This document shows, piece after piece, positions 1-64,000 of a stretch of DNA of 64,000 bases (position 1 is the first letter of the stretch; every line of letters begins with the position of its first letter). The position numbers and the translations under genes are program-made. The stretch is from positions 6,511 to 70,510 of the forward strand of contig JAHJKD010000049.1 in the NCBI GenBank assembly GCA_018822435.1, read 5' to 3'. Source of the stretch: Patescibacteria group bacterium (GTDB taxonomy: Bacteria > Patescibacteriota > Patescibacteriia > UBA9570 > JAHJKD01). The notes under the pieces were generated by a model. That model did not search any database. It saw only the letters and a list, made by a program, of their open reading frames with translations, and was not told the DNA's origin.

Positions 1-146
1 CCATTGATAGTACAATACCAGCCAGTAAAGCCGGCTTCAAAGTCGCCGTTAACCATGATGTTCTTATTATAAGATGCTTGAGCAGTTGCTCCGCCTACTA
101 ATGCGCCCAAAGCGCAAAATAGCGAGATTATTAATAGTTTTTTCAT
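1..146 (-). CDS. Secreted protein, N-terminal part (signal peptide MKKLLIISLFCALGALVGGATAQA); gene continues beyond window start
   Basis: ATG at 144-146 (minus), hydrophobic signal peptide, open frame to position 1. Confidence 0.4.
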   Translation of the reverse strand, partial: MKKLLIISLFCALGALVGGATAQASYNKNIMVNGDFEAGFTGWYCTIN

Positions 147-207
147 ATATTTTAGTTAAAAATATTCTATATTTTATTTTACTTGGTGGAATCAGTATTG
201 GCAAGAA

Positions 208-756
208 TTATAAGATAAACCAAGATTTAATGAAATAATAAATTCCTAATATATATTGAACATAATCTTTATATATTTTCTGTTCAAAACCGTCACAGGC
301 ATCATCAGCCCATAAACCAACTTTATCTAAATATGCCTGTTGTTCGTAATCAATAAAATCATCGTATAATTTATAATTCTCATCCGTATAAGCATAAGCA
401 TAGCCTTCTTTTATCAATAACTCATTTACAAAAACATCGTCCACATAAACATATCTTAATAAACGATTATATTTATCTCTATCCCCGGCTCCGGCATCAG
501 GTTCTAAAACTACATCTTTTCCTTCTAGTAAATCTTTTGTTCTTTGTGATGCTTCTTTACCGAAACACTCCTCATCACGATACGGATTCTGAACTTCAGG
601 CGTGTCTATTCCTAAAAACCTGACGCTTTCGATTGTCCCATCTATGTCAGCTTTAATTGTATCACCGTCGATTACTTCAACTACTTCATAAGCAAATAAG
701 GGCAGAGGGGCTGCCAAGAATACAAGCACAAATATTTTAAAGAAATATTTAGCCAA
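208..756 (-). CDS. Secreted thermonuclease (staphylococcal/micrococcal nuclease, SNase-like)
   Basis: Signal peptide then VIDGDT motif and Ca-binding D/E pattern typical of the SNc fold. Confidence 0.8.
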   Translation of the reverse strand: MAKYFFKIFVLVFLAAPLPLFAYEVVEVIDGDTIKADIDGTIESVRFLGIDTPEVQNPYRDEECFGKEASQRTKDLLEGKDVVLEPDAGAGDRDKYNRLLRYVYVDDVFVNELLIKEGYAYAYTDENYKLYDDFIDYEQQAYLDKVGLWADDACDGFEQKIYKDYVQYILGIYYFIKSWFIL

Positions 757-1231
757 GATAAGGATAATTAAGATACCAAAAGGCCAGATTCAGGAAAGAG
801 GCAAACGTGACCCAGACAATATACGGCACCATGAGCCAGCCGGCCGCTTTGTCTATCTTGAAGAAAAATATAGTAGTAATGATTATTAAACCGAGGAGGA
901 GTAGGATCTCAAGATATGCCAAACCTAGATTATGCCAGCCAAAGAAAATATGGCTCCAAAGAGCGTTGAAGTAGAGCTGGGTGAAGAAGAATATAATAGC
1001 CGCACCAAAACGATTGTCCTGCCTTTTTTCCCAGACCAGGAACAAGGCGATGCCCATAAGCGTGTAGAGGAGAACCCAGGCCGGGCCAAAGAGCCAGTTG
1101 GGCGGCGCAAAGACCGGTTCGATCAAAGTGTCGTACCAGGTGGCGATATTAGGATATGTGGCAATGGCGCCGATACCGCCGGCTACCTGACATATTAAAA
1201 TGGCGAGTAATGCTTGGCCAAATCTTTTCAT
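749..1231 (-). CDS. tspO: TspO/MBR tryptophan-rich sensory protein
   Basis: 5-TM protein with Trp-rich PPNWLFGPAWVLLY motif; 160 aa. Confidence 0.8.
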   Translation of the reverse strand: MKRFGQALLAILICQVAGGIGAIATYPNIATWYDTLIEPVFAPPNWLFGPAWVLLYTLMGIALFLVWEKRQDNRFGAAIIFFFTQLYFNALWSHIFFGWHNLGLAYLEILLLLGLIIITTIFFFKIDKAAGWLMVPYIVWVTFASFLNLAFWYLNYPYLG

Positions 1232-1249
1232 ATCTATTTTTATTAATTT

Positions 1250-1543
1250 TTATAGATTAATTATAGCAGATGGGACCAGGATTATAAAGACAACAAGGGC
1301 TTGGATTAGAATTATTATGGCTAAAAAAAATTGGAAAGATATTTTCTTAGTTTTATGTCTGAATAAAAACATGCTAAAAAGAGCCCCGATAGAACCCCCG
1401 ATCAGAGCTAAAATCCAAAGAAGACTTTCGGGAATGCGCCAAGACTTTGCTGATGCCATCCATTTATCAAACCAAAAAATAATAAATGCAATTAAATTTA
1501 TTATCCCTAAATATATTAATATGCCTAGTTGTAGGTTGGTCAT
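1250..1543 (-). CDS. DUF1294 small membrane protein
   Basis: W-R-I-P-E ... FRHKTKK motif between two TM helices. Confidence 0.55.
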   Translation of the reverse strand: MTNLQLGILIYLGIINLIAFIIFWFDKWMASAKSWRIPESLLWILALIGGSIGALFSMFLFRHKTKKISFQFFLAIIILIQALVVFIILVPSAIINL

Positions 1544-1544
1544 T

Positions 1545-1910
1545 TTATTTTAGAAAATTCTTGATATTTTCAGCAACTATTTTTGGGGGGTTTTCATTTT
1601 TAAACCAGTAATCGCGCAGGCCAATCATCATTCCTTTTTGCTTGTATTCGTCAATGGCCATGCTAGATAAGGCAAATATAGGCACGTCTTTAGTGCGGTC
1701 GTCTTCCAGAACACGCTGGCCCATTTCAAAGCCGTTCATTTCCGGCATCATTATATCAGTGAGGATAATATCAGGTTTTATTTCGAGAACCTTTTCAACC
1801 ACGTCTTTAGGCGGGTATTCAAAATGGATGACTTCAAAACCGGCTTTTTCTAAAGCGGTTTTATACATAGCATAAAATCTAGGAGTGTCTTCAAAATATA
1901 GGATTTTCAT
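1545..1910 (-). CDS. Stand-alone response-regulator receiver domain (CheY-like)
   Basis: D-D-T...K receiver signature (DIILTDIMMPEMNG), 121 aa, no output domain. Confidence 0.8.
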   Translation of the reverse strand: MKILYFEDTPRFYAMYKTALEKAGFEVIHFEYPPKDVVEKVLEIKPDIILTDIMMPEMNGFEMGQRVLEDDRTKDVPIFALSSMAIDEYKQKGMMIGLRDYWFKNENPPKIVAENIKNFLK

Positions 1911-2094
1911 ATATGAATTCTACCAATTTTGCCCAAAGAAAGCCACCAACCAATTATAACCCCTCCATTGGCTGGTGGCTGGTGAAAGCCTCTGGCCAAG
2001 AATGGTAATTGGCAGTGGCTTTCCTTGTTTGTTGTTGACCCGTTTACGCTGTTTGTTTCAGAAGTCTCCGTCGTCATAGGCAGCTGTCCTCTTA

Positions 2095-2265
2095 TCCACG
2101 TGGATCGTGGCCGGCTCCGGAGGCTTGGCCGGCTCGCCCGTGTCCGCCTGGACAGCGGACTGATCCTCCATCTTCTGGGGGGCGGCCTGCAAAGAGACGC
2201 GCCCGGGCGACGCAAGGCACCCCTGCGGCGAGTGCCAAAGAAATCAGGCAAATCAGTAATTTCAT
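2095..2265 (-). CDS. Small secreted peptide (57 aa, MKLLICLISLALAAGVPC...), GC-rich; not in supplied ORF track
   Basis: ATG at 2263-2265 (minus) with AAGGA upstream; clean signal peptide; only protein-like frame in 1.91-2.27 kb; downstream hairpin 1945-1985. Confidence 0.25.
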
Positions 2266-2488
2266 GAGTTTTTTCCTTTCTTTTCTTTCCTCTGAGCCAA
2301 CAACACTTATAATTTCATATATTTAATGTTCTGTGCCAATTTTTAGGTTCCTCCATGCGAGGCGCGTTCCTTTGCTGACCGGCGGGTACAAGTAATATGA
2401 ATATTTACATATAAAAACTTGACATTAAATATGATTATTACTAAGCTATGTCGGAAAACTTAAAGCCCTTTAAGGAGGAAAACGGGAA

Positions 2489-2869
2489 ATGAAGAGAAGG
2501 TATTACGTATTGTTTGAGAATGAAGATGCGCGGGAACAAAAGGAATTGTTCATCAGCCGGCAGGAAGCGGCGGCAATCAAGTCCCTGGCCGTCCTGATGG
2601 ACAACCCGGCTTTCAACGGGGATGCGGAGGGCGTATTCGCCTACCTGTGCGGGTTTGTCTGGTTCCGCAAGTTCCATGGCCTGAAACCAGGCGAGGCCGT
2701 CCGGTTCCGCACGGGCCAGTCTGCCTACCACCCCCGGGAGGAGAACCAGGACGACGACATCATCCATGTCTGGACGCAGGAGTACTTCCTGGCCGGAAAC
2801 CGATGGATGCTGAGCCTGCTCATCAAGATCGAAGACGACGAGGACGTCGACGTAGTGGTGCAGGAGTAG
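2489..2869 (+). CDS. Hypothetical protein, GC-rich island gene A (126 aa, acidic C-terminus)
   Basis: AAGGAGG SD 8 nt upstream; about 60% GC CDS in AT-rich flanks; terminator follows. Confidence 0.6.
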   Translation: MKRRYYVLFENEDAREQKELFISRQEAAAIKSLAVLMDNPAFNGDAEGVFAYLCGFVWFRKFHGLKPGEAVRFRTGQSAYHPREENQDDDIIHVWTQEYFLAGNRWMLSLLIKIEDDEDVDVVVQE

Positions 2870-2888
2870 GCCGGCATGGCCGGTAAAA

Positions 2889-2930
2889 GGCCCTGGATAG
2901 CAAGAAGCTGTCCAGGGCCAAATTTTTTTC
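2889..2930 (+). terminator. Rho-independent terminator (GGCCCTGGA...TCCAGGGCC + T7)
   Basis: 9-bp GC stem, T-run. Confidence 0.7.
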
Positions 2931-2964
2931 TAAAAAATACAATAAATTGTCAATTGAAAAAGCC

Positions 2965-2996
2965 TTGACAAATTTATACTTACAGTGTAACTTGGC
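2965..2996 (+). promoter_or_regulatory. Sigma70-like promoter (TTGACA -35) for island gene B
   Basis: TTGACA at 2965-2970, TG-n-TAACTT-like -10 about 17 nt downstream; AT-rich. Confidence 0.3.
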
Positions 2997-3042
2997 GAAG
3001 ATTCTAAGGCCAATTTTTTAACCAACAAGGAGGGCACGAAAC

Positions 3043-3435
3043 ATGGCTGATTGGATTCTGAAGCACGTGATGGGCGAGAGCGAAGAGCAGAAACGATGGG
3101 AGATGGAGATGGCCGAGGACCTGGGCCTGGCTCTCCTGCACTTCGACTACACGGGCATGACCAAGGACAACGGCTCCCTGGTGTGGCGTTTCCTGCAGGA
3201 CTTCCCCCAGTTCTGCCAGGCCAATGGCGTCACCAGGATGGGCCGCCCCAAAGTCAAGTTCATCGACTGCCACAAGGTACCCAGGGATCAGCTTGAAGAT
3301 TCCCAGGGCGTGGTCTGGTACCTGGAAATCACGGTGAACGACAACCCGCAGCGGATGGAGATTACCCGCGTCGATCCGGACGCGCGGCAGGTACACCTGC
3401 CCGTGCATCACGATCTGGCCTGGTCGCCCACATAG
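3043..3435 (+). CDS. Hypothetical protein, GC-rich island gene B (130 aa)
   Basis: AAGGAGGG SD 7 nt upstream; about 58% GC; own terminator. Confidence 0.6.
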   Translation: MADWILKHVMGESEEQKRWEMEMAEDLGLALLHFDYTGMTKDNGSLVWRFLQDFPQFCQANGVTRMGRPKVKFIDCHKVPRDQLEDSQGVVWYLEITVNDNPQRMEITRVDPDARQVHLPVHHDLAWSPT

Positions 3436-3446
3436 GAGGAGCAAAA

Positions 3447-3488
3447 CCCCCCGACTTAGCAATGCTAAGCCGGGGGTGCTCTTTTTTA
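3447..3488 (+). terminator. Rho-independent terminator (CCCCCG..CGGGGG + T-run)
   Basis: Hairpin 3447-3476 then TTTTTT. Confidence 0.7.
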
Positions 3489-3499
3489 ATAGGTTTTTT

Positions 3500-4288
3500 T
3501 TACTTTGATTCTAAATTTTTAATCTCTTCTTTAAGTTCAATAATCTTCTTTTCCCGGCCCACCATGAGTTTGTTCATCTTATCGGATTGTTCTTTTTTGG
3601 CTTCCAACTCTTGCATTACAATTTCGCGCTGCTTCGCCTCTTTCTTTAACTCTATATTGGCTTTCTCTAAATCAGAAGTTGCATGACGAATATCTCCGGC
3701 CTGGCTTTCAATAAGCCTGGACCGGGCTTCTTGGCCCCGCGCATAAATAAGAACCACCAAAGATATAATGGCCATGCTTATTACAGTAAGCCAGGTTTCA
3801 TATGGTATATACGGCATATCAATGACTCGTATTGACTGAAGTATGGCTGCGGTAATCATAAAAGCGAATAATGCAAGGGTCCAATAAACGCCTTTTCTAT
3901 AACCCATTAATAAGAAAATTGCCGGGGGATATAAATAAATCCACAAGTTTCCCGTAGCAAAAAATCCGCCGGTCCCAAAATTATGAATAGACATTGCAGT
4001 AATCACAAAAGCTCCAATTTGAAAAGAAATCTCCATTTTTTTTGTAACCCGTAATATTATTAAGGCAGTCAGTAAAAGTATTATAAATGTAATTTCTAAG
4101 AAAGCTGGGTAATAATCTTTTATTTGCAGGTTTACAATGACATAATATGTGAAAATAATAATACCGAGAAAAGCGACGATATGAAAAAACCGAATACGGG
4201 AATAATTAATATCCGTACGTTTGAGCTCTATGCCAGATTGTAATATATTATCAATCCATTTCATGTTAATCATTATAACAAAAAACAA
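3500..4288 (-). CDS. Membrane sensor protein (5-6 TM) with C-terminal coiled coil ending in the G-R-E motif (KLMVGREKKIIELKEEI); no kinase domain
   Basis: TM helices plus Lys/Glu coiled coil; C-terminal motif shared with ORFs 20822-22120 and 22185-23591. Confidence 0.55.
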   Translation of the reverse strand: MFFVIMINMKWIDNILQSGIELKRTDINYSRIRFFHIVAFLGIIIFTYYVIVNLQIKDYYPAFLEITFIILLLTALIILRVTKKMEISFQIGAFVITAMSIHNFGTGGFFATGNLWIYLYPPAIFLLMGYRKGVYWTLALFAFMITAAILQSIRVIDMPYIPYETWLTVISMAIISLVVLIYARGQEARSRLIESQAGDIRHATSDLEKANIELKKEAKQREIVMQELEAKKEQSDKMNKLMVGREKKIIELKEEIKNLESK

Positions 4289-4329
4289 GGCACTTGTATA
4301 AGCGCCCTGTTTTTATTTACACTGTTTAA

Positions 4330-4791
4330 TTATTTCATAAAACCTTTGCCCATGCCTTTGCCCATGCCGGGTCCGTGGCCCATGCCCATGCCGTCAGGCA
4401 GTCCCAGTTCCTCGCGGATTTCCTGGGCGCCATCGAAATCGCCTTCTTGCATAAGTTTATGCATTTCAGCGAAGCGGTCAAAATTGCCTTCATTCACATA
4501 ATCCGTGATTTGAGGGCGGGAATCGATGATCTCTTTCCATTTGGCGTAATCGCCATCAGTCAGAGCGTTTTCCATCTCATCCTTTTGCGCCTGCATTTCT
4601 TCGCGATGCTGGCCCATTTCGGCCTGTACTTCCTGCTTTTGCTCGTCAGTAAGCTTGTCCCATACTGACGAGATGCCAGGGCCGGCCGCTTTGGTGGCGG
4701 CTGTGGCCGTCATCAGGCCGACAACGCCGACCGCGGCGACCGCGGCGACTAAGGAAAATGCGGTCAGGCTTTTTTTAACCTTTTGCTTCAT
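4330..4791 (-). CDS. Periplasmic CpxP/Spy-like (LTxxQ) protein with Gly/Met-rich tail
   Basis: Signal peptide; LTDEQKQ repeat motif; MGMGHGPGMGKGMGKG tail. Confidence 0.45.
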   Translation of the reverse strand: MKQKVKKSLTAFSLVAAVAAVGVVGLMTATAATKAAGPGISSVWDKLTDEQKQEVQAEMGQHREEMQAQKDEMENALTDGDYAKWKEIIDSRPQITDYVNEGNFDRFAEMHKLMQEGDFDGAQEIREELGLPDGMGMGHGPGMGKGMGKGFMK

Positions 4792-4832
4792 AAATAAATT
4801 ATTTAATTATTAAGATGACTTGGCCAGTCACT

Positions 4833-5612
4833 TTAATAATACGAGGGTTGATATTCTTTTATTTCAATATTTAATTTTTTACCTCTTGGATTAGGTTGTT
4901 CAGGATGGAAAGGTTTGTTCTTTCCTTTATCCCAAGGCCTGATGCCAAAGGCTTCTATCTCGTCTTCATCAATCCTTTCGCCAATAACCCTTATTTTTCC
5001 GCCTTGTAATAATTCTAATTCAGGTGGAACCATTGTTTCTCTAGAAAACATTACTTCCCACTCATCTCCGTTCCAATCAATTAAAATCAGGCTATCAGAC
5101 GATACGCTACCGATAATACCGGCAATTGTGCCGGCGTCAGGCTGCATCCAGATCATATGCGGGACAGGGACAACACGATGGTAGCCAGGCAAATGCTGCT
5201 CTAATTTATTCTCAATATATTGTGTCAGGCCAGTATAATAAAATAAAGCCGCCAATAATATTGTGCCAATCAAGATGACTATAACAATAAAATGCCATTT
5301 AATTTTATAGCCTTGCTTAGTTTTTCTGAATTCAACAAATGCCAGGATGGCCAGAGCCAGAGATAATATCAGCCAGAAATAAGGCAAAGCCCTCAGCATA
5401 TTGAGTACCCGTCCCGGCATAGCCATAAATAAACGAAAATCCTGCTGAACGGTAATTTCCCAACTTAGAGCAATAGCTAAAGCAATTATTGGAATACCAA
5501 TTATAAGAAGAGACCATAATAAAACTTCGCTAAAAGTATACCGCCATTTTGGCCTAGGCTTAATGTCGTTTTTCTTGATTTGTTCGTTGATCTTGTCTGA
5601 TATATTGGTCAT
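4833..5612 (-). CDS. Membrane protein translationally coupled to the ECF sigma factor (putative anti-sigma/regulator)
   Basis: 4-nt overlap with sigma gene; 4 TM helices + extracytoplasmic domain. Confidence 0.4.
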   Translation of the reverse strand: MTNISDKINEQIKKNDIKPRPKWRYTFSEVLLWSLLIIGIPIIALAIALSWEITVQQDFRLFMAMPGRVLNMLRALPYFWLILSLALAILAFVEFRKTKQGYKIKWHFIVIVILIGTILLAALFYYTGLTQYIENKLEQHLPGYHRVVPVPHMIWMQPDAGTIAGIIGSVSSDSLILIDWNGDEWEVMFSRETMVPPELELLQGGKIRVIGERIDEDEIEAFGIRPWDKGKNKPFHPEQPNPRGKKLNIEIKEYQPSYY

Positions 5613-6178
5613 AAGTTTGTTCCCTCCATTTCCTTTTTCAATTGTTTCTTGGCCCGGTTGATTAATGTTCCGACTGTATTTACTGGTTTTTTTATAATGT
5701 CTGAGATTTCTTCATATGAGTATTCATTGAGATATTTAAGCTGCAGGACTTCCCTATATTTGAAATCCAGCTTATTTATTGCCTGCTGGACTTCCTCTTT
5801 AAGAGCTTTTTCATCCAGTTTTTCTTTTATGTCAAAATCATCTTTCAAAAGATAAGCAATTTCATCATCCTCCAGATCTGGCATGCCCATTTCTTTCTTG
5901 TGCTTGCGCCAATAAGAGATAGTTTCATTGTGAGCAATAGAAAATAACCAGGAGGAAAATTTCCGCTTCTGGTCAAAGGCATTGAGGTTTTGGTAGGCTT
6001 TGAGGAATATTTCCTGGGCAATGTCTTCCGCTTCTTCGCGGCGGACACCGGAAATCCGAACTATATAGTTGATTATTTTGCTTTCGTATTTTTTTACCAA
6101 ATCAGTGTATATAGCCGGGTTTTCCAGAGTCATCTGAACCAAAACAATATCCTCATTTGAGCCTTCTTTTTCAGGCAT
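5609..6178 (-). CDS. ECF-type RNA polymerase sigma-70 factor
   Basis: Region 2 (IAQEIFLKAY, SWLFSIAHN) and region 4 HTH (YSYEEISDIIKKPVNTVGTLINRAKKQL). Confidence 0.8.
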   Translation of the reverse strand: MPEKEGSNEDIVLVQMTLENPAIYTDLVKKYESKIINYIVRISGVRREEAEDIAQEIFLKAYQNLNAFDQKRKFSSWLFSIAHNETISYWRKHKKEMGMPDLEDDEIAYLLKDDFDIKEKLDEKALKEEVQQAINKLDFKYREVLQLKYLNEYSYEEISDIIKKPVNTVGTLINRAKKQLKKEMEGTNL

Positions 6179-6236
6179 ACTCTAATTAATACGCATAATT
6201 TATGTATAATATTTCAAATGGTAGCTAGCGTCAATA

Positions 6237-6252
6237 GAACCGCAGATTACGC
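6237..6252. repeat. 5' arm of an imperfect inverted repeat (GAACCGCAGATTACGC) enclosing the GxxExxY ORF
   Basis: 14/16 reverse-complement match to 6684-6699 and 6723-6738. Confidence 0.6.
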
Positions 6253-6266
6253 TGATTTGGCAGATT

Positions 6267-6656
6267 TCACAGATTTTTTCTTTTAGAATTTATTAATCTT
6301 TTAAATTGGAGGCTGCGAGTGCCGAAATTTAGTAATAAGCCAATTTCCATATTAAAGGCCTCAAGATAATTGATTGCCTGGGCATAATGGACTTTTTCCA
6401 ATTCTGAAACTGCCTTTAATTCGACCAAAACTTTCCCTTCCACCATCATATCAACTCTTCTACGGCCCATCATGATGCCATCGTAAAAAATAGGCATCTC
6501 TTTTTCACGAATATGGCTAATATTATTTTTCTGGAACTCTCGAGCCAAACATCTTTGATAAATTGATTCTTGGTATCCACTACCAAGACTACTATGCACA
6601 TTCATAGCACAACCAATAATTTTACCAGTTAAATCTTTATATTTATATTTTTCCAT
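6267..6656 (-). CDS. GxxExxY family protein (PD-(D/E)XK nuclease superfamily)
   Basis: GYQESIY motif, D...E.K core (VDMMVEGKVLVELK), 129 aa. Confidence 0.7.
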   Translation of the reverse strand: MEKYKYKDLTGKIIGCAMNVHSSLGSGYQESIYQRCLAREFQKNNISHIREKEMPIFYDGIMMGRRRVDMMVEGKVLVELKAVSELEKVHYAQAINYLEAFNMEIGLLLNFGTRSLQFKRLINSKRKNL

Positions 6657-6677
6657 TTTTTATTATTTAAAAAAATA

Positions 6678-6739
6678 AATCTGCGTAATCTATGGTTCCA
6701 TCTGCGAAATCATTCCAATCTGCGTAATCTATGGTTCCA
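6678..6739. repeat. 23-nt perfect tandem direct repeat x2 (AATCTGCGTAATCTATGGTTCCA) with a partial third copy; 3' arm of the inverted repeat
   Basis: Copies at 6678-6700 and 6717-6739. Confidence 0.8.
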
Positions 6740-6791
6740 AACCACAAAAAAACAGAGGCGCCGAGCCTCTATTTCCTGATTTGATATTAAA

Positions 6792-8267
6792 TTATTTACT
6801 TTGTGATGTCAACCATTTATATAAGTATTCGGTGGCCCGGACATCATCTTCGTTGTAATTGATAATATCCTGCAAGACTTGCTTGTCCCCTGTTTCCAGC
6901 CATTTCTCATACCAGAAAATTGACTGGGCACCGCCGGCCTTGGGATGGCGCCATTTGAAGTCTAAAAATTTTGACTTGGCAATATCTTTAACAGAATAAA
7001 AATACAAAGGAAAAATTACACTGTCTAAAACAATTTCATATAAATCTACCAGACGTGAATGAAATTTTTCAAAAGCGTCATTACGGCCGTATTCGTCAGC
7101 CATTTTTCTGGTGCGGATTTTTTCATACGGGGCATAATGATAAACCAGATAATCTTCGGGCAAAGTTTCCAGCCAGTCAATAAAATCTTCCCACATGGCT
7201 TTTTCATCTTCTGGTTTTTCCGCCAGGAAATAAATAAAATATTTTTCTTCTTTTCCATCGGGCACAACATTGGCATGTTCGTATAATAATTCCATTTTAG
7301 GATCGCCGGAAACCCAAAAACCGAACATATATTCCACCTGCAACAACGGATCGCCTTCTATATCAAAAAATAATTTTAATTTTGCGTCTGGAATTTTTGG
7401 ATTTTTCAACCATTTAAGATCGCCGTCCTGCAAGGCTTGGGCTTGTATCTTTGCGCGCTCTAATATTTTTCGGCTGGCATGCGGTATCTTGGGTAGTGAG
7501 CCGACATCCATTTTTGCTGCCTGCTCAACTGTTTTTATCCCTAGCTCTCTTAGTTTTTCGTGAGCGCGAGAATCAAGTTTGTATATTAAGGCAATGTCGT
7601 TTTCTTTTTCCGCGTCTTTGACGCATTTATCAAACCAGGGGGAATTTTTATAGGTGCTGGTTAATTTTAACGGCGGTTTTTTGCCTCTGATTATTTCAAG
7701 TATTTCCTCTATTTGGGCTTTTGTTTTTATAATAAGGCTTTTTGTGATCTTAACCTCTTTTTGAATACCATCTTTATTGATAATAGCGGCAGTGGCAGGC
7801 AGCTTGCCCTGAACTTTCTCCAAAATCAGAGAATACAGAACAAGCTGTTGGCGCTGTTCTTTTTTTATGTCTTTTGATGATTTAATATCTATGGCAATAT
7901 ATCCGCCATCTTCCCGCTTTAAGAAATCGGGCCGGCCGCGATAAATAATGCCCTTTTCTTCATACTGGATTTCACCCTGATAGATCAGGTCAGCGCCTTC
8001 TTGCATCAGCTTTTTTGTGTGCTGGAAGGCAGGCAAAGGTGAAGTTTCTTTCACTTCTCTAAATTTTAAATTTTTTACATATTCTTCTTCATACAACACA
8101 CCCTGCTCAAGAAGCTTTTCCATGAGTTCAGGCATTTCACCTTTTTCTTTTTTTTCAGTGTAGATATCGTGCCAGAGCCAATGAGGAGCCGTGCCGTATT
8201 TAAAAAATAGCTGAGGAGTAAAAATAATTTTTTTTGTCTGAATTTTCATATTTTTATTATAACACAT
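6792..8267 (-). CDS. RecB-family nuclease (TM0106-like): N-terminal PD-(D/E)XK domain + C-terminal RNase H-like exonuclease domain
   Basis: IAIDIKSSK nuclease motif; FFDIEG ... YHYAPYE ... NEDDVRAT motifs. Confidence 0.6.
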   Translation of the reverse strand: MCYNKNMKIQTKKIIFTPQLFFKYGTAPHWLWHDIYTEKKEKGEMPELMEKLLEQGVLYEEEYVKNLKFREVKETSPLPAFQHTKKLMQEGADLIYQGEIQYEEKGIIYRGRPDFLKREDGGYIAIDIKSSKDIKKEQRQQLVLYSLILEKVQGKLPATAAIINKDGIQKEVKITKSLIIKTKAQIEEILEIIRGKKPPLKLTSTYKNSPWFDKCVKDAEKENDIALIYKLDSRAHEKLRELGIKTVEQAAKMDVGSLPKIPHASRKILERAKIQAQALQDGDLKWLKNPKIPDAKLKLFFDIEGDPLLQVEYMFGFWVSGDPKMELLYEHANVVPDGKEEKYFIYFLAEKPEDEKAMWEDFIDWLETLPEDYLVYHYAPYEKIRTRKMADEYGRNDAFEKFHSRLVDLYEIVLDSVIFPLYFYSVKDIAKSKFLDFKWRHPKAGGAQSIFWYEKWLETGDKQVLQDIINYNEDDVRATEYLYKWLTSQSK

Positions 8268-8426
8268 TTAAGTCATTGACTTTTTTGGGTTTCGGAGTAT
8301 GATAGGAAGGCTTTATACAGACCCTGGCCGACCGAAAAATAATGGCCGAACCAAAGGAAGCTGGCTGAAAACGCCGGCAATATAAGGCTTATTTAAACAA
8401 ATGAGTCTTTTTTAGATGCCAAAATT

Positions 8427-9458
8427 ATGCTAAGCCAAAAAATTGTTGAAAAAATCCGGGTGGACGGACTGACTATTTCCACATCTCTTTTAGTCCACGC
8501 GGCTAAAAAAAACCGTCTGATAGTAAAACTGTTGCCAGAAAAAGCCCTGTCCATTTCTAATGATTCAGGACGAGAGTTTTTTTTCAAAGAAACCATGTTT
8601 CCGTGCAATGATTCGGTCGCTGCCCGTCTCTCTGACAATAAATATTTTGTCCGCCAGTTATTGCAAGCCGAAAACGTGGCTGTTCCTAAAACAAAAATTC
8701 TGGATAACGCAGCGGCCTGGGAAAAAACTTTAAAAAGCCGGCACCTCAGTTTTCCCCTTGTCGTCAAGCCCCTTAATGCGGCCCATGGCCATGGCATCAC
8801 AGTAAAAATTATGCGTAAATCTGTATTGCGAGAAGCAGTCAAAAAAGCTTTCAAATTAACCCGAGAAGTCAACCGTAAAAAAAGAATACTAGTGGAAGAG
8901 TATTTTGAAGGCCATGACCTGAGATTTTTAACAGTCGGCAATAAAGTAATATCTGTGGTGGAAAGGAAACCAGCTTATGTAGTCGGCAACGGAGAAGATA
9001 ATATCAGAAAACTAATTAAAAATTATAATCAGGTGTGGCGTTCGCGCATATCACAATATGACATGCCTCTCTGCCCAATATTAATTGACAGTGAAGTTAC
9101 TCGTCGCCTTTCTCTTCAGAACCTGAAAATCGATTCCTTGCTGAAAAAAGGTCAGGTTGCTCATCTTAGATTTAATGCCAATGTCAGCACGGGCGGGCGC
9201 ACTTTTGATGTTACAGACGAGGTCTCACCGGCTTTGAAAAAACTGGCCCTGAAGTGCATGGATATAACAAAATTACAGGTGGCCGGCGTGGACATGCTTT
9301 GCAAGGATATAAAATCTTCAGATACGACTTACAATAATCTCTGCATCCTGGAGGTGAATGACGAACCAGGCCTGGACATCCATTATTTTCCGTTCCAGGG
9401 AAAATCAAGGGACATCGGCACGGCCATACTAAAACATATATTTAAGGTGAATAGCTAA
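8427..9458 (+). CDS. ATP-grasp ligase (RimK/cyanophycin synthetase N-terminal-like)
   Basis: FPLVVKPLNAAHGHGITV ATP-grasp core; E..N Mg site near C-terminus. Confidence 0.5.
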   Translation: MLSQKIVEKIRVDGLTISTSLLVHAAKKNRLIVKLLPEKALSISNDSGREFFFKETMFPCNDSVAARLSDNKYFVRQLLQAENVAVPKTKILDNAAAWEKTLKSRHLSFPLVVKPLNAAHGHGITVKIMRKSVLREAVKKAFKLTREVNRKKRILVEEYFEGHDLRFLTVGNKVISVVERKPAYVVGNGEDNIRKLIKNYNQVWRSRISQYDMPLCPILIDSEVTRRLSLQNLKIDSLLKKGQVAHLRFNANVSTGGRTFDVTDEVSPALKKLALKCMDITKLQVAGVDMLCKDIKSSDTTYNNLCILEVNDEPGLDIHYFPFQGKSRDIGTAILKHIFKVNS

Positions 9459-10317
9459 TTTGGAAATCACGCCAGCTTAGGTCATTACCTTCTATAAGGC
9501 TAAATTTATAAACCATGCCATTTACTAAAACTATGTATTCTTCTTCGGGGGTGAAATATATATCGGCTTCGGATGGAAGAAGTTTCGTGAACCACGGCAC
9601 AGCCGTTACTTTTTCACCCTGAATCTCAAATTCATTTGCTTCCTCGCATTGAATTAAATAATCAGACACAGAATCGCCAGAATGAAAAAGCTTCATACTA
9701 TAAGCTGATAGTTCTTCAGAGAAAATAATTTCGAAATATCTAACAACATCTTTTTTCAAATAAACTTTTAGGTTACAGCGCAACAATTCTTTTTCATCAT
9801 AACTGCTGGGATCATCAATCGGTTCAAAAATTGTCCCCTCTTCGACAAACAGAGTTTTCTCTAAAAATGGAATATTAGGTATCGGCTGTTTGCCATATAA
9901 AATCATGCCATAAGGACTGGCGTAAGATTTGTAAACATTCACAATACCGCCTTTTTCAGACACCTTCTGAGAATAAACTAATTCTTGGCCCATTGGTTCT
10001 AAAAATTCGTACGAACCTAAACTGGCATAGGGAGTGGACAGAGTAAGAAAAGCAAACAAGATAGCGACCAGAGCGGGAACCTGAACGATAATACCGGTAA
10101 TCTCGACCCACCTTTTTTTTAGTTTCATACGAATCAACATGTAAATTCCGAATATGGAAAAAATTCCGGCGATGAAGTAGAAATAAAAATCAAAAGCATA
10201 TCCGCTAAATGAATAAGGGGTAAAAAGCAGGATGAAAATTATAACGTTTAAAATAAAGGAGATGGCCAGGTATGTTCCTTCCAGAGCATGATTATTGTTT
10301 TTTTTCTTTTTGGCCAT
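9442..10317 (-). CDS. Hypothetical integral membrane protein
   Basis: 4 N-terminal TM helices, no recognisable motif. Confidence 0.45.
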   Translation of the reverse strand: MAKKKKNNNHALEGTYLAISFILNVIIFILLFTPYSFSGYAFDFYFYFIAGIFSIFGIYMLIRMKLKKRWVEITGIIVQVPALVAILFAFLTLSTPYASLGSYEFLEPMGQELVYSQKVSEKGGIVNVYKSYASPYGMILYGKQPIPNIPFLEKTLFVEEGTIFEPIDDPSSYDEKELLRCNLKVYLKKDVVRYFEIIFSEELSAYSMKLFHSGDSVSDYLIQCEEANEFEIQGEKVTAVPWFTKLLPSEADIYFTPEEEYIVLVNGMVYKFSLIEGNDLSWRDFQISYSP

Positions 10318-10328
10318 ATGTTTTTTTA

Positions 10329-10862
10329 TTAATTAAATGTGCCTTCAAGCACTTTTGTTTCCATTTGGCCGTCCTGGCCGCTTTTTTCTGTTTCCTGAGA
10401 AATGATAACAGTCTGGTATTCATCCATATCCTGGTCGTTATTATATTCCAGCATAAAAGCAGAACCTGATTTTTCTATTTTCCCCACAGACATATGGTCG
10501 CCATCACTTTTTTGGATCCAAGCTTCATAAAAATAGCCGACTGGCGGATCAAGCAATTCAGCATCAATATTTAAAACATAATTATTTTCAAAATAACGGC
10601 TCGCCTTCCCAGAACCTTCAAAACCCTGGACTCCGCTTAGATCAGCGGTCTGGACAAGGGCAGCTGCTTCTTCTTGAGTTTTGGTAGGCTCTTTAAAGGA
10701 ATCACCAGACAGATCACCGTCTTCGCCTTGGACAACATTATTGTTAGGACTGGCATTGGTGGCCTGGTTATCAACTGGCTGGCTGCAAAGCGCGCCGACG
10801 AAAACCAAAACAGTAAGACTTGCAATAATGGGAAGGATTTTTTTCATATTTTTTATATTCAA
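10329..10862 (-). CDS. Secreted hypothetical protein (paralog 1)
   Basis: Signal peptide; C-terminal domain about 45% identical to next ORF. Confidence 0.5.
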   Translation of the reverse strand: MNIKNMKKILPIIASLTVLVFVGALCSQPVDNQATNASPNNNVVQGEDGDLSGDSFKEPTKTQEEAAALVQTADLSGVQGFEGSGKASRYFENNYVLNIDAELLDPPVGYFYEAWIQKSDGDHMSVGKIEKSGSAFMLEYNNDQDMDEYQTVIISQETEKSGQDGQMETKVLEGTFN

Positions 10863-10946
10863 TATTATATATTTATTTTACCAAAAATCGGCAAAAAAAA
10901 GAAGGCGAGCAATAAAGCCCGCCTTCTGCTATTTTATAGCCCTTCT

Positions 10947-11564
10947 TTAATCTTCGTCCTCATCCGTACATGGTCCAAGATAGTCGCCATGGGCTTCGTG
11001 TCCTGGCCAGTTATTGCCATTTATAGTCATGGTATTCTCAGCTGGGGTGCCTGGTTTATGGCAAATGACCATTTCTTCGTCTTCTCCTTGGCCAGCAATA
11101 AATTCACCTTCAAGGATCGGGGTTTCAGCAACACCGTCTAACCCGTTAGCTGTAGTTTCCTGAGTTACAACTACTTGAGAATAATCCATGTAATCTGTGC
11201 CAGATTCAAAATCTAAAACCCAAGTACCTTGGATTTTTTCAAGCATTCCCACTGATACTTCAGTTCCATTTAGCACGAGCCAGCCTTCATAAAAGAAGTC
11301 TTTATGAGGGTTAGGAAGATTTGCGCCAATGGAAAGGCTGTAATTACCGCCTTCGATTAAATCACCGCGGATGGCAGTGCCATCGCCAGGCACGTCGGCC
11401 ACAGCCACTAGAGTGGCCACGTTTGACTCTGTATAACCAGCAGTTACAATTTCTTCATTAACGTTTACGTCATTGACGTTTTCCACGTCAGAAGTCTGTT
11501 CGCATAAAGCACCGGCAAAAACTAGCATGGCCAGAACGCCCAGAAAGAGAGCTAATTTTTTCAT
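10947..11564 (-). CDS. Secreted hypothetical protein (paralog 2) with extra Cys/His-containing acidic C-terminal extension
   Basis: Same signal peptide (VFAGALCEQ) and conserved FYEGWL...VGMLEK...DYSQVVVTQET core. Confidence 0.5.
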   Translation of the reverse strand: MKKLALFLGVLAMLVFAGALCEQTSDVENVNDVNVNEEIVTAGYTESNVATLVAVADVPGDGTAIRGDLIEGGNYSLSIGANLPNPHKDFFYEGWLVLNGTEVSVGMLEKIQGTWVLDFESGTDYMDYSQVVVTQETTANGLDGVAETPILEGEFIAGQGEDEEMVICHKPGTPAENTMTINGNNWPGHEAHGDYLGPCTDEDED

Positions 11565-11723
11565 AGATTTATTATTAATTGTTCTAACTCTTAGTATTAT
11601 ATACTAATCTATATATAATACCACTTCTATCATCAGAAATATACATAGCACCGGAAGCGACTTCGAGATCAGTAAATTCTTCCTTAAATTCAATTACAGC
11701 CAAAAACCCCACAATGGAGGGGT

Positions 11724-12161
11724 TTAGCTGAAATAATCATTGACGGCGGCATTATCCAGCTTTTTTCTGTTGATTAATTTATTAATCAGTCTAATAAGCG
11801 TTTTAATTTCATTTTCATCTAATCCATCAATGGGTTCCGTGCCTTTTGCCAACATTAGCTTGCTATGTTTAGCAATCTGTTTTTGGCCGTTATAAGACAG
11901 TTTGTAAGTGTCTTCATTTTTATCTGATTTTATTTTATTTATCATGCCCTCTTTTTCTAGGGCTGATAATTTTTTGGTAATTTCGTCTTCAGATAAGGAA
12001 AAGAGTCCGGCCAGATAAGAAGCTGTGGTCGGATTTTTTTCAATATTGAAAAGGATAGTGTTAGTAAAAAGCAGATCGTGATTAAGATTGGCTGTTTGAG
12101 CCTGCATTTTTTTAAGCAGGACATATAGTTGTACTAATAAATTTACTCGATTACTGGACAT
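11724..12161 (-). CDS. MarR-family winged-helix transcriptional regulator
   Basis: Size and HTH-wing pattern (SYLAGLFSLSEDEITKKLSALEKEGMINK). Confidence 0.45.
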   Translation of the reverse strand: MSSNRVNLLVQLYVLLKKMQAQTANLNHDLLFTNTILFNIEKNPTTASYLAGLFSLSEDEITKKLSALEKEGMINKIKSDKNEDTYKLSYNGQKQIAKHSKLMLAKGTEPIDGLDENEIKTLIRLINKLINRKKLDNAAVNDYFS

Positions 12162-12285
12162 TTTATATTTTTTTAATAAATTCTCTAGATATAATAGATT
12201 AAAAATCTGAATAGGTCAATTCCTTAGTATAACCAAAAAAAAGACCCCGGCCAGTAGGCAGAGGTCTTTGTAATAAATTTGGCAC

Positions 12286-12345
12286 TTAGCAGCCGCCTTC
12301 GCCGCAGCAACCGCAGCCAGGGCATCCCGGTCCAAAATTTTTCAT
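12286..12345 (-). CDS. Tiny Cys/Gly-rich peptide ORF (MKNFGPGCPGCGCCGEGGC), followed by a terminator; speculative
   Basis: ATG..TAA 19 codons, 7 Cys; GC-rich patch in AT-rich spacer; hairpin AGACC..GGTCT + T8 at 12241-12275; no SD. Confidence 0.2.
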   Translation of the reverse strand: MKNFGPGCPGCGCCGEGGC

Positions 12346-12409
12346 ATGTGTATTGGCTTAATTATTAAATGTTTTTAGAGTCTATAGGAAATTTTCGATT
12401 TTGTCAATA

Positions 12410-13720
12410 TTACCAGTAGCGCAGCCAAAGATAAATATTACTGATAGCCACCGTAATGATCATAATTACAAGACCGGTTTTCATAAATTCCACAAAGGTA
12501 ATTTTATATCCGGCTTTTTCTGACATTCCGGCCACGACTAGATTTGCGCTCGCGCCAACTAAAGCGCCGTTGCCGCCAAGACAAGCTCCCAGAGCAAGCG
12601 ACCACCAAAGAGGATTAAGGTTGGAAAAAGTGCCTCCCATATCTTGAACTAGGGGTATCATAGTGGCGACAAAGGGTATATTGTCGACAAAGGCAGAGAT
12701 AAAGGCTGAGCCCCAGAGAATAACAGTGGAGGTAACGGCTAGGTTGCCTTGAGTAAATAGTAGTATTTGTTCTGCCAGCCAGGAAAGAACGCCGGTATTC
12801 TCTAGTCCGCCCACCAAAACGAACAGTCCGACGAAGAAGAATATAGTAGTCCATTCTACACCGTGCAAGGCTTTTTCTAAATTCTTATTTTCCAATAACA
12901 GTAGCAAACCAGCGCCGAAAATTGCAATCGTGGCTGCCTCTAATCCAAGGGCACCATGAAAAATAAAGCCGAGCATAACAAGCCCCAAGACAACTAATGA
13001 TTTTTTCAGTAGTTTCTTATCTTTAATGCTCTCTTTCTCTTTCAACTCCATAATGTTGTCCATATACTTCTGGTCCGTCTGGATCCGTTTATGATAACGC
13101 CAGTAAAAGAAAGGGATAATAGCCAGAAACATCAGCACAACTACAGGGCCGAGGTTTTTAACAAAATCCATAAAAGATAATCCGGCCGCGCTACCGATCA
13201 GGATATTGGGCGGATCGCCGATCAGGGTGGCCGTACCGCCGATGTTACTGGAAAAAACGACAACTAATAAAAATGGCTTGGGATTCACATGGAGGTTGTC
13301 ACAGATTACCATAGTTATCGGTACTAACAGAAGAACAGTCGTGACATTGTCCAGTAAGGCTGAAAATACAGCCGTAATGACAGCGAAGATGAGCATGATG
13401 GGCCAGGGGCGGCCTTTTACTTTTTTGGCTGCCTTAATCGCAATGTATTGAAATAAACCAGTATGCTTTACGATTTCTACGATGATCATCATTCCAATGA
13501 GCAGGCCGATGGTATTAAAATCAATGGCATTAATGGCTTGGTGCTGGTCGTAAAATTGTAAAAAAATACCGGCTATGATGATGATCGAAGCGCCGATAAG
13601 CGAAACGATGGTGCGATGGACCTTTTCCGATATGATCAGGCCGTAACTGGCCAGAAAAATTAAAAGAGCGGCGATTACAGCCGCAGTGGTCACTTCATTG
13701 TGGACGACTTCTTCTATCAT
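12410..13720 (-). CDS. ArsB/NhaD-superfamily permease (anion/Na+ transporter)
   Basis: About 11 TM helices, duplicated GDPPNI-type motif (LIGDPPNILIG). Confidence 0.7.
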   Translation of the reverse strand: MIEEVVHNEVTTAAVIAALLIFLASYGLIISEKVHRTIVSLIGASIIIIAGIFLQFYDQHQAINAIDFNTIGLLIGMMIIVEIVKHTGLFQYIAIKAAKKVKGRPWPIMLIFAVITAVFSALLDNVTTVLLLVPITMVICDNLHVNPKPFLLVVVFSSNIGGTATLIGDPPNILIGSAAGLSFMDFVKNLGPVVVLMFLAIIPFFYWRYHKRIQTDQKYMDNIMELKEKESIKDKKLLKKSLVVLGLVMLGFIFHGALGLEAATIAIFGAGLLLLLENKNLEKALHGVEWTTIFFFVGLFVLVGGLENTGVLSWLAEQILLFTQGNLAVTSTVILWGSAFISAFVDNIPFVATMIPLVQDMGGTFSNLNPLWWSLALGACLGGNGALVGASANLVVAGMSEKAGYKITFVEFMKTGLVIMIITVAISNIYLWLRYW

Positions 13721-14241
13721 ATTTCTTCTTGCTTACCTTTTTTTTCCATTTCCTCGGCTTCAGATAGGGCATCATGCAGAGCAATTTTAACAGAAGTCCG
13801 GGTAATGGCGCCAATTAGCTTGCCTTCTTTATCAACGACCGGCAGGACGCGGCGGGCGCCTTCCACGACATAAGTAGCGGCTTCGATCATGGCGTCATCA
13901 GGATCCAGAACATGGATATCTTTATACATGAAATCCTTAATCTTGTGGTGTTTAGCCTTTTTAGCATATTTGGCCAGCGTGCCTTTCACTCCAAACTGGG
14001 CCATTATTTCACTGCCCTTCAAATATTCAGGCACTATTTCTTTTATTAGGAGGTGCGAAGAAATAACGCCGATCGGCTTCTTGCTCTTATCGACCACGAC
14101 CAAGCTGTTCGTCTTTTTTTCAGACATTTTTTCCACGGCTTCTTCCAGGGTATTGTCCGGGCCAATGGTGTTGACCCAGGTTGTCATGTAATCTTTGACT
14201 TGCATAACATGAATTAAACACCTACTAATTAAATTCGTCAA
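13717..14241 (-). CDS. CBS-domain pair protein
   Basis: Two CBS motifs; 4-nt overlap with permease gene. Confidence 0.7.
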   Translation of the reverse strand: MTNLISRCLIHVMQVKDYMTTWVNTIGPDNTLEEAVEKMSEKKTNSLVVVDKSKKPIGVISSHLLIKEIVPEYLKGSEIMAQFGVKGTLAKYAKKAKHHKIKDFMYKDIHVLDPDDAMIEAATYVVEGARRVLPVVDKEGKLIGAITRTSVKIALHDALSEAEEMEKKGKQEEI

Positions 14242-14253
14242 TAAGAAAGCTGT

Positions 14254-15189
14254 TTATAATTTCTTCAGGGTGATCCTGGTTCCGTTAAAATCCAGACAGG
14301 CGCGCTTGTCCCATTTCCAAAAATTCAGAGGGGCCGGGACTTTGCCAGCGCCACCGGGCACGTCGATGACATAGAGCGGGCAGGCCAGGCCGGACAAGCG
14401 GCTCCGAAGCTTGGTCATGATCTCGGTTTCTTTCTTGAAATCAACGATAAAATGTTCAGCACCCGAGACGTAATCACAGCGAAAAATATAATAGGGCTTG
14501 ATGCCGATCTCGATCAGGCCGGAAAAAAGGTCGTAAAGAGTCTTGACGTTGTCATTGACTCCCTTTAGGAAGACGGATTGCGATAAAATCATGGTGACAT
14601 GAGGCTGGAGGCGGCGGATGGCCCGCACTGTGGCCGGATTGATCTCGGCCGGGTGCTCGAAGTGGACCATGAGATAGAGCGGCTGGCGTTTGACTGCATC
14701 CAGGGCGGCAAGCACTTTTTTGTCCGCCTGGCGCGGATCAGACACGGGCAAGCGCGTGCCCACGCGCAGGACCTTGATCTGGGGCAGGCGGGAAAAGCGG
14801 GTCAGGGCCTTTTTTAAAAGAATGGGAACGGTCAGAGGATCTCCCCCGGAAATTATCAGCTCTTTTATTTCCGGATGTTTCTTGAGGTAGGCCACGATAT
14901 TGTCCAGGTCCTTGTCTGTAATGACGCCTTTTTTGAGATCAGAAACCTTGCGCCGGCGCGTGCAAAAACGGCAATAGGCGGCGCAGTTCATGGTCAGGAG
15001 CACTAGGGCGCGGTTGCCGTATTTATGCACCAGGCCGCGGGTGGCGGTATGTTCCTCTTCCATAAGAGGATCAGCGGTGGTCATCTTTTCGTCCCAGCCC
15101 TCTTTTTTTGAAGGCACAAACTCGCGATGCACGGCCGGGCAGGTCTTGATGATGGTTTCTAAATGGGGTGATAAGCGCTTGCTGAGCAT
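14254..15189 (-). CDS. KamA-family radical SAM aminomutase (lysine 2,3-aminomutase / EpmB-like), GC-rich
   Basis: CAAYCRFCTRR (CxxxCxxC), ISGGDPL, VHFEHPAE, FLKGVNDN, GIKPYYIFRCDYVSGAEHF, IDVPGGAGKVP motifs. Confidence 0.8.
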   Translation of the reverse strand: MLSKRLSPHLETIIKTCPAVHREFVPSKKEGWDEKMTTADPLMEEEHTATRGLVHKYGNRALVLLTMNCAAYCRFCTRRRKVSDLKKGVITDKDLDNIVAYLKKHPEIKELIISGGDPLTVPILLKKALTRFSRLPQIKVLRVGTRLPVSDPRQADKKVLAALDAVKRQPLYLMVHFEHPAEINPATVRAIRRLQPHVTMILSQSVFLKGVNDNVKTLYDLFSGLIEIGIKPYYIFRCDYVSGAEHFIVDFKKETEIMTKLRSRLSGLACPLYVIDVPGGAGKVPAPLNFWKWDKRACLDFNGTRITLKKL

Positions 15190-15202
15190 TTTTTATTTAA
15201 AA

Positions 15203-16237
15203 TTATTTTTTTATGCAATTATATTTGATACCATAGCGGTGGCAGGCTGATTTCAGGATAGCGGCGATCATGCCGTCATAGGCCAGACCGGCCGCGCGGG
15301 CAGCGCGGGGAAAGCGCGAATTTTCACGCGGGTCTGGAATTATCCCGGGCGGGCAATTGATCTCAATCACATAGGGTGTGCTCTTCTTGAGCCGCAGGTC
15401 GATCCGCGCCCAGTCGGCCATTTCCAACGCCTGGAAAGTGTGGCGGCAGACCTGGCTGATCTTCTTGGCCAGGGCCGGGCTGATCTTGGCCGGGCAGACC
15501 AGGGGGTCGGCCTCGTGCTGGGGATCGTCATAGACCCATTTGGCCTCGTAGTGGTCGAATTTGGGCATGTGGGCAGGCAGAGCATCGAAAGTCACTTCTA
15601 TAATGGGCAGGACGCGAGGCGGCGTGCCCAGCAGGGCGACCGTGAACTCGCGACCCTCTATATATTCCTCGATAATGACGCTCTGGCCGTGCTGGCGGAT
15701 GATGTCATCCGCTACCCTGACCAGGTCGGCATGGTTGCCAACCAGATTGGCGCTGCCGATGCCCTTGCTCGAGCCTTCGCCGAGGGGCTTGACGATGGCC
15801 GGAAAAAAATCAACATTATCGGGCCGTATTTCCGCAGCGGCCCTAGCCGTGAACCAGCGCGGCGTCGGGATCTTGTGGGCCAGGAGGACTTCCTTGGCCT
15901 TAGCCTTGTGTAGGCCGAGGGCGTAGCCCAGCGGACTGGGGCCGGTATAGGGGATCTCGAGCATTTCCAGCATGGCCGGGATCTGGGCCTCGCGATCCAG
16001 GCCGTGCATGCCTTCGGCTATATTGAATACCAGGTCGAGCTGCTGCCTCAGGTCATGAAGCTTCTTATAGGCAGAATGATCGGCTTCGATGCAAAAAACA
16101 GTATGGCCGAGCCCTTGCAAGGCGTCGTAAATGCCGGCAATGGTGGCTGGTTCGTCAAATTCCGCTTCCATAATATATTGAGGGTCGTCCATGTCCGGTT
16201 TGACGTGGCGGACGTTGTAGGTGAAGCCGATATTCAT
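15203..16237 (-). CDS. D-alanine--D-alanine ligase-family ATP-grasp enzyme, GC-rich (ATG at 16237; track uses upstream TTG at 16258)
   Basis: Ddl-like N-domain, AIVKPLGEGSSKGI, IEEYIEGREFTV, RIDLRL...VIEINCPPG motifs. Confidence 0.75.
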   Translation of the reverse strand: MNIGFTYNVRHVKPDMDDPQYIMEAEFDEPATIAGIYDALQGLGHTVFCIEADHSAYKKLHDLRQQLDLVFNIAEGMHGLDREAQIPAMLEMLEIPYTGPSPLGYALGLHKAKAKEVLLAHKIPTPRWFTARAAAEIRPDNVDFFPAIVKPLGEGSSKGIGSANLVGNHADLVRVADDIIRQHGQSVIIEEYIEGREFTVALLGTPPRVLPIIEVTFDALPAHMPKFDHYEAKWVYDDPQHEADPLVCPAKISPALAKKISQVCRHTFQALEMADWARIDLRLKKSTPYVIEINCPPGIIPDPRENSRFPRAARAAGLAYDGMIAAILKSACHRYGIKYNCIKK

Positions 16238-16399
16238 AAAATTAAAAAAACCCAGCAAAGGGGCTCACTTTTAATGGGTCTTAAATTGAGGTTTTTAGCT
16301 TTAGCGGCTGTTGTCAGGCAGTCCGGAGGATGATCATCGTCATCCTTTAATATTTCTGTTTCCATTTTTTTATTCAAATATATTCTACTCCGGTTTTTT

Positions 16400-16850
16400 C
16401 CGGTGTCAATATCTGCCGGAAACAGGCTGTGTATAAATTAGAATAATACCGGTCGCTGCCTGATGGGATAGAACCACCAGACAGCGACCAGGATCCTGAT
16501 GCGGGGGAGAGAGGCCATTGGTCTGAAAGAAATCCATGGCTAGTTTCCCCTGCTCTGTACAGCCTCCGAGGCCATCCACCGCTTTCGCTGGGTTGGGCTC
16601 ATCCGGTTGTACTGGGCTCGTTGGTTACAGGAGAGCCTCAGATAGAACCTACGGAAAGGGTCAATCTGTGGACAGTTGGGATCATCTGTCCCGGAAGGTA
16701 CGGTTCGTTCATTTGGCTTGCTGACCTTGGTCATGAAACACCTCCTCATGGCGGCCGGTTGAACGGGCCTTTTTATCTTACCCCCATGGCAAAACAAAAA
16801 GCTTCTTACCCCGATAATGCAGAATAAGAAGCTTTTTGTCTTCTTGCCTT
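16400..16850 (+). ncRNA. Candidate structured noncoding RNA in a GC-rich island (family not identified)
   Basis: No credible ORF; extended -10 TGtTATAAA at 16430-16438; nested GC-rich hairpins such as GGUCGCUG..CAGCGACC; ends at a 13-bp hairpin. Confidence 0.25.
16805..16850. terminator. Bidirectional terminator-like perfect 13-bp hairpin (AAAAAGCTTCTTA ...16-nt loop... TAAGAAGCTTTTT)
   Basis: Seen directly; U-runs on both strands. Confidence 0.6.
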
Positions 16851-17032
16851 TCGATAAACTCAAGGCCATATCTTCCTCCAAGGGGGGCAGGACTTACCAC
16901 CCGGCTTATCCGGGTTGGCGAGCAGTCAACGGGCCTGATCCCTCGTGCTTCTCTTGATATTTTTGAATTGCAATGAACTATAAATATTCTAACAAATATT
17001 TCTTACCTTCGCAACGATTTTCTTGGGGATAA

Positions 17033-17278
17033 TTAAAACCAGCTCTTCTTCTGTTTATTTTTATCTTCATCCAGGGCATCTAACTGTTTTTGCCTCATTT
17101 CATCTTCAGCTTGTTGCTGGACTTTTTGCAAATTCATGTCAGCCATCTGTAATTTTTGCTCGGCCAGACGATAAGCTCTTTTAGAAGCGTCTAAATCCTG
17201 CTTGGCCCGATCAAACTCCTGCTTGACTCGTTGCTGTTCAGCCTCGGCCATGGGTAAATCTTGATCTACTAATGACAT
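17033..17278 (-). CDS. Small coiled-coil protein (81 aa from MSLVDQ...; track start overlaps tRNA)
   Basis: Heptad Gln/Glu/Lys-rich sequence; internal ATG avoids tRNA overlap. Confidence 0.4.
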   Translation of the reverse strand: MSLVDQDLPMAEAEQQRVKQEFDRAKQDLDASKRAYRLAEQKLQMADMNLQKVQQQAEDEMRQKQLDALDEDKNKQKKSWF

Positions 17279-17296
17279 ATTTTTTAAATTAATTTG

Positions 17297-17369
17297 TCGG
17301 ACTGGCGGGACTCGAACCCACGACCTCACGCACCCGAGGCGTGCGCGCTACCAACTGCGCTACAGTCCG
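17297..17369 (-). tRNA. tRNA-Pro (anticodon CGG)
   Basis: Manual fold: acceptor CGGACUG/CAGUCCG, anticodon stem CACGC/GCGUG, loop CUCGGGU, T-loop UUCGAGU; no encoded CCA. Confidence 0.85.
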
Positions 17370-17382
17370 TCTGGAACAGATA

Positions 17383-18132
17383 TTACCCTCCAAAAAAGAT
17401 TTTGACAACCCACATAAAGGCCACGCCCAAGACGAACATAAAAAAAGATAGCAAAGACTTGCTTAGCTTCTTTTCTTTATGCAATTCCGGGATTAAATCC
17501 GAGGCAGCAATATAAATAAATCCGCCCGCCGCAAACGGCAGGATAAAATCGATAAACTCATTGGTCTGATTGGCAAAATAAAAACCAATAATAGCGCCAA
17601 CTACAGCCAGAAGGGCCGTGCCAAAATTATATAGCAGAGCTTTGCCGCGGGACAAGCCGGCATGGATCAGGACGCCGAAGTCGGAAATTTCCTGCGGCAA
17701 TTCATGGAAAATGACAGCAATTGATGTGGCGACTCCCAACTGGAAATCGACGACAAAAGCGGCGGCAATAATAAGGCCGTCCAGAAAATTATGGACGCCA
17801 TCCCCGATCAGGTTCGTATAAGCAAAAGTGTGGACATCGCATTCCCCTTCATTTTCATGGCAATGATGCCATTGCAGAAGCCTCTCAATAATGAAGAAAA
17901 GGGAAAAACCGATAATAACTGCTAAACCGATTACATCCCAATCGCCCTCTTCAGCTGCTTCCGGGATCAAATGCAGAAGCGCGCCGCCCATCAGGGCACC
18001 GGCGGAAAAACCGACCAGTAAAATTGTGATCTTTTTTAATGTTTTTTTATTTATAGCCAAGAAGACAATGCCTAATAAAGAAATGAGGCTGATTATACCA
18101 GTGGCAATTAATGCGGCTAATAATGGGGACAT
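17383..18132 (-). CDS. ZIP-family metal (Zn2+/Fe2+) transporter
   Basis: His-rich loop (HHCHENEGECDVH) and HELPQE-type motif. Confidence 0.8.
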   Translation of the reverse strand: MSPLLAALIATGIISLISLLGIVFLAINKKTLKKITILLVGFSAGALMGGALLHLIPEAAEEGDWDVIGLAVIIGFSLFFIIERLLQWHHCHENEGECDVHTFAYTNLIGDGVHNFLDGLIIAAAFVVDFQLGVATSIAVIFHELPQEISDFGVLIHAGLSRGKALLYNFGTALLAVVGAIIGFYFANQTNEFIDFILPFAAGGFIYIAASDLIPELHKEKKLSKSLLSFFMFVLGVAFMWVVKIFFGG

Positions 18133-18137
18133 AATTA

Positions 18138-20471
18138 TTATATTAGTTTTTTCTTGCCTTTTTTCTCTTTCATGCCGGTAAGGGGAATGGTGACGGAGAA
18201 AGTTGTGCCTTTGTTTTCAACAGATTTAAACGAAATTGTTCCGCCTGAATTGTCCAATATCTGCTTAACAATATATAAACCAAGACCTGTTCCTTCGGTG
18301 TCTTTTTCCCGGACATTATCAGCCCGGAAGAGCTTGGAGAACATCTTGTCCTGCTGGTGGGTCGGGATGCCATAGCCGGTGTCTTTGACAGTGATGAGCA
18401 CGTTCGGCTTTTTGACTTTCATTTCCAGGTCTACTTTACCCTTGGGCGGGGTATATTTGATGGCATTAGAAAGCAGATTCTGTAAAATGATGCGCATGAG
18501 CTTGGGATCAACTTTTATTTTCGGGATCTTGTCGTATTTTTTTGTGACTTTGATTTTGCCTTTTTTAGACCGAACTTCAAGTTCCCGTAAAACACTATCC
18601 GCAATTTTTGTAATATCATCCAATTGCGGCTCGATCGTAAAGGTGCCATGCTCCAGGCGGGAGACGTTGAGCAAGCCGTTGACCAGGTCTATCATGCGCT
18701 GGTTTGATTCATGAATAGATTTTACAAAATCATTTTGTTCTGGATTCAGCTTGCCGGCATCCTGCTCCAATAACATTTCCGAGAACCAATTGATGGAAGT
18801 AAGCGGAGTTTGGAGCTGATGGGAGGCAAGAGAGACAAATTCGGTCTTTGCCCGATCCACTTCCTTTTCCCGGGTTATATCCCTTTCAATTCCCACGAAA
18901 AATTCAACTTCTTTTCTTTCATTTATAATTGGAACGATGTTCACAGCGGCATCATATTGGTCGCCGTTTTTTCTTTGGTTGATCAAACCTCCGATGAACG
19001 GTTTTTTTGATTTCTTGATGCCTTTCCATAATTCTTTATAGAAATCTTCATCCATCAAACCGCCCCAATTTTCCTTAGTTCCGGCCTTCTTGCCCAAAAT
19101 TTCTTTCCGGTCGAAACCGGTAATTCTTTGGGCAGCGTCATTCATGTAAATGACCAAACCGTCTGGGTTTGTAATAATAATATGGTCAGAAGCATTATCA
19201 ACCGCTAATTTATATTTTTCCAGGTCTTTGGCCAGCAGGCCGGTCTTTTTCTTTTCTTCTTCCACATCTTCCAGCACGGAAAGCATGGCTTCCTGCTGGT
19301 CTTCCAGTTCTTCCTGGCTGGCTTTCATGTCCTTAGTCTGATCTTCCACTTTTTTATCAACTTCCCGCTTTTCCTTCATGATTGCCGCTGTCATCTTGTC
19401 AAAAGAGCGTGCTAATTGGCCAATTTCATCCTTTGCTTTTGTGCCAACTTTATAATTAAAATCTCCGGCTTCAATTTTTTCCGTACCACGGTGCAATTGT
19501 TCTATAGGCTTACTAATGCGGCGTGAAACCAGCAAAGAAAGCAGAAGAAAAACACAAATAGCCAAAGACAGCGAGGAGCCAATAATCGTTAAAACCTGCA
19601 GCCTAGTTGACTCAGCTTCGGAAGAGTCTATCTCGGCTAAAACACACCAATTTGTTATTGGTATAGTGGCATGCCCGCCGATGACTCCTACCCCGCGATA
19701 ATCATCAAATTTTCCAGTCGCCGGATGGCCGACATGTTCATCGGTCATCGCCGCCAGCATTTGCCGGCAATGGGCGGCGTTTTCCGTATTAATCTCTATA
19801 TCTAAAAAATTTCCGTTCTTATAACGCAACGGGCTTAAAGCATATCCCTCTTCATTAATAATATAGGTTTCGCCTGTTTCTCCCATTTCTCCATTATTGG
19901 CAAGTCCTTCATATATGCCTTCAAGAGAATAATCAGCCACTAGGCCGCCGATGACACGGCCTTCTTCATCTCTAACGGGCATGCCAAAATCCATTCCTGG
20001 AGCACCCAAGAATTCGGAAAAATGAATGTCCTTAAAAAATATTTCATCCTGAGAAATAATGCTGATTATCTCCTCCTTGCTTGTATCAACCACGCTGGGA
20101 TCAGTTGACTGCAATATTTTTCCCTCGTTATTTATAACGCTAATTTTGAAAACTTCATTTTGGTTTCTTAAGAAATTTTCAAATTGGGCCTGGACTTCGT
20201 TTTTGTATTGTTCGTAATTATTACTGCCTTCCTGGGCTTGTAATAAATTTCTAACCTCCTCTTCGCTGGCCAGAATAACTAGAATCTCCCGCTCTTCTTC
20301 TATAGAGTTAATAATATTGTCAGCTTTTTGACTGGCTATTATTTCGTAATCAGAATAAATTTCTTTTTCCAAACCATTACTAACAATTGTACTTATAGTA
20401 AATCCTAATGCGCCAAGTATTATAGCCGGCGGCAATAGATAAGTTAGCAATATCCGACTTCTGATCTTCAT
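18138..20471 (-). CDS. Sensor histidine kinase (extracytoplasmic Cache-like domain, HAMP, PAS, HisKA, HATPase_c)
   Basis: H-box SHQLQTPL; N/G1/G2 boxes near C-terminus; 2 TM helices. Confidence 0.8.
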   Translation of the reverse strand: MKIRSRILLTYLLPPAIILGALGFTISTIVSNGLEKEIYSDYEIIASQKADNIINSIEEEREILVILASEEEVRNLLQAQEGSNNYEQYKNEVQAQFENFLRNQNEVFKISVINNEGKILQSTDPSVVDTSKEEIISIISQDEIFFKDIHFSEFLGAPGMDFGMPVRDEEGRVIGGLVADYSLEGIYEGLANNGEMGETGETYIINEEGYALSPLRYKNGNFLDIEINTENAAHCRQMLAAMTDEHVGHPATGKFDDYRGVGVIGGHATIPITNWCVLAEIDSSEAESTRLQVLTIIGSSLSLAICVFLLLSLLVSRRISKPIEQLHRGTEKIEAGDFNYKVGTKAKDEIGQLARSFDKMTAAIMKEKREVDKKVEDQTKDMKASQEELEDQQEAMLSVLEDVEEEKKKTGLLAKDLEKYKLAVDNASDHIIITNPDGLVIYMNDAAQRITGFDRKEILGKKAGTKENWGGLMDEDFYKELWKGIKKSKKPFIGGLINQRKNGDQYDAAVNIVPIINERKEVEFFVGIERDITREKEVDRAKTEFVSLASHQLQTPLTSINWFSEMLLEQDAGKLNPEQNDFVKSIHESNQRMIDLVNGLLNVSRLEHGTFTIEPQLDDITKIADSVLRELEVRSKKGKIKVTKKYDKIPKIKVDPKLMRIILQNLLSNAIKYTPPKGKVDLEMKVKKPNVLITVKDTGYGIPTHQQDKMFSKLFRADNVREKDTEGTGLGLYIVKQILDNSGGTISFKSVENKGTTFSVTIPLTGMKEKKGKKKLI

Positions 20472-20489
20472 CTTCCTGAATTAATATTG

Positions 20490-20816
20490 TTATTTTAATT
20501 TTTTTACCAAGCCCATAATCTGGCTGTAATGCTTTTCAATGATTTTCGGATCCCGAAAATTCCGGGAAAATTCAGCCAGCTGCTGCATAACGTCCATAAT
20601 CGCTTTTTTATCAGGATTATTATAGTCATGGCTCGTGTCCTCAAAGGCTTTTTCCACGATGGAATGGCAATATTCATGGCTGGCCTCTTTGCCGGCTTCG
20701 GCCACGTCCGAATCAGCACAATGCGCTTCATAAAAGCACTCGACAATGGCATCGCGGACTTCAAGCGGAGTCAGTTCCTTGTCCGGATCCACGCCGTAGA
20801 TCTTTTTTGTTGCCAT
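20490..20816 (-). CDS. Hypothetical small cytoplasmic protein (108 aa, His/Cys-containing)
   Basis: ORF between kinase and PAS protein, same strand. Confidence 0.4.
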   Translation of the reverse strand: MATKKIYGVDPDKELTPLEVRDAIVECFYEAHCADSDVAEAGKEASHEYCHSIVEKAFEDTSHDYNNPDKKAIMDVMQQLAEFSRNFRDPKIIEKHYSQIMGLVKKLK

Positions 20817-20821
20817 AAATT

Positions 20822-22120
20822 TTATTTATTTAATTTTTCCTGCAATTGCTTGTTCTTTTTTTTGAGATCGATGATGCGTATTTCCCGGCCGATCATGACC
20901 TTGTTCAGCCTTTTCAACTGGGTATTGCGCTTTTCGATCTCGGCCATGGCCGCTTCAGAGAGAGTAACGTCTTCGCCAGAACTCAAACTGCCGATGACAT
21001 CGCCTTTTTCATCTTTCAAAAGAGTATTGTGCCAGCGGATTTCCTTGGTTTGGCCGTCTTTGGTCAAAACCGCATTTTTATAGCCCTCAGGGAAGAGGGT
21101 TTCATATTTGTCAGGATTATTCAGGCCTTGAATATGCTTCTTTTTTAAATCTGCCCTTATCTTTGCGGGGACAAAGTTTTCAAACCAATTTTTACCATCA
21201 ATTTCTTTGACTGAATACCCTAATAATTCAGCGCCCTTGTTGTTGATCATTGTCACTTCTCCTTTTTTATCCAGAGCCATGATGATGGCGCCGGCCAGAT
21301 CGAGATAGTTTTGAGCTTTTTCCTGTTCCTGCTTTAATAAGAAATCAGCTTCTTTTTCTTTAGTAATATCGCGCACCAAAATCTGGACGGCATAGGGCTT
21401 CTCCCCCACTTTCAAGAGCCCGTTCCGGACCGATGCCAATACTTTCTTCTTTGATTTTGTCGTCATTTCAATCTCATATTCTTCGGGAATATTTCCGGAC
21501 ACCGCCTGATCAAATATCTTTTTTAATTTGGGAATATCTTTCTTGTAAAAAACCTTGAATTCAGTAAATTTCTTGCCTATCATTTCATCCCGGGTCAATT
21601 CAAGCATATTTAGGATGGCGTTATTGACGTCCGTAATCCGGCCTTCGAGATCAAAAACTACCATGCCGTCCGGGGCGAGTTCAAAAATTGTCTTGAACCT
21701 TTCTTCGGCTTTTACTCTTTCAGTAATATCGTGGGCAACGACAACTTCCCCGGTGATCTTGCCCTTTTCATTCCGGATGGGCGTGGCCGTGATCGTGCCG
21801 ATGCGTATTTCCCCTTTTTTTGTCTTTAATTCCACCTCATACGGAGGAATATGGCGGCCCAGCATGCGCAAAGCAAAATTTTTCCCAATGGTCGTGACCG
21901 CACTGCGCGTAAGAAAAGGCAGGCGAAGGATGCTCTTGCCGACAAGATCTTCCCTTTTATAACCCATGAGCTTGTAGACCTGCTCATTGATGTCGAGCAG
22001 TTTTCCGGATCGGTTCACGAACAGGATCGTCTCCGGAGACAATTCAAAAATGTTCTTATATCTTTGGTATTTTTCAAAATCTACTTTTTGTTCTGGTTGT
22101 TTTTCTGATTTTTTCGGCAT
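20822..22120 (-). CDS. Three-PAS-domain sensor protein without output domain; C-terminal G-R-E motif (KVMIGREIRIIDLKKK)
   Basis: Three PAS/PAC repeats; terminates about 20 aa after the motif. Confidence 0.6.
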   Translation of the reverse strand: MPKKSEKQPEQKVDFEKYQRYKNIFELSPETILFVNRSGKLLDINEQVYKLMGYKREDLVGKSILRLPFLTRSAVTTIGKNFALRMLGRHIPPYEVELKTKKGEIRIGTITATPIRNEKGKITGEVVVAHDITERVKAEERFKTIFELAPDGMVVFDLEGRITDVNNAILNMLELTRDEMIGKKFTEFKVFYKKDIPKLKKIFDQAVSGNIPEEYEIEMTTKSKKKVLASVRNGLLKVGEKPYAVQILVRDITKEKEADFLLKQEQEKAQNYLDLAGAIIMALDKKGEVTMINNKGAELLGYSVKEIDGKNWFENFVPAKIRADLKKKHIQGLNNPDKYETLFPEGYKNAVLTKDGQTKEIRWHNTLLKDEKGDVIGSLSSGEDVTLSEAAMAEIEKRNTQLKRLNKVMIGREIRIIDLKKKNKQLQEKLNK

Positions 22121-22184
22121 GTTTTTATTTTGAAGGGTATTTTTTTGCGAGTATATTATACCATAGAATCAAAATTTTCCCTAT

Positions 22185-23591
22185 TTACTGCTTTGCCTTA
22201 AACTTTTTTATTTCCTCTTTCAATTCCGTCATTTTTATTTCCCGGCCGGTCATCAGTCTCATGGCCTTTTCCAGTTCAGCGATCTTATTTTTCAGCTCGT
22301 CTTCCGCTTCTTTTTTCTTGGTGATGTCCCGGGCAATGATAGTTACTCCTGTCACTATACCTTTTATTTTATAAGGATAACTACTAATCTGTATGACTCC
22401 ATTGCTCTTGTCCTTCCGGATAAAGCCGTATTCGTCGACAACTGATTCGCCGTTCAGCACTTTTTTAAAAGCCATTAATGCCCTTGGTATGTCCTTCTTG
22501 ATGACAAACTTGGTAAAATCCAAATTAAGGACTTCCTTTTTATTAAATCCCCAAATCCGGGCAGCGGCATCATTGGCAAAAATCACTTTTCCATTTTTTC
22601 CGATCTGGACGATGCCGTCGATCGATGCTTCTGTTATTTGCCGATATTTTTCTTCTGACTTCTCAAATTGAGCTGTTTGTTCATGGACTTCTCTTTTTAA
22701 GGTCCTCTGATATGTCCTCATGACTATAATAAATAAGCCGGCTATCAATAATAAGAAACCGCCGCCGTATATTACCCATTTTGCCCAAATAGGAAAAATT
22801 TCCACTTCTTCTTTGATGCCCGGAAAATGCTCGTCGATCGATTGATAATAAATGCTATCGGGATTGCTTTTCATATTTTTCAGATACTGGTCAATAACAG
22901 GAATAATATAATTGTTGTCCGGCGCATTTTTAGGAAAAGCGAACCGCAATTCAACCAGATTGAACACGAGGGAGGTCTGCACGATATTATATTTCTCCGC
23001 ATTCGCTTCTCCGAAAAACCGACTGACTACGCCGATATCAGCTTCGCCCTGATCGAGTAACTGAAATACATCCGCGTATTCTTCGACATCGAAATAATTC
23101 ACCTCAATACCAAAGCTTTCAAGAAGTTTTTCAAGGCCAAGAGGTCCGGAAAAATGGATCCCGCTTTTCAGGATGGCAATTTTCTTGTCCTGAAAATCAA
23201 AAAATGAATTTATTTCGATCCCTTCACGGGCATAAACCTGCGCCCAAGAGCTAAGTACGGATTTCTCATTAAAATCATAAAGCCTCTCTCTTTCCTCTGA
23301 AAGCGCTATGTCAACCATAATGTCAATCTCATTATTAGCCAGACGCTCCAATCCTTCGTCCCATGTACCATAGACATACTGCACCTGCCAGCCTTCCTGT
23401 TCCGCCATATAATTGATAATATCAGCCCAGAATCCTTTTATCTCGCCGTCTTCGTCCATAAATATTTTAGGAGAATTGTCATACACTCCCACCCGCACGA
23501 TAGTCGGATCTTCTTGCGCGTTGACTAAATTTGGCGATAAAAAAGCTAAAAACAACGCTGTATAGCACAGTGTTTGTAAGAATTTTTTCAT
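22185..23591 (-). CDS. Periplasmic solute-binding (family 3, BvgS-like VFT) - TM - PAS sensor protein without kinase; C-terminal G-R-E motif (RLMTGREIKMTELKEEI)
   Basis: Signal peptide, SBP_bac_3-like domain, one TM, PAS, coiled coil. Confidence 0.6.
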   Translation of the reverse strand: MKKFLQTLCYTALFLAFLSPNLVNAQEDPTIVRVGVYDNSPKIFMDEDGEIKGFWADIINYMAEQEGWQVQYVYGTWDEGLERLANNEIDIMVDIALSEERERLYDFNEKSVLSSWAQVYAREGIEINSFFDFQDKKIAILKSGIHFSGPLGLEKLLESFGIEVNYFDVEEYADVFQLLDQGEADIGVVSRFFGEANAEKYNIVQTSLVFNLVELRFAFPKNAPDNNYIIPVIDQYLKNMKSNPDSIYYQSIDEHFPGIKEEVEIFPIWAKWVIYGGGFLLLIAGLFIIVMRTYQRTLKREVHEQTAQFEKSEEKYRQITEASIDGIVQIGKNGKVIFANDAAARIWGFNKKEVLNLDFTKFVIKKDIPRALMAFKKVLNGESVVDEYGFIRKDKSNGVIQISSYPYKIKGIVTGVTIIARDITKKKEAEDELKNKIAELEKAMRLMTGREIKMTELKEEIKKFKAKQ

Positions 23592-23723
23592 ATGAAATAT
23601 TGATAATTTAACTGTCTATTTTTAGTATACCACAAAATAAAAAATCCCCCATAGCGGGGTATCAGGTCGAGGGGGCTACAGTCCTGAGCGAGGAAATTCA
23701 CGAAGTGAATCCGAGTCAAAGGG

Positions 23724-23795
23724 CTGGGGAGGCAGGATTCGAACCTGCGAATGCATGGACCAGAACCATGTGCCTTACCACTTGGCGACTCCCCA
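23724..23795 (-). tRNA. tRNA-Gln (anticodon CUG)
   Basis: Manual fold: acceptor UGGGGAG/CUCCCCA (U1-A72), loop UUCUGGU, T-loop UUCGAAU; close to canonical bacterial tRNA-Gln. Confidence 0.85.
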
Positions 23796-23802
23796 ATGAA
23801 TT

Positions 23803-25476
23803 TTACGTCTCACTGCTTTTCATGACATCCGTGCCATAAGTATTTTTGGCCAGGTCCCAGACATTTTCGGCTTCTTCATCAGTCGGGACTTCGATGTTGT
23901 CAGATTTGGCCGCTTTGATGACATCGGCATTGACATCATATTCATCTCCGAGGATGCATTGCAACCGGACCGGGCGTTTTATCTTGTCAGAAATTATTTT
24001 TTCAATTATTTCCAGATTTTCAGCTTCACATATTCTATCAGAGTGGAATTTATATTTCAAGCCGAGCGTTAACGTCTCTCCTTCAATGCAAATTAAATGG
24101 GAAAGCTGGACAGTCAGGGCTAAAGAATGATTACTTTCTCTGATGGCTTTTACAACATCAGGCCAGGCTTTTTTAATGTCATCTATTTCATCGCATTTAA
24201 CGGCCTTGGGGTGATCTTCATCTTTTTTTTTCGGAATCGGTTGGGTTGACTTGAAGGGCGGGGGTGATTTTAACTCGGCTCTACTTCGCTCCATCCCTTC
24301 GCCCTTTGGGCTTCGGGGGAGCTTCGTAGGAGCCTGAGGTTGTTGCGGCTGCTCAGAAGGAGGGCCAGCCGGGGCGGAGGGAGGCGCGCCGAAACAAATT
24401 TCAACCACAGCAAGTTCAAGCGGTAGCTGAGGAATTTCCGCCGTTTTTAATTCCGGACCTTTTTTAATAAAGATTTCTATCATATCCATGATCTGATGAC
24501 CGCTGACTTTTTCCAGACTATTTTGGAGCTGATCATAATTTTCTTTGTCCAGCTCCATATATTCTAAATTTTCAAGTTTGTGATTGACCTTGTAAAGCAT
24601 GAGTTTTCTTAAAAACTCAACCATATCAGAATCGAAGTTGTTCAGGTCTATGCCCTGATCAATAAGCGAGTTTATGGTGGCAATCCCCTCAGAAGCATTT
24701 TTAGAAGCCAATTCGTCAAACAACTTATAAGCCAGATTGAGATCAGAATGAGGAATAACTAGTTCGGCCACTTCCAGGGTGACCGGGTCTTCGTCCAGAG
24801 ATAAAATTTGGCCGAGCAGGCTTTCTGAATCGCGAACAGCGCCTTCTGAATGGTGAACGATTTTTTTAATGACGTCCTCATTAACATTGGCTTTTTCTTT
24901 TTGGGAAATCATAGTGAGCCGTTCGGCTAATTTATTTGCCGGGACCTTTTTAAAATCAAATCTCTGGCACCGGGAAATTATTGTTTCCGGCAGTTTGTGG
25001 GATTCTGTAGTGGCTAAAATAAAATATGTATTAGCCGGCGGCTCTTCCAGAGTTTTTAATAAAGCATTAAAAGCAGAGATCGAAAGCATGTGGACTTCAT
25101 CGATAATAAAAACTTTATTCTTAAAATGCGACGGGGCGACCCGGGAATTGTCGATAATATTTTCGCGGACATTGTCTACGCCCGTATGGGAAGCGGCGTC
25201 TATTTCAATCACGTCCAAAGCCTTTCCGGCCATGACGGCCTGGCACGCTTCGCAAACATTGCACGGCTCGCCTTCTTTCAGGTTTTCACAGTTGATGCTT
25301 TTAGCAATCAAACGGGCCATAGTCGTCTTGCCGATGCCGCGAGGACCGGAAAATAAAAAAGCATGCGGCATGGATCCGCTTTTTAACTCATTCTGGATGA
25401 CCTGTTTGATATGGTCTTGGCCGACTACTTCGGTAAAGGATTGAGGCCGGTATTTTCGATATAATGTATTACTCAT
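23803..25476 (-). CDS. dnaX: DNA polymerase III subunit gamma/tau
   Basis: YRPQSF..VVGQ, GPRGIGKTT Walker A, Zn module CxxC..CxxC, DEVHML. Confidence 0.85.
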   Translation of the reverse strand: MSNTLYRKYRPQSFTEVVGQDHIKQVIQNELKSGSMPHAFLFSGPRGIGKTTMARLIAKSINCENLKEGEPCNVCEACQAVMAGKALDVIEIDAASHTGVDNVRENIIDNSRVAPSHFKNKVFIIDEVHMLSISAFNALLKTLEEPPANTYFILATTESHKLPETIISRCQRFDFKKVPANKLAERLTMISQKEKANVNEDVIKKIVHHSEGAVRDSESLLGQILSLDEDPVTLEVAELVIPHSDLNLAYKLFDELASKNASEGIATINSLIDQGIDLNNFDSDMVEFLRKLMLYKVNHKLENLEYMELDKENYDQLQNSLEKVSGHQIMDMIEIFIKKGPELKTAEIPQLPLELAVVEICFGAPPSAPAGPPSEQPQQPQAPTKLPRSPKGEGMERSRAELKSPPPFKSTQPIPKKKDEDHPKAVKCDEIDDIKKAWPDVVKAIRESNHSLALTVQLSHLICIEGETLTLGLKYKFHSDRICEAENLEIIEKIISDKIKRPVRLQCILGDEYDVNADVIKAAKSDNIEVPTDEEAENVWDLAKNTYGTDVMKSSET

Positions 25477-25526
25477 GGTTCAGATATTTTAAACTAAAAA
25501 TATTCTTTTGGCAAGTATAAAAATAG

Positions 25527-25544
25527 ACCAATACCCCGAATAAA
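25527..25544. repeat. Palindromic element CCCCGAATAAATTCGGGG (copy 1; copy 2 at 60077-60094)
   Basis: Identical 18-nt palindrome in two intercistronic spacers just upstream of start codons. Confidence 0.7.
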
Positions 25545-25614
25545 TTCGGGGCTTGGCCTATTTTTTTCTATCTAATTTTTTCAAACCCTGAATTTATTCA
25601 GGGTTTGAAAAAAT

Positions 25615-25863
25615 CTATTTTTCTAAGTCTTCTAGATTTTTTTTGGCTCCAGCCATCCATCGCTCATACGTCTCTCTTTTTTCTTCGGTTCCGGCATTTT
25701 TTGCCATGTCTGCGTATTGTTGAATCATTTTTCTGAGCTCAATTTTCTGTTTTGATTTGTCCTTCCTTAATATTTCTTGCAAAGCAGGATCATCTGCTTC
25801 AAAAGCCTCTAGGGCTTCTCGAGTAATTTTTGGGTGTCGTAAATTTTCTGCAGGGGCGACCAT
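25615..25863 (-). CDS. Hypothetical small protein (82 aa)
   Basis: ORF only. Confidence 0.35.
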   Translation of the reverse strand: MVAPAENLRHPKITREALEAFEADDPALQEILRKDKSKQKIELRKMIQQYADMAKNAGTEEKRETYERWMAGAKKNLEDLEK

Positions 25864-25873
25864 ATATTTTAAT

Positions 25874-26506
25874 TTAATCGTCTTCTTTATCTTCTAACTG
25901 GAAATCCATGCCCAGGCCAAGTTCGGCGTCAGCACCGTTTTCTAATAATTCGGCTGGTATTTCTTCGCCTTCTTTAATAATATTTTCAACTGCTGCCCAT
26001 TTAGATCCACCCTCTTTTGGAATCAGAACCACAACTTTATCACCCGGCTCGCCTTTATAATATGTGACTGAAGCAAGGATCAGCTTGTAACTGTCACTCC
26101 CCGCTACAGCTTTGAATTCACCTGATTCATCATCACGCACCAGAGAGCCTGTTACCCGGGATCTTTCTACCGGGCCGATCTGTTTATATACAAATGAACC
26201 GTCTTTAGAAATAGTGAGCTTTAAAATATCCCCTTCGACAAGTTTTGATTTTGAAGCATAATTGGCCGGTACGGTATAAATCTCACCTTCAGGCCCGATC
26301 ATATTCTGGCCATTAAAGACGCCTTCGACTATCTTCTGGGTTTTGTTTTGTTCTATATTTCCTACCTCCCGAGCTTTTTCCGCCACTTCTCTTAATTCGT
26401 CCGGGCCCATGCCTTCTATCAAAGTTTTGGCCTTTAAAAGGTTAGCTTGAGCATTTTCAATAGATTGCAATAAATCATTGATTTTGTCTTTGTTTTCTTC
26501 TGTCAT
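25874..26506 (-). CDS. Hypothetical conserved protein (210 aa, acidic C-terminus), probably highly expressed
   Basis: Preceded by the same leader hairpin as dnaK and gap. Confidence 0.45.
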   Translation of the reverse strand: MTEENKDKINDLLQSIENAQANLLKAKTLIEGMGPDELREVAEKAREVGNIEQNKTQKIVEGVFNGQNMIGPEGEIYTVPANYASKSKLVEGDILKLTISKDGSFVYKQIGPVERSRVTGSLVRDDESGEFKAVAGSDSYKLILASVTYYKGEPGDKVVVLIPKEGGSKWAAVENIIKEGEEIPAELLENGADAELGLGMDFQLEDKEDD

Positions 26507-26527
26507 TTTTTTATTTTATTTTTATCT

Positions 26528-26558
26528 TGAGACGCGAAAAATCGCGTCTTTACTTAAA
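26528..26558 (-). promoter_or_regulatory. Conserved leader hairpin family A (TGAGACGCGAAAAATCGCGTCTTTACTTAAAT), copy 1
   Basis: Near-identical 31-nt element also at 38990-39020 and 42896-42927, each 10-21 nt upstream of a start codon. Confidence 0.6.
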
Positions 26559-26591
26559 TATATATAGTTGTTTCTATGAACAGGACTCTAA

Positions 26592-29144
26592 TTATATAAA
26601 ACTCTCAGGACCGGTCAAGTCAGCCCCTCCGCCCAAGCGATCAAGCTGCCCTCTTTCGGCAATTTCCGCTTCCACAATAGCGCGATCACGGCCGAATTTA
26701 AGCCGGGAAAGCTGTTTGAGATTTTCTGCAATTTTGAGGTCACCAGGCGGCGGCATGATGGTTTTCATGTTAAATGGCCTTGAAGCAGTATTTTCAATCA
26801 GTAATTTGATATTAGCAGTGAATTTCTCCACATTAATAACGTCATTTTCATTAAATATAGGCGCGAATTCTTTAGCCAGGGTTTCCGCGTCTTCTACGCC
26901 AATACGGAATGAAATAATAGTACCGGCATTACCAAAGACAGCGTCTCTGATTTTAGTATCGTCCTTATTAACAAGCTGACTGACGTACTGATGGGCCAGG
27001 ATAAGGTCAAGCTTGTATTTTCTGGCTTCTGATAAAATCGTGGCAATCGAGTCAGTCGTATAGTTTTGGAACTCATCAATATATAAATAAAAATCCTTGC
27101 GCTTTTCTTTGGCCATGGTGGCCCGGCTCATGGCCGCCATCTGTAATTTGGAAACCATGATCAAACCAAGCAAAGAACTATTTACTTCCCCGACTGTGCC
27201 CTTACAAAGATTGACCAGGCAAATCTTCTGATTATCCATAATATCTTTAAAATTGAAACCAGATTTGTCCTGGCCGACGATATTGCGCATCATGTCATTA
27301 GTAAGGAAACGGCCGATCTTGGAAATAACGTAAGAGAGCATATCCGCGGCTTGCTGGCCAGACTGCGACTGCTCGTATTCCTGCTGCCAGAAATTCTTAA
27401 CAATTGGATTAGTAACATTCTTAACTTTATCCGCCCGGAATTTTTCATCAGTGAACATGCGCGGCACTTCAATAATGGTGGCGCCAGTGTCCTTGTCTTC
27501 CATTAATGCCAGCATGGCATTTCTCATGTAATGCTCGAACATAGGGCCGATCATTTCCTCGCCGAACAGCTTATAAAAAATGGCGATCATTTCCTGGACG
27601 GCAAAATCCTTTTGTTCATTAGAATCATATTCCATCATATTCAGGCCGACTGGCCTTTCAATGTCTGAAGGATTGAAGATAACAACGTCATCGGCACGTT
27701 CTTTAGGAATATGAGGCAAAACATCCTCGATCAAGTCGCCATGCGGATCAATAATGCCAACGCCCTCCCCATTCTGAATATCCTGAATAGCCATATTAGA
27801 CAGAAGAACAGATTTACCAGAACCAGAACGACCGATTACATAAACATGGCGCTGCCTATCTGGCCGTAAAATCCGCACTTGAGTAGTTTTTCCACGATAA
27901 TCAACTTCTCCCAGAATAACGCCCTCTTTGGGCATATTAAATGGCGGCGCTGCTTTCTTAGCCATGAGCCAACGAATATTCGGAGTTTCCGTAGTCGGCA
28001 GAGGCATATGATAAAGCGAGGTCAATTCTTTTGCATTCAGGATGTAATCGCCTTTTTCATGAAAATTTCGGTAAATAAAGTCATTGATCAATTCTTTGTC
28101 AGCGGAGGGATTATTGGCTTCAAAAGAATTGCCATATTCATGGCCGGAATACTGGGCAAATGCATTGACGATGTTATTGCATTTAAATTCCGCTATTTCT
28201 TTTGTGCCGGCTGAGGCAATAACCCGGATATTTGTTTCAAAACCGGCATGGGAGACTTTGTCTTCCAGAGATTTGACAGTTTCTTCTTCCATGGGGGACA
28301 GGCGGTATTCGCGGTCTGTTTTAATATCCAAACCCTGATCATATTTACGGGCACGATTCAGGAAAACGCGACGAAAATATAACCAGAATTTTGTGATGCC
28401 GCTGCCGACAACCTCTTTTTTAGCCTGAGAATATTTTTTTCCCTGTTGCATGACTGTGGCAATCCGGGCTGGCGCGTATTGCCACCTTTTCGGAGCAGAA
28501 CGAATAACATACTGGATAGCTGCCCCTTCGCCTTTCTCAAACTTGGAAAGGGCATTGGTCAGAGCGCTGAGAGGATCAGACTCCAGCTTGTCATAAGTAT
28601 TAATAGGGAAAAATTCTTCATTTGATAGTTTTAAACGCGAGGCAACCACAGCGCCCTGAGGATTGAAAATATTAAAATCATCAACTTCTTCAATAACTGA
28701 ATCTTCATACTGGGCCTGAATCTGTTGTTCCAATAATTTTTTTAAATAGGCCGGGCAAGTAGCAAAAAAACTTATCATTTGCTCTTCATCAGCCACAATC
28801 TCAAAAGTGAGATGGTCGTTGCGTCCGTACCAGAATGCTTCCCAGCCTCTTTGCGGCTTTAATCCGCCGAGCGTCGTATATATTGTTTCGGCGACGGAAA
28901 TAGACTGATACACGCTTTCACGCCGGAAAGAAGGATTGTCAGATTGCTGTTCCTTGGGTTCGTTCTTGGGGACTTTGATCAGGATCATCTTGCGGTGAAA
29001 AGCCTCTGGTTTTTTGACTAGATTTCTAGTAACAGTTCTAAGTAAAAAAACAACTCCCGTAAATATTAAAAACAAAACAATCACTCCTAAGAGGAGGAGG
29101 AATATTGGTGATTCAATGATTTGAAAGATGAAATTTATGTTCAT
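26592..29144 (-). CDS. Membrane-anchored FtsK/HerA-superfamily P-loop ATPase (VirB4/VirD4/TraG-like)
   Basis: N-terminal TM; Walker A VIGRSGSGKS; IIDPHGD; Walker B YIDEFQN; ARKYKLDLILAHQ. Confidence 0.6.
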   Translation of the reverse strand: MNINFIFQIIESPIFLLLLGVIVLFLIFTGVVFLLRTVTRNLVKKPEAFHRKMILIKVPKNEPKEQQSDNPSFRRESVYQSISVAETIYTTLGGLKPQRGWEAFWYGRNDHLTFEIVADEEQMISFFATCPAYLKKLLEQQIQAQYEDSVIEEVDDFNIFNPQGAVVASRLKLSNEEFFPINTYDKLESDPLSALTNALSKFEKGEGAAIQYVIRSAPKRWQYAPARIATVMQQGKKYSQAKKEVVGSGITKFWLYFRRVFLNRARKYDQGLDIKTDREYRLSPMEEETVKSLEDKVSHAGFETNIRVIASAGTKEIAEFKCNNIVNAFAQYSGHEYGNSFEANNPSADKELINDFIYRNFHEKGDYILNAKELTSLYHMPLPTTETPNIRWLMAKKAAPPFNMPKEGVILGEVDYRGKTTQVRILRPDRQRHVYVIGRSGSGKSVLLSNMAIQDIQNGEGVGIIDPHGDLIEDVLPHIPKERADDVVIFNPSDIERPVGLNMMEYDSNEQKDFAVQEMIAIFYKLFGEEMIGPMFEHYMRNAMLALMEDKDTGATIIEVPRMFTDEKFRADKVKNVTNPIVKNFWQQEYEQSQSGQQAADMLSYVISKIGRFLTNDMMRNIVGQDKSGFNFKDIMDNQKICLVNLCKGTVGEVNSSLLGLIMVSKLQMAAMSRATMAKEKRKDFYLYIDEFQNYTTDSIATILSEARKYKLDLILAHQYVSQLVNKDDTKIRDAVFGNAGTIISFRIGVEDAETLAKEFAPIFNENDVINVEKFTANIKLLIENTASRPFNMKTIMPPPGDLKIAENLKQLSRLKFGRDRAIVEAEIAERGQLDRLGGGADLTGPESFI

Positions 29145-29674
29145 GCCTTATTTTTTTCACGATTTCTTACTTCCGCAGCCAGGTCCATGATTTCTTCAGT
29201 TTTTTTCTTAGACTCTTGTTCCAGGTAGAACTTATTAGCCCGGGGAATTAAAAAAAGCCAGGACTTGATAAGGTTTAGCACCTTGCCAGCCTTGGCTTTC
29301 ATGCTGAGCACTAATTCCTCGATTTTATCGTTAACTTCAATGCCTTTTTCGCGGAACCGGTTTTGTTCATCCGTATTCATGGTCTGATAGATCTCCCGGA
29401 CATCTTCCTGCATTATTGCTTCAATTTGTTGACGGGTTGGAGTTTTTTTGCCAGACACAGACGCATCTGCAGGCGCAGGCTTGCTTTTTTTACCTTTTTT
29501 TGGGACAGGTGCTGCCTCTTTTTCCTTTTCTACAGGCAATGCTTCCGGCACTTCAGTTTCGAACTTTTTTTCCCTAATTTCAGGCTTAGCTGGTTTTTCC
29601 GGACCTTTTGTCACAGAAACCTCTGGGGCTTCATGTTCCAGATTGTTTATTGTCCTAAATTGAGGCTTTGCCAT
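29141..29674 (-). CDS. Lys/Glu-rich hypothetical protein, translationally coupled to the ATPase
   Basis: 4-nt overlap with downstream ATPase gene. Confidence 0.4.
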   Translation of the reverse strand: MAKPQFRTINNLEHEAPEVSVTKGPEKPAKPEIREKKFETEVPEALPVEKEKEAAPVPKKGKKSKPAPADASVSGKKTPTRQQIEAIMQEDVREIYQTMNTDEQNRFREKGIEVNDKIEELVLSMKAKAGKVLNLIKSWLFLIPRANKFYLEQESKKKTEEIMDLAAEVRNREKNKA

Positions 29675-29779
29675 TGATTTTTATTTTTATTGATTGCCAT
29701 TAAAATATAACACTTTTTATCAAAATAAACAACAAATAGATTTGACTTAAAGGCAAATTTGTGATACAATATATATACT

Positions 29780-30709
29780 ATGGGTAAAATACAAGAAATA
29801 AAATTCAACAGTCAAAAATGGGTTAACATTGAAAACCCTACTAAAGAAGATATGAATAAAATACGGGAGGAATATAAATTCCATCCTCTTGATATGGAAG
29901 ATGTCATATATCCAACGCAAAGATCCAAGATAGACAAATATAGGAATTATTTTTTCCTGATCCTTATGTTCCCTGTTTATAACCGGGAAACCAAGGAAAT
30001 TGACCCGACTGAAGTTGATTTTTTTGTGAGCAAGGATTTTGTCGTTACGATCCATCATGGCAATTTACCGCCGATAATTGACCTGTTCCAGATCTGCCAG
30101 TCAAATGATTCAGCCCGGGAAAATACCTTCGGCGGTTCAACAGACATGCTCCTTTATAATATCCTGAAAAAACTGCATCTTTATATTTACCCCATGCTTG
30201 ACCATGTTTCTCTGGACATCGCTGATATCAAAACGCACATATTTACGGGCAAGGAAAAGGAAATGGTCAAACAGATCCTGGAGATCCGCCGCAACATCAC
30301 TGATTTCCGAAAAATCATGGACGCGCATGAAGCCACTATTTCTCGCCTTCTTAAAAAAGGCACGGGTGTTTACCATGTAGATGAGAAATATCAAGATTAT
30401 TTTGACGACCTGATAGACTATACCAAAGAGATCTGGGACCAATTAGGGACTTTCAAAGAAGCGATTGAAGCCCTGCATGAGACAAATGAATCTTTGATAA
30501 GCTTTCGCCTTAATGACGTCATGAAAATTCTGACTATCTTCTCGGTCGTGCTGCTGCCGGCGACAGTGATCACTTCCCTTTTCGGGGTCAATGCCAAGTC
30601 CATGCCTCTCGCGAGCCATCCGAACGGCTTCTGGGCCATCTTCGGCATTACCATGCTGGCCTCGGCCATGACTCTCATTTATATCTGGAAAAAACACTGG
30701 ACTAAATAA
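29780..30709 (+). CDS. corA: CorA/MIT-family divalent cation (Mg2+) transporter
   Basis: Cytoplasmic domain + two C-terminal TM helices with GVN variant of the GMN motif. Confidence 0.65.
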   Translation: MGKIQEIKFNSQKWVNIENPTKEDMNKIREEYKFHPLDMEDVIYPTQRSKIDKYRNYFFLILMFPVYNRETKEIDPTEVDFFVSKDFVVTIHHGNLPPIIDLFQICQSNDSARENTFGGSTDMLLYNILKKLHLYIYPMLDHVSLDIADIKTHIFTGKEKEMVKQILEIRRNITDFRKIMDAHEATISRLLKKGTGVYHVDEKYQDYFDDLIDYTKEIWDQLGTFKEAIEALHETNESLISFRLNDVMKILTIFSVVLLPATVITSLFGVNAKSMPLASHPNGFWAIFGITMLASAMTLIYIWKKHWTK

Positions 30710-30714
30710 AATTT

Positions 30715-31293
30715 ATGAATGAAAGAAAAATATTCAATCCAAAGGAGGAATTTCCGGAAGTGGAAGCGCCGCCTGACACGCAGGAGCTGGATCTTGAAGA
30801 GGAGCCAACGGAAGATCTAGAGACGACTGAAGAGTTGGAACAAACTGAAGAAAATATTGATGAGCTTGCTTTGGAAAGCATGGATGATACTGAACATGAA
30901 GAAAAAGAACTAGCTGAAGGATTAGTAGAATTTTTTGTAGATAATGATGATACTAATCTTACGGATTTTATTAATGAAGCAAATGAAGATACCTTTAAAT
31001 TTCTTGTTAATGATGATCGATTTATGGAGGAAATTGCCCGAGCCATCAACGATAAATGGAAGGCGGAAATGAAATCTTTTGGAGATAAAATTAAAATGGC
31101 AAATATCCGTTTGCATTATTTTGAAGACTTAAACGTTGAAACATTACTGGCGACCGGAGAAATAAAAAATAAAAGTAAAAATAAATTTCTATTGGCGCGC
31201 CAGGCCGTTCAAAAAATTGTTCATGCTTTAGTAAAGGTGGCTAGGCCGGCCATAGACAAAAGTGCAGATCCTGAAGACGAATTTTTTAGATAA
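30715..31293 (+). CDS. Highly acidic hypothetical protein
   Basis: ORF, D/E-rich N-terminus. Confidence 0.4.
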   Translation: MNERKIFNPKEEFPEVEAPPDTQELDLEEEPTEDLETTEELEQTEENIDELALESMDDTEHEEKELAEGLVEFFVDNDDTNLTDFINEANEDTFKFLVNDDRFMEEIARAINDKWKAEMKSFGDKIKMANIRLHYFEDLNVETLLATGEIKNKSKNKFLLARQAVQKIVHALVKVARPAIDKSADPEDEFFR

Positions 31294-31301
31294 TTATATA
31301 T

Positions 31302-32114
31302 ATGGCTGAACCAATAGGAAAACAACCACCGAGAAGGAGGGAACCAACTGATCCTGATCTAGAGGAAACAGGCTATATTGAAGATCCTTCTGAAGACACA
31401 GAAGAAGATAGTGATCTGGATGTTATTGATGGAAGTGAATTAGAATTTCTGGTTCCGGAAGAAAAAGTTGAAGAAGAAACAAGAGATAGCATGGATGAAA
31501 GCGAAAAGCCGCCGATCGTATTGGGAGCAGATGAACAAATGGAAGTTGCTCCACATAAACGAACGACCTGGGATGATGAGGAAGAAATGACCCAATTCGG
31601 GGATGATGATGCCCTGTATATCGGCAAGGGTTTTGCCCAAGAATTAAAAACTAATGAACAGCTTGATGTGGTTGATAAAAAACTGATTACCAGAGTTGTT
31701 GTTACTTTGGGCGCTTACGTTGACAAAGCCATGGATGAAGTATTCCATATAAATTCATTTGCCGGCGGTGAAACGTTAGCAAATATTACAATGGATGTGC
31801 GCCGGGCGGATCGAATCCAAAAAGTCTCAATTTTTTTACATAGAAACGTTGAGAATTTATCTAAAGATTTTGCCGACATAATTGAACTGGAAATGAATAA
31901 TATTGAAGCAAACTCTGGCATGAAAATATCTCCCAAGCAAAAAATATATGAAGTAACTTTGATTTTCGATAAAATAAGAGAACAACTTGAAACTGATGTC
32001 TTAAATAAATACCTGACTGGTGAAGATAAAAAATTTATAACAAATCTGGAATTTTCCTTAGATAAGGCATTAAGCCGGGCCCAAGAAAAACTGGCGAAAT
32101 CATTCCGGGAATAG
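31302..32114 (+). CDS. Acidic hypothetical protein
   Basis: ORF, same strand and spacing as preceding. Confidence 0.4.
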   Translation: MAEPIGKQPPRRREPTDPDLEETGYIEDPSEDTEEDSDLDVIDGSELEFLVPEEKVEEETRDSMDESEKPPIVLGADEQMEVAPHKRTTWDDEEEMTQFGDDDALYIGKGFAQELKTNEQLDVVDKKLITRVVVTLGAYVDKAMDEVFHINSFAGGETLANITMDVRRADRIQKVSIFLHRNVENLSKDFADIIELEMNNIEANSGMKISPKQKIYEVTLIFDKIREQLETDVLNKYLTGEDKKFITNLEFSLDKALSRAQEKLAKSFRE

Positions 32115-32126
32115 TATAATATTTAC

Positions 32127-33521
32127 ATGAACAAAAAACTTCGCTTATACAATACTCTGACCAGGAAAAAGGAAGGATTCAAAGAAATCAACGACATGAA
32201 AGTCGGGCTATATACTTGTGGCCCGACTGTTTATAATTTTGCCCATATCGGCAATCTTCGCACTTATATATTTGAAGACGTCTTGAGACGGGTTTTGGAA
32301 TATAATGGCTATAAAGTCAATCATGTCATGAATATCACTGACGTAGGGCATCTTACTTCTGATGCCGATGAAGGTGAGGACAAGATGGAAAAGGGCGCGG
32401 CCAGAGAAAAAAAGTCTGTCTGGGATATTGCGAAAGAGTATGAAGAAACCTTTTTTAATGATTTAGAGGAATTGAATATAGAGATGCCGCATGCCAAGCC
32501 GAAAGCGACCGACCACATTACTGACCAGATGGAACTGATCCAGAAACTTGAAGAAAAAGGTTTTACTTATAAAACTTCAGACGGAATTTATTTTGATACA
32601 TCTAAATTAAAAGATTACGGGAAATTGGCCAAGCTGGATATAGCTGGCCTGGAAGAAGGCGCCCGGGTAGAAAAAAATCCCGAGAAGAAGAATGTGACTG
32701 ATTTTGCCTTATGGAAATTCTCACCTAAAGACAGTAAAAGAGAAATGGAATGGGACTCCCCTTGGGGCACCGGCTTTCCGGGATGGCACTTGGAATGTTC
32801 GGCCATGAGCACGAAGTTCCTGGGCCAGCCATTTGATATCCATGCCGGGGGCGTTGACCATGTGCCGGTTCACCATACAAATGAAATTGCCCAAAGCGAG
32901 GCCGCCGCAGACAAGGCCATGGCCAATTATTGGCTGCATGGAGAATTCCTGATCATGGATAAAGCTAAAATGGCTAAATCCAAAGGTGAATTCGTGACCT
33001 TGGATGTACTTAAAGAAAAAGGCTTTCATCCCCTCACCTATCGCTATTTCTGCTTAGGAGCGCACTACAGAAAAAAGCTGAACTTTTCTTGGCGCGCCTT
33101 AGAAGGAGCTGAAAATGCTTTAAAGAAATTATATGCGGCCATTTATGACTATGATGACCCGACCGAAGTAGATACGACTTATAAAGAAAAGTTTGTTGCC
33201 CACATCAACAATGATCTGGATATGCCGGGCGTACTGGCCCTGATGTGGGAATTGGTCAAATCTGACATGGAATCGTCAAAAAAACTGGCGACGCTTTATG
33301 AATTTGATAAAGTCCTAGGACTTTCCATAAGAGACGAGTTTGAAAAAGACGAAGAAGAAAAAGCGGAAATTCCTGATACAATTATTACCCTGGCAGAACA
33401 AAGACAAATGGCTCGCGACGAAAAAGAATGGAATGCGGCTGATGACCTGAGAATTCAAATTGAAAAAAAAGGCTATTCTATTGAAGATACAAAAGACGGT
33501 TGGGATTTAAAAAAGAAATAA
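32127..33521 (+). CDS. cysS: Cysteine--tRNA ligase
   Basis: HIGN (HIGH) and KMAKSKG (KMSKS) motifs, CGPTVY start. Confidence 0.9.
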
Positions 33522-33531
33522 AAAATAACAC

Positions 33532-34401
33532 ATGGGCTTTTTAGCCATTGCCATCGGCGCATTTCTATTTTCTCTTGTTGATGTCGGCCGGAAAAAATTA
33601 ATAACCAAGCGAAATACCTACATAACCATATGGGGTGTTTTTTTATGTTCACTTCCCCTTCTTATTATTCTTTCCATCATTTTCGGTTTTCCGGAAAGTA
33701 TTGGCTGGTTATTTTGGCCACTTGTACTTATTGTTATTGCGGCTATTTCCGTGGGAGAAGTTTTTCTTTACAAAGCCATTAAATATTCTGATCTCTCTGA
33801 TGTGATTCCATTTACGGCTTTCACGCCGGCTTTTTTAATTTTGACTTCCTGGATCATTCTCGGTGAATTGCCGAACCTTTGGGGCGCTTTAGGAATCAGC
33901 ATTACTGTTCTGGGGGCCTGGATCCATAATATGAAAGACCTGAAAAAGGGCTGGCTGGCGCCTCTGACACATATTTATAGACATAAAGGCGAAAGGTATA
34001 TAATTTTTATTGGTTTAATTTGGAGTGTGACTGGTCCTCTGGCTAAACTAGCGATATTTGAATCTTCAGAATTATTTTTTACTTTAGTATTTTGTACTGG
34101 CTTAGCTCTGGTTTTTACAGTAATAGTTTTACTTAAATATAGAGATAAAATCAAAGAACAATTTCTTAAACATATCTGGAAGTTTTTAATTGTTGGCTCC
34201 CTGTGGGCCATGGCAGCCTGGCTGGAAATGATAGCTATGGCCAAGCTTCTTGTGCCATATGTGGGGGCTATAAAACAAACTAGATCACTTTATTCCACCA
34301 TCTGGGGGAAAGTGATATTCAAAGAAAAAAATATAAAACCGCGCCTGGTCGGTGCGGTCGTTATGGTTATCGGAGCGATATTAATTGTGGTATTGGGTTA
34401 A
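33532..34401 (+). CDS. EamA/DMT-family transporter
   Basis: 10 TM helices in 5+5 arrangement. Confidence 0.65.
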   Translation: MGFLAIAIGAFLFSLVDVGRKKLITKRNTYITIWGVFLCSLPLLIILSIIFGFPESIGWLFWPLVLIVIAAISVGEVFLYKAIKYSDLSDVIPFTAFTPAFLILTSWIILGELPNLWGALGISITVLGAWIHNMKDLKKGWLAPLTHIYRHKGERYIIFIGLIWSVTGPLAKLAIFESSELFFTLVFCTGLALVFTVIVLLKYRDKIKEQFLKHIWKFLIVGSLWAMAAWLEMIAMAKLLVPYVGAIKQTRSLYSTIWGKVIFKEKNIKPRLVGAVVMVIGAILIVVLG

Positions 34402-35129
34402 TCGTCCTTAACGCCTTTTCTTCCTAAAACAATCATAGCCACAATCGGGGCGATGATCCAGCCGAAGTAAGCCCATTGATTGGTGAAGATTTCTATTGTA
34501 AGGGGTGAAAATTTACTTAATATTTCCGGAGGCATGAATGACATGGCCACGGCAATTATCAGGCCGACATGCAGAAAAGAGAAAACCACGGTCTGGATAA
34601 TGCCGCCGTCTGAATTTAAAGAAAGAGAACGGGACAAAGCCATGCGGGACATTAAAAAGAACATGCCCACAAATACGGCCAGGAATGTAGTTATCTGAAA
34701 AGCAAAGCCGCCCTGGAGATTTACATTTACAATAACATCAGGTAAAGCAGCTGTCACAGCCAGGGCGATATAGATACTCATTAAAATAGATATGATTCTG
34801 TCTCTGCCCAGAGACAAACCATAAAGCAGGGCGCCGACCACAAAAAAGCCGACCAGCATCATGTCCCAGGTCGGATTATTATAATCTAAATTCTTAAAAT
34901 CAATATCTTTAAAAGATTTTATATCAGAAGTCTGGATAGTGATCTCTTCTGTGTCTTTTTTACCACTATCTTTTTCCTTTTTTGTACCTTCTTTCTTTGT
35001 TTCTTCCTTTTTCTCGGTTTCTTTTTTGTTTGTTTCGTCAGAAGGAGCAGTAATCTTTATCTTGGGGATATCAATTTCCTTTTCTTTGGCTGCTAATTGT
35101 ACTACTTCTTCTTGTAGAGTTGCCTCCAT
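34398..35129 (-). CDS. Membrane protein with Lys/Glu-rich N-terminal region
   Basis: ORF, 4 TM helices. Confidence 0.4.
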   Translation of the reverse strand: MEATLQEEVVQLAAKEKEIDIPKIKITAPSDETNKKETEKKEETKKEGTKKEKDSGKKDTEEITIQTSDIKSFKDIDFKNLDYNNPTWDMMLVGFFVVGALLYGLSLGRDRIISILMSIYIALAVTAALPDVIVNVNLQGGFAFQITTFLAVFVGMFFLMSRMALSRSLSLNSDGGIIQTVVFSFLHVGLIIAVAMSFMPPEILSKFSPLTIEIFTNQWAYFGWIIAPIVAMIVLGRKGVKDD

Positions 35130-35172
35130 TTTTGTAGCTTAGGATTTTATCCTTTATATTATAGCATATTTT

Positions 35173-36306
35173 TTAACTCTCATCAAACTCCATTAATAGC
35201 TTTTTCTGCTTTCGGGAGAGTTTTGTGGGGGTTTTTACTATAACTTCGACTAATTGATCCCCTCTTCCGGAAGAGTGTAATTTGGGGATGCCTTTATTTT
35301 TAAGTTTAAATATCTTGCCTGATTGGGTTCCCGCTGGAATCTTTAATTCGCCCTGGCCATCTAAGGTTTTCACTTCGATTTTCGTACCCATGGTTGCAGC
35401 CGGAAAACTAATTTCAGCTTTAGTCAGTACATCAAAGTCCTGCCTTTCAAAATTCGGGTCCGGTTTTACAATTACATTTACATATAAATCCCCGGCTTGG
35501 CCGCCGCCTGAACCAGCCTCTCCTTGACCAGTTAGCCGGATGGCTTGGTCATTGTCAATGCCGGCCGGGATCTTAACTTTTACCTTGACATTGTCTTTAA
35601 TATTGCCTTCACCGTTGCATTTGCTGCATTTCTTTTCCGGGATCTTGCCTTCGCCCTGGCAGGCCGGGCAGACAGCCTGGCTGCGCATGACGCCTAAAAT
35701 TGTCTGGGATTGTTTTTCCACGACACCGCGGCCACTGCATTCCTGACAATCTTTAATAGGCGTCCCAGGTTCAGCTTTGTTGCCATGGCAATGCGGGCAT
35801 TTGATTGTTTTATATAATTCCATTTCTTGTTCCGTGCCAAAGACGGCATCTTTAAAAGGAAGTTCGACTGTGACTTGGATGTCATTGCCATGCGCAACGC
35901 CAGCTTTTCTGCGGGAGCGTCCGCCAAAACCAAAGCCGCTGAATATTTCGGAAAAGATATCGCCCAGGTCGCCCATGTCCACTTGACCGCCGCTAAAACC
36001 TTGGGCACCGCCAAAACCGCCTTGCTGGCCGCCGCCTTGCCGGGCGTAATTCATGAAGTCGTCCCAGTTCATGCCGCCGCCGAAGCCGCCTTGCTGGTCA
36101 AAGGTGGAGCCGAATTGGTCGAATTGCTTCCTTTTTTCTTCATTACCAAGAACCTGATAAGCTTCATTTATCTCTTTGAATTTCTCTTCATCACCGGTTT
36201 CTTTGTCGGGATGGTATTTGTGCGCGGCCTTGCGAAAGGCTTTTTTGATGTCTTCCTGCGGGGCGTCTTTGGCTACTCCCAGGATTTCGTAATAGTCTTT
36301 GCCCAT
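35173..36306 (-). CDS. dnaJ: Chaperone DnaJ (J domain, G/F region, 4x CxxCxGxG zinc finger, C-terminal domain)
   Basis: HPD motif, four CxxCxG repeats. Confidence 0.9.
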   Translation of the reverse strand: MGKDYYEILGVAKDAPQEDIKKAFRKAAHKYHPDKETGDEEKFKEINEAYQVLGNEEKRKQFDQFGSTFDQQGGFGGGMNWDDFMNYARQGGGQQGGFGGAQGFSGGQVDMGDLGDIFSEIFSGFGFGGRSRRKAGVAHGNDIQVTVELPFKDAVFGTEQEMELYKTIKCPHCHGNKAEPGTPIKDCQECSGRGVVEKQSQTILGVMRSQAVCPACQGEGKIPEKKCSKCNGEGNIKDNVKVKVKIPAGIDNDQAIRLTGQGEAGSGGGQAGDLYVNVIVKPDPNFERQDFDVLTKAEISFPAATMGTKIEVKTLDGQGELKIPAGTQSGKIFKLKNKGIPKLHSSGRGDQLVEVIVKTPTKLSRKQKKLLMEFDES

Positions 36307-36330
36307 AATTGTCTTCAGTCGTGTATATAG

Positions 36331-36358
36331 GCGGATTTGTGAAATCCGCTTTCATTAC
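36331..36358 (-). promoter_or_regulatory. Conserved leader hairpin family B (GGCGGATTTGTGAAATCCGCTTTCA), copy 1; copy 2 at 47729-47757
   Basis: Near-identical palindromic element 15-25 nt upstream of two start codons. Confidence 0.55.
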
Positions 36359-36368
36359 TATGAATTAG

Positions 36369-36914
36369 TTATTTATCTATTGTATCATCTTTTGGCCCGC
36401 CGGTCAGGTCGTCGAGAAAATTGCCGAGGAGTTCGCCGTCGGTGAAGTCGCGGGCCATGTCCGCGGCCGCGTCCATGGCGCCGCCCACGGCCTTGCCCTG
36501 GGCTATGCCCATGGTCCTTTCCATGGTCTCTTCCACGGCCCTTTCCACCGGCATTTTCGGGGATTTCATGCCCAGGATGCCGGCAAATATCATCTGCAGG
36601 CCGGTGAAGTCAAAATCCGTGTCTTGGCTGGCCATGTTTACGGCCTGGCCATTGGCGAAATTCATGAAATCGTCCCAGTTCTTTTCTTTACCAAAACCAC
36701 CCTGTTCTTCAAAGCTGGCGCCGGTCTTATCATAATGCTTCTTTTTTTCCGGACTGCCCAGGACCTGATAAGCTTCGTTTATTTCCTTGAACTTAGCTTC
36801 GTCTCCCCCTTTGTCAGGATGATAGACTTTGGCCAATTTAATAAAAGCCTGTTTAATTTCTTCGGGGCTTGATTCGCGGGTTACGTTGAGGGTTTGGTAG
36901 TAGTCTTGGGGCAT
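36369..36914 (-). CDS. Chimeric J-domain protein: DnaJ-like N-terminal 90 aa (AT-rich) fused to a unique Ala/Met/Asp-rich GC-rich C-terminal tail
   Basis: About 60% identity to DnaJ residues 1-90 incl. HPD and NWDDFMN; GC content jumps after about codon 70. Confidence 0.7.
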
Positions 36915-36935
36915 TATTTTATATTATGATCGTGC

Positions 36936-36967
36936 GTGAAGGCGGGCATGATAATGCCCGCCTTCAC
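36936..36967 (-). terminator. Intercistronic hairpin after dnaK (GUGAAGGCGGGCAU..AUGCCCGCCUUCAC), attenuator-like
   Basis: 14-bp stem between dnaK stop and J2 start. Confidence 0.45.
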
Positions 36968-36989
36968 ATTAATATAATATCGTTTATCT

Positions 36990-39020
<2,031 letters not shown>

Positions 39021-39031
39021 AAATAAATTAA

Positions 39032-39454
39032 TTAATCTTCTAACTGCACTTTAATAGACTTCTTTTTTGGCTCTTGTTTTTGTTTTTTTGGAACGGAGAT
39101 GGTGAGGATGCCTTTCTTGTAAGAAGCAGAGGCTTTGTCGCCATCGACTTCAACGGGGAAGGCAAATGAATTTTGAAATGCGCCGTATTGAACCTCCTGC
39201 CTATAATACTCTTTGTCATCTATTTCGCTTTTCTTCTCCGTAGTTCCCTTGATGGTGAGGATGTTGTCCTCAATGGACAGATCAACGTTCTTTTCATCAA
39301 ATCCAGCGACGGGGATTTCCACGACGATGTTGTTGTCTTTTTCGTAAACATCCATGGCCGGAGCCTGACTCTGGCCGCGGGCCATTTCTTCCATGTCCCA
39401 ATAGGGGGACCATTTGATCATTCTGTGCATATTATTTTTTCTCTTTAATGCCAT
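39032..39454 (-). CDS. Small heat-shock protein Hsp20 (alpha-crystallin domain); true start may be an internal Met
   Basis: ACD signature GILTISVPK; 23-nt overlap with grpE if first ATG is used. Confidence 0.8.
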   Translation of the reverse strand: MALKRKNNMHRMIKWSPYWDMEEMARGQSQAPAMDVYEKDNNIVVEIPVAGFDEKNVDLSIEDNILTIKGTTEKKSEIDDKEYYRQEVQYGAFQNSFAFPVEVDGDKASASYKKGILTISVPKKQKQEPKKKSIKVQLED

Positions 39455-39983
39455 CCTTCGCCGAGGCTTCGGATGGTCTTCGACTTATTATTACTTTGGC
39501 AGGCTGGACTACCTTGCCGTTTAATCTAAACCCGGATTGGGTTTCTTTGATTATAATATTATCTTTTTCTCCTTTTTCTTCTTTGATGGCTTCATGTAGT
39601 TCTGGATCAAACTTCTCGCCGACTGTTTTTATCTCTTCAATGTTATTATCTTCCAGAAATTTATAAAGATAGTCTTGAATATGTTTCATGCCTTGTATCC
39701 AGTCTGATTCTCTTTCATCTTCTGGAACAGCATTAAAGGCGTGTTTGAAATAATCGACCAGCGGCAGGATCTGCATGAGCATGTCTTCGCAGGCATATTT
39801 GCGAAATTCAGACATCTGCTTTTCTGTAGACTTTTGCAGGTTCTGCATTTCTGCCTGGGACCGTTTCCAGCCGTCTAGATATTCGGCGCATTTTTTCTCT
39901 AAATCAGCCCTTCGATACAATTCTCCGCTCCGCTCCGAATCACTCAGGGCTTCGCCCTTTTTATTTTTTTTATCTTTCTTCAT
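39432..39983 (-). CDS. grpE: Nucleotide exchange factor GrpE
   Basis: Long helix + C-terminal beta domain pattern. Confidence 0.8.
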   Translation of the reverse strand: MKKDKKNKKGEALSDSERSGELYRRADLEKKCAEYLDGWKRSQAEMQNLQKSTEKQMSEFRKYACEDMLMQILPLVDYFKHAFNAVPEDERESDWIQGMKHIQDYLYKFLEDNNIEEIKTVGEKFDPELHEAIKEEKGEKDNIIIKETQSGFRLNGKVVQPAKVIISRRPSEASAKDGIKEKK

Positions 39984-39987
39984 TAAT

Positions 39988-40692
39988 TTAATTAAATTGT
40001 TTGTTTAGATATTTAACAATAGAATAATTCTTGGAATAATCCATGCGCACCGGCCCTAATATGCCAATTACGCCTCTGACTTCAGCATTAAGGCTATAGC
40101 TGGTTAAGATAGCTGAGCAGTTATCTGAAAATGGATTATCTTTACCGACATATATCTCTACGTCATTTCTCATAAAATCGTTCACGTGAGACATGACTTC
40201 GTCTAATTGATCAACCACATCACCTAAATCATAGATGATATTAAGATCGGCAAATTCGGGTTTTTTCAGAATATTGGAAATGCCGGTGTAAAAAAAAGAA
40301 TTAGGGCTTAAAGAAAGGACGACGGCTTGCTCTGATAAGTCGGCGACTGTTTTGGCGATGTTTTTAATCACCTCTTCTTTTTGAACTGACTTGTCTTTGA
40401 GGAGTTTGTCGATGGTTTGGACCTGTTTGGCGTCCGGATCTTTGTCTTTGAGGAAATTGGCAATATAAAAAGAATAGCCCTTTTCGGTCGGGATGCGCCC
40501 GGCGGAAGTATGCGGAGCCGTGATAAAGCCCTCTTCTTCCAGAAAAGCCATGTAATTGCGGGCAGTGGCCGGAGAGATATCCAGCTTGCATTTTTCCACA
40601 ATATATTTGGAACCGACCGGCTTGGCCGTCTTGATATATTCTTCAATAATACGGCTTAAAAACGCCTTTTTCTTAGAATCCATTTGAGTCAT
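39988..40692 (-). CDS. hrcA: Heat-inducible repressor HrcA (start taken at MTQ; track start 40716 is GTG inside CIRCE)
   Basis: N-terminal wHTH (PVGSKYI), HrcA C-domain; CIRCE immediately upstream. Confidence 0.8.
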   Translation of the reverse strand: MTQMDSKKKAFLSRIIEEYIKTAKPVGSKYIVEKCKLDISPATARNYMAFLEEEGFITAPHTSAGRIPTEKGYSFYIANFLKDKDPDAKQVQTIDKLLKDKSVQKEEVIKNIAKTVADLSEQAVVLSLSPNSFFYTGISNILKKPEFADLNIIYDLGDVVDQLDEVMSHVNDFMRNDVEIYVGKDNPFSDNCSAILTSYSLNAEVRGVIGILGPVRMDYSKNYSIVKYLNKQFN

Positions 40693-40709
40693 AGAGATAT
40701 GATAAAACA

Positions 40710-40736
40710 TTAGCACTCTAGTGTCAAGAGTGCTAA
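40710..40736 (-). promoter_or_regulatory. CIRCE operator (TTAGCACTC-N9-GAGTGCTAA)
   Basis: Perfect 9-N9-9 inverted repeat matching the CIRCE consensus. Confidence 0.9.
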
Positions 40737-40994
40737 ATTAGGAACACGAAGATGCAAAATATCGAACATCTCGAAGGTAAAGACTTTTATATACAAATAT
40801 CAGTTTTAATACTATTGAGTGCGTCCAGATGATGGCATGAAGGTTTTCTTCGTGGTTTTCGCCATTTCGTGTTTTCGTGATCCAAATACCAACATCCCCT
40901 CTTAGAAGGCCTATATAAGTATAGAAATTCAGTTGAAGGGAGGAAAAGGAGCATGTGATAATCATTCTTTTACTGATTCCCTTCTGATGCGGAG

Positions 40995-41333
40995 TTATAC
41001 GTAGATAACGCGCATGCGTTTCCACTCGCTGGGCAATTCCGTTCGATTTCTGACCCAGGTAATCAGGTACCCGCCTCTTTTGTGGGAATAGAACGCTATT
41101 CCCTGGGGAGGCTGGTCCTGGGCCGCCGCTTGCAGGGCAGCCGGGACACAAGGATCAATTCTTTCGGGCAGCTTAATGAGAGCGGCCCGTTCGGGAATCA
41201 TCAAATTTTTAAATTCCCAGATAGCTTGTTCATTGAGCTCGAATCCGGCGGCGTTGCCACGGAGAATAGGCTCAATGATCATAATGCGAGGCATCCCTTT
41301 CGGGAACCAGCAACGGAAATACTTTTCGCTCAT
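40995..41333 (-). CDS. Hypothetical protein in GC-rich islet (112 aa)
   Basis: AAAGGAG SD 9 nt upstream of ATG; about 58% GC. Confidence 0.45.
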   Translation of the reverse strand: MSEKYFRCWFPKGMPRIMIIEPILRGNAAGFELNEQAIWEFKNLMIPERAALIKLPERIDPCVPAALQAAAQDQPPQGIAFYSHKRGGYLITWVRNRTELPSEWKRMRVIYV

Positions 41334-41468
41334 TTCTCAAGCTCCTTTTCCTCGAAACTAAACGCTTTTCCCCTAATAAGCGCTAAAAATAATGTACAAA
41401 AAATGGGGTGTTTATATTACACCTTTTATGTGAAATAATCAATATTAAATTTTAAGACTAAAAATTTG

Positions 41469-41540
41469 CACCGCCTAGGGGAATCGAACCCCTGTTGCAT
41501 GGATGAGAACCATGTGTCCTAGCCACTAGACGAAGGCGGC
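41469..41540 (-). tRNA. tRNA-Glu (anticodon CUC)
   Basis: Manual fold: acceptor GCCGCCU/AGGCGGU, loop UUCUCAU, T-loop UUCGAUU; resembles canonical tRNA-Glu. Confidence 0.8.
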
Positions 41541-41576
41541 AAAATTTAGGCCCCGATCTTTTCAGGGCCTATTATT

Positions 41577-41861
41577 TTAGAGTTTTTTGTTGATCATGTC
41601 AATCAGCATTTCCATGTTTTTTATTACCCCGTCACCCCAATTTGCCATGGGCCTGTTCTGGAGCAGACCGAATGTTTCATGCACGACCTCAGACAGTTCT
41701 TTGCGTAAATTATCATCTTCCACGTTTACTAAATTCCGGTCAAAATCTTTGAGAATGATGGTGACGTTTTCGACTTGCATCTCGTCAAAGTCAACGCCAT
41801 ATTCCATTTTCTCAAGAATATCTTCAATTTTATTTTTTTGTGCTTCCCAATCAGCTGCCAT
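41577..41861 (-). CDS. Hypothetical small acidic protein (94 aa)
   Basis: ORF only. Confidence 0.35.
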   Translation of the reverse strand: MAADWEAQKNKIEDILEKMEYGVDFDEMQVENVTIILKDFDRNLVNVEDDNLRKELSEVVHETFGLLQNRPMANWGDGVIKNMEMLIDMINKKL

Positions 41862-41871
41862 ATATTTTATT

Positions 41872-42885
41872 TTATTTTATTTGTTTTGCTATTTCTACGG
41901 CCTGATCAACCAAGCGAACAGAGTATCCCCATTCATTGTCATACCAGGAAATGATCTTTGCCAGATTTCCACCTGTGACCTTGGTTAAGGACAAATCAAC
42001 AATAGAAGAAGCCGGATTGCCAATGATGTCATGAGAAACAATCGGGTCTTCCGTGCATTCAAGGATGCCTTTTAAGTACCCTTTTTCGGCCGTTTTCAGA
42101 GCTTCGTTAATTTCTTCGGCTGTAGCGTCTTTCTTTAATAAAATGGTCATATCTGATAATGATCCGCAAGGCGTGGGGACCCTGACAGCCATGCCATCGA
42201 AAATTCCTTCTAAATCAGGAATAGTCAGGCCGACTGCTTTGGCCGCGCCGGTTTCCGTGGGAACCATGTTTAAGGCAGCGGCACGGGCACGACGGTAATC
42301 TTTATGCGTTCCATCAACCAGGTTCTGATCCGCAGTATAAGAATGAATAGTGGTCATAAAAGCTTTTTCAACACCAAAGTTATCATTGATAACACGCATT
42401 ACTGGAGCCATACAGTTGGTGGTGCAAGAAGCATTGGAAATAATCAGTTCATCATCTTTCATGTCTTCCTGGTTCACACCAAGAACATAAGTACCGACCG
42501 GGTCGTCCCCTTTGGCCGGAGCAGAAATGATCACGCGCTTGGCACCGGCTTTAAGATGTTTGGAAGCTTGTTCTTTGGTGCGAAAAACGCCAGTGCATTC
42601 CAAAGCGACGTCAACCTCCAGATCTTTCCAGGGAAGATTTTCCGGGTCCTTCTCAGAAAGCTTTAAATATTCTTTGCCGTCGACAATAAGCTTGTCATCT
42701 CCCCTTGCTTCAACCGTGCCCGGATAAACGCCGTAAACAGAATCATACTTAAATAGATAAGCCGACATTTCTACGGGTGAAAGTCCATTGATAGCAACGA
42801 TTTCAATATCATCTCTTTTGGCAGCAGATTTGAATGCGGATTGGCCGATGCGACCGAAACCATTGATGGCAATTTTGATAGGCAT
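41872..42885 (-). CDS. gap: Glyceraldehyde-3-phosphate dehydrogenase (start at MPIKIAINGFGRIG; track start is an upstream GTG)
   Basis: NGFGRIG Rossmann motif, catalytic SNASCTTNC. Confidence 0.9.
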   Translation of the reverse strand: MPIKIAINGFGRIGQSAFKSAAKRDDIEIVAINGLSPVEMSAYLFKYDSVYGVYPGTVEARGDDKLIVDGKEYLKLSEKDPENLPWKDLEVDVALECTGVFRTKEQASKHLKAGAKRVIISAPAKGDDPVGTYVLGVNQEDMKDDELIISNASCTTNCMAPVMRVINDNFGVEKAFMTTIHSYTADQNLVDGTHKDYRRARAAALNMVPTETGAAKAVGLTIPDLEGIFDGMAVRVPTPCGSLSDMTILLKKDATAEEINEALKTAEKGYLKGILECTEDPIVSHDIIGNPASSIVDLSLTKVTGGNLAKIISWYDNEWGYSVRLVDQAVEIAKQIK

Positions 42886-42895
42886 AATTTTTTTA

Positions 42896-42927
42896 TGAGA
42901 CACGATAAATCGCGTCTTTACTTAAAT
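42896..42927 (-). promoter_or_regulatory. Conserved leader hairpin family A, copy 3 (upstream of gap)
   Basis: TGAGACACGATAAATCGCGTCTTTACTTAAAT, 10 nt from gap ATG. Confidence 0.6.
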
Positions 42928-42940
42928 TATTAATAATGAT

Positions 42941-43444
42941 TTAAAAAATGGAGACAGCCCCCATTGTAAATAATGTTACTATTATCCCTGCTATTATAAC
43001 CCCTAAAAAGATCAAAGGCAAGGCATTTCTATACTTAATTCCGAACAGCCAGGCAGCTAAAGCTCCTGTATAAGCACCAGTCATGGGCAGGGGAATGGCG
43101 ACAAAAAATATAAGGGCAAAATCACCCCAGGATTTATGTTTGTCGTAAAATCTTTTTCTGGTTCTTTCAAATAACCAATTAAAAAATCTATCAAATATTT
43201 TTATTTTTTTAAGCAGTTTATAAACCGGATCCATTAGATATAAAATAAAAAATACCGGGATCATGTTACCAATAACGGCCGCCACAAAAACTGTTTTCCA
43301 GTCCAGCCCGAAAACACTAATTCCGATCGGGATGGCAGCGCGCAGCTCTCCGACTGGGATCATGGCAATAATAGCCGTGCCAAGCCAGGCCGGAATTCCA
43401 GAGACAAAATTAACTAAAATTTCATCCATATTATTTATTCCCAA
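42941..43444 (-). CDS. Small membrane protein (putative small multidrug export protein-like)
   Basis: 4 TM helices; weak family resemblance. Confidence 0.4.
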   Translation of the reverse strand: MGINNMDEILVNFVSGIPAWLGTAIIAMIPVGELRAAIPIGISVFGLDWKTVFVAAVIGNMIPVFFILYLMDPVYKLLKKIKIFDRFFNWLFERTRKRFYDKHKSWGDFALIFFVAIPLPMTGAYTGALAAWLFGIKYRNALPLIFLGVIIAGIIVTLFTMGAVSIF

Positions 43445-44385
43445 TTATAATTATTATAAACCCACTCTACGATATCCTGAGTTTCATAAAATCTCTCATT
43501 ATCATCTTCCACTCCTAAAACAGCCACGATTATTTCATGGCCCCATTCATCTGTATTTAAAGAGAGAAGGCAGAATCCCGCTTCATCTGTGTAACCTGTC
43601 TTGCCGCCGATCATAAATGCATCCCCCCAGGTAATAAGCTTATTTGTATTTTTAATGGCGATCTCTTCATCTGAATCAGTTCTTTTCATGCGGTGATAGT
43701 CCATGCCTAATGGCTCACGGATAACGTCCCGGGCAAAAGCGGCCTTAGCCAGCTTGACCAGATCCTGGGCCGTGGATTGATTGCCCTCTTCCAGGCCGGT
43801 TGGCTCCACAAATGTCGAATCATTCATGCCCAGCATCCGCGCCTTCTCATTCATGAGCTGTTTGTAAATATCGTCGGAAATTTCCGTGGAATGGGCCAAT
43901 GCCAAAGCGGCATTATTGCGGGAACCAACTAAAGCGGTTCTGAGCAAATCATAAGTAGAAAATTGCTCCCCCTCTCCCGCGGGCAGGCGGGCGCCAATCA
44001 GCCAGTTTTCGTCATTGGATATAGAATGCATATGGTTCCAACCCGGATTATGATCCAGAAAAACTAAAACATTCATCAGCTTGGTGATAGAAGCGATGGG
44101 CATGGGCTCTTCCGCGTTTTTCTGCCATAGGATCTTGCCGGAATTTTTATCCACAGCAATAGCCGCCCGAGAACCAATGTCTTCTGGTCCATTGCTTTCT
44201 GTGATTTTTTTTGGAGGTGGGATAGCCAGGGGCAACCGGGGGGAAGGTTCGATTTCCAAGACGGTATCATTGACCTGGTCATAAGTAGGCGGAATATAAA
44301 AAGTCTCTTCAACAAGAACGGCGGGCAGGCCTAAGCCTGTCAGCTGTGCGATTAAAGCTGCTCCGACAATAAAATTATTCAGCAT
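43435..44385 (-). CDS. D-alanyl-D-alanine carboxypeptidase (PBP5/6-type)
   Basis: SITK, SRNN, KTGYT active-site motifs. Confidence 0.8.
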   Translation of the reverse strand: MLNNFIVGAALIAQLTGLGLPAVLVEETFYIPPTYDQVNDTVLEIEPSPRLPLAIPPPKKITESNGPEDIGSRAAIAVDKNSGKILWQKNAEEPMPIASITKLMNVLVFLDHNPGWNHMHSISNDENWLIGARLPAGEGEQFSTYDLLRTALVGSRNNAALALAHSTEISDDIYKQLMNEKARMLGMNDSTFVEPTGLEEGNQSTAQDLVKLAKAAFARDVIREPLGMDYHRMKRTDSDEEIAIKNTNKLITWGDAFMIGGKTGYTDEAGFCLLSLNTDEWGHEIIVAVLGVEDDNERFYETQDIVEWVYNNYNWE

Positions 44386-44947
44386 GTTGGAAAAAGTCTT
44401 CTTTGTCTTTTTTCTGGTCTACTAATATCTGGCCCAGTTTGATGTCTTTATTCAAGCGTTCAAAATCCGGTAATTCAGAAATTTCTGATATACCTAAATA
44501 TTTCATAAAATCCATGGACACATCATAAACTTCTATGCCTTTTTTCTTTTCCACTTTTTCAGTGATCAATCCCCTGATCATTAAATTCCTGAGAATAAGA
44601 GAACAATTTATTCCCCTGATCATTTCTAGTTCTGCTTTTGTAATCGGACCGCGATAAGCAATGATCGTTAAAGTTTCCAGAGAAGGCCGGGTTAATTCAC
44701 CGGTGCGTTCATCCTTTAAATAAGTCCTGATAATTTCATTGTTATCCGGATGAGTGGCTAATTCTGCCTTGTCCGCCTGCCTGACTAAAATTAAACCAGC
44801 GCCTCTTTCTTCTAGAGAAGCGGATAATTCATTTAAGGCAGTTTTAATTTCCTCTTTGTCTGCGCCAGTCAGATCTGCTAATTTCTTAACAGCCATAGGC
44901 CGGCCAGAGGTAAATAAGAGGGATTCGATTTGTGATTTTAAATCCAT
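44375..44947 (-). CDS. scpB: Segregation and condensation protein B
   Basis: Tandem winged-helix pattern, operon with scpA. Confidence 0.75.
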   Translation of the reverse strand: MDLKSQIESLLFTSGRPMAVKKLADLTGADKEEIKTALNELSASLEERGAGLILVRQADKAELATHPDNNEIIRTYLKDERTGELTRPSLETLTIIAYRGPITKAELEMIRGINCSLILRNLMIRGLITEKVEKKKGIEVYDVSMDFMKYLGISEISELPDFERLNKDIKLGQILVDQKKDKEDFFQHAE

Positions 44948-45027
44948 ATATTTTTATTTCCTCACCCCCTAGCCCCCTCTCCGCTCCTTTCTGGAGAGGG
45001 GGAATATCTAAGTGAAGAGGTTATTTA

Positions 45028-45738
45028 TTATTCGCGATTCTTCTCTATCGTAATATCAGCAAAATGTTCGTCCTGGGTAACGCAGACCATTTGTTTGCGG
45101 ACCAATTCCAGAAGGGCAAGAAAAGTGACCACGATATCCGCTTTTTGTTCGCCTTTGCCGGTCAAATGATTGAATGATGTTTTTAACTCCTTATGTAAGA
45201 CATCCTGGATAGCGCATATCTTTTCCTTTAATGTAACGGCCTTATCAATGGCCGCCTTAGGCAGCCTAACAATAGGCTCCAAAGATTTCAAGACCAGCTG
45301 GAATATTTCCCTCAATTCCTTAGGTGTCATCTTCTTTTTAGGCGGAGAAAATATCACTTCTTCCGTGCTTGGCTTAGCCTGGGGGCGGCCATAGGCAAAA
45401 TTGCCCTTTAACAATATTTTCTCCATTACTTTCGAAGCTTCAGCATATTCTTTATAAACTTTAAGTTGCTCTTCTAGATTCGTTTCTTCTTCATCGTCAT
45501 CTACTTGTAAGTAAGGGAGTAAAGTCCGGGATTTTAACAATAAAAGCTTAGTGGCCACAACTAAAAAGTCAGCCAGCTCTTCCGGATACAGCTCTTCTAC
45601 TTTATCAAGGTGGTCCACGTATTGCTTCGTGACTTTGGAAAGCGATATTTCCGTAATATCAAGCTTTTCTTCCTCAATCAGATTGAGCAATAAATCTAAA
45701 GGACCTTGGAATTGTTCTAACCTGACTTTATATTCCAT
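45028..45738 (-). CDS. scpA: Segregation and condensation protein A (kleisin)
   Basis: LEQFQGPLDLLLNLI N-terminus typical of ScpA. Confidence 0.75.
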   Translation of the reverse strand: MEYKVRLEQFQGPLDLLLNLIEEEKLDITEISLSKVTKQYVDHLDKVEELYPEELADFLVVATKLLLLKSRTLLPYLQVDDDEEETNLEEQLKVYKEYAEASKVMEKILLKGNFAYGRPQAKPSTEEVIFSPPKKKMTPKELREIFQLVLKSLEPIVRLPKAAIDKAVTLKEKICAIQDVLHKELKTSFNHLTGKGEQKADIVVTFLALLELVRKQMVCVTQDEHFADITIEKNRE

Positions 45739-46239
45739 TTATTTCTTCTTGGAAAAACTGCCTTTTATTAATTCTGGTTCTAGTTTTAATAAATCTTGGG
45801 ATTTTATTTCTATAGATTCAGTATATTCCCCTGAACTGACTTGAAGTTTTTTCTGATTCAGAAGCGGGCCGTCCATATATGTTGGCATCTTAAATAAACT
45901 GCCAAAAGGCGGGGTTGCGCCGACTTTACCGATCAGGTTTTTCTTCATCCAGGGTTCCTTAGCAAAACTAATCTTCTTGATAGCTTTTTCCCCGGCTTTT
46001 TTTCGGGCCGTATTCACGACTTTCTTAAATTTGGCAGTATCCAGGTTTTTATTCGCCGGCAACATGGCAATAGCATGCTCGCTATCCAGCTTCATGACCA
46101 AAGTCTTAGCAGTTAGCTTAGGGTCCTGCTTTTGCGTGGCGGTACGATCCAGAGCAGTATAAACCTTACGATGTTCAACCACTTCGTATTTGACCTTGTT
46201 ATCGTCTAATAATTTTAATAGCTTCTTGGGAATGGCCAT
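45739..46239 (-). CDS. YbaK/ProX-type aminoacyl-tRNA deacylase domain protein
   Basis: Pattern YEVVEH...TAKTLVMK characteristic of the YbaK fold. Confidence 0.55.
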   Translation of the reverse strand: MAIPKKLLKLLDDNKVKYEVVEHRKVYTALDRTATQKQDPKLTAKTLVMKLDSEHAIAMLPANKNLDTAKFKKVVNTARKKAGEKAIKKISFAKEPWMKKNLIGKVGATPPFGSLFKMPTYMDGPLLNQKKLQVSSGEYTESIEIKSQDLLKLEPELIKGSFSKKK

Positions 46240-47714
46240 TATTTTTTCTTTTTGGATTTATCTTTTGGTTTAGCTTTGGTCTCGCCTTTATCGCGCTTGA
46301 ACTTTTTTCTTTCAACGCAGAGAATTATCAATTTACCGATAAATAATAAGCCGAGCACCTTAGCAGCCGCCAGAGCCGCAGCTGAGGCAATAATATCATC
46401 CTGTAAGTAATAGTAAGAGCCAACATTATCAAACATCTGGATCCAGGCAAACACCGTGATCACAGTGGCCAGAGCCATGAAGGCAAAAGTGACGATAGTG
46501 TCAATGATCTGCAAGACAATAAATACAATCCGAGCTTTAACATTTTTTGTCAGGAAGAAAATCGAAGTGTAGATAATAAAAAGAAGGCCGAATGGAGACA
46601 TAATGCCAATCACGATGCCGATGGCAATAAATACCAGAGTGTACATGACTAGCTGGGTCGTATCCTCACCAGACCATTCATAGCCGCCTTTTACAGTCGC
46701 GTCCTTTTCTGTGTCTTTGGGGAAGATGTCGTTATCCATGTCGGCGTAGGCCATGTAGGTGTAAAGTTTGGTCAGGTAATAATTTGACTGCTCCGCGGTA
46801 ACCCAGGGATCGCCGTTGGTGTCGACAGCCAGGTCCTGTACTTCTTTGCCGTCGATCTTGTCTGCGTATTCCGTGGTCCAGCCAGCCACTTCCTGCTGGT
46901 GGCCAGCAATGATATATAAAGTGATATCAACATAAGCGGGCGGTTCATACGGATAGGGCGGCATTAAAGCGATGTCTTCAGCCACATCGTTGGCAACTGT
47001 GGCCACTTCCCCTTCTATGGCTTCAATAGGCTGGGCGTCAGTCATGATAGTGGGGGCGTCCCCGCCGGAAATCTTGGAAATCTGCAAAGGAAAAACAATA
47101 TTCTTGGCCTGAAAAGTTAATTGCAACGGAGTAGCCGTGCCATAATTCAGCTCATCTTGAATATTTGTATCTTCAGCAAGTTTTGGCTGGATCTTAGCGG
47201 CCACAAAATACCAGCCATTGTTAATATAATCGTTAAAAATATAGGAATATTTTTCCGGATATTTGAAGCCGTTATTATTAAGCCATTTGGTCAAGGCATC
47301 AGGGTCAGTGGCAGACAAAACGGCCACATCATAATAATCAATCGTTTTTTCTTCGATGACGGTGACCTTATCACCGGCCGGAGCCGCAGCTGTTTCCGCC
47401 ATACCCAGGCCAATATCGTTATAATAATAATCACCGGTCTTTTCTTCTAAAGCGGTAAATAATTCCTGATTGCCTTTGGTGACTTCTGGTTTATTCGGAG
47501 TGGGGATAATCCAGGCGAAGTCTTTGGCATTCCCCTGGAAATTCATGCTGAGCACTAAAGTTTCCGTGGTGGTGTCTGATTCATAAAAAATAGCGCCTCT
47601 TTGCCCGGTTTCCCAGATATAGTAATCATCCGGCGGGATCAGTCCCCCGTCAGCCAGGGCCAGCCCTGGTAAGAGCAGGCAAAAAGCCAGTAATGAGAAG
47701 ATTAATTTTTTCAT
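46239..47714 (-). CDS. Secreted/membrane-anchored hypothetical protein (DUF2330-like), C-terminal TM helices and Lys-rich tail
   Basis: Signal peptide, 3-4 C-terminal TM helices. Confidence 0.4.
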   Translation of the reverse strand: MKKLIFSLLAFCLLLPGLALADGGLIPPDDYYIWETGQRGAIFYESDTTTETLVLSMNFQGNAKDFAWIIPTPNKPEVTKGNQELFTALEEKTGDYYYNDIGLGMAETAAAPAGDKVTVIEEKTIDYYDVAVLSATDPDALTKWLNNNGFKYPEKYSYIFNDYINNGWYFVAAKIQPKLAEDTNIQDELNYGTATPLQLTFQAKNIVFPLQISKISGGDAPTIMTDAQPIEAIEGEVATVANDVAEDIALMPPYPYEPPAYVDITLYIIAGHQQEVAGWTTEYADKIDGKEVQDLAVDTNGDPWVTAEQSNYYLTKLYTYMAYADMDNDIFPKDTEKDATVKGGYEWSGEDTTQLVMYTLVFIAIGIVIGIMSPFGLLFIIYTSIFFLTKNVKARIVFIVLQIIDTIVTFAFMALATVITVFAWIQMFDNVGSYYYLQDDIIASAAALAAAKVLGLLFIGKLIILCVERKKFKRDKGETKAKPKDKSKKKK

Positions 47715-47764
47715 AATTTTTTGTTTGAGGCGGATTTAGTGAAATCCGCTTTCAATTTTATTTT

Positions 47765-48061
47765 TTAAAATAATTTTTTTTGTTTTGAGGAGAGAATTTT
47801 TTCGGCCGCGGTTTTACCTCTTGTAGTCAGCTCGATTTTTTCCATGAACCACTTTTGCGGCGTTCTGCGGCCATAGCCGATCAACAAGCCTCTGTCAATC
47901 AATCTCTCAATGCTTTTAGTGATATTATTGTGCTGGTCTTTCTTGTCCGGTTTGTCTTTCTTATTTTTGTAAAAATTTAATAAATCCTCTTTTTTATAAT
48001 TATTATTGTGATTATAGACCTCCACTAGAATATATTTTTGCAAACGGGATAATTTTGTCAT
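47765..48061 (-). CDS. Small basic hypothetical protein (98 aa), possible DNA-binding
   Basis: ORF only. Confidence 0.35.
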   Translation of the reverse strand: MTKLSRLQKYILVEVYNHNNNYKKEDLLNFYKNKKDKPDKKDQHNNITKSIERLIDRGLLIGYGRRTPQKWFMEKIELTTRGKTAAEKILSSKQKKLF

Positions 48062-48128
48062 TGTAATTCGCCCTTCGATACAATTTTGCTCTACTTCGCC
48101 CTATCGGGCTTCGTAGGAGCAAAATCAC

Positions 48129-49532
48129 TCAGGGCTTCGGTCTAATTTGAATTCCTAATTCATTTAATTGGGATTTGCTGACCTCAGCCGGGGCTTCCAT
48201 CATCATGTCCCTTCCTTCCAGAGTTTTTGGGAAAGCCATAACATCGCGGATATTTTCCGCGCCAGCTAATATCATGACAATCCTATCTAGTCCGGCCGCT
48301 ATACCAGCATGCGGTGGCACGCCGTATTTAAAAGCCTCTAAAAGATGACCAAATTGTTCTTGTACATCTTTTTTGGAATGGCCCATGGCGGCAAAAACGT
48401 CAGCCAGGAGCTTAGGGTCAGGATTACGAACAGAACCACCAAATATTTCCTCGCCGTTTAAAACTAAATCGTATTGCAAGGCTTCAACTTCTTCTAGTTT
48501 GCCTTCAAATATTTTGTCTTTATCGTCTTCGCGAATCTGCGTAAAAGGATGATGAACAGCGGCCCAGGAGCCGTCTTCCCGTTTTTCAAACATAGGAAAG
48601 TCAGTTACCCAGCAAAAGGCCAGTTCGTCTTTGTCTTCTTTATTCTCTCTAATATCAGGCCGGTCTGTCTTATATTTGTCCATGGCCTCTTTGTAAGTCA
48701 TTTTTACAAAAGGCTTAATAGAAAGTTTTTTCTCAGGAGAAACTTTCTCGACTAATTTAATGAGCATGTCTTCTACCAATTTCATGATATCTTCCTGGTC
48801 AGCAAAGCTTACTTCTATGTCTAATTGGGTAAATTCGGCTTGTCGGTCGCCGCGGGCGTCTTCATCCCGGAAACAACGGGCGATCTGGAAATATCTTTCC
48901 ATGCCTGCCACCATTAACATTTGCTTGTATTGCTGGGGAGATTGGGCTAAAGAATAAAATAAACCAGGGAAATTTCTGGCAGGAACCAAATAATCTCTGG
49001 CTCCTTCTGGAGTAGACTTGCTCATATAAGGTGTCTCTATTTCCCAAAAGTCTTGTTTATATAGATATTCGCGAAAAAATCGGATGACATCGTGGCGAAG
49101 TTTGATGTTTTTCTGCATTTTTTCCCGCCTTAAATCAAGATAGCGATATTTCAGGCGATACGCTTCTCTGGATTCTTCTTTTTCCGTGTTTTCTTCAGCT
49201 ATTTCAAAAGGAGGTGTGGCAGATTTGTTCAAAACCTTTAAATCCAATGCCTCTATCTCAACATTTCCAGTAGGATCGCCTTCTTTTATTTGTTTAGGCG
49301 GTCGTTCGTTGACTTTACCCTTTATTTCAACGCAATATTCCGGGCCTAATTCCATGGCTCGAGCCACTAACTTCTTATTATTCGGTAAAAAAACAACCTG
49401 CGCCTTGGCAGAACGGTCGCGCAGGTCAATAAACACCATTTTCCCCATTTTCCGCATACTATGCACCCAACCAGCTAAAGTTACTTCTTGGCCGATATTT
49501 TCAGTTGTCTTTAAAATGTCGATTTTTTTCAT
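48129..49532 (-). CDS. aspS: Aspartate--tRNA ligase (compact type without GAD insertion; start at MKKIDIL)
   Basis: OB-fold N-domain, CFRDEDARGDRQAEFTQLD motif 2, GLDRIVMIL motif 3. Confidence 0.85.
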   Translation of the reverse strand: MKKIDILKTTENIGQEVTLAGWVHSMRKMGKMVFIDLRDRSAKAQVVFLPNNKKLVARAMELGPEYCVEIKGKVNERPPKQIKEGDPTGNVEIEALDLKVLNKSATPPFEIAEENTEKEESREAYRLKYRYLDLRREKMQKNIKLRHDVIRFFREYLYKQDFWEIETPYMSKSTPEGARDYLVPARNFPGLFYSLAQSPQQYKQMLMVAGMERYFQIARCFRDEDARGDRQAEFTQLDIEVSFADQEDIMKLVEDMLIKLVEKVSPEKKLSIKPFVKMTYKEAMDKYKTDRPDIRENKEDKDELAFCWVTDFPMFEKREDGSWAAVHHPFTQIREDDKDKIFEGKLEEVEALQYDLVLNGEEIFGGSVRNPDPKLLADVFAAMGHSKKDVQEQFGHLLEAFKYGVPPHAGIAAGLDRIVMILAGAENIRDVMAFPKTLEGRDMMMEAPAEVSKSQLNELGIQIRPKP

Positions 49533-49673
49533 ATATACTTTGTATATTATAAGATAAATATAATATAAAGACAAGCATTATTTTCGTCCGTAACCCACAT
49601 GTGTAAAACATGGGGTTACTACCGAAGTAGATTGTTTAACCCCACATTTTATATGTGTGGGTTAAACAGAATT

Positions 49674-50222
49674 TTAAAGTTGTTGCTTGATTTTTTCGAG
49701 AAGTAAGTCAAATTTTGTATAGCCGGCAGACTCATTGAAGTGGCCGGCATTGGGAATGAAAATTAAATCTACGCCCAGGTCTTTAGCGAGTTCCTCACCT
49801 TTTTTCAAAGGTACATATTGATCATTATCAGAATGAAACACATAAAAATTTGGACAATTCTCTTTAATTTTTTTCCAATTAAAAACTCTTTGCGCGAAAG
49901 TGACCATGCCGTCGTCAAACTGATTACCAGCCACGCCTGTAAATCCAGCCACAAGATAAGCGGCTTTAAAGGGATATCTTTCTGCAACATTTAAAACAAA
50001 AGGGGCGCCCAAGCTATGTCCGATAAAGATCGTGTCTTTATTGATTTTGTCTTTATAATAATCCAATACTTTCATCCATTCATCTAAAGTCTGATTTTCT
50101 GGAGTGGGAAATTGCGGAATAATAACATTACAATCTAACTTTTCCAACTCCTCATTCAACCAGGGAAACCAATTTTCTCCTGGATGACCGCCCACACCAT
50201 GGATTATAAATGCATTTGTCAT
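49674..50222 (-). CDS. Alpha/beta-hydrolase (YdeN/RBBP9-like serine hydrolase)
   Basis: GHSLG nucleophile elbow, 182 aa. Confidence 0.55.
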   Translation of the reverse strand: MTNAFIIHGVGGHPGENWFPWLNEELEKLDCNVIIPQFPTPENQTLDEWMKVLDYYKDKINKDTIFIGHSLGAPFVLNVAERYPFKAAYLVAGFTGVAGNQFDDGMVTFAQRVFNWKKIKENCPNFYVFHSDNDQYVPLKKGEELAKDLGVDLIFIPNAGHFNESAGYTKFDLLLEKIKQQL

Positions 50223-50281
50223 AAAATAAAAAAAGATTAATCTGTGTTAATCTTTATAATTAAGGTTAATCATGTTTCTGT

Positions 50282-51562
50282 TTATTTCTTATCCCACCGA
50301 CAATCAGAGCCGCCAGCATAAGAATGCACCCATTTCTCCCCATTGCAGGTGCAAAGTAAATAGTCTTTAGTCATGGCAATAGATCCAGACGTGTCTTTGT
50401 TGCATTCCACTGGTGCTTCTTTTTGCGGGGTCAGTTTCATGAAGCCGTCCACATCAAGGTCGGCCTGCGGTTCAGAAACGCCTACGCCCATGCGGCCGTC
50501 TTTGGTCAACACAAGGGCGTCTTTCATTTCAGAAGTTTCCCAGCCTTGGATGCGGAGGTTCTTGCCGCCAGTATATATCTGCCACTGGGCCAGGTCTTCA
50601 TTATTTTTATTGGTGCCTAATTTAATGCCAGCCTTGCTATCTTCAGGAGCAAATACTTTTATCCAGGTGTTTTGTTTTTTATTTGATAGTTTAATATCAC
50701 CGCCAGCTATATCTAATTTGTCTTGCGGCACGGTTACGCCGAATCCGATATTGCCTTCATTAACAATCATGCCACTTCTTTCCACTCTGATGTCGCCGTC
50801 ACCTTCGGCCTGACATTGGCCATCAATTTTTAAGGCAAAATAGCTTTGATCTTTGCCTGTGACTTTATAGGCTTTATTGCCGGCATCATAAAAAATATCT
50901 CCTTTTTCAATGCCGTTTAAATCAGTATTATTTTCAAATCTAACTTCATTAGGAGTAAGGCATCCAAGCTCCCGAATATCTAAGTCTTTTTTAATAATGC
51001 CTCCACCTTTTATATTAAGGTTAGAAGCCATTTTAACAGATCCATTACCTTGCAATATCATAGCAATATTATCTCCCCTTTTACTACCTGAACCGATGGA
51101 GAACTCATCTTTGTACGACCCCAACCAATAGTCCTGTCCGGATTTGGAATCAAGAATTAATGAAGGATTATTATTATTTACAGTGATGTTTTTATTGAAT
51201 GTATGGTTCCCTGTCCATGTCGGAGAATAACCTTCATTTAAAAAGAATTTATTATTCTTAAGGCTTATGCCTTTGCCGGCAAAGTAAGTAGTGCTTGGCT
51301 TTTTATTTGAGATTTTTGTTTGAGTTGTTGGAGATAAGTTGTTTATTGCTTCATTTACTTCTTGATGAGAAGGATCTGGATTTCCACCAACTGGGACAAC
51401 CGTATTATTAGGGACAAAAGTTCCAGGCATATCTGAAGGAATGATATCATCTTTGATTTCGTTCATTTTATCCGAAACATCAAACATCTCAAAAGCGCCT
51501 GTTTGCAAGGGCAGGATAAATGCAAGTGATAAAATTGTTGAGATGGTTAGAAATTTTTTCAT
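50282..51562 (-). CDS. Secreted hypothetical protein with internal repeats and Cys-rich C-terminus
   Basis: Signal peptide; repeated G.G..P...LD..G motifs; 6 Cys in last 40 aa. Confidence 0.4.
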   Translation of the reverse strand: MKKFLTISTILSLAFILPLQTGAFEMFDVSDKMNEIKDDIIPSDMPGTFVPNNTVVPVGGNPDPSHQEVNEAINNLSPTTQTKISNKKPSTTYFAGKGISLKNNKFFLNEGYSPTWTGNHTFNKNITVNNNNPSLILDSKSGQDYWLGSYKDEFSIGSGSKRGDNIAMILQGNGSVKMASNLNIKGGGIIKKDLDIRELGCLTPNEVRFENNTDLNGIEKGDIFYDAGNKAYKVTGKDQSYFALKIDGQCQAEGDGDIRVERSGMIVNEGNIGFGVTVPQDKLDIAGGDIKLSNKKQNTWIKVFAPEDSKAGIKLGTNKNNEDLAQWQIYTGGKNLRIQGWETSEMKDALVLTKDGRMGVGVSEPQADLDVDGFMKLTPQKEAPVECNKDTSGSIAMTKDYLLCTCNGEKWVHSYAGGSDCRWDKK

Positions 51563-51608
51563 AATAGAGCTTTCATATTATAGAATATTTCTCTAAATCA
51601 GGCAATCC

Positions 51609-52901
51609 TTATGGGGATAGCCTGTTAATAAGCCTTGGGAAGGCAATAGTCTCCCGAATATGCTGGGTACCGCACATCCAGCCAGTCAGGCGCTCTAAAC
51701 CGTATCCAAAGCCGGAATGAGGTACAGAGCCATATTTGCGTAAATCCAAATACCATTGAAAAGGTTTGGGATCTAGGTTAAAGTCTTTCATTGATTTTAG
51801 CAGAATGTCATAATCATCTTCTCTTTGTGAGCCGCCAATGATTTCGCCGTATCCCTCCGGAGCAATTAAATCACTGCCCAGAACTAAATCTGGATTATCA
51901 GGCGATTGTTTCATGTAAAAGGCCTTGATTTTTCTGGGCCATAGATCCACAAATAACGGACTGTCCAATCCCTTAGTCAGATTAGTTTCATCGTCCCCGC
52001 CGAAGTCTTCGTCCGGCTTGATGTCACTGCCCATTTTGTTTAATTTCACGACCGCTTCGGCATGGCTCATCCTGGGAAAAGGCGCTTTTATTTTTTCTAA
52101 GGCTTTAGTGTCTCTTTCTAAAATTTCTAAATCAGTTTTATTGTTTTTCAAAACCTGTTCAACAATATATAAAATTAATTTTTCCTGAATTTTCATATTT
52201 TCTTCATGCTCAACAAAAGCAGCTTCGGCATCCATCATCCAGAATTCAGTCAGATGTCTTCTGGTCTTTGACTTCTCTGCCCTGAATGTCGGACCAAAAT
52301 CAAAGCAACGATTGCTGGCCATAGTAGCCGCTTCCAAATATAATTGGCCGGATTGGGACAAATAAGCTTTGTCGTCTTCAAAGTAATCAACTTCAAATAA
52401 AGTTGTCGTTCCTTCACAAGATGTTGGCGTCAGAATAGGAGTATCGACTTTGATGAAATTTTCTTTATTGAGATGCTCATAAGTAGCGTTGATAATAGTG
52501 TTACGCACGCGCATGATGGCGAGCTGTTTTGTGGAACGCAACCAAAGATGACGGTTGTCCAATAGAAAATCAGGTCCGTGGTCTTTTTTTGAAATAGGAT
52601 ATTCTTCGGCGATCTGATAAACATTGATCTCTTTTACCTGCAGTTCATACTCTTCTTTTTTAGGATGCTTGGATACTTCTCCGATAAGTTCGACGGAAGA
52701 CTCCATAGTCAGCTCTCCGGCAATTTTCCAGACCTTGTCGTCAACCTCTTTTTCAGAGACGATCGCCTGCGTATAGCCGTAGCCATCCCGGAATTGCAGG
52801 AAAAACAGCTTGCCTGAAGAACGGATATTATAAATCCAGCCTTTTAGTGATACCTCCTTGCCAATGTGGTCTTTTAAGTCTTTAGTTAGAACAGTTTTCA
52901 T
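51609..52901 (-). CDS. asnS: Asparagine--tRNA ligase
   Basis: N-terminal OB fold; FGPTFRAEKSKTRRHLTEFWM motif 2; GFGYGLERL motif 3. Confidence 0.85.
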   Translation of the reverse strand: MKTVLTKDLKDHIGKEVSLKGWIYNIRSSGKLFFLQFRDGYGYTQAIVSEKEVDDKVWKIAGELTMESSVELIGEVSKHPKKEEYELQVKEINVYQIAEEYPISKKDHGPDFLLDNRHLWLRSTKQLAIMRVRNTIINATYEHLNKENFIKVDTPILTPTSCEGTTTLFEVDYFEDDKAYLSQSGQLYLEAATMASNRCFDFGPTFRAEKSKTRRHLTEFWMMDAEAAFVEHEENMKIQEKLILYIVEQVLKNNKTDLEILERDTKALEKIKAPFPRMSHAEAVVKLNKMGSDIKPDEDFGGDDETNLTKGLDSPLFVDLWPRKIKAFYMKQSPDNPDLVLGSDLIAPEGYGEIIGGSQREDDYDILLKSMKDFNLDPKPFQWYLDLRKYGSVPHSGFGYGLERLTGWMCGTQHIRETIAFPRLINRLSP

Positions 52902-52946
52902 AAAAAATATATTTAATTATAAAGTAATTTTACTAAATTTTAACAA

Positions 52947-53747
52947 TTAAAACAAGATTTTTCCCCGGGGAGATCGAGGAAATAATGTTGTTTTCTCTAT
53001 TTCTTTAACACCCCCTAAATAGCGCATTAATCTTTGCAATCCAAGACCAGCGCCGGCACTAGGTGGCAGTTTTCCTGCTTTAGCAATATCCAGATAGATT
53101 TCATAAGGCTTGAGATCCATTTTACGGTCTTTCATCTTCTTCAATATTGTCTTATAATCTGTTTCTCTTTCACCGCCGGAAAGGCCCTCGCCTAACTTAG
53201 GATAATAAAGATCATAGTTGGCGGTTTCCTTATCATAAAACTCCCTTTCAAAACCTTCCAGCCAATATGGTGTTGTTTTTGATTTTTTTCCTCTGGGAAA
53301 TGGAGTTTTGATATCAGGAATAAGTTGCTTAAATAATCCTTCCATTAATTTATAGACGTCTTTTTTCTTTCCCCTATAAATCTCAAAGTCTATTTGGTGG
53401 AATTCTATCAAGTGCCGGTCTTTGGCCTCTTTACTTGGCTCCAGGCGGACGTTCGGGGAAACGCAATAAATTTTCCTAATTTTTCCTTCCATGAGAGCTA
53501 ATTGCTTATGGAAAATCATGCTTTTTGTAATTTCTAGAGCCTGCCCCTCATATTCTACCCTAGCTTCATGAACAGGATGGGCCAAAGGATCAGTCAGGGG
53601 CGATAAAATTACAGGTGGTATTTCTATAAATCCTTTTTTCCGGAAATAACCATGGATAGTAGCCAAAACCTGGGATTGTAATTTTGCTATGCTAATTACT
53701 TGCGGATCAGTCAAGTGACTGATTAATTTTTTTGTTGTAGATTTCAT
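52947..53747 (-). CDS. AsnRS-like class IIb catalytic-core paralog lacking anticodon-binding domain (probable archaeal-type asparagine synthetase A / aspartate-ammonia ligase)
   Basis: 266 aa; motif 2 RHLIEFHQIDFE and motif 3 GAGLGLQRL of AsnRS type; no OB fold. Confidence 0.55.
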   Translation of the reverse strand: MKSTTKKLISHLTDPQVISIAKLQSQVLATIHGYFRKKGFIEIPPVILSPLTDPLAHPVHEARVEYEGQALEITKSMIFHKQLALMEGKIRKIYCVSPNVRLEPSKEAKDRHLIEFHQIDFEIYRGKKKDVYKLMEGLFKQLIPDIKTPFPRGKKSKTTPYWLEGFEREFYDKETANYDLYYPKLGEGLSGGERETDYKTILKKMKDRKMDLKPYEIYLDIAKAGKLPPSAGAGLGLQRLMRYLGGVKEIEKTTLFPRSPRGKILF

Positions 53748-53949
53748 AGTTTTTAAACTTAAATTATTATTAGAATATTAAAAAAACCAGCCCTTTAGGC
53801 TGGTCGTTATAGTTTTGATTAAATTATTTTACGGACACGACAAGTAGGCCAGCCTGGGGTGGTTGTTATTATTTTGATTATTATTTTGTCTATATATACT
53901 AGTCATATATAATATTTATCATGCCTTATAAAGCTTGTCAAATAATCAA

Positions 53950-54438
53950 TTATTTCATTTTCGGCCTAGGTCCTTTGAAAAATTCTTCCCATTGATCAAC
54001 TTCTGCATCATTTAATTCCACATCTTTTTTTGCACCTGGATCATTTTTTAGTTCAACATCTTCCTGAGTGTCTAATATTCTTCTGGCAAATTCTTCAGAA
54101 GGCATGGTCTGCCAACCACGGGCATTAGCTCTTCTTTTAATTTCATGGTCATTAGTGACGACAACATTTGCCTTGCCCCCGCTCATTTTATCCAAAATAT
54201 CCATTATAACCTCGTCAGCACTATGATGATCGCCTAATGTTGCCACTTGGATATAGCGATAATCAGCTGAAATATTTTTATCTGTCCTCCAATCCAAAGC
54301 TACAATTATTTTCTGTCCGGTCATTTGAGCATAGTTATCAACTAGCCTTAAAAATGGTTTAAAATGATCCGGGCCAGATGGCAGGTCAAATCCGATTTTA
54401 TCATTTTTCATTACATTGTGTCCGTCTACTATTATCAT
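53950..54438 (-). CDS. NYN-domain ribonuclease (YacP/Rae1-like)
   Basis: IIVDGHNV N-terminus and acidic residues typical of NYN/PIN-like fold. Confidence 0.65.
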   Translation of the reverse strand: MIIVDGHNVMKNDKIGFDLPSGPDHFKPFLRLVDNYAQMTGQKIIVALDWRTDKNISADYRYIQVATLGDHHSADEVIMDILDKMSGGKANVVVTNDHEIKRRANARGWQTMPSEEFARRILDTQEDVELKNDPGAKKDVELNDAEVDQWEEFFKGPRPKMK

Positions 54439-54908
54439 TTGAGCGTACTAAAATTACTTCCACTTATTTGGAAAATTCTGTCTGCATCCTCTCTCTTTTC
54501 CGCTCTCATGACTTCTCCCGCAAATAAGGCGTGATCCCCTGTTTTGATCTCTTCTTTGACTTGGCATTCTAAAAAGGCAGATGCTTGTTTGATGACGGGG
54601 CAGTCGATCATGGCTGCTTCCTCGCTTTCCAGGCTGGTTTCTTTGAATTTGTCATATTCTGATCCGGAATGTTTACCAATATAGAGGACTTCTCTTTCAT
54701 AATCCAGGCTCATGAAATTAACTACATAGACGCCGGACTTTTTTATCATTTCATATGAATATCTTGTGAATCCTAAAGCGATACCGTAGATCATGGGCTC
54801 AAATGACAAGGGCATATGCCAGGCAAGGGTGATGATGTTGTCTTTTTCGCCTTGCCTGCAAGTGATAAGCACGACTTGCCTCGGATTGGCGTAATCTGAT
54901 ATGCGCAT
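54435..54908 (-). CDS. Flavin reductase-like (FMN-binding split-barrel) protein
   Basis: About 160 aa, pattern resembling the flavin reductase-like domain; 4-nt overlap with NYN gene. Confidence 0.5.
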   Translation of the reverse strand: MRISDYANPRQVVLITCRQGEKDNIITLAWHMPLSFEPMIYGIALGFTRYSYEMIKKSGVYVVNFMSLDYEREVLYIGKHSGSEYDKFKETSLESEEAAMIDCPVIKQASAFLECQVKEEIKTGDHALFAGEVMRAEKREDADRIFQISGSNFSTLK

Positions 54909-54913
54909 ATTTA

Positions 54914-56374
54914 TTATTTAATAATTTCATAATTATCAACGCGAAGGCGGCCGAGCACTTCTTTACCTTCTTCAAAATCCATCCATCGAGGCTGGAAGTC
55001 GTAATCTATCTTAACGGGCTTGAATTGTATCTTCTTGACTTGATCGCCTTCCCACCAGACCTTAATGGCAGCCCCTAAAGTTGTTTCATGGGACCAGTCC
55101 TGATCAAAAATCAGATTGCCTAAAGAATAGAAAATATACTTACCATTATATTCTTCCATTCTTTGGACAACATGAGGATGATGGCCGATAACCATGTCCG
55201 CGCCGTGATCGATAGCGGTGTGAGCAAAGCCGGACTGGGAAGATGAGATGTTTTCCGTGTATTCAGAGCCGTTGTGCATACTGACTATAATGACATCAGC
55301 CTGGTCTTTAACGGAATTAATATCAGAAATTAATTTATTAGTGTCTAAATTGCGGTCATAAGCATAGCAGAGAAAGGCGAATTTAGTACCATTTACTTCC
55401 TCAATAGCCCAGGTTTCCAGGCAATAGCCGATGCCATTATTCACGAGATGCTCTTTGGTAAAGGCGATGCCGTCCTGGCCGGCGTTGCCGATGTGGTTGT
55501 TGGCCAGGGAGGCCATATCAATTCCGGCCAGATTCAGGCCGTCCATGAAGCGCGGATCCACGCGGAAAGACATGGCGTTGTCATCAACATAATAAGGCCC
55601 AGACCGGGCAAAGGGAGCTTCTAAATTAATAAAAGCAAGATCGTTTTGTTTTAGCTCATCAGCAATGCGTACAAACGGTTCCGAATAATTGCCCCGGGCT
55701 TCGGAGGCGCGAGCCACATAGCGAGACAGCATAACATCTCCTCCGAATATTGTCGTGACCTGAGGCGGAGGGGCGGAAGGGGTGTTAAAAGAAAGAGCTT
55801 TGGACCAGCGGGATTTGTTCCTTTTATTATATATAGCTTGAATTTTTACAAAATATTTTGTGTCTGGATTTATTCCAGTAAAAGTGAATTCCTCTTTCTT
55901 GATTTTTTTCTTGGCAACTAAATTTCTATCCTGATCTAAAAGACGGATATAAAATTTTACGCCCTGGTCTCTTTTTAAATCCCAGGCCAGGCTGACAGAA
56001 TCATTAGTCAGGCCGGTAAAAGAAATGTCACGGACTTTTTTAGGAACTGTACGAAACCTTTGGCCGTCTGACCATTCTCCTGTCTCTTCACTAACATCTT
56101 TTACTCTAAAAAAATATGACTGATTAGATTTAATATGATTTTTCTTTACCAGCTTCTCACTAACATCTGAATAAAAAGTTTTTAATCTCTCGCCGACTTT
56201 AGTAAATAATTGAATTTTAAAATAAGTGTCATCGGCGCCGTCCCAACTTAAAAGGACCCTTCTTGGGCCCTTGTCTTCGGAACTTAAATTTTGAGGACGA
56301 GTGACATTGAAAGCAATGATTGGAATAGTAATAACAACAATGGCAACGATAATTACAGGTATAGTCTTTTTCAT
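54914..56374 (-). CDS. Membrane-anchored CapA/PgsA-family metallophosphatase with two N-terminal fibronectin-III-like domains
   Basis: GGDVMLSR, GNHE-like NNHIGN, MHNGSEY motifs; N-terminal TM. Confidence 0.6.
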   Translation of the reverse strand: MKKTIPVIIVAIVVITIPIIAFNVTRPQNLSSEDKGPRRVLLSWDGADDTYFKIQLFTKVGERLKTFYSDVSEKLVKKNHIKSNQSYFFRVKDVSEETGEWSDGQRFRTVPKKVRDISFTGLTNDSVSLAWDLKRDQGVKFYIRLLDQDRNLVAKKKIKKEEFTFTGINPDTKYFVKIQAIYNKRNKSRWSKALSFNTPSAPPPQVTTIFGGDVMLSRYVARASEARGNYSEPFVRIADELKQNDLAFINLEAPFARSGPYYVDDNAMSFRVDPRFMDGLNLAGIDMASLANNHIGNAGQDGIAFTKEHLVNNGIGYCLETWAIEEVNGTKFAFLCYAYDRNLDTNKLISDINSVKDQADVIIVSMHNGSEYTENISSSQSGFAHTAIDHGADMVIGHHPHVVQRMEEYNGKYIFYSLGNLIFDQDWSHETTLGAAIKVWWEGDQVKKIQFKPVKIDYDFQPRWMDFEEGKEVLGRLRVDNYEIIK

Positions 56375-56379
56375 AAAAT

Positions 56380-57105
56380 TTATTTTTCTACTTCTCTTTG
56401 TTCCAGCATTTTAACAGCCCGTTCCATGGCTACGTTTTGGTCCTTAGATTCTTCAAATTGTTGTGCCTTTTTTTTCTCTTCTAATAATTCCAATAAATCT
56501 TTTCGGGCTTCTTCAGTCAGGAAAGCAATCCTGCCCTCTTCTAAGGCCACTTTGATGGCATCCAGGCGAATATGCATGTCTAGGGCGACTTTAAAGGCTT
56601 CATAGAGCTGCTGGGTGGCCATGCTTTCGTCGTATTTTGGTTCAATCTGTCTGACATTGTCGATCATCTCTCGCACTAAGCCATCGATTTCATCAAAGTG
56701 TCCGGCCAGGATCTTGCCCGGGATTATATGGTCGCGGTATTCGGTGTGGAATTCATCCGGAAATTGATAAGTTGGAAATTCAGTCCGGATCTCCTCGTGG
56801 AAAATATCAGTAATAAAATTTACTATTTCTGGTGAACAAGTTTCAGCGGCGTCTAAATATAAACCGAATTGAGCCTTGAAATATGGGGATTTAAAATGTT
56901 CAACTGACTGGGAAAGAAGCGTGAGGATCAGGCCCCGATCAGAAATTTCATTTTCAATGTTTGTATAATCAAGAATGGATTGAGCTAATTCTTCAATATT
57001 AGTAATTTCTTTTTGGTTAGCTACCTCTTCCTGAAGCTTGGCATGATAATGGTCGACTTCTTCTTGCAGGTCTGTTTTCTTTTGGTCTAATATTATTAAA
57101 TCCAT
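56380..57105 (-). CDS. Hypothetical acidic helical protein (241 aa)
   Basis: ORF only. Confidence 0.35.
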   Translation of the reverse strand: MDLIILDQKKTDLQEEVDHYHAKLQEEVANQKEITNIEELAQSILDYTNIENEISDRGLILTLLSQSVEHFKSPYFKAQFGLYLDAAETCSPEIVNFITDIFHEEIRTEFPTYQFPDEFHTEYRDHIIPGKILAGHFDEIDGLVREMIDNVRQIEPKYDESMATQQLYEAFKVALDMHIRLDAIKVALEEGRIAFLTEEARKDLLELLEEKKKAQQFEESKDQNVAMERAVKMLEQREVEK

Positions 57106-57116
57106 ATTTTTTAAAT

Positions 57117-59696
57117 TTAAATTTTTACTTTATGGCGCACTATAAATATATATTTGACTATTTCCATTGCTACCAATTCCATTAGTGCTAATAAAATCAG
57201 ACCAGCCCATTCAACCGGTCCTAAAGGAACGGTCTTTAAGGCAACCTGCAAGAAGGGCATATAGACGGCCGCCACTATCAGGCCAATACCGATAAGGACA
57301 GCCCCGTTAAGCCACCAGTTTGAAAATGGATTTCTTTGCCAGATAGTATGGCGCATGGTGCGAAAAGAAAAGGCTATGAAAGCAGTGTCTATACCAAGGG
57401 CAACAAAGATTATGGTCTGGCAATATGGCAGGTCATTAGTCCATTTCCATAGAACATAGAATAATGCCAGTAATATTATATCCCGAAAAATTCCAACTCC
57501 GAAAATCATTATTTTCATTTCCTTATCTAAAATCGGCTCCTTTTTAGGACGAGGCTTGTCTTGCATGACTTCTGGTTCGCCTTTTTCAAAAGCCAGAGCT
57601 AGATTCGGGAAAGAGTCTTCTACTAAATTAATCCAAAGAATCTGAACAGCTACAACTGGCAAAGGCAGGCCAAGGAGAAGAGCACCAATAACAACAATGA
57701 CTTCGGTAAAACTGCCTGACATTAAAAAGAGAATGATCTTTTTTATATTGGCGTATATTATGCGACCGCCTTCAACCGCCGAATTTATAGTTTTAAAATT
57801 ATCATCAAGCAATATTACATCAGCGGTTTCCTTGGCTACATCCGTGCCCGAGCCAAGAGCAATGCCCACATCAGCCGACTTAATGGCGGGTGCGTCATTA
57901 ACGCCGTCGCCGGCCATAGCCACAACTTCACCGCGCGCCTGCCAGGCATCGATAATGCGAAGTTTGTGCCGGGGCGTTACCCGGGCATATATATCAACAT
58001 CGACTACTTTTTCTTTTAGCTCTTCATCAGTCAGTTCCTCTAGAACCTTGCCTTCCATAATATTTTCATCAGCCACAGGCATGCCTAGTTCGCGTCCGAT
58101 GGCCTGGGCAGTCAGTTTATGGTCGCCAGTAATTATTACTGGTTTAATGCCGGCTTTAATGGTCATTTCCAAAGTTGACTTAGCTTCTTCCCGAAGCGGA
58201 TCTTTCAAACCAATAAATCCGACAAATTCACAATCCTCTATTGCCTTATCAGTCAGTTTTATTTTGCAAGACAAACGCTTTTGGGCAATAGCCAAAACAC
58301 GCAAACCGTGCGAAGTCATTTCTTCAAATTGTTTTCTGTATTTTTCCCTGTCTTCGTCTGATAATTTGGCAAACCCGAGAACTTTTTCCGGGGCGCCTTT
58401 GATAGCCAGCAAACAGCCGCGCTTGGTCTCGTGCTGGGTGATCATATACTTACGGTCCTCATCAAATGGAATCTCGCCTATGCGCGGGCATTCGGAGTAA
58501 CATTGCTTTTGATTAATGCCGGCATGGACAGCCCCTAAAACTAAAGCAGTTTCAGTTGGGTCGCCAAGCATTTTCCATTTAGCCAGTTCATCGTTTGGAT
58601 TCTGAATAACAGCATTATTACAAAGCATGCCCAGCTTTAGGGCTGCTTCTTTATTTTTTGCGTTTACAACCGCCACTTCCATGCGGCCGACAGTCAGAGT
58701 ACCGGTCTTATCAGAACAAATTACAGAAACACTGCCTAAGGTTTCGGCCGCGATCAGTTTCTTGATCAGAGCATTTTGCTTGACCACTTTTTGCATGCCA
58801 ATAGTCAGGACCACGGTCATAGAGATAATCAAGCCCTCAGGAATGGCCGCCACAGCAATAGCCACCGCCATGAGAAACATCTCAAATAAGCCCTTTCCTT
58901 GGATCAGGCCAATAACGAAAATTAAAATAGAAAGTCCCGCTACAATAACCGCCAGCCAGGTTGAGAATTTTCCCAGCTTCACTTGAAGGGGGGTCTTATC
59001 TTCCTTTACCTCTTTTACCATGGAAGCGATCTCGCCCAAATTGGTATGGATGCCCGTACTAATAATTATGGCCCGGCCTTTGCCGCGGGTGACATTCGTA
59101 CCCATATGGACCATGTTCTTGCGGTCAGCCATGGGCGTACCCGGGTCAACCTTATCAACCTGCTTTTTAATGGGCATGGACTCGCCGGTCAGGGGGGCTT
59201 CATTTATTTCCAGACTATTGCATTCAAAAAGCCGAGCATCAGCCGGCACTTTGTCTCCTGCTTCTAATAAAATTATATCGCCAGGCACCAACTCTTCAGC
59301 CGGCACCTCTTGCTTGACGCCTTTCCTTTTTACAATAGCCTCAAAATGGACTAGTTTGCTCAATTGCTCTACGGCATTGTCAGCCTTTAGTTCCTGTAAA
59401 AAACCGACAATAGTGTTGATAATAACAGAAGCAAGAATAACTCCGGCATCAACCCATTCTTTGACAGCCAGAGATATGATCGCTGCTACCACTAGAATAT
59501 AGACTAAAGGGCTTTTAAATTGACTAAGAAGTATAATTAACCAAGAAGCCCGCTTTTCTTGGGGCAACTTGTTTTTGCCATATTGCTCCAACCTCTTTTT
59601 GACCTCTTCCGTAGAAAGGCCGTCTTTAGAAGAGTTGAAGTGTTCAATAACTTGTTCTTTGGGTATAGCAAAGAATTCTTTTTTATCTTCTGGCAT
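57117..59696 (-). CDS. P-type cation-transporting ATPase (type II, Ca2+/Mg2+-like)
   Basis: CSDKTGTLT phosphorylation site, TGDH, GDGVNDAPAIK hinge, 10 TM helices. Confidence 0.9.
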   Translation of the reverse strand: MPEDKKEFFAIPKEQVIEHFNSSKDGLSTEEVKKRLEQYGKNKLPQEKRASWLIILLSQFKSPLVYILVVAAIISLAVKEWVDAGVILASVIINTIVGFLQELKADNAVEQLSKLVHFEAIVKRKGVKQEVPAEELVPGDIILLEAGDKVPADARLFECNSLEINEAPLTGESMPIKKQVDKVDPGTPMADRKNMVHMGTNVTRGKGRAIIISTGIHTNLGEIASMVKEVKEDKTPLQVKLGKFSTWLAVIVAGLSILIFVIGLIQGKGLFEMFLMAVAIAVAAIPEGLIISMTVVLTIGMQKVVKQNALIKKLIAAETLGSVSVICSDKTGTLTVGRMEVAVVNAKNKEAALKLGMLCNNAVIQNPNDELAKWKMLGDPTETALVLGAVHAGINQKQCYSECPRIGEIPFDEDRKYMITQHETKRGCLLAIKGAPEKVLGFAKLSDEDREKYRKQFEEMTSHGLRVLAIAQKRLSCKIKLTDKAIEDCEFVGFIGLKDPLREEAKSTLEMTIKAGIKPVIITGDHKLTAQAIGRELGMPVADENIMEGKVLEELTDEELKEKVVDVDIYARVTPRHKLRIIDAWQARGEVVAMAGDGVNDAPAIKSADVGIALGSGTDVAKETADVILLDDNFKTINSAVEGGRIIYANIKKIILFLMSGSFTEVIVVIGALLLGLPLPVVAVQILWINLVEDSFPNLALAFEKGEPEVMQDKPRPKKEPILDKEMKIMIFGVGIFRDIILLALFYVLWKWTNDLPYCQTIIFVALGIDTAFIAFSFRTMRHTIWQRNPFSNWWLNGAVLIGIGLIVAAVYMPFLQVALKTVPLGPVEWAGLILLALMELVAMEIVKYIFIVRHKVKI

Positions 59697-59724
59697 ATTG
59701 TTTTAATTATACCACAAAATTGCC

Positions 59725-60066
59725 TTATACGCCAGCCGAATTAAGGGATAACTTGACGACTACGCCGATAAAGACCATGAAGAGGAAGATGAGGATTATT
59801 GTTACTAAGCATGGGATGCCAAAAGCTTGGCCCGGACCCATTTGTTCGCGGAATGATTTTTTCTCTTCTGGTTCATTCTCTGTCCTCGTCGGCCCTACTT
59901 CGCTCTCCTTCGCACCTTCGGTGCTTCGGAGGAGCTTCGAAGGGGCCTTACTCGGGCTATTGGCTTTTTCCAGAGACTGTTCAACTGTTTTATTTATTTC
60001 TTCTTTGGCAGGTTTAGACAACTTTTTTGGAGCTGGCTTTTTGGTTGTTGTTTTTTTTGCGGGCAT
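59725..60066 (-). CDS. Hypothetical Lys/Pro-rich small protein with C-terminal TM
   Basis: ORF only; preceded by palindromic element copy 2. Confidence 0.3.
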   Translation of the reverse strand: MPAKKTTTKKPAPKKLSKPAKEEINKTVEQSLEKANSPSKAPSKLLRSTEGAKESEVGPTRTENEPEEKKSFREQMGPGQAFGIPCLVTIILIFLFMVFIGVVVKLSLNSAGV

Positions 60067-60076
60067 ATTGTATTAC

Positions 60077-60094
60077 CCCGAATAAATTCGGGGC
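60077..60094. repeat. Palindromic element CCCCGAATAAATTCGGGG (copy 2)
   Basis: Identical to 25527-25544. Confidence 0.7.
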
Positions 60095-60102
60095 TTAAAT
60101 AA

Positions 60103-62304
60103 TTATTCAAGAAGCGCGGGTAAAGTTAGTGAGAAAGTAGAGCCTTTGCCTTTTCCGGGCGATTCTACGGCCACTTCGCCGTTCATGGATTCAACCACTT
60201 TCTTGACGATGTAAAGACCGAGGCCGGTGCCATTAGGATTTATATGCAGGGCGTCCTTGCCGCGGACAAAACGTTTAAAGACTTCTTCCTTTTGCTGTTC
60301 ATCCAAACCGATGCCCGTGTCTTTCACCCATATAGTTATTTTACCAGGTTCTGTGTTAAAGCCAACTGTGACCGTGCCTTTGGGGGTGTAATGAATGCCA
60401 TTGTCGACCATATTACCAATCAGCTCGTGCAGTTTGATCTTATCAGCCATAATTGGAGCAAGTTTCTTCTTTGGCTTATCCAGCTTTAATTTCAACTTCT
60501 TTTCATCAGCCATCCATTGCCTCTCTTTGATTACGTCTTCTACTTCAGGCAAGATATCATACGGCTCGATATTATACTGGATCTTGCCGCCTTCTAATTC
60601 TGTGGCAGATAGTAAGTCATGGACGATGTGCTCAAGATTGTTAGAGGCCATATAGGCTTGGGCAATAAAATTCTCTCTGTCTTTCTTTGACATTGAGCTT
60701 CCTTCTTCATCAAGCATGGAGAGCATTCCCCTAACAACTGAAGTCGGGGTCCTTAACTGATGCGAGGCAACAGTCAAAAACTCTGACTTCATTTCCAGGA
60801 GTTCATTTAAGTGAACATTTTTTTCCTGGATCTCTTTGGTGGCTTCGTCAACTTTCTTTTCCAGATTTTTATTTAGGTCTTGGACTTCTTCGTAGAGTTG
60901 GGCGTTTTCCATGGCAACGGATGCTTGGTGCGTCATGGTTTCTAGTAAATCTAAATCTTCAACAGTGAAAGCGTCCTTTGAGGCTTTATTTCCAAGAATG
61001 ATAATCCCTATTAATTCCCCTTTTGCTAATAATGGCAAGCATATACTTATTCGTAAGTCCTTTAATTGTTTTTCCATCTTTTCCAGATTCGAAAGAACTG
61101 TAGTCTTATCATTATTTAAATCCTTTTCACGATGTAATTCGTTTACAACTAATATCCTTTTATATTTTTTTAAATACTTGGCAATGAAGTTTCCTTTTTT
61201 TAATTTATCAATTTCTGATTTATTAAAATTTTTATTTACCTGAACTCTATAAGTAAATCTATTTTTCCCTTCTTCCTTTGTCAGTAAAACACAAGCCGTC
61301 TCAATACCCATGGCGATACTAATGGAATCGATAATCAAAGAGAAAATTTTATCTATATCAATAATCGTAGTCAACTCTGTTGTTAAATTCTTCAAAGTTC
61401 GTTGATAGTTATAAAGACTTGTAAAAAAATATTTATTTGCGGTTTTAAAAAATAAATTCTTCAAAGGATCATAAGCAATAAGCGCCCCTATCATTAAAAT
61501 TATTCCTAATACCATCGCTGATATAGGAAAATTAAAATAACTATTCACATACATTAATAAACCTGCAACCACGACTATAACTATGATAGCTCCGAAATAT
61601 ACTAAGCCCTTTCTTATAACAATTCGGATGTCCATTAATCTATATCTAAATACTGTATAGGCCACACAACCTATAAAGAATAAAGACGAAGCGGGTCCGA
61701 ATATACTTGCTTGAGCAAAATCAAAAATAACTGAAAATAAATTTGTGATTATTGCGATAGTAAGGAATAAAACTATTCCTAAAAATAAATAGACGATCTG
61801 GAATCTGTAGATGCCTTCATATTCCTTATAACTTAAGTAAAAATTTCGAAGAGAAAAAAATAAATATATAATCAAATAAACTAATAAAACTTGATATAAA
61901 ATACCTGCCTCTGGATTTGATCCCCAGCTCTCAATTGTAACGCTTTCGATATTATATTTTGTAAAAACAAACGGTAATATAATTACCGGTGGGATTGCAA
62001 AAAGAACAGCTTTTAATTTACTAAACGATTCTTTTACTTTCGGAAATAAATATGAAAAAATTACTAAAAAATAAATAGCAAATATTGGACCAACGAGAGC
62101 CAGCCTTGTCCACCACAAAACGCTAAATTCATTTTTTCCACTATCTGCAAAAATTAAAGTAAAGACCCAAAATGCAAGTGATAAAATTACAAACGAAAAT
62201 ACTTTTGTGTCCGTTTTTCCCTTCTTTCTAATAAATAAAAAGAATAATACAAGAAGTATTAATAGAATTGGAATGTAGGTTAGATATACAAACATACTTG
62301 ACAA
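60103..62304 (-). CDS. Sensor histidine kinase with multi-TM N-terminal sensor, GAF domain, HisKA, HATPase_c
   Basis: H-box ASHQLRTPTSV; N, G1, G2 boxes; 7-8 TM helices. Confidence 0.8.
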   Translation of the reverse strand: MSSMFVYLTYIPILLILLVLFFLFIRKKGKTDTKVFSFVILSLAFWVFTLIFADSGKNEFSVLWWTRLALVGPIFAIYFLVIFSYLFPKVKESFSKLKAVLFAIPPVIILPFVFTKYNIESVTIESWGSNPEAGILYQVLLVYLIIYLFFSLRNFYLSYKEYEGIYRFQIVYLFLGIVLFLTIAIITNLFSVIFDFAQASIFGPASSLFFIGCVAYTVFRYRLMDIRIVIRKGLVYFGAIIVIVVVAGLLMYVNSYFNFPISAMVLGIILMIGALIAYDPLKNLFFKTANKYFFTSLYNYQRTLKNLTTELTTIIDIDKIFSLIIDSISIAMGIETACVLLTKEEGKNRFTYRVQVNKNFNKSEIDKLKKGNFIAKYLKKYKRILVVNELHREKDLNNDKTTVLSNLEKMEKQLKDLRISICLPLLAKGELIGIIILGNKASKDAFTVEDLDLLETMTHQASVAMENAQLYEEVQDLNKNLEKKVDEATKEIQEKNVHLNELLEMKSEFLTVASHQLRTPTSVVRGMLSMLDEEGSSMSKKDRENFIAQAYMASNNLEHIVHDLLSATELEGGKIQYNIEPYDILPEVEDVIKERQWMADEKKLKLKLDKPKKKLAPIMADKIKLHELIGNMVDNGIHYTPKGTVTVGFNTEPGKITIWVKDTGIGLDEQQKEEVFKRFVRGKDALHINPNGTGLGLYIVKKVVESMNGEVAVESPGKGKGSTFSLTLPALLE

Positions 62305-62400
62305 TTTCTTATAAATGTATTATAAAGGACGCGCTCAAAAGGCACAAGGACCTAAAATATAAAACATCAGGTAAAATAGCCTGAGAATGGGAGTTTGATC

Positions 62401-63000
62401 ATGTTCCGTAAGATATTGATTATGATAAAGTCCTTAGCAGCTTTGTTGGGCTTTAGTCGGAAAGGAAATGCCGATTACAGCCTTACCCTCGAAGACATTA
62501 TGCCGATGGCTTTGCGGGACGATCTGTTCGCAGATTACAATGTGGCCATGGGCAAGGAGCAGACCAAGTACCCGCACGATCAGATGAATTACGATCGTGA
62601 CGAGTTTGAGCAGGCCTGTGATGATCCTGAGATCATCAAGGCGGTCTTCAGGGTCAATGATGACGCCGCCGGATTCGCATTCCTGACCCGGCCCGTAGCG
62701 ACTAGCAAGGCGCCGTGGGTCTCGCCAACGTTCAACTGGAATGCGCAATCCGGTCTGTACTACATCACCATCCTGATGATGCGCAAGAACTACCGGGGTG
62801 CCGGCCATGTCATCGGATTCATGGAGCATCTCTACAAGGAACTGACCACGGCCTATCCGGGCCTTGTGGTCGGATTCGATGTTCCTACGAATGGGAAGGA
62901 ATGGCTGTACAAACTGATCTTCCGTCGAATTGGTAAACGGTTCGGAGTGAGGGTCACGCCTATCGGGAGCCAGAAGTATTTCCGGATGGAACAACTTTAA
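62401..63000 (+). CDS. GNAT-like acetyltransferase-fold protein in GC-rich islet (start ATG 62401; track uses TTG 62395)
   Basis: GGGAG SD 7 nt upstream; RKNYRGAGHVIGFMEHLYKEL resembles GNAT motif A; about 58% GC after an AT-rich first 25 codons. Confidence 0.45.
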   Translation: MFRKILIMIKSLAALLGFSRKGNADYSLTLEDIMPMALRDDLFADYNVAMGKEQTKYPHDQMNYDRDEFEQACDDPEIIKAVFRVNDDAAGFAFLTRPVATSKAPWVSPTFNWNAQSGLYYITILMMRKNYRGAGHVIGFMEHLYKELTTAYPGLVVGFDVPTNGKEWLYKLIFRRIGKRFGVRVTPIGSQKYFRMEQL

Positions 63001-63015
63001 ATGGAGGAAACAAAA

Positions 63016-63056
63016 AGCCCGGCCTGCGACTAATTTAAGTCGTTGGCCGGGCAAAA
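63016..63056 (+). terminator. Rho-independent terminator (GCCCGGCC...GGCCGGGC)
   Basis: 8-bp GC stem after GNAT-like ORF. Confidence 0.6.
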
Positions 63057-63067
63057 CACACGAATTA

Positions 63068-63538
63068 CTATTTTCTATATATTACATTTATAATTTCGTC
63101 ATTTGCTTCAAAGAATTTTTTTGAGTACTCTACTACCTTTACTGGATCGTAAGGTGCACAGCTGAAAATATCCAGATATGCAGCATTGCTATTGTCTGCA
63201 AAATGGCCCGATACTAATGATGTTTCAATTAACTGCGTGACAGAATATCCTGTCACTTTTTCATTTTCCCCAAACTTTACCACTACTGGATCACCGTACC
63301 TTTTGGCTCCAATTACATCGCAAACTTCAATTAAATACTTCTCAAGGTATTCTTTTGATGTAATTTTTTCATGAGAGCAGCCATACAAATCAAGCGAGGT
63401 TAACAAACCCCACATATCTTCATTAGCAAAGGCTTTTTTTATGGATTCGAAATCCATGATTTTATTTTTTTCCATATTTCTTAAAAAAATTGCACTTTTT
63501 AGCGCCATCTTTATATCATTATTTTGAATTATTTGCAA
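63068..63538 (-). CDS. S-adenosylmethionine decarboxylase proenzyme (SpeH/SpeD small type)
   Basis: ETS self-cleavage context (IETSLVSGHFADNSNAAYLDIFSC) matching ESHisiHTwPE...DvFtC pattern. Confidence 0.6.
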   Translation of the reverse strand: MQIIQNNDIKMALKSAIFLRNMEKNKIMDFESIKKAFANEDMWGLLTSLDLYGCSHEKITSKEYLEKYLIEVCDVIGAKRYGDPVVVKFGENEKVTGYSVTQLIETSLVSGHFADNSNAAYLDIFSCAPYDPVKVVEYSKKFFEANDEIINVIYRK

Positions 63539-63544
63539 ATAAGT

Positions 63545-63991
63545 TTATATCTGAATTCCTTCTATTCCTTTACTATATAAAATCAAATTAAGAAGTATTG
63601 GTGAAACAATCGTTTTAAAATCTATAAGCGCATCAATGTCCTCTTTTGAATAGGCATCATTATTTTCTTTTGGTCCGATGAAAAAGAAGCCCATTATATG
63701 GTCTCTGTCCCCGATTGGTAAAACCACAGCTATTTTATTCTTTTTTAAATATTTTTGTACATCTTTTAAATAATCTTTTTCATGTTGGCTTTCGTCTTCA
63801 ATAAGGAATGGAATCTCTTGTGTGACCAAGACACTTGGATTGTGACTAATATAAATATGTAAATGATTAGTAGGCTCTATGGAAATGTTTTCTTCCCTGG
63901 AATATATATTTTCAAATTTTTTTGTATTGGAATCAGCAATAAGGAAATTAATTTCAGATGCAGATAAAAAACTTAAATAAGTGGAGACCAT
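63545..63991 (-). CDS. Hypothetical protein; may extend past window end
   Basis: ORF only. Confidence 0.35.
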   Translation of the reverse strand: MVSTYLSFLSASEINFLIADSNTKKFENIYSREENISIEPTNHLHIYISHNPSVLVTQEIPFLIEDESQHEKDYLKDVQKYLKKNKIAVVLPIGDRDHIMGFFFIGPKENNDAYSKEDIDALIDFKTIVSPILLNLILYSKGIEGIQI

Positions 63992-64000
63992 CTCTGAAAT

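What the first reader, a model, noticed from the sequence alone, without database searches (positions are those of the whole stretch)
1907..63060. Five GC-rich, SD-bearing gene islets in an AT-rich, SD-less genome
The backbone looks about 35-40% GC by eye. Native genes checked (dnaK, gap, dnaJ, dnaX, cysS) have no Shine-Dalgarno sequence. Five segments jump to about 58-62% GC: 1907-3490, 14254-17030, 36369-36700, 40740-41345 and 62425-63060. Every ORF in them has a strong SD (AAGGAGG, GGGAG, AAAGGAG). Three of the small genes are stand-alone units with an AT-rich sigma70-like promoter and their own terminator. The GC shift is confined almost exactly to coding sequence, not to the flanks. That is atypical for simple horizontal transfer of a DNA block. 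It suggests repeated capture of foreign coding segments, possibly by a common mechanism. Two genes (GNAT-like, J2) even start AT-rich and switch to GC-rich mid-gene.
Basis: seen in the sequence. Interest (0 to 1): 0.75.

Follow-up and report, generated by a model that had tools for sequence, protein, structure and literature searches.

The report
GC-rich foreign mini-genes in a Patescibacteria genome
An AT-rich genome of an ultra-small bacterium (Patescibacteria), whose own genes lack ribosome-binding sequences, carries several small GC-rich genes of unknown family with strong ribosome-binding sites; they are most likely ordinary horizontally acquired genes, and the five flagged segments do not share one origin or one capture mechanism.

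Summary
The window is 41.7% GC. The five intervals are 52.4, 53.1, 55.7, 46.0 and 52.5% GC, not 58-62%.

The genome is poor in Shine-Dalgarno (SD) sequences. Seven of 70 genes have an SD, and five of those are small GC3-rich genes with no family match. I call them A, B, C, D and E.

- **A, B, C:** each has a TTGACA-type promoter-like site, a strong SD and a hairpin terminator. In anatomy they resemble phage "morons", but they sit among housekeeping genes.
- **A, E, B:** A and E have no homologue among 5.8 billion proteins. B has none in a full HMMER scan.
- **Genes without an SD:** the ATP-grasp gene, the KamA-like radical-SAM gene and the second DnaJ-domain gene (J2) have none.
- **ATP-grasp/KamA pair:** it is a widespread Patescibacteria operon, here in a GC-rich version.
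- **J2:** it is a native syntenic gene whose 3' half is GC-rich.
- **D:** a distant homologue sits at the same place in a related genome.

Identical junctions in separate assemblies argue against chimeras. The link between GC-richness and SD recurs in unrelated Patescibacteria contigs (p = 1e-5).

Best reading: horizontal transfer from two classes of donor. I found no shared capture mechanism.

The parts
2092..2265 (-). A': a small GC-rich ORF (57 aa, signal-peptide-like N-terminus) that continues in another frame (2058-2192), so it is possibly frameshifted or decaying. It has a weak SD, and a hairpin follows at about 1935-1985.
   Evidence: GC 0.64, SD duplex -5.9 kcal/mol
2419..2447 (+). Promoter-like site of unit A: TTGACA, 17 nt, TAAGCT.
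   Evidence: Read. It is one of four CTTGACA sites on the + strand. Its -10 hexamer matches only TAnnnT, so the strict scan does not list it.
2489..2869 (+). Unit A coding sequence: 126 aa, no family. SD AAGGAGG at 2472-2478. GC 0.58; GC1/GC2/GC3 = 0.61/0.31/0.80.
   Evidence: No Pfam, NCBIfam, PHROG or PADLOC hit. Only itself among 5.8 billion proteins. No viral relative.
2889..2919 (+). Intrinsic terminator of unit A: 13-bp stem followed by a T-run.
2965..2993 (+). Promoter-like site of unit B: TTGACA, 17 nt, TAACTT.
3043..3435 (+). Unit B coding sequence: 130 aa, no family. SD AAGGAGGG at 3027-3034. GC 0.60, GC3 0.83.
   Evidence: A full HMMER scan of 1.84 billion representatives found only itself and two repeat-inflated eukaryotic hits. 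The structure model has pLDDT 49.
3448..3476 (.). Hairpin after unit B with T-runs on both sides, so it could terminate transcription in either direction.
16865..16963 (-). SAM-I riboswitch aptamer, the leader of unit C. A promoter-like site (TTGCGA, 17 nt, TAGAAT) lies at 17014-16986.
   Evidence: Rfam RF00162, 47.9 bits against a gathering score of 44.4. Promoter-like site.
16791..16842 (-). Terminator hairpin of the riboswitch expression platform: 18-nt arms that extend to a stem of about 23 bp in the fold, followed by UUUU.
   Evidence: fold z = -4.9
16540..16734 (-). Unit C coding sequence: 64 aa, no family match. SD GAGGAGG. GC 0.55. Its coding signature is weak (GC2 0.51), so it may be a remnant.
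16449..16491 (-). Strong terminator after unit C (18-bp stem).
15203..16237 (-). D-Ala-D-Ala-ligase-like ATP-grasp gene: GC 0.58, GC3 0.72, no SD. It has its own promoter-like site at 16409-16382 (TTGACA, 16 nt, TAGAAT; 11 of 12 matches).
   Evidence: Orthologues at 58-65% identity lie next to KamA in about 28 of the 57 Patescibacteria-like loci.
14254..15189 (-). KamA-family radical-SAM aminomutase-like gene: GC 0.54, GC3 0.67, no SD.
   Evidence: TIGR00238, 211.5 bits against a cut-off of 199.2. CX3CX2C motif read. 57 related loci.
36369..36914 (-). J2: a second DnaJ-domain gene between dnaK and dnaJ. It is native and has no SD. Its 3' part (about 36400-36675) has GC3 of 0.7-1.0.
40995..41333 (-). 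Unit D coding sequence: 112 aa. SD GGAAAAGGAG. GC 0.52, GC3 0.59. It lies between tRNA-Glu (41468-41540) and the CIRCE operator plus hrcA.
   Evidence: A positional homologue sits at L008 388-759 (23% identity, E = 4e-9).
40940..40958 (.). Left arm of a 19-nt inverted repeat (17 of 19 bases). The right arm is at 41335-41353 and contains D's SD. In D's mRNA the 3' end could pair with the SD and hide it.
   Evidence: 0 of 100 shuffles reach this match; duplex -41.7 kcal/mol, z = -5.2
62298..62326 (+). Promoter-like site of unit E: TTGACA, 17 nt, TATAAA. It lies 3 nt from the start of the divergent histidine-kinase gene.
   Evidence: The strict scan does not list it.
62401..63000 (+). Unit E coding sequence: 199 aa, no family. 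SD GGGAG at 62389-62393. GC 0.52, GC3 0.67. It is the only + strand gene in a long run of - strand genes.
   Evidence: The structure model has pLDDT 50 and no fold match.
63017..63052 (.). Hairpin after unit E. Its T-run is on the - strand, so it probably terminates the neighbouring AdoMet-decarboxylase gene and E shares it.
   Evidence: Read. Not listed because the loop exceeds 8 nt.
17296..17369 (-). tRNA-Pro just upstream of segment 2. tRNA genes also lie near the ATP-grasp/KamA pair in other loci.

Best explanation
The flagged segments have three different origins.

**(1) Small single-gene units: A, B, C, D, E, the decaying A', and a sixth unit just outside the window.** These are horizontally acquired genes from GC-rich donors that use SD sequences. 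Those donors are probably unsampled bacteria or their phages and plasmids. The units inserted into intergenic DNA by illegitimate recombination. They survive as self-contained expression units: a sigma-70-type promoter drives transcription, the inherited SD recruits the ribosome to a GC-rich 5' end that lacks the native A/U-rich leader, and a hairpin terminator insulates the neighbouring genes. In anatomy they match phage "morons", but they lie in ordinary chromosomal DNA.

**(2) The ATP-grasp plus KamA-like operon.** This is a typical Patescibacteria operon. Here it is present as a GC-richer copy, most likely exchanged from a higher-GC member of the same phylum. That would explain why it has a native-style leader and no SD.

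**(3) J2.** This is a vertically inherited gene. Its 3' half was probably replaced by, or converted to, a GC-richer allele.

**Shown:** the composition, the SD status, the promoter- and terminator-like signals, the lack of homologues, the synteny and the reproducibility of the assembly.
**Inferred:** the direction and source of transfer, the insertion mechanism and whether the units are expressed.
For: - **GC3:** the units lie 2.6-6.0 SD above native genes.
- **Dinucleotide signature:** after correcting for base composition, A+B score 208 against a null of 88 +/- 28 (0 of 200 samples reach it). E scores 181 (p about 0.01). The ATP-grasp/KamA pair looks native at 67 against 55 +/- 17.
- **SD:** present in 5 of 10 GC3-rich genes against 2 of 60 others.
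- **Homologues:** A and E have none among 5.8 billion proteins. B has none in a full HMMER scan. None of the five matches Pfam, NCBIfam, PHROGs or PADLOC.
- **Orientation:** A, B and E are on the + strand within runs of - strand genes.
- **Expression signals:** promoter-like sites and strong terminators flank A, B and C.
- **ATP-grasp/KamA:** the KamA-like gene was found in 57 mostly AT-rich Patescibacteria-like loci at 38-81% identity (most 60-72%); in nearly all of them its GC3 is about 0.2-0.5, and the ATP-grasp gene lies beside it in about half.
- **Second GC-rich copy:** an independent GC-rich copy of the pair sits in 30% GC flanks in L027. It is not the sister of the window's copy.
- **J2:** its orthologue in L008 is syntenic, 61% identical, and has GC3 of 0.43 throughout.
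- **Assembly:** the junctions are identical in five or more separate assemblies.
- **Generality:** in other Patescibacteria-like loci, GC3-rich genes are small and enriched for SD, 6 of 11 against 13 of 294, p = 1e-5. Eight of the nine such genes scanned have no Pfam family.
- **Literature:** genomic islands and transferred genes make up to 13% of Patescibacteria genomes, and most transfers are within the phylum (PMC12455944). The definition of a moron is in PMC3594210.
Against: - No donor was identified for any SD-led unit.
- No integrase, transposase, direct repeats or shared boundary motif were found.
- I could not obtain an empty site in a relative for A/B or E.
- D argues against simple recent transfer. 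A 23% identical homologue, also GC3-rich (0.60) and SD-led, sits at the same place in a genome whose HrcA is only 75% identical. Over that distance GC3 should have drifted to the native level.
- The AT-rich spacers inside segment 1 (35-40% GC next to 58-60% coding sequence) are a sharper contrast than simple block transfer from a GC-rich genome predicts.
- Unit C has a weak coding signature.
Confidence: 0.6

Rival explanations
1. The GC-rich genes are long-standing residents, not recent imports. Their high GC3 is kept by selection, or by GC-biased gene conversion at loci that recombine often. These would be fast-evolving genes exchanged between strains by natural transformation. The SD would then be a functional requirement of GC-rich 5' ends in a genome that otherwise starts translation on A/U-rich leaders.
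For: - D and its L008 counterpart share position, SD and GC3 (0.59 and 0.60) although the genomes are deeply diverged.
- In L033 and L036 a GC-rich, SD-led lipoprotein gene is hypervariable (36% amino-acid identity). Its UTRs are about 95-100% conserved and its flanks 82-86%.
- J2's GC-rich tract starts in mid-gene, as a conversion tract would.
- The ATP-grasp/KamA pair has a native-like dinucleotide signature. It became GC-rich independently in two lineages.
Against: - A, B and E have no homologue in any relative or anywhere else.
- A+B and E differ from the backbone in dinucleotide signature, not only in GC.
- GC-rich genes without an SD exist (the ATP-grasp gene, KamA, J2, TspO and the 153-aa gene). 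GC-richness therefore does not by itself require an SD.
- Biased conversion strong enough to lift GC3 from 0.40 to 0.83 in a 400-bp gene has, to my knowledge, no precedent in bacteria.
Confidence: 0.2
2. The segments are assembly chimeras. Reads from co-occurring GC-rich organisms were joined into the AT-rich contig.
For: The genome comes from a metagenome, and the composition changes sharply at the borders.
Against: - The junctions are 100% identical in two NCBI MAGs (GCA_018814995.1, GCA_018825215.1).
- They are also identical in Logan contigs built per run from SRR2540949, SRR2544004 and SRR27458548. These contigs span the segments together with their native flanks.
- The AT-rich promoters and leaders are placed correctly for the GC-rich ORFs.
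Confidence: 0.02
3. The small GC-rich ORFs are not protein genes. They are chance open frames inside GC-rich structured RNA or other non-coding elements.
For: - GC-rich DNA has few stop codons, and long antisense ORFs overlap A and B.
- C has a weak codon-position pattern and follows a riboswitch.
- The structure models of B and E have low confidence.
Against: - A and B show the GC3 >> GC1 > GC2 pattern of real genes from GC-rich genomes (0.80/0.61/0.31 for A).
- An SD sits 6-9 nt before an ATG in all five units.
- No Rfam family matches apart from the riboswitch and the tRNAs.
- D has a protein-level homologue.
Confidence: 0.05

Closest known systems
Phage 'morons' (Hendrix/Juhala; reviewed in Cumby, Davidson and Maxwell 2012, PMC3594210)
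   Same: Single small genes that form independent transcription units. [quoted passage not shown] Many have no known family.
   Different: Morons are defined as additions inside phage or prophage genomes. These units sit among chaperone, kinase and tRNA genes. They have no phage genes nearby and no PHROG hit. D is not an 'extra' gene relative to the one relative available.
Horizontally transferred genes and genomic islands of Patescibacteria (PMC12455944)
   Same: Atypical composition, patchy distribution, and tRNA genes next to segments 2 and 4. The ATP-grasp/KamA case fits the transfers within the phylum that dominate in that study.
   Different: The units are 0.3-0.6 kb single genes, far smaller than islands, with no mobility genes. 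The SD-led units have no identifiable donor or homologue. A donor-based method such as the MetaCHIP tool used in that study could therefore not detect them.
Rare SD-led genes in SD-blind Bacteroidia (rpsU autoregulation; PMC9976891, PMC13000453)
   Same: A genome whose genes start on A-rich leaders without an SD, with a handful of exceptions that carry strong SDs.
   Different: In Bacteroidia the SD-led gene is a conserved native gene (bS21) with a demonstrated regulatory loop. Here the SD-led genes are GC-rich genes with no family. Whether this ribosome is SD-blind is unknown. One native gene (4833-5612) has an SD that appears to couple its translation to the gene before it.
SAM-I (S-box) riboswitch, Rfam RF00162
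   Same: Unit C's leader matches the aptamer above the gathering score. An intrinsic-terminator expression platform follows it.
   Different: It controls a 64-aa ORF of no known family, not a methionine or SAM gene. It was not found in 20 other Patescibacteria-like loci. The outer pairs of stem P1 are not standard base pairs.

Membership tests
Phage moron | Independent transcription unit with its own promoter and terminator | tested here: inconclusive
   A, B and C have a TTGACA-type promoter-like site and a strong hairpin followed by a T-run. D has no recognisable promoter or terminator, and E's hairpin faces the other strand. These are consensus matches only; there are no transcript data.
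Phage moron | GC content differs from that of the neighbouring genes | tested here: met
   The coding sequences are 0.52-0.60 GC against 0.41. GC3 is 2.6-6 SD above native genes.
Phage moron | Inserted between genes of a phage or prophage | tested here: not met
   The flanking genes are a response regulator, histidine kinases, hrcA-grpE-dnaK, tRNAs and an AdoMet decarboxylase. No PHROG hit. No relatives in viral contigs.
Phage moron | Absent at the same position in related genomes ('more DNA') | tested here: inconclusive
   A, B and E have no homologue anywhere, but I could not fetch the orthologous sites in relatives. D fails: a homologue occupies the same site in L008.
Genomic island or integrative element | Integrase or transposase, flanking direct repeats, insertion at a tRNA gene | tested here: not met
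   No mobility gene is annotated in the flanks. No flanking direct repeats. Only the tRNA adjacency of segments 2 and 4 is met.
Integron-type or other site-specific gene cassette | A shared recombination site (attC-like repeat) at the border of every cassette | tested here: not met
   No motif is shared between the unit borders. Inverted repeats flank only D and E, and their sequences are unrelated. No integrase is nearby.
SAM-I riboswitch (RF00162) | The covariance-model score reaches Rfam's gathering score, and an expression platform follows the aptamer | tested here: met
   47.9 bits against 44.4, full-length match. A terminator stem of about 23 bp follows, then UUUU.
KamA-family radical-SAM aminomutase | Family model above its cut-off, and a CX3CX2C cluster motif | tested here: met
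   TIGR00238, 211.5 bits against a cut-off of 199.2. The motif reads C-AAY-C-RF-C in the translation. The substrate-specific models (lysine, arginine, glutamate aminomutases, EpmB) all score below their cut-offs.
   No Pfam or NCBIfam hit. No PDB sequence hit. The model has pLDDT 50 and no significant fold match. By eye there is an R-G-A-G motif; that is a lead only.

The most novel reading that the evidence does not exclude
AT-rich, SD-poor Patescibacteria may carry a phylum-wide class of small, GC-rich, SD-led genes with no known family. These would be kept as self-contained cassettes at fixed sites while their coding parts turn over very quickly. Two observations point this way. The D genes share a position but are only 23% identical. 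The L033/L036 lipoprotein gene is hypervariable between near-identical UTRs. Under this reading the cassettes are exchanged through conserved flanks, or form a separately translated (SD-dependent) set of genes, possibly for interaction with the host. They would not be random debris of horizontal transfer.
Probability: 0.15. Interest if true: 0.75.

Novelty: new member of a known kind. Interest (0 to 1): 0.4.

Why it matters
As it stands, this is a clean example of how foreign genes look when they land in a genome with a different composition and a different way of starting translation. Composition, SD use and lack of homologues all single out the same few genes. The SD separates likely imports from outside the phylum from exchanges within it.

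Methods that need a known donor would miss these genes entirely.

If the association seen in unrelated contigs (p = 1e-5) holds genome-wide, it would give a simple marker for recently imported genes in Patescibacteria. It would also raise a testable question: can these ribosomes use an SD at all, and are SD-led genes translated under a separate regime, as in Bacteroidia?

Tried and rejected
- **Viral contigs:** scans with A, B, D and E found no relatives.
- **GenBank phages and plasmids:** tblastn of D found nothing.
- **Family libraries:** PHROGs, PADLOC, Pfam and NCBIfam gave no hit for A-E.
- **Structure:** single-sequence AlphaFold models of E and B had pLDDT 50 and 49 and were unusable. 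The Foldseek search of E found nothing significant.
- **B's only non-self hits:** a BEL/Pao-like retrotransposon polyprotein with a 52-aa segment repeated six times, and a low-complexity eukaryotic protein. I rejected both as inflated by the repeats.
- **One family?** Pairwise BLASTP shows that A, B, C, D and E are unrelated to each other.
- **Shared boundary repeats or target-site duplications:** none.
- **General pairing between 5' UTR and 3' UTR:** only D stands out.
- **Synteny walk for segments 1 and 2 through the RimK-like gene (8427-9458):** the relative JBDRCS01 is rearranged there, and the closer relatives have contigs that are too short.
- **SAM riboswitch as part of the ATP-grasp/KamA operon:** rejected, because it is absent from 20 other loci that carry the KamA-like gene.

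Full report
**Source and reliability of the sequence**

The window comes from a Patescibacteria MAG (contig JAHIYR010000048.1, 124,589 bp). Among the genomes found, HrcA is closest to Patescibacteria and Peregrinibacteria MAGs. Every flagged segment, together with its native flanks, is 100% identical in a second NCBI assembly. The same holds in Logan contigs built separately from three sequencing runs. Chimeric assembly is therefore very unlikely.

**Checking the observation**

- **Overall GC.** The window is 41.7% GC, and 40.6% outside the five intervals. The intervals are 52.4, 53.1, 55.7, 46.0 and 52.5% GC. Interval 4 as drawn is not an outlier (z = 1.3).
- **Per-gene GC3.** Native GC3 is 0.40 +/- 0.07. 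The outliers are A 0.80, B 0.83, ATP-grasp 0.72, KamA-like 0.67, E 0.67, C 0.65, J2 0.63 and D 0.59.
- **SD use.** I computed the duplex energy between each upstream region and the anti-SD. Seven of 70 genes reach -6.5 kcal/mol or stronger. Five of these are the small GC-rich ORFs A-E (Fisher p = 4e-4).
- **Native genes.** dnaK, dnaJ, dnaX and gap are confirmed by Pfam and have A/T-rich leaders without an SD.
- **GC-rich genes without an SD.** The ATP-grasp gene, the KamA-like gene and J2 have the same SD-less leaders. "Every ORF has a strong SD" is therefore wrong.
- **Spacers.** The 5' spacers of A, B, D and E are 28-40% GC, next to coding sequence of 52-60%. The statement that the GC shift follows coding sequence is largely right.

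**Anatomy of the small units**

- **A (2489-2869) and B (3043-3435).** Each has TTGACA, 17 nt, TAnnnT, then AAGGAGG, an ATG, and a strong hairpin followed by a T-run.
- **C (16540-16734).** It follows a promoter-like site and a SAM-I aptamer (47.9 bits against a gathering score of 44.4). The aptamer has a terminator-type expression platform. A strong terminator follows the ORF.
- **E (62401-63000).** It has TTGACA, 17 nt, TATAAA and a GGGAG SD. The hairpin after it carries its T-run on the other strand.
- **D (40995-41333).** It has an SD but no recognisable promoter or terminator. A 19-nt inverted repeat brackets it, and one arm contains the SD (0 of 100 shuffles reach this match; duplex z = -5.2).
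- **Promoter sites and orientation.** Three of the four CTTGACA sites on the + strand are the promoter-like sites of A, B and E. A, B and E are + strand genes inside long runs of - strand genes.
- **Other units.** A decaying ORF, A', lies at 2092-2265. A sixth unit with the same anatomy lies about 2.5 kb before the window (L001 600-971).

**Where the units come from**

- A and E have no homologue among 5.8 billion proteins.
- A full HMMER scan of 1.84 billion representatives with B returned only two repeat-inflated eukaryotic hits. I regard both as spurious.
- None of A-E matches Pfam, NCBIfam, PHROGs or PADLOC. They are unrelated to each other.
- After normalising for base composition, the dinucleotide signature of A+B and of E still differs from the backbone (0 of 200 samples and about 1%). 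The ATP-grasp/KamA pair does not differ.

**Segment 2: the enzyme pair**

A metagenome scan with the KamA-like protein returned 57 loci, most 60-72% identical (range 38-81%). Almost all come from AT-rich contigs, and about half also carry a homologue of the ATP-grasp gene, usually directly upstream. In nearly all loci the pair's GC3 matches that of its flanks (0.2-0.5).

The pair is therefore an ordinary Patescibacteria operon.

One other locus, L027, also carries it as a GC-rich segment (GC3 0.61, flanks 0.23-0.30). L027's copy is not the sister of the window's copy in a neighbour-joining tree. The riboswitch is absent from 20 of these loci, so unit C is a separate insertion.

**Segments 3 and 4: comparison with a syntenic relative**

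L008 (JBDRCS010000011.1) has an HrcA 75% identical to the window's and keeps the order hrcA-grpE-hsp20-dnaK-J2-dnaJ.

- **J2.** It is 61% identical between the two genomes. In L008 its GC3 is 0.43 throughout. In the window its last 90 or so codons reach 0.7-1.0. J2 is native, and its 3' half looks replaced or converted.
- **D.** L008 has a GC-rich (GC3 0.60), SD-led ORF of 123 aa at the same place, just upstream of CIRCE-hrcA. It is 23% identical to D (E = 4e-9). D is therefore either old or repeatedly replaced. Either way its persistent GC-richness is not explained by simple recent transfer.

**How general the pattern is**

I screened the other Patescibacteria-like loci of at least 4 kb and at most 46% GC among those fetched for other reasons (486 kb in all). 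In these, GC3-rich genes are small and enriched for SD: 6 of 11 against 13 of 294 (p = 1e-5). Eight of the nine such genes scanned have no Pfam family.

In the related pair L033/L036, a GC-rich, SD-led gene encodes a Cys-rich protein with a lipoprotein-like signal peptide. It is hypervariable (36% amino-acid identity). Its UTRs are nearly identical and its flanks are 82-86% identical.

**Interpretation**

The simplest account that fits all of the data is horizontal transfer from two classes of donor.

- Genes from GC-rich, SD-using donors outside the phylum keep their SD and have no homologues in Patescibacteria.
- Genes exchanged within Patescibacteria (the ATP-grasp/KamA pair, and probably the 3' half of J2) have native-type leaders.

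The small units resemble phage morons (PMC3594210), but they are not in a prophage. Transferred genes and islands are already known to be common in this phylum (PMC12455944). I found nothing that points to a shared capture mechanism.

The main unresolved points are the persistence of D and the L033/L036 pattern. Both keep open a resident, fast-turnover cassette reading.

Noticed in passing
L001 600-971 (about 2.5-2.9 kb before window base 1): A sixth unit of the same kind: a 123-aa ORF with GC 0.56 and no Pfam family. It has a TTGACC promoter-like site, an AGGAGGGG SD and a hairpin after the stop. It is on the + strand among - strand genes.
   Followed up: partly
L033 2200-3180 and L036 4236-5090: A GC-rich, SD-led gene for a Cys-rich protein with a lipoprotein-like signal peptide is hypervariable (36% amino-acid identity, different lengths). 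Its 5' and 3' UTRs are nearly identical, and an 11-nt inverted repeat (CCAAGGGGAGA / TCTCCCCTTGG) lies in the two UTRs. The UTRs are more conserved than the neighbouring genes (82-86%).
   Followed up: partly
window 40940-40958 and 41335-41353: A 19-nt inverted repeat (17 of 19 bases) brackets gene D. The upstream arm contains D's SD, so the 3' end of the mRNA could hide the SD. The left arm on the + strand reads SD-ATG-TGA, a start-stop mini-ORF.
   Followed up: partly
window 62309-62327 and 63075-63093: A 19-nt AT-rich inverted repeat (17 of 19 bases; matched in 2 of 100 shuffles) brackets unit E. The right arm lies inside the last codons of the neighbouring AdoMet-decarboxylase gene.
   Followed up: partly
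window 14254-16237; L025-L081: A D-Ala-D-Ala-ligase-like ATP-grasp gene is found directly upstream of the KamA-like radical-SAM gene in about half of the Patescibacteria-like loci fetched with KamA. The pair's function is unknown. L027 has a third, 371-aa gene in the same GC-rich block.
   Followed up: partly
window 4833-5612: A native AT-rich gene has a strong SD (GGAGGG, -9.8 kcal/mol) that lies inside the end of the upstream ECF sigma-factor gene, with an ATGA overlap. This looks like translational coupling and suggests the ribosome can use an SD.
   Followed up: no
L008 4881-5474: The relative has an extra, very AT-rich gene (GC 0.25, 197 aa, N-terminal membrane segment) between dnaK and J2. 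The window lacks it. The chaperone locus therefore gains and loses genes in both directions of composition.
   Followed up: no
   Followed up: no
window 40710-40736; L008 1047-1073: A CIRCE operator (TTAGCACTC-N9-GAGTGCTAA) overlaps the hrcA promoter in both genomes. It is the only conserved non-coding block upstream of hrcA.
   Followed up: no
window 16238-16381: A small ORF of about 43 aa (METEILKDDDDHPPDC...) lies between the strong promoter-like site at 16409-16382 and the start of the ATP-grasp gene. It could be a leader peptide.
   Followed up: no

Follow-up and report, generated by a model that had tools for sequence, protein, structure and literature searches.

Patescibacteria have tiny genomes, in which most of the strain-specific genes are unexplained. 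Orphan immunity genes of polymorphic toxin systems encode small, extremely diverse cytoplasmic alpha/beta proteins, about 100-150 aa in length; these genes vary among strains, often stand alone or in short arrays, and often deviate in base composition. Integron cassettes, which usually lack a promoter, end in attC and adjoin an integrase gene and attI. Phage morons, such as gene 15 of HK97, are defined by their own promoter, their own terminator and a deviant GC content (Cumby, Davidson & Maxwell 2012, PMC3594210), and are taken to be horizontally acquired, independently expressed add-ons. In Patescibacteria, horizontal transfer, islands included, is documented, and a survey of such transfer describes genes of deviant composition, most of them hypothetical, in streamlined CPR genomes, with most of the exchange inferred to occur within Patescibacteria (PMC12455944).

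Here we describe a GC-rich islet of about 1.6 kb (1907-3490) in an AT-rich Patescibacteria chromosome, which was analyzed within a window of 64,000 nucleotides. The islet probably consists of three moron-like, horizontally acquired accessory cassettes that are transcribed independently. Going by their sequence features, the cassettes resemble phage morons in having one small gene, a sigma-70-type promoter, an intrinsic terminator and a GC content unlike that of the neighbors, and are read in the same way. Unlike morons, however, they lie side by side, three in a row, in the chromosome between native operons rather than in a prophage, and their proteins have no homologues in phage collections (the single match in phage, plasmid and viral collections is at chance level, E 0.02). 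The two plus-strand products of the islet, predicted to be small cytoplasmic alpha/beta proteins encoded by stand-alone, compositionally deviant genes, would also be similar to orphan immunity proteins, but the surroundings of the islet contain neither a toxin gene nor a secretion system or known immunity domain, and no donor toxin locus with homologues was found. As with integron cassettes, the units are short, contain a single gene, mostly of unknown function, and are exchanged between strains; in contrast to integron cassettes, they carry their own promoters, share no common 3' repeat (in a repeat comparison that used no attC model) and have no integrase nearby. Beyond the survey of transfer cited above (PMC12455944), the present locus adds the promoter/Shine-Dalgarno/terminator build, the contrast to native genes devoid of a Shine-Dalgarno sequence and the family of the 126-aa protein described below.

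The islet, already described as GC-rich in the first-pass annotation, has a GC content of 58-67% in the coding blocks compared to 36-38% in the flanking genes; the GC-rich blocks are 170-400 nt each and are separated by native-like spacers of 31-35% GC, the mean for native intergenic DNA being 32%. The two plus-strand ORFs of that annotation exist and encode acidic soluble proteins of 126 aa (2489-2869, pI 4.9) and 130 aa (3043-3435, pI 5.3). Judged by coding-like codon-position GC (GC1/2/3 of.61/.32/.80 and.63/.34/.83, respectively) and, in the case of the 126-aa protein, also by homologues, both are genuine genes. Their GC3 values are 3.9 and 4.2 sd above those of the other 62 ORFs in the window (mean.425, sd.098, maximum.71).

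The promoter of the 126-aa gene (2419-2447, plus strand) consists of TTGACA (2419-2424), a 17-nt spacer and TAAGCT, and that of the 130-aa gene (2965-2993, plus strand) consists of TTGACA (2965-2970), 17 nt and TAACTT; both came from a motif search and were missed by a generic promoter scan because the -10 hexamers are weak. The pattern TTGACA-N17-TAnnnT is present 6 times in the window versus 0.64 expected (about 9-fold enrichment) and is also found upstream of tRNA-Glu. In both genes, the Shine-Dalgarno sequence AAGGAGG (2472-2478 and 3027-3033, plus strand) is spaced 9-10 nt from the ATG; the leader of the 126-aa gene is unstructured, its fold being not more stable than those of its shuffles. 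The full AAGGAGG motif is associated with only these two genes in the window, and 51 of the 64 window genes are devoid of any Shine-Dalgarno-like motif. The 126-aa gene is followed by a terminator block (2870-2930, plus strand) that encompasses two hairpins, a small one at 2870-2884 and a GC-rich one of 13 bp at 2889-2919, as well as a T run (RNA fold of -38.5 kcal/mol, z -6.25). The terminator of the 130-aa gene (3448-3486, plus strand; hairpin 3448-3476 with a T run; -30.5 kcal/mol, z -4.6) is bidirectional and is common to this gene and the convergent native gene 3500-4264.

The plan of the cassettes comprises TTGACA-N17-TAnnnT in a native-like AT-rich spacer, an unstructured leader of 35-45 nt, a GC-rich coding block and a hairpin that is an intrinsic terminator or terminator-like. 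GC3 is.80-.85 across the three cassettes, and the two on the plus strand have the canonical AAGGAGG, which native genes essentially lack. The TTGACA-type promoter, strong Shine-Dalgarno sequence and terminator that had been assigned to each plus-strand ORF are borne out by the motif enrichment, by AAGGAGG and by the hairpins (z of about -6.3 and -4.6), and the description of the genes as compact, stand-alone and self-contained holds, given that promoter, ribosome-binding site and terminator are separate for each of them and that they are compositionally foreign orphans.

A word-indexed protein search returned only self matches; the exhaustive search then yielded two homologues of the 126-aa protein, P0004 and P0005 (E 7e-11 and 2.4e-10), and profile search added P0006 and P0007 as relatives. 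The family, defined in the present analysis, includes five members (P0001 and P0004-P0007); the alignment features conserved residues W58-F59, H63, K66-P67, Y99 and W106, and the 126-aa protein fits it over the full length. As indicated by a dN/dS of 0.16 between P0006 and P0007, the family is under purifying selection at the protein level. All four relatives are encoded in Patescibacteria-like contigs by GC-rich genes within AT-rich DNA, and the cassette architecture is repeated at the homologous loci L002, L003 and L006, which are also Patescibacteria-like. P0004 and P0005, which come from one sample, are 43% identical at the protein level and have flanks of 127 nt and ~180 nt that are 100% identical, and L003 and L006 are 100% identical over ~5 kb save for a ~1.1-kb tract centered on the 109/108-aa cassette. 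By these comparisons, the loci of the family in another lineage are replaced allele by allele via recombination. Replacement between identical flanks fits a conflict-type role; it is seen in that other lineage and not at the present locus. As far as the recovered members indicate, the family is tiny, fast-diverging and known from Patescibacteria-like genomes only.

Under the interpretation of the islet as acquired cassettes, the coding blocks together with the ribosome-binding sites and terminators would derive from a GC-rich, Shine-Dalgarno-using gene pool or from a cassette pool circulating among Patescibacteria. The cassettes, as their signals suggest, would be expressed constitutively and strongly, giving rise to two small acidic cytoplasmic proteins with a predicted alpha/beta structure and one putative small secreted protein or lipoprotein that is frame-broken in the assembly. 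It counts against this explanation that no donor lineage was found in ~15 billion proteins and that all known family members come from Patescibacteria-like genomes, which would be unusual if the genes had recently been imported from an ordinary GC-rich bacterium. Furthermore, GC3 is ~.8 in all five members (5/5) despite saturation of synonymous sites, which fits long residence with maintained GC equally well as repeated import.

The strongest alternative, less probable but to be taken seriously, is that the genes are native, have long been resident and make up a special expression class without recent transfer, in which the GC-rich codons, leader and Shine-Dalgarno sequence are kept by selection or biased gene conversion. 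This possibility is compatible with the native type of the promoters, the native composition of the spacers and the confinement of the 126-aa family to Patescibacteria-like genomes, as well as with the persistence of the high GC3 through saturated synonymous divergence, also between alleles with identical flanks, and with the presence in L006 of a KhpA-type KH-domain gene that is built like the cassettes and has a GC3 of.84. However, the classic highly expressed genes of the window, namely DnaK (.44), the putative GAPDH (41872-42903;.42) and the tRNA synthetases, have ordinary GC3 values (.39-.44) and lack a Shine-Dalgarno site, the 40-point gap in GC3 is limited to a few small genes and would call for a maintaining mechanism that is not known, and housekeeping-type genes are documented as horizontally transferred into Patescibacteria. 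An expression effect as the cause of the high GC3 was considered separately and rejected, the GC3 of DnaK and the putative GAPDH being ordinary.

The first-pass annotation had likened the islet to small defense, toxin-immunity or anti-defense cassettes, and a specific version of this idea is a two-gene toxin-immunity, toxin-antitoxin or defense/anti-defense module made up of the 126-aa and 130-aa genes. The two genes are indeed adjacent, on the same strand, small, similar in size, acidic and alike in composition, and the loci of the 126-aa family elsewhere are hypervariable, as is often the case for conflict genes. Nevertheless, such a module is quite unlikely. As the interval between them contains a strong terminator as well as the promoter of the second gene, the two genes are, by these signals, separate transcription units and not an operon. 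There is also no conserved pairing: the exhaustive search of 1.84 billion representative proteins gave only self matches for the 130-aa protein, and because this protein has no homologue, the pair co-occurs nowhere else, the relatives of the 126-aa protein being found without it, next to another paralogue of the family and a PNP_UDP_1 gene. Such absence of co-occurrence is what the first-pass annotation itself had named as refuting its reading. The three ORFs and the five-member profile have no match in Pfam, NCBIfam, PHROGs, PADLOC or PDB sequences, in agreement with the earlier observation that no family was recognizable; in PADLOC-DB, none of the three ORFs matched any family at E up to 1, and no toxin or antitoxin domain is recognized in Pfam, NCBIfam, PADLOC or PDB sequences. 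The absence of PADLOC, PHROG and Pfam matches and the separate transcription units speak against the proposed cassette type. The structure models are poor (pLDDT 59 and 49), and searches by fold gave no match.

A match of the 130-aa protein to P0003, a 957-aa eukaryotic retrotransposon polyprotein (E 1.6e-16), was rejected because a single 33-residue stretch (15/33 identical, 32 bits) was counted six times, P0003 containing six copies of the matched segment. The similarity of the 130-aa protein to the 126-aa family is weak (BLASTP E 8.5; HMM 3.4 bits; hhalign probability 0.9%, E 0.064; 28/2000 in a shuffle test, P 0.014), with an alignment that is in register and a similar order of predicted secondary structure elements, and the two proteins are possibly very distant paralogues.

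The third gene of the islet, delineated by three-frame translation and sliding codon-position GC, is a frame-broken gene on the minus strand (2058-2265) for a small secreted protein or lipoprotein. The 57-aa signal-peptide ORF noted previously (2092-2265, minus strand) stands in part: the signal peptide (MKLLICLISLALAAG..., beginning at 2265) is real, but the rest is in the wrong frame. The codon-position GC of the 57-aa frame is aberrant (.76/.64/.52), and from ~2220 to 2058 GC3 periodicity (.70/.50/.85) is seen in another frame, which ends in ...DKRTAAYDDGDF and a stop codon at 2058-2060. Based on these patterns, the 57-aa ORF is a frame chimera that follows the true coding frame only in its first 15-27 codons (the signal peptide), with a frame shift by one base between 2223 and 2177. 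A one-base deletion, either in the 4-base run 2220-2223 or in the 6-base run 2177-2182, produces a 68-aa ORF; repair at the former site makes a lipobox, LAAGC, continuous with the GC3-supported frame, and repair at the latter gives a VARA cleavage site. The 57-aa product is not called by NCBI or any other gene caller on record, and the repaired 68-aa protein has no Pfam match. At the 3' side of this gene, a long imperfect hairpin is followed by UUUCUUUGGG (1934-2027, minus strand), a terminator-like arrangement (RNA fold of 1911-2060, minus strand, -45.5 kcal/mol, z -2.7; inverted repeat I1).

This truly broken frame, the opposite-strand shadow ORFs of 108 and 152 aa and the general tendency of GC-rich DNA to yield long ORFs in several frames could be taken to imply that the ORFs arose by chance as open frames within non-coding GC-rich DNA, such as a structured RNA or a decayed fragment. 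This is very improbable, given the strong three-base GC periodicity in just the frames that follow ribosome-binding sites and the purifying selection on homologues of the 126-aa protein, which comes close to refuting the idea for that gene. Rfam is empty over the region even at a permissive threshold, with nothing at the gathering score and, at E up to 5, chance-level hairpin matches on the terminators; the non-coding RNA reading was rejected on the lack of Rfam matches and the coding-like codon-position GC.

The islet is stable, the same arrangement being found in 6/6 contigs with flanking genes (NCBI MAGs and Logan assemblies among them), and its proteins have three NCBI MAG protein accessions. 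The metagenome-assembled source and the sharp jump in composition might bring to mind an assembly chimera or contamination of the MAG with GC-rich DNA; this can be practically dismissed in view of this recurrence in all six contigs, the short length of the GC-rich blocks between native-like spacers and the same GC-rich/AT-rich mosaic in unrelated samples. The neighborhood includes genes for a receiver, DUF1294, TspO, SNase, a membrane protein and an ECF sigma factor; DnaK, tRNA synthetases and tRNAs are encoded elsewhere in the window. The stand-alone receiver domain (1545-1910, minus strand; Response_reg E 3.5e-17) adjoins the islet as originally annotated; it opens a native AT-rich block of four genes and is only a positional neighbor.

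The islet has neither an integrase, transposase or phage gene nor a tRNA or flanking direct repeat to mark it; att-like repeats were not found around it, and the called genes within ~6 kb on either side include neither phage genes nor an integrase. The 262-aa neighbor used as a query in GTDB genomes revealed neither synteny nor an empty site, the receiver has only distant paralogues in metagenomes (<=49% identical), and exact look-up of both flanking proteins returned the same 6 contigs and no others. No island-free relative that would show the insertion directly was found, and this, together with the lack of a mobile-element mark, weighs against the explanation by acquired cassettes.

As it stands, the islet is an orphan accessory islet without an assigned function. 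A tentative guess is that its products might be strain-specific binding proteins of the immunity or anti-defense type, each acting singly in conflicts with phages, hosts or competitors rather than as part of a two-gene toxin-antitoxin module. It is more doubtful still that the cassettes represent a distinct class, present in some Patescibacteria, of self-contained expression units (promoter of native type, leader with a canonical Shine-Dalgarno sequence, coding block of GC3 near.8 and terminator) that strains swap allele by allele and that stay GC-rich for so long that synonymous sites become saturated. If such a class exists, either an unsampled GC-rich reservoir, a host bacterium or a mobile element, would feed the episymbionts, or a dedicated mechanism would maintain the composition; in the case of a reservoir, the cassettes would record the host of the symbiont, and the small acidic proteins would be candidate factors of interaction with hosts or phages.

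The islet is a clean example of foreign-looking genes wired into a Patescibacteria genome, in which a promoter of the native type is paired with a ribosome-binding site of a kind that goes unused in the native genes. It also reveals a new five-member protein family whose loci are hot spots of recombination in natural populations. Should the GC-rich composition be the mark of a donor, cassettes of this kind could help to tie uncultured episymbionts to their hosts; if, conversely, the composition is maintained in place, the islet raises the question of composition control in bacteria.

The window is a segment of the chromosome of an uncultured Patescibacteria bacterium and also carries DnaK, several tRNA synthetases and three tRNAs; accordingly, it is neither a phage nor a plasmid. 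The islet at positions 1907-3490 is a real, neatly built group of orphan accessory genes. Its GC-richness comes in blocks: the three coding blocks have 58-67% GC, the internal spacers have 31-35%, matching native intergenic DNA (32% on average), and the flanking native genes have 36-38%. All six contigs with this locus that were found by flanking-protein look-up are alike; contig JAHJES010000025.1 (MAG GCA_018825215.1) is identical to the first 8,869 bases of the window, and three NCBI MAG protein accessions exist for each of the two larger islet proteins. The gene for the adjacent receiver domain opens a native AT-rich block (receiver, DUF1294, TspO, SNase) and is a positional neighbour only.

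The two plus-strand ORFs, of 126 aa (2489-2869) and 130 aa (3043-3435), are real genes, with GC contents at codon positions 1, 2 and 3 of.61/.32/.80 and.63/.34/.83, respectively; the long ORFs antisense to them (108 and 152 aa) were rejected as shadows. Relative to the other 62 ORFs of the window (mean GC3.425, sd.098, maximum.71), the two genes have GC3 z-scores of +3.9 and +4.2. The GC3 of DnaK (.44) and of the putative GAPDH (41872-42903;.42) is ordinary, and hence the high values in the islet are not a simple expression effect. Both proteins are small, acidic (pI 4.9 and 5.3) and soluble, with a predicted alpha/beta structure.

The TTGACA-type promoter, strong Shine-Dalgarno sequence and terminator that the first-pass annotation assigned to each of these genes are all present in the sequence. 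The promoters (2419-2447 and 2965-2993, plus strand) consist of TTGACA, a 17-nt spacer and TAnnnT, a pattern that a motif search of the whole window finds 6 times against 0.64 expected; one further copy precedes tRNA-Glu, so that the motif represents the organism's own promoter type. A generic promoter scan missed both because the -10 hexamers are weak. Strong intrinsic terminators close both genes (z of -6.3 for the 126-aa gene and -4.6 for the 130-aa gene) so that, each having its own promoter, they form separate transcription units. The most telling contrast between the islet genes and the host is the ribosome-binding site: in both genes, AAGGAGG lies 9-10 nt upstream of the ATG in an unstructured leader, whereas 51 of the 64 genes surveyed have no Shine-Dalgarno-like motif and the full 7-mer is found in these two alone. 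Across the window, the 20 nt upstream of native genes are 48% A and 10% G, and TATAAT-like hexamers end 3-14 nt before the start codon in 14 of the 64 genes, which suggests that native mRNAs may be leaderless or have very short leaders.

A window-wide scan for a Shine-Dalgarno motif with a start codon, the count of which leaves out in-frame internal and shadow-frame matches, yields one further clear case, a 64-aa GC-rich ORF (16540-16734, minus strand; ribosome-binding site GAGGAGG) behind a SAM riboswitch (16865-16963, 47.9 bits). Next in this minus-strand locus (14254-16963) is a TTGACA-N16-TAGAAT promoter at around 16380-16408, and beyond it lie the genes of an ATP-grasp ligase (Dala_Dala_lig_C; 15203-16258) and of a KamA-like radical SAM enzyme (14254-15189). 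The genes of this locus are GC-rich (GC3.64-.71) and may constitute a small-peptide modification module.

Several other regions of the window merit mention. At 4330-6178 (minus strand), a 189-aa ECF sigma factor gene overlaps that of a 259-aa membrane protein and is followed by a 153-aa signal-peptide protein with weak Spy/CpxP-like and Metal_resist-like matches (GC3.61, GC-richer than its neighbours); these genes look like an envelope-stress module. A 201-aa GC-rich ORF (62395-63000, plus strand; GC3.67) preceded at about 100 nt by a TTGACA...TATAAA promoter has no Pfam match and may be another foreign-looking orphan cassette. At 6267-8267 (minus strand), a PDDEXK_3 protein (129 aa) adjoins a 491-aa protein with Cas4-like PD-(D/E)XK, DUF2779 and RNase_H_2 domains; the window showed no CRISPR array. 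About 1.1 kb beside tRNA-Glu (40717-41871, 42% GC) is devoid of a convincing native-type ORF and matches no Rfam family at gathering score.

The minus-strand ORF of the islet (2092-2265), first annotated as a 57-aa signal-peptide protein, stands in part: it begins with a convincing signal peptide (MKLLICLISLALAAG...), but the 57-aa reading is a mis-read, with the GC3 periodicity (.70/.50/.85) from about 2220 down to 2058 sitting in a different frame that ends ...DKRTAAYDDGDF and a stop codon. A one-base deletion gives a 68-aa ORF, with a lipobox (LAAGC) if the base is removed from the 4-base run at 2220-2223, or a VARA cleavage site if it is removed from the 6-base run at 2177-2182. This gene is called by no caller on record, NCBI included, and the frame shift may mark a genuine pseudogene, vary within the population or be an error of the assembly.

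As the first-pass annotation anticipated, the islet proteins match no recognised family in Pfam, NCBIfam, PHROGs, PADLOC or PDB sequences, nor anything among phages, plasmids and IMG/VR, and self matches were all that a word-indexed search across 5.8 billion proteins gave. Among 1.84 billion representatives, an exhaustive search with HMMER detected two proteins related to the 126-aa one, P0004 and P0005 (both 126 aa; 33-34% identity, E about 1e-10); P0006 (109 aa) and P0007 (108 aa) came to light through a profile search. The whole family thus comprises five clusters at 90% identity, and a scan of 185,579 species-representative genomes recovered only the contig that carries P0007. Invariant residues in the alignment include W58-F59, H63, K66-P67, Y99 and W106, and dN/dS between P0006 and P0007 is about 0.16, indicating purifying selection. 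The same searches, the exhaustive one included, found no relative of the 130-aa protein; its match to a eukaryotic retrotransposon polyprotein was discarded as a single 33-residue stretch counted six times. The 130-aa protein may be a very distant paralogue of its neighbour, given a weak similarity to the 126-aa family (hhalign E 0.064, shuffle P 0.014) with an in-register alignment and similar predicted secondary structure.

The relatives reside on contigs (L002-L008) that resemble another Patescibacteria lineage, one being MAG GCA_043821615.1, and show the same mosaic of AT-rich native genes (SNase, Cyt-b5 membrane protein, Mur ligase; GC3.34-.42) among GC-rich stand-alone genes (GC3.72-.87), most with a TTGAC(A/T) promoter and all with a purine-rich ribosome-binding site. 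Further members of this class are a PNP_UDP_1 phosphorylase and a protein with a KhpA-type KH domain (L006 11133-11372, plus strand; Pfam E 6e-22, GC3.84 in an AT-rich genome; TTGACA promoter and GAAGGAGG ribosome-binding site); the class is accordingly not confined to orphans. P0004 and P0005 are two alleles of one cassette in a single metagenome (L002 1-778, L005 1-757, L003 5341-6110), with 43% protein identity and saturated synonymous sites. The cassette bodies are only about 55-60% identical and the flanks 100% identical, over 127 nt upstream, running through the -35 hexamer, and about 180 nt from the stop codon on, so that one break point directly follows the -35 hexamer and the other coincides with the stop codon. 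Likewise, the strains of L003 and L006, each from a different sample, share about 5 kb at 100% identity, interrupted only by a tract of roughly 1.1 kb that has the 109/108-aa cassette at its centre. From these two comparisons, the family loci in this lineage have been repeatedly replaced by recombination.

The 108/109-aa and 126-aa paralogous cassettes there end alike, with ...EA at the C terminus and about 60 nt of GC-rich 3' UTR (GCGCCTCCCCnCCAATGGACTCGCCCACCATGCAC..ACTGCGCAACGGGC; L003 4352-4420 and 5920-5990, L006 3787-3850), a shared ending that could be a recombination or RNA element and is absent from the window's cassettes. In the leaders of P0004, P0006 and P0007, a hairpin of sequence AGCACAUGCG(U)UGUGCU with a U run behind it lies a short distance downstream of the -10 hexamer (L002 about 150-180, L003 about 3945-3975, L006 about 3385-3415); it looks like an attenuator and is absent from the window's leaders. 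Both lineages have a gene for a secreted SNase-type nuclease (window 208-756, minus strand; L003 1-534; L008 5890-6513; 44% protein identity) within 0.3-1.2 kb of the GC-rich cassettes; this proximity may be chance or point to a variable region common to both.

The proposal that the islet is a defence or toxin-immunity pair finds no support and fails the check that the first-pass annotation set for it, as the two genes co-occur nowhere else, form no operon and match no defence or toxin model. Fold searches for both proteins were empty, and the single-sequence structure models (pLDDT 59 and 49) were too poor for searching. A doubtful guess, drawn only from orphan status, strong stand-alone expression signals and allele turnover, is that they might be strain-specific binding proteins in conflict with phages, hosts or competitors.

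The cassettes resemble phage morons in having their own promoter, one small gene, their own terminator and deviant composition (PMC3594210), but are located on the chromosome with no phage genes nearby. Given a GC3 gap of 40 points and ribosome-binding sites of an alien type, horizontal acquisition is, with fair confidence, the simplest reading, and transfer into Patescibacteria is documented (PMC12455944). The rival view, that the composition is maintained in place and not kept up by incoming alleles, remains alive: searches of about 15 billion proteins yielded no donor, and in all five family members, which sit in AT-rich genomes, GC3 stays at.72-.80 although synonymous divergence is saturated. 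The alternatives are a continuing influx of alleles from an unsampled GC-rich pool and maintenance of the composition in place; this persistent GC-richness of the 126-aa family is the islet's one genuinely unexplained feature.

Follow-up and report, generated by a model that had tools for sequence, protein, structure and literature searches.

An aminomutase gene beside an ATP-grasp ligase gene

In this Patescibacteria group bacterium, a member of the candidate phyla radiation (CPR), genes for a KamA-family aminomutase and a D-alanine--D-alanine ligase-like (Ddl-like) ATP-grasp enzyme lie side by side, raising the question of whether the two enzymes act together and, if so, on what. We analyzed the window, i.e. 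the whole 64-kb stretch of DNA, and verified both ORFs on the minus strand (Table 1), in agreement with an earlier note that described a compact KamA-like ORF of 311 aa and a 13-nt gap (15190-15202) to the ATP-grasp gene. Profile scores likewise agreed with the families assigned there (KamA, Ddl-type ATP-grasp, CBS and permease). The order of the genes has to be reversed, however: the aminomutase had been placed upstream of the ligase, but transcription runs from the ATP-grasp gene into the KamA gene. Translation of the former may start at TTG 16258 (351 aa) or ATG 16237 (344 aa), the 344-aa version being the database protein. Both genes are GC-rich, as had been noticed. GC content is 0.54 for the KamA gene and 0.58 for the ATP-grasp gene (window, 0.42), and GC3 is 0.67 and 0.72, compared to a mean of 0.41 (sd 0.07, n=44) for the other ORFs of the window. 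With GC3 values 3.7 and 4.4 sd above this mean, the GC-richness of the two genes exceeds chance.

The genes for a CBS-pair protein and a permease follow on the same strand, with no terminator between the KamA and CBS genes and an overlap of 4 nt (13717-13720) between the CBS and permease genes; they are probably co-transcribed with the pair. A gap of 13 nt had been reported between the CBS and KamA genes as well. It is in fact 12 nt, and only when the CBS gene starts at TTG 14241; the probable start is an in-frame ATG at 14205 with AGGTG upstream, leaving ~48 nt (50 nt in the relative L003). The best NCBIfam match of the permease was MamN (234 bits, far under cutoff), and its L089 orthologue is 81% identical. 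The ATP-grasp-KamA-CBS-permease order, together with the leader, tRNA-Pro and riboswitch, is found in a relative with 61-81% protein identity and normal GC. Because the same four-gene order recurs there, the earlier suggestion of an insertion at the operon head is weakly supported. Among ~160 loci, CBS and permease genes adjoin the pair in one lineage only (the window and L003-5/L089); they are a lineage-specific addition. As the permease link is confined in this way, and no AblB-type acetyltransferase (GNAT) was found in the operon or elsewhere in the window, a salt-stress module as first envisaged finds little support.

Table 1. Features of the locus and its surroundings (window coordinates).
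Feature	Position	Strand	Evidence or remark
CitMHS/ArsB-NhaD-superfamily permease	12410..13720	-	Pfam CitMHS 336 bits
Stand-alone CBS-pair protein	13717..14241	-	Pfam CBS 75 bits, two domains
KamA aminomutase	14254..15189	-	TIGR00238 211.5 bits; protein MBU0732452.1
ATP-grasp ligase (Ddl-like B/Ddl1)	15203..16237	-	Dala_Dala_lig_C 101 bits
Leader uORF, 43 codons	16234..16365	-	Sequence reading
Terminator-like hairpin + U-run	16248..16266	-	Terminator scan
Sigma-70-like promoter	16382..16409	-	TTGACA-16-TAGAAT, 11/12 matches
18-bp hairpin	16449..16491	-	Scan; between small ORF A and operon promoter
Small ORF A, 64 aa	16540..16734	-	GGAGG ribosome-binding site; 3' of SAM riboswitch
SAM-I riboswitch + terminator	16793..16963	-	Aptamer 16865-16963; terminator hairpin ~16793-16848
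tRNA-Pro(CGG)	17296..17369	-	Context only; upstream neighbour of riboswitch/leader region

The aminomutase is a probable CPR counterpart of EpmB

The window KamA scores above the cutoff of the KamA family model (199.2 bits) and contains the CxxxCxxC motif and the PLP-binding lysine. By alignment, its residues C69/C73/C76, R78, D239, D276 and K283 correspond to C125/C129/C132, R134, D293, D330 and K337 of lysine 2,3-aminomutase (LAM). The three cysteines and K283 are invariant in 21 relatives; D276 is invariant as well, and the D239 position is Asp in 27/28 members of the compact clade described below. Both aspartates that bind the epsilon-ammonium group of lysine (D293 and D330) are thereby retained. 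Subfamily equivalog models were not reached, namely AblA/KamA (TIGR03820, 217.7 bits vs cutoff 525.4), EpmB (TIGR03821, 215.8 bits vs 369.3), glutamate 2,3-aminomutase (TIGR04368, 208.6 bits vs 650) and the arginine 2,3-aminomutase BlsG (TIGR04468, 209.1 bits vs 600). A LAM-type architecture was also rejected: the protein has neither an N- nor a C-terminal extension, which in Bacillus AblA add 62 and 99 residues. In glutamate 2,3-aminomutase, Lys and Asn replace the two substrate-binding aspartates that are both kept here, and the Asp of the window protein at the D330 position is Thr in Xenorhabdus BlsG. Of the three products considered earlier (beta-lysine, beta-glutamate and beta-arginine), the retained equivalents of D293, D330 and K337 point to beta-lysine; Glu or Arg as substrate is unlikely.

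More than 1200 relatives with 60-75% identity, every one of ~310 aa, occur across the CPR classes. The compact clade (CPR/Armatimonadota) lacks the N-terminal extension of 30-60 aa present in all other KamA clades, including ~50 aa in E. coli EpmB, and is recovered with 100% bootstrap together with L085 and L090 and with 81% together with L085. The EpmB and LAM sides of the tree separate with 90% bootstrap, and the window protein lies on the EpmB side. Locus L085 contains a kamA-epmA-efp operon, and its KamA, a clade-mate of the window protein, also scores below the EpmB cutoff (212.7 bits). Thus, the curated EpmB model does not cover the compact clade, which seems to provide the EpmB so far missed in CPR.

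The earlier note had stated correctly that no EF-P or EpmA gene is nearby; neither efp nor epmA was found in the window. It had taken this absence as an argument against a role in EF-P modification, but the argument fails, since the compact clade includes the kamA-epmA-efp operon. EpmA and EF-P of the Lys type are often found in CPR, and in L098/L099 the EpmA gene adjoins efp, the EF-P carrying a loop Lys (PGKG). Furthermore, the close relatives L027 and L032 have an epmA-DUF218-CxxCxxCC-DdlA-DdlB-kamA cluster with a bona fide epmA (TIGR00462, 300.8 bits; cutoff 286.9). With the EpmB/EpmA/EF-P pathway the window protein shares a KamA-family radical-SAM/PLP enzyme with a Lys-type active site, an EpmB-side position and clade-mates linked to epmA and efp; it differs in missing the EpmB equivalog cutoff and in that its operon partner in this genome is an ATP-grasp ligase gene and not epmA/efp. 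We conclude that it is a probable CPR counterpart of EpmB and probably also serves as the EpmB of this organism, supplying beta-lysine for EpmA-dependent EF-P modification.

The ligase has a Ddl-type fold but separates from cell-wall Ddl

NCBI names the window ligase D-alanine--D-alanine ligase. Its AlphaFold model (pLDDT 90.7) has the three-domain ATP-grasp fold of Ddl and Van ligases, and the top 50 PDB matches were all Ddl or D-Ala-D-Lac ligases (TMq 0.62-0.75; best 0.72-0.75). Equivalents of Ddl K97, K144, E180, E187, K215, R255, D257, E270 and N272, which serve ATP, Mg and phosphoryl transfer, are all present, so that the active site is complete for Ddl-type acyl-phosphate chemistry. In contrast, the substrate-binding residues are changed and the N-terminal domain is remodelled. 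All four canonical Ddl compared have E15/H63/S150/Y216, whereas the window ligase is without an E15 equivalent and has Glu, Trp and Arg at the positions of H63, Y216 and L282; S150 is kept. Glu at 63 and Trp at 216 are invariant in the ligase family, and the GGxSxE N-terminal motif of Ddl/Van ligases is replaced by YNVRH...EAEFD.

The window ligase is 25-29% identical to the four canonical Ddl and falls below the cutoff of every Ddl NCBIfam model (best 172.3 bits vs 243). Its family, conserved at 55-65% across CPR, splits from the canonical enzymes with 100% bootstrap, consistent with the earlier treatment of the enzyme as something other than a genuine cell-wall Ddl. In the loci read, no member was found beside mur or fts genes. 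Judged by these comparisons, the ligase, although Ddl-like in fold, is distinct from the cell-wall enzyme, and its routine annotation as D-Ala-D-Ala ligase could wrongly credit genomes with a cell-wall Ddl. A DD-carboxypeptidase gene is present in the window as well, which implies that the organism requires a D-Ala-D-Ala ligase; the 64 kb contain no further visible Ddl.

The pair recurs across and beyond CPR

We found no description of a KamA + Ddl-like ligase module in the literature searched. A survey of gene neighbourhoods showed the pairing to be recurrent: an orthologue of the ligase (B type) lies directly upstream of KamA in 29/80 KamA-centred loci, and KamA lies within 4 kb of the ligase in 39/80 ligase-centred loci (19/31 of those with full flanks). 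The association is not obligatory. An adjacent ligase is missing in about half of the KamA loci, with KamA standing alone in Portnoybacteria- and Saccharibacteria-labelled loci, and KamA is absent from 12/31 fully flanked ligase loci; in L097 and L101, DdlA-DdlB occupy their usual place and KamA is missing. In Magasanikbacteria-type genomes the pair is largely found in one conserved block, IleRS-DdlA-DdlB-KamA-NIF3-like-RuvA, and in some CPR loci the neighbours are envelope-related (YkuD, DUF218 and a protein weakly similar to MurL).

Ligase orthologues are also found in many non-CPR bacteria, in a Ddl1-Ddl2-GNAT-KamA cassette. In the tree, the CPR B ligase and the first ligase of this cassette group as orthologues (81% bootstrap for the window ligase with Ddl1). 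The KamA encoded in the cassette falls into another clade, which is LAM-like (99% bootstrap), so that the linkage to the ligase spans two KamA lineages. The GNAT of the cassette is RimI-like; among the relatives GNATs are present in some only (L012, L054). Additional KamA + Ddl-like pairs are located on one plasmid each of Bradyrhizobium and Thioflavicoccus. Finally, eight cassettes follow SpeY-ADC-SpeB genes, SpeY being known from homospermidine biosynthesis (PMC13625781), and none of the eight (0/8) contains KamA. Thus, the aminomutase and ATP-grasp genes do not adjoin by chance but make up a real module that recurs. Since the ligase is paired with either a LAM-type KamA + GNAT or homospermidine genes, the common denominator of its partners is a supplier of a cationic amine.

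A proline-containing leader precedes the operon

Between the promoter and the ATP-grasp gene lies a short uORF (METEILKDDDDHPPDCLTTAAK...) in which Pro-Pro-Asp comes after a stretch of acidic residues; the uORF stop codon overlaps the ATP-grasp ATG (ATGA). A terminator-like hairpin with a U-run is embedded in the 3' end of the uORF, just before the ATP-grasp start codon. Analogous hairpin-plus-U-run elements, often stronger, are present in L013, L014, L028, L054 and L089. The leader is present in either gene order (L013), and the position of the promoter relative to the leader is conserved in L003/L089. ATG uORFs of this acidic-PP(P) type, a pattern chosen post hoc after viewing the sequences, precede the first operon gene in 7/12 free leaders, compared to 4/341 control upstream regions; the motif is missing in 5/12 free leaders. 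None of the operon leaders contained a known Rfam riboswitch.

XPPX stalling was reportedly described by Peil in 2013. The window leader resembles MgtL, SecM and XPPX-stall leaders in being a short uORF with acidic residues and then consecutive prolines, immediately followed by a terminator and the regulated gene. It differs from them in having no sequence homology and in preceding beta-lysine pathway genes. For the acidic/Pro leaders of MgtL type we relied on a review (PMC12856214). The leader therefore has the anatomy of a stall-type regulatory peptide, with putative stalling, and is a testable candidate for translation-stalling control of EF-P-related genes.

Proposed function and alternatives

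We tentatively propose, at slightly less than an even chance, that the locus is a two-enzyme beta-lysine module characteristic of CPR, in which the ligase amide-links beta-lysine under an attenuator-type leader. Conserved residues and phylogeny suggest that KamA would turn L-lysine into beta-lysine with PLP and a [4Fe-4S]/SAM-derived 5'-deoxyadenosyl radical, and this beta-lysine would also feed EpmA-dependent EF-P modification. The linkage of the genes, together with the fold and catalytic residues of the ligase, makes it probable that the ligase forms an amide bond involving beta-lysine. It may activate the carboxylate of beta-lysine and join it to an amine, or it may attach a different amino acid to an amino group of beta-lysine; in either case a small, cationic amide or dipeptide of beta-lysine would result. 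The leader may act as a translation-dependent attenuator or coupling device, its stall-prone motif responding to EF-P activity and/or ribosome stability (Mg2+ or polyamine status). EpmB and LAM make opposite beta-lysine enantiomers, and opposite enantiomers are accordingly to be expected, by analogy, from the two ligase-linked KamA clades, which is awkward for one shared ligase substrate.

Precedents exist for an ATP-grasp ligase working with the supplier of an unusual amine: the D-aspartate ligase/racemase of Enterococcus, Ngg in NAGGN synthesis and glutathionylspermidine synthetase. As in the module proposed here, a gene for a non-standard amine neighbours an ATP-dependent amide ligase, and GNAT partners occur too. 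These systems differ in using other ATP-grasp families, the supplier here being a radical-SAM aminomutase or SpeY genes. The AblA/AblB osmolyte pathway is similar in the expected aminomutase chemistry (with the D293, D330 and K337 equivalents kept) and in the LAM-like KamA + GNAT of the non-CPR cassette. Here, however, the partner is an ATP-dependent ligase, implying an amide bond rather than acetylation. Retention of the pair in genomes as tiny as those of CPR, with 55-75% identity between classes, speaks for an important function. The ligase family is a widespread uncharacterised module whose product would add a branch to beta-lysine and polyamine biochemistry.

We consider it very unlikely that the ligase serves the cell wall, either as the D-Ala-D-Ala ligase of the organism or in attaching beta-lysine as a side chain or cross-bridge to a peptidoglycan precursor. 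Its NCBI name, fold and catalytic residues would fit such a role, as would the DD-carboxypeptidase without a second Ddl, the YkuD, DUF218 and weakly MurL-similar neighbours in some CPR loci, and the racemase + D-aspartate ligase pair of Enterococcus. Against this stand the lack of an E15 equivalent and the E63 and invariant W216 in place of the canonical E15/H63/S150/Y216, the 100% split from Ddl, the scores below all Ddl equivalog and subfamily models, and orthologues that elsewhere sit in KamA/GNAT or homospermidine cassettes, none of them beside mur/fts in the loci read. An absence of any metabolic coupling, with KamA simply being EpmB and the ligase an unrelated neighbour through inherited synteny, is improbable to the same degree. 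It could explain why much of the adjacency in Magasanikbacteria-type genomes is one block, why DdlA-DdlB persist there without KamA, and why KamA is solitary in Portnoybacteria- and Saccharibacteria-labelled loci. It does not account for adjacency that recurs in distant CPR classes in differing surroundings, outside CPR with a different KamA clade and on proteobacterial plasmids, nor for the short gaps or gene overlaps and the leader common to either gene order (L013).

The earlier note proposed a beta-amino-acid dipeptide osmolyte, made by a salt-stress module that includes the CBS protein and the ion permease, and this we regard as highly improbable. The same-strand, terminator-free genes with short gaps, the four-gene order preserved in one relative and the GNAT of the non-CPR cassette are compatible with it, and N-acetyl-beta-lysine (AblA/AblB) and the GNAT + ATP-grasp dipeptide osmolyte NAGGN are precedents. 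But the permease/CBS tie occurs in a single lineage of ~160 loci, the window operon has no acetyltransferase, the permease belongs to a broad family (CitMHS/ArsB/NhaD) with no specific model reached, and KamA is EpmB-type rather than AblA-type by both tree and LAM model (218 vs cutoff 525). The operon leader, moreover, encodes a Pro-rich peptide and contains no known Rfam riboswitch. Another alternative is protein modification, in which the ligase (plus DdlA where present) attaches or extends a beta-lysyl chain on the loop lysine of EF-P or on another translation component, with or replacing EpmA, and the leader is an EF-P feedback sensor. The EpmB-type clade of the window KamA, the epmA in the DdlA-DdlB-kamA cluster of L027 and L032, and leader motifs (PPD, PPS or PPP) of the kind needing EF-P all point in this direction; the cassette GNAT resembles RimI, a protein acetyltransferase, and RimK is an ATP-grasp enzyme that modifies a ribosomal protein. 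We nevertheless judge it quite unlikely, as efp never adjoins the ligase in ~160 loci, EpmA, where present, already explains ligation, the known substrates of Ddl-fold enzymes are small molecules, and the alternative partner, SpeY homospermidine synthesis, is a free-polyamine pathway and also points to small molecules. More broadly, the E63/W216 ligase family might perform a new translation-linked cation chemistry, yielding either a beta-lysine adduct on EF-P or a ribosomal component or a free polyamine-like oligo-cation that stabilises ribosomes, with the leader as sensor of EF-P or ribosome stability. This is speculative and on balance unlikely; if true, it would represent a new EF-P-related or polyamine-surrogate pathway in CPR and cassette-bearing bacteria.

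A SAM-I riboswitch and a small ORF upstream

Upstream of the operon promoter, a full-length match to the SAM-I riboswitch (RF00162; 47.9 bits, gathering threshold 44.4) is followed by a hairpin and U-run. An orthologous riboswitch is present in L003 (47.7 bits); in other lineages, none was detected ahead of the pair. The 18-bp hairpin, which has a comparable counterpart in L003, is probably the end of the riboswitch-controlled transcript. Small ORF A, lying between these elements, has no Pfam match. Its counterpart in L003 (39 aa) also has the AGGAGGTG site, and F..FY and MSP.....W residues are common to both. The tRNA-Pro(CGG) gene is found in a matching arrangement in L003.

Organization and base composition of the ligase-KamA operon

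The coordinates and family assignments given in the earlier note for the ATP-grasp ligase and KamA genes proved correct. KamA had been placed upstream; in the order of transcription on the minus strand the upstream gene is the ligase. For the CBS gene, ATG 14205 is a more likely start than TTG 14241.

Features of the window, with the elements from tRNA-Pro to the permease gene in order of transcription
Feature	Position	Strand	Remarks
tRNA-Pro(CGG)	17369-17296	-	first of the locus elements in transcription order
SAM-I riboswitch	16963-16865	-	RF00162, 47.9 bits (gathering threshold 44.4); terminator hairpin follows; element including hairpin 16793-16963
64-aa ORF	16734-16540	-	ribosome-binding site GGAGG
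18-bp hairpin	between 64-aa ORF and operon promoter	-	
Promoter	16409-16382	-	near-consensus
uORF	16365-16234	-	43 codons; stop codon overlaps ligase ATG
ATP-grasp ligase gene	16237-15203	-	
KamA gene	15189-14254	-	13 nt after ligase gene
CBS-pair gene	downstream of KamA gene	-	
CitMHS/ArsB-type permease gene	after CBS gene	-	4-nt overlap with CBS gene
RimK-like ATP-grasp gene	8427-9458	+	343 aa; 5 kb from the pair
TraG/VirD4-type coupling protein	26592-29144	-	
Gene between DnaJ and DnaK	36369-36914		181 aa; GC3 0.63
D-Ala-D-Ala carboxypeptidase	43435-44385	-	
PGA_cap/fn3 protein	54914-56374	-	

Both genes of the pair are GC-rich, as had been remarked, and are true outliers, with GC3 values of 0.72 and 0.67 versus 0.41 ± 0.07 for the 44 other ORFs of the window. 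The excess is limited exactly to these two genes. A syntenic relative (loci L003-5 and L089) has the leader, riboswitch, tRNA-Pro and order of the four genes in common with the window; its proteins are 61-81% identical to those of the window, and GC in its pair is ordinary. Recent insertion therefore does not account for the position of the pair in front of the CBS and permease genes, contrary to the insertion supposed in the earlier note. The divergence of the pair proteins from L089 (61-75%) is also in line with that of the flanks (63-81%), which argues against horizontal insertion in its simple version. Across 81 loci, the GC content of KamA equals that of its locus. The GC3 excess is peculiar to the window lineage; allelic replacement from a GC-richer relative is one option. 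A milder excess is seen in the gene between DnaJ and DnaK. Recombination with GC-richer relatives may have made the genome a mosaic. A few kb upstream of tRNA-Pro, L003 carries a diversity-generating-retroelement pair (bAvd and reverse transcriptase; 3492-4907), in the place of which the window holds histidine-kinase genes.

The aminomutase resembles EpmB

The window KamA and ligase are identical to entries MBU0732452.1 and MBU0732451.1, respectively, of a CPR (Patescibacteria) MAG. More than 1200 relatives of KamA exist. Among the best 120, identity is 59-75% and length about 285-360 aa (most 306-321 aa), and their sources include Magasanik-, Kuenen- and Portnoybacteria. In a scan of subfamily and equivalog models, the 311-aa window protein reached only the general KamA-family cutoff and was far under threshold in the LAM (lysine 2,3-aminomutase), EpmB, Glu, Arg and AblA-like-2 models. 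When aligned to the LAM structure 2A5H, the protein retains CxxxCxxC, R134, D293, D330 and K337, the PLP lysine, and these catalytic and substrate positions are invariant or nearly so throughout the compact KamA clade. Because these residues are retained, whereas Thr replaces D330 in a named BlsG, lysine is the likely substrate.

In a neighbor-joining tree (200 bootstraps), the compact KamA proteins of CPR and Armatimonadota formed one group with those of L085, a Patescibacteria contig, and locus L090 (100% bootstrap). A 90% split placed this group with E. coli EpmB, an AblA-like-2 protein, a Desulfuromonadaceae EpmB and a Leptospira KamA, apart from Bacillus AblA and BlsG. The compact clade is most simply read as the CPR form of EpmB, and an EpmB-type lysine 2,3-aminomutase is the best-supported reading of the window enzyme.

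The ligase has a Ddl fold and recurs beside KamA

Sequence searches with the ligase matched only Ddl structures; its best 120 relatives are 48-66% identical. The structure model is confident (pLDDT 90.7) and overlays Ddl across all three domains (TM 0.72-0.75), and the protein retains the residues for ATP, Mg and phosphoryl transfer. All scores against the curated Ddl models were below cutoff. The N-terminus reads YNVRH...EAEFD where Ddl has GGxSxE. Invariant Glu and Trp take the place of His63 and Tyr216 (Ddl numbering), and Leu282 is replaced by Arg. E15, H63, S150 and Y216 are present in all four genuine Ddl proteins compared (E. coli DdlB, S. meliloti Ddl, which adjoins ftsQ, Pantoea DdlA and Macrococcus Ddl).

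The gene neighborhood survey proposed in the earlier note showed the pair to be recurrent. Of 80 genome loci fetched with KamA, 29 have an orthologue of the window ligase (B, or DdlB) immediately upstream of KamA, and in about 20 a second CPR paralogue (A, or DdlA) is found upstream of B. When 80 metagenome loci were fetched with the ligase instead, 39 had KamA within 4 kb; among the 31 loci with complete flanks the number was 19. Most of these metagenome loci lie outside CPR, with a cassette that consists of Ddl-like 1, Ddl-like 2, GNAT (~160 aa) and KamA (350-390 aa). Examples are L124, L141, L156 and L172, and some 30 other metagenome loci have it too; the GNAT is RimI-like, and the cassette is often downstream of recG. 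No description of it was found in the literature searched.

The cassette KamA is LAM-like (TIGR03820 scores 459-473, cutoff 525) and forms its own clade (99% support). Of the CPR ligases, B clusters with cassette ligase 1 (81%) and A with cassette ligase 2. Mere synteny of the two genes is a rival reading. The surroundings of the KamA-ligase loci vary among CPR classes. The linkage of one ligase family to two distinct KamA lineages strongly favors functional coupling.

In 8 cassettes without KamA (L118, L120, L153, L136, L127, L126, L131, L119), the ligases follow a deoxyhypusine-synthase homologue (SpeY), a pyruvoyl arginine decarboxylase and agmatinase. A related methyltransferase was detected in four of these (L118, L119, L127, L153) and GNAT in three. 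SpeY-ADC-SpeB clusters of this type make homospermidine, according to a 2026 paper (PMC13625781), and a hypusine/EF-P link through these genes was downgraded on that ground. Within the loci sampled, the KamA and homospermidine-gene arrangements are mutually exclusive. The common theme of the neighbors of the ligase pair is a supplier of a cationic amine. The most likely activity of the window ligase is the fixation of beta-lysine through an amide bond.

No paper combining a KamA-type aminomutase with an ATP-grasp/Ddl partner was found in the literature searched. Pairs of KamA and a Ddl-like ATP-grasp protein also occur in cultured bacteria: a Bradyrhizobium plasmid (L180, 7546-12311) has KamA-gamma-glutamyltransferase (GGT)-7TM_transglut-ATP-grasp, and a Thioflavicoccus plasmid (L185, 557-6038) has diaminobutyrate transaminase-SbnA-SbnB-like-ATP-grasp adjoining a KamA gene, with diaminobutyrate and diaminopropionate genes.

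Alternative roles of the pair and a probable EF-P role of KamA

A cell-wall role would be in keeping with the Ddl fold, and the window encodes a D-Ala-D-Ala carboxypeptidase; therefore the organism makes peptidoglycan ending in D-Ala-D-Ala. Clustering of the ligase with genuine cell-wall Ddl, which the earlier note had named as counting against its proposal, was not seen: a 100% bootstrap split separates the four genuine Ddl proteins from all KamA-linked ligases. Judged by its sequence, the window ligase is not a cell-wall Ddl. Another rival is synthesis of an osmolyte, which the earlier note placed in a salt-stress module with the adjoining permease. This module is weakly supported, because only in the window lineage is the pair linked to the CBS and permease genes.

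A role of the pair in protein (EF-P) modification is a further rival reading. For KamA, a part in EF-P beta-lysylation had been argued against on the ground that no EF-P or EpmA gene is nearby, and indeed neither efp nor epmA was found within the 64-kb window. The Patescibacteria contig L085 has a kamA-epmA-efp operon, and its KamA matches the window enzyme in compact length and model-score profile. In two loci deep within the compact clade (L027, L032), epmA lies four genes upstream of DdlA-DdlB-kamA and passes the EpmA equivalog (300.8, cutoff 286.9). EpmA is common in CPR, often in the order rpsF-ssb-rpsR-epmA-efp, and the EF-P encoded there has a PGKG loop. Given these links, the absence of both genes from a 64-kb window says little. 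The aminomutase probably also serves EpmA and EF-P.

A Leptospira interrogans chromosome II record (L092, 1397-7531) has a 365-aa KamA-family gene 2.8 kb from efp, then three hypothetical genes, with no epmA annotated in the stretch shown. It may represent another EF-P-related KamA variant.

A proline-rich leader peptide precedes the operon

An ATG uORF encoding a run of acidic residues and then PP or PPP precedes the first operon gene in the window (DDDDHPPDC) and in loci L089 (EQEPPDC), L014 (ESEPPSGC), L017 (EEDDPPSGC), L029 (GDEPPPSDC), L054 (SDEPPPI) and L013 (EEEPDPLPPPYSYC), where the first gene is KamA. The L028 leader reads KEDPYPK. Of the free leaders, 7 of 12 carry the acidic-PP(P) pattern, compared with 4 of 341 upstream regions taken as controls (Fisher, 2e-9); the pattern was chosen post hoc, and the window and L089 are not independent. 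At most of these loci a hairpin with a U-run directly precedes the start codon, and the uORF stops within this hairpin or shortly ahead of it. The motifs resemble XPPX sites, reportedly described as EF-P-dependent stall sites by Peil in 2013, and the acidic/Pro leader peptide MgtL (PMC12856214). Control of the operon by a proline-rich leader peptide is the best-supported reading, and we infer that the leader would act as a translation-dependent attenuator or coupling device.

That the uORF encodes a RiPP precursor is unlikely: only the acidic-PP motif is conserved, the remainder overlaps the terminator and start codon, and the radical-SAM enzyme retains a free-amino-acid/PLP site. Regulation of the pair by the SAM riboswitch was also rejected. 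The riboswitch's own terminator, a small ORF, the 18-bp hairpin and a promoter intervene, and the riboswitch occurs only in the window lineage; we treat it as a mere neighbor of the operon. No known riboswitch (lysine, Mg) was found in the operon leaders of other lineages. The small ORF behind the riboswitch and its terminator has a strong ribosome-binding site and encodes 64 aa in the window and 39 aa in L003, where riboswitch and ORF lie within 6365-6685. The two share F..FY and MSP.....W, with no Pfam match, and appear to represent a SAM-regulated small protein in a CPR lineage.

Other partners of KamA and the ligase

In 18 loci of L061-L087, which mostly carry the label Armatimonadota, a conserved protein of 450-500 aa is encoded ahead of the compact KamA (for example L079, 8548-9960, with KamA at 10004-10930), and in most of them glutaredoxin follows KamA. 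Searches of Pfam, NCBIfam and PDB gave no relative of this partner, and hhalign showed no profile relation between it and the Ddl-like ligase, leaving the idea that the 470-aa Armatimonadota partner is another ATP-grasp enzyme unsupported. In several CPR lineages, the gene directly upstream of the ligase encodes a protein of ~450-500 aa that contains a PP-loop-like SFGKDS motif and is weakly similar to MurL epimerase (42 bits) (L024, 66-1571; L037, 8618-9991; L059; L065; L105-L107; L110). L037 also contains 793-aa fusions of an L-amino-acid-ligase-type ATP-grasp and a Ddl-like domain. RimK-like genes, one of which lies near the window pair, are also close to the pair in a Kuenenbacteria locus (L006). 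In one CPR-like lineage (L113-L115, 5381-7430), genes for a PRC-MgtE_N-CBS protein and a SAM hydroxide adenosyltransferase (DUF62) come after the ligase, so that both a CBS protein and a SAM-related function are found beside the ligase for a second time.
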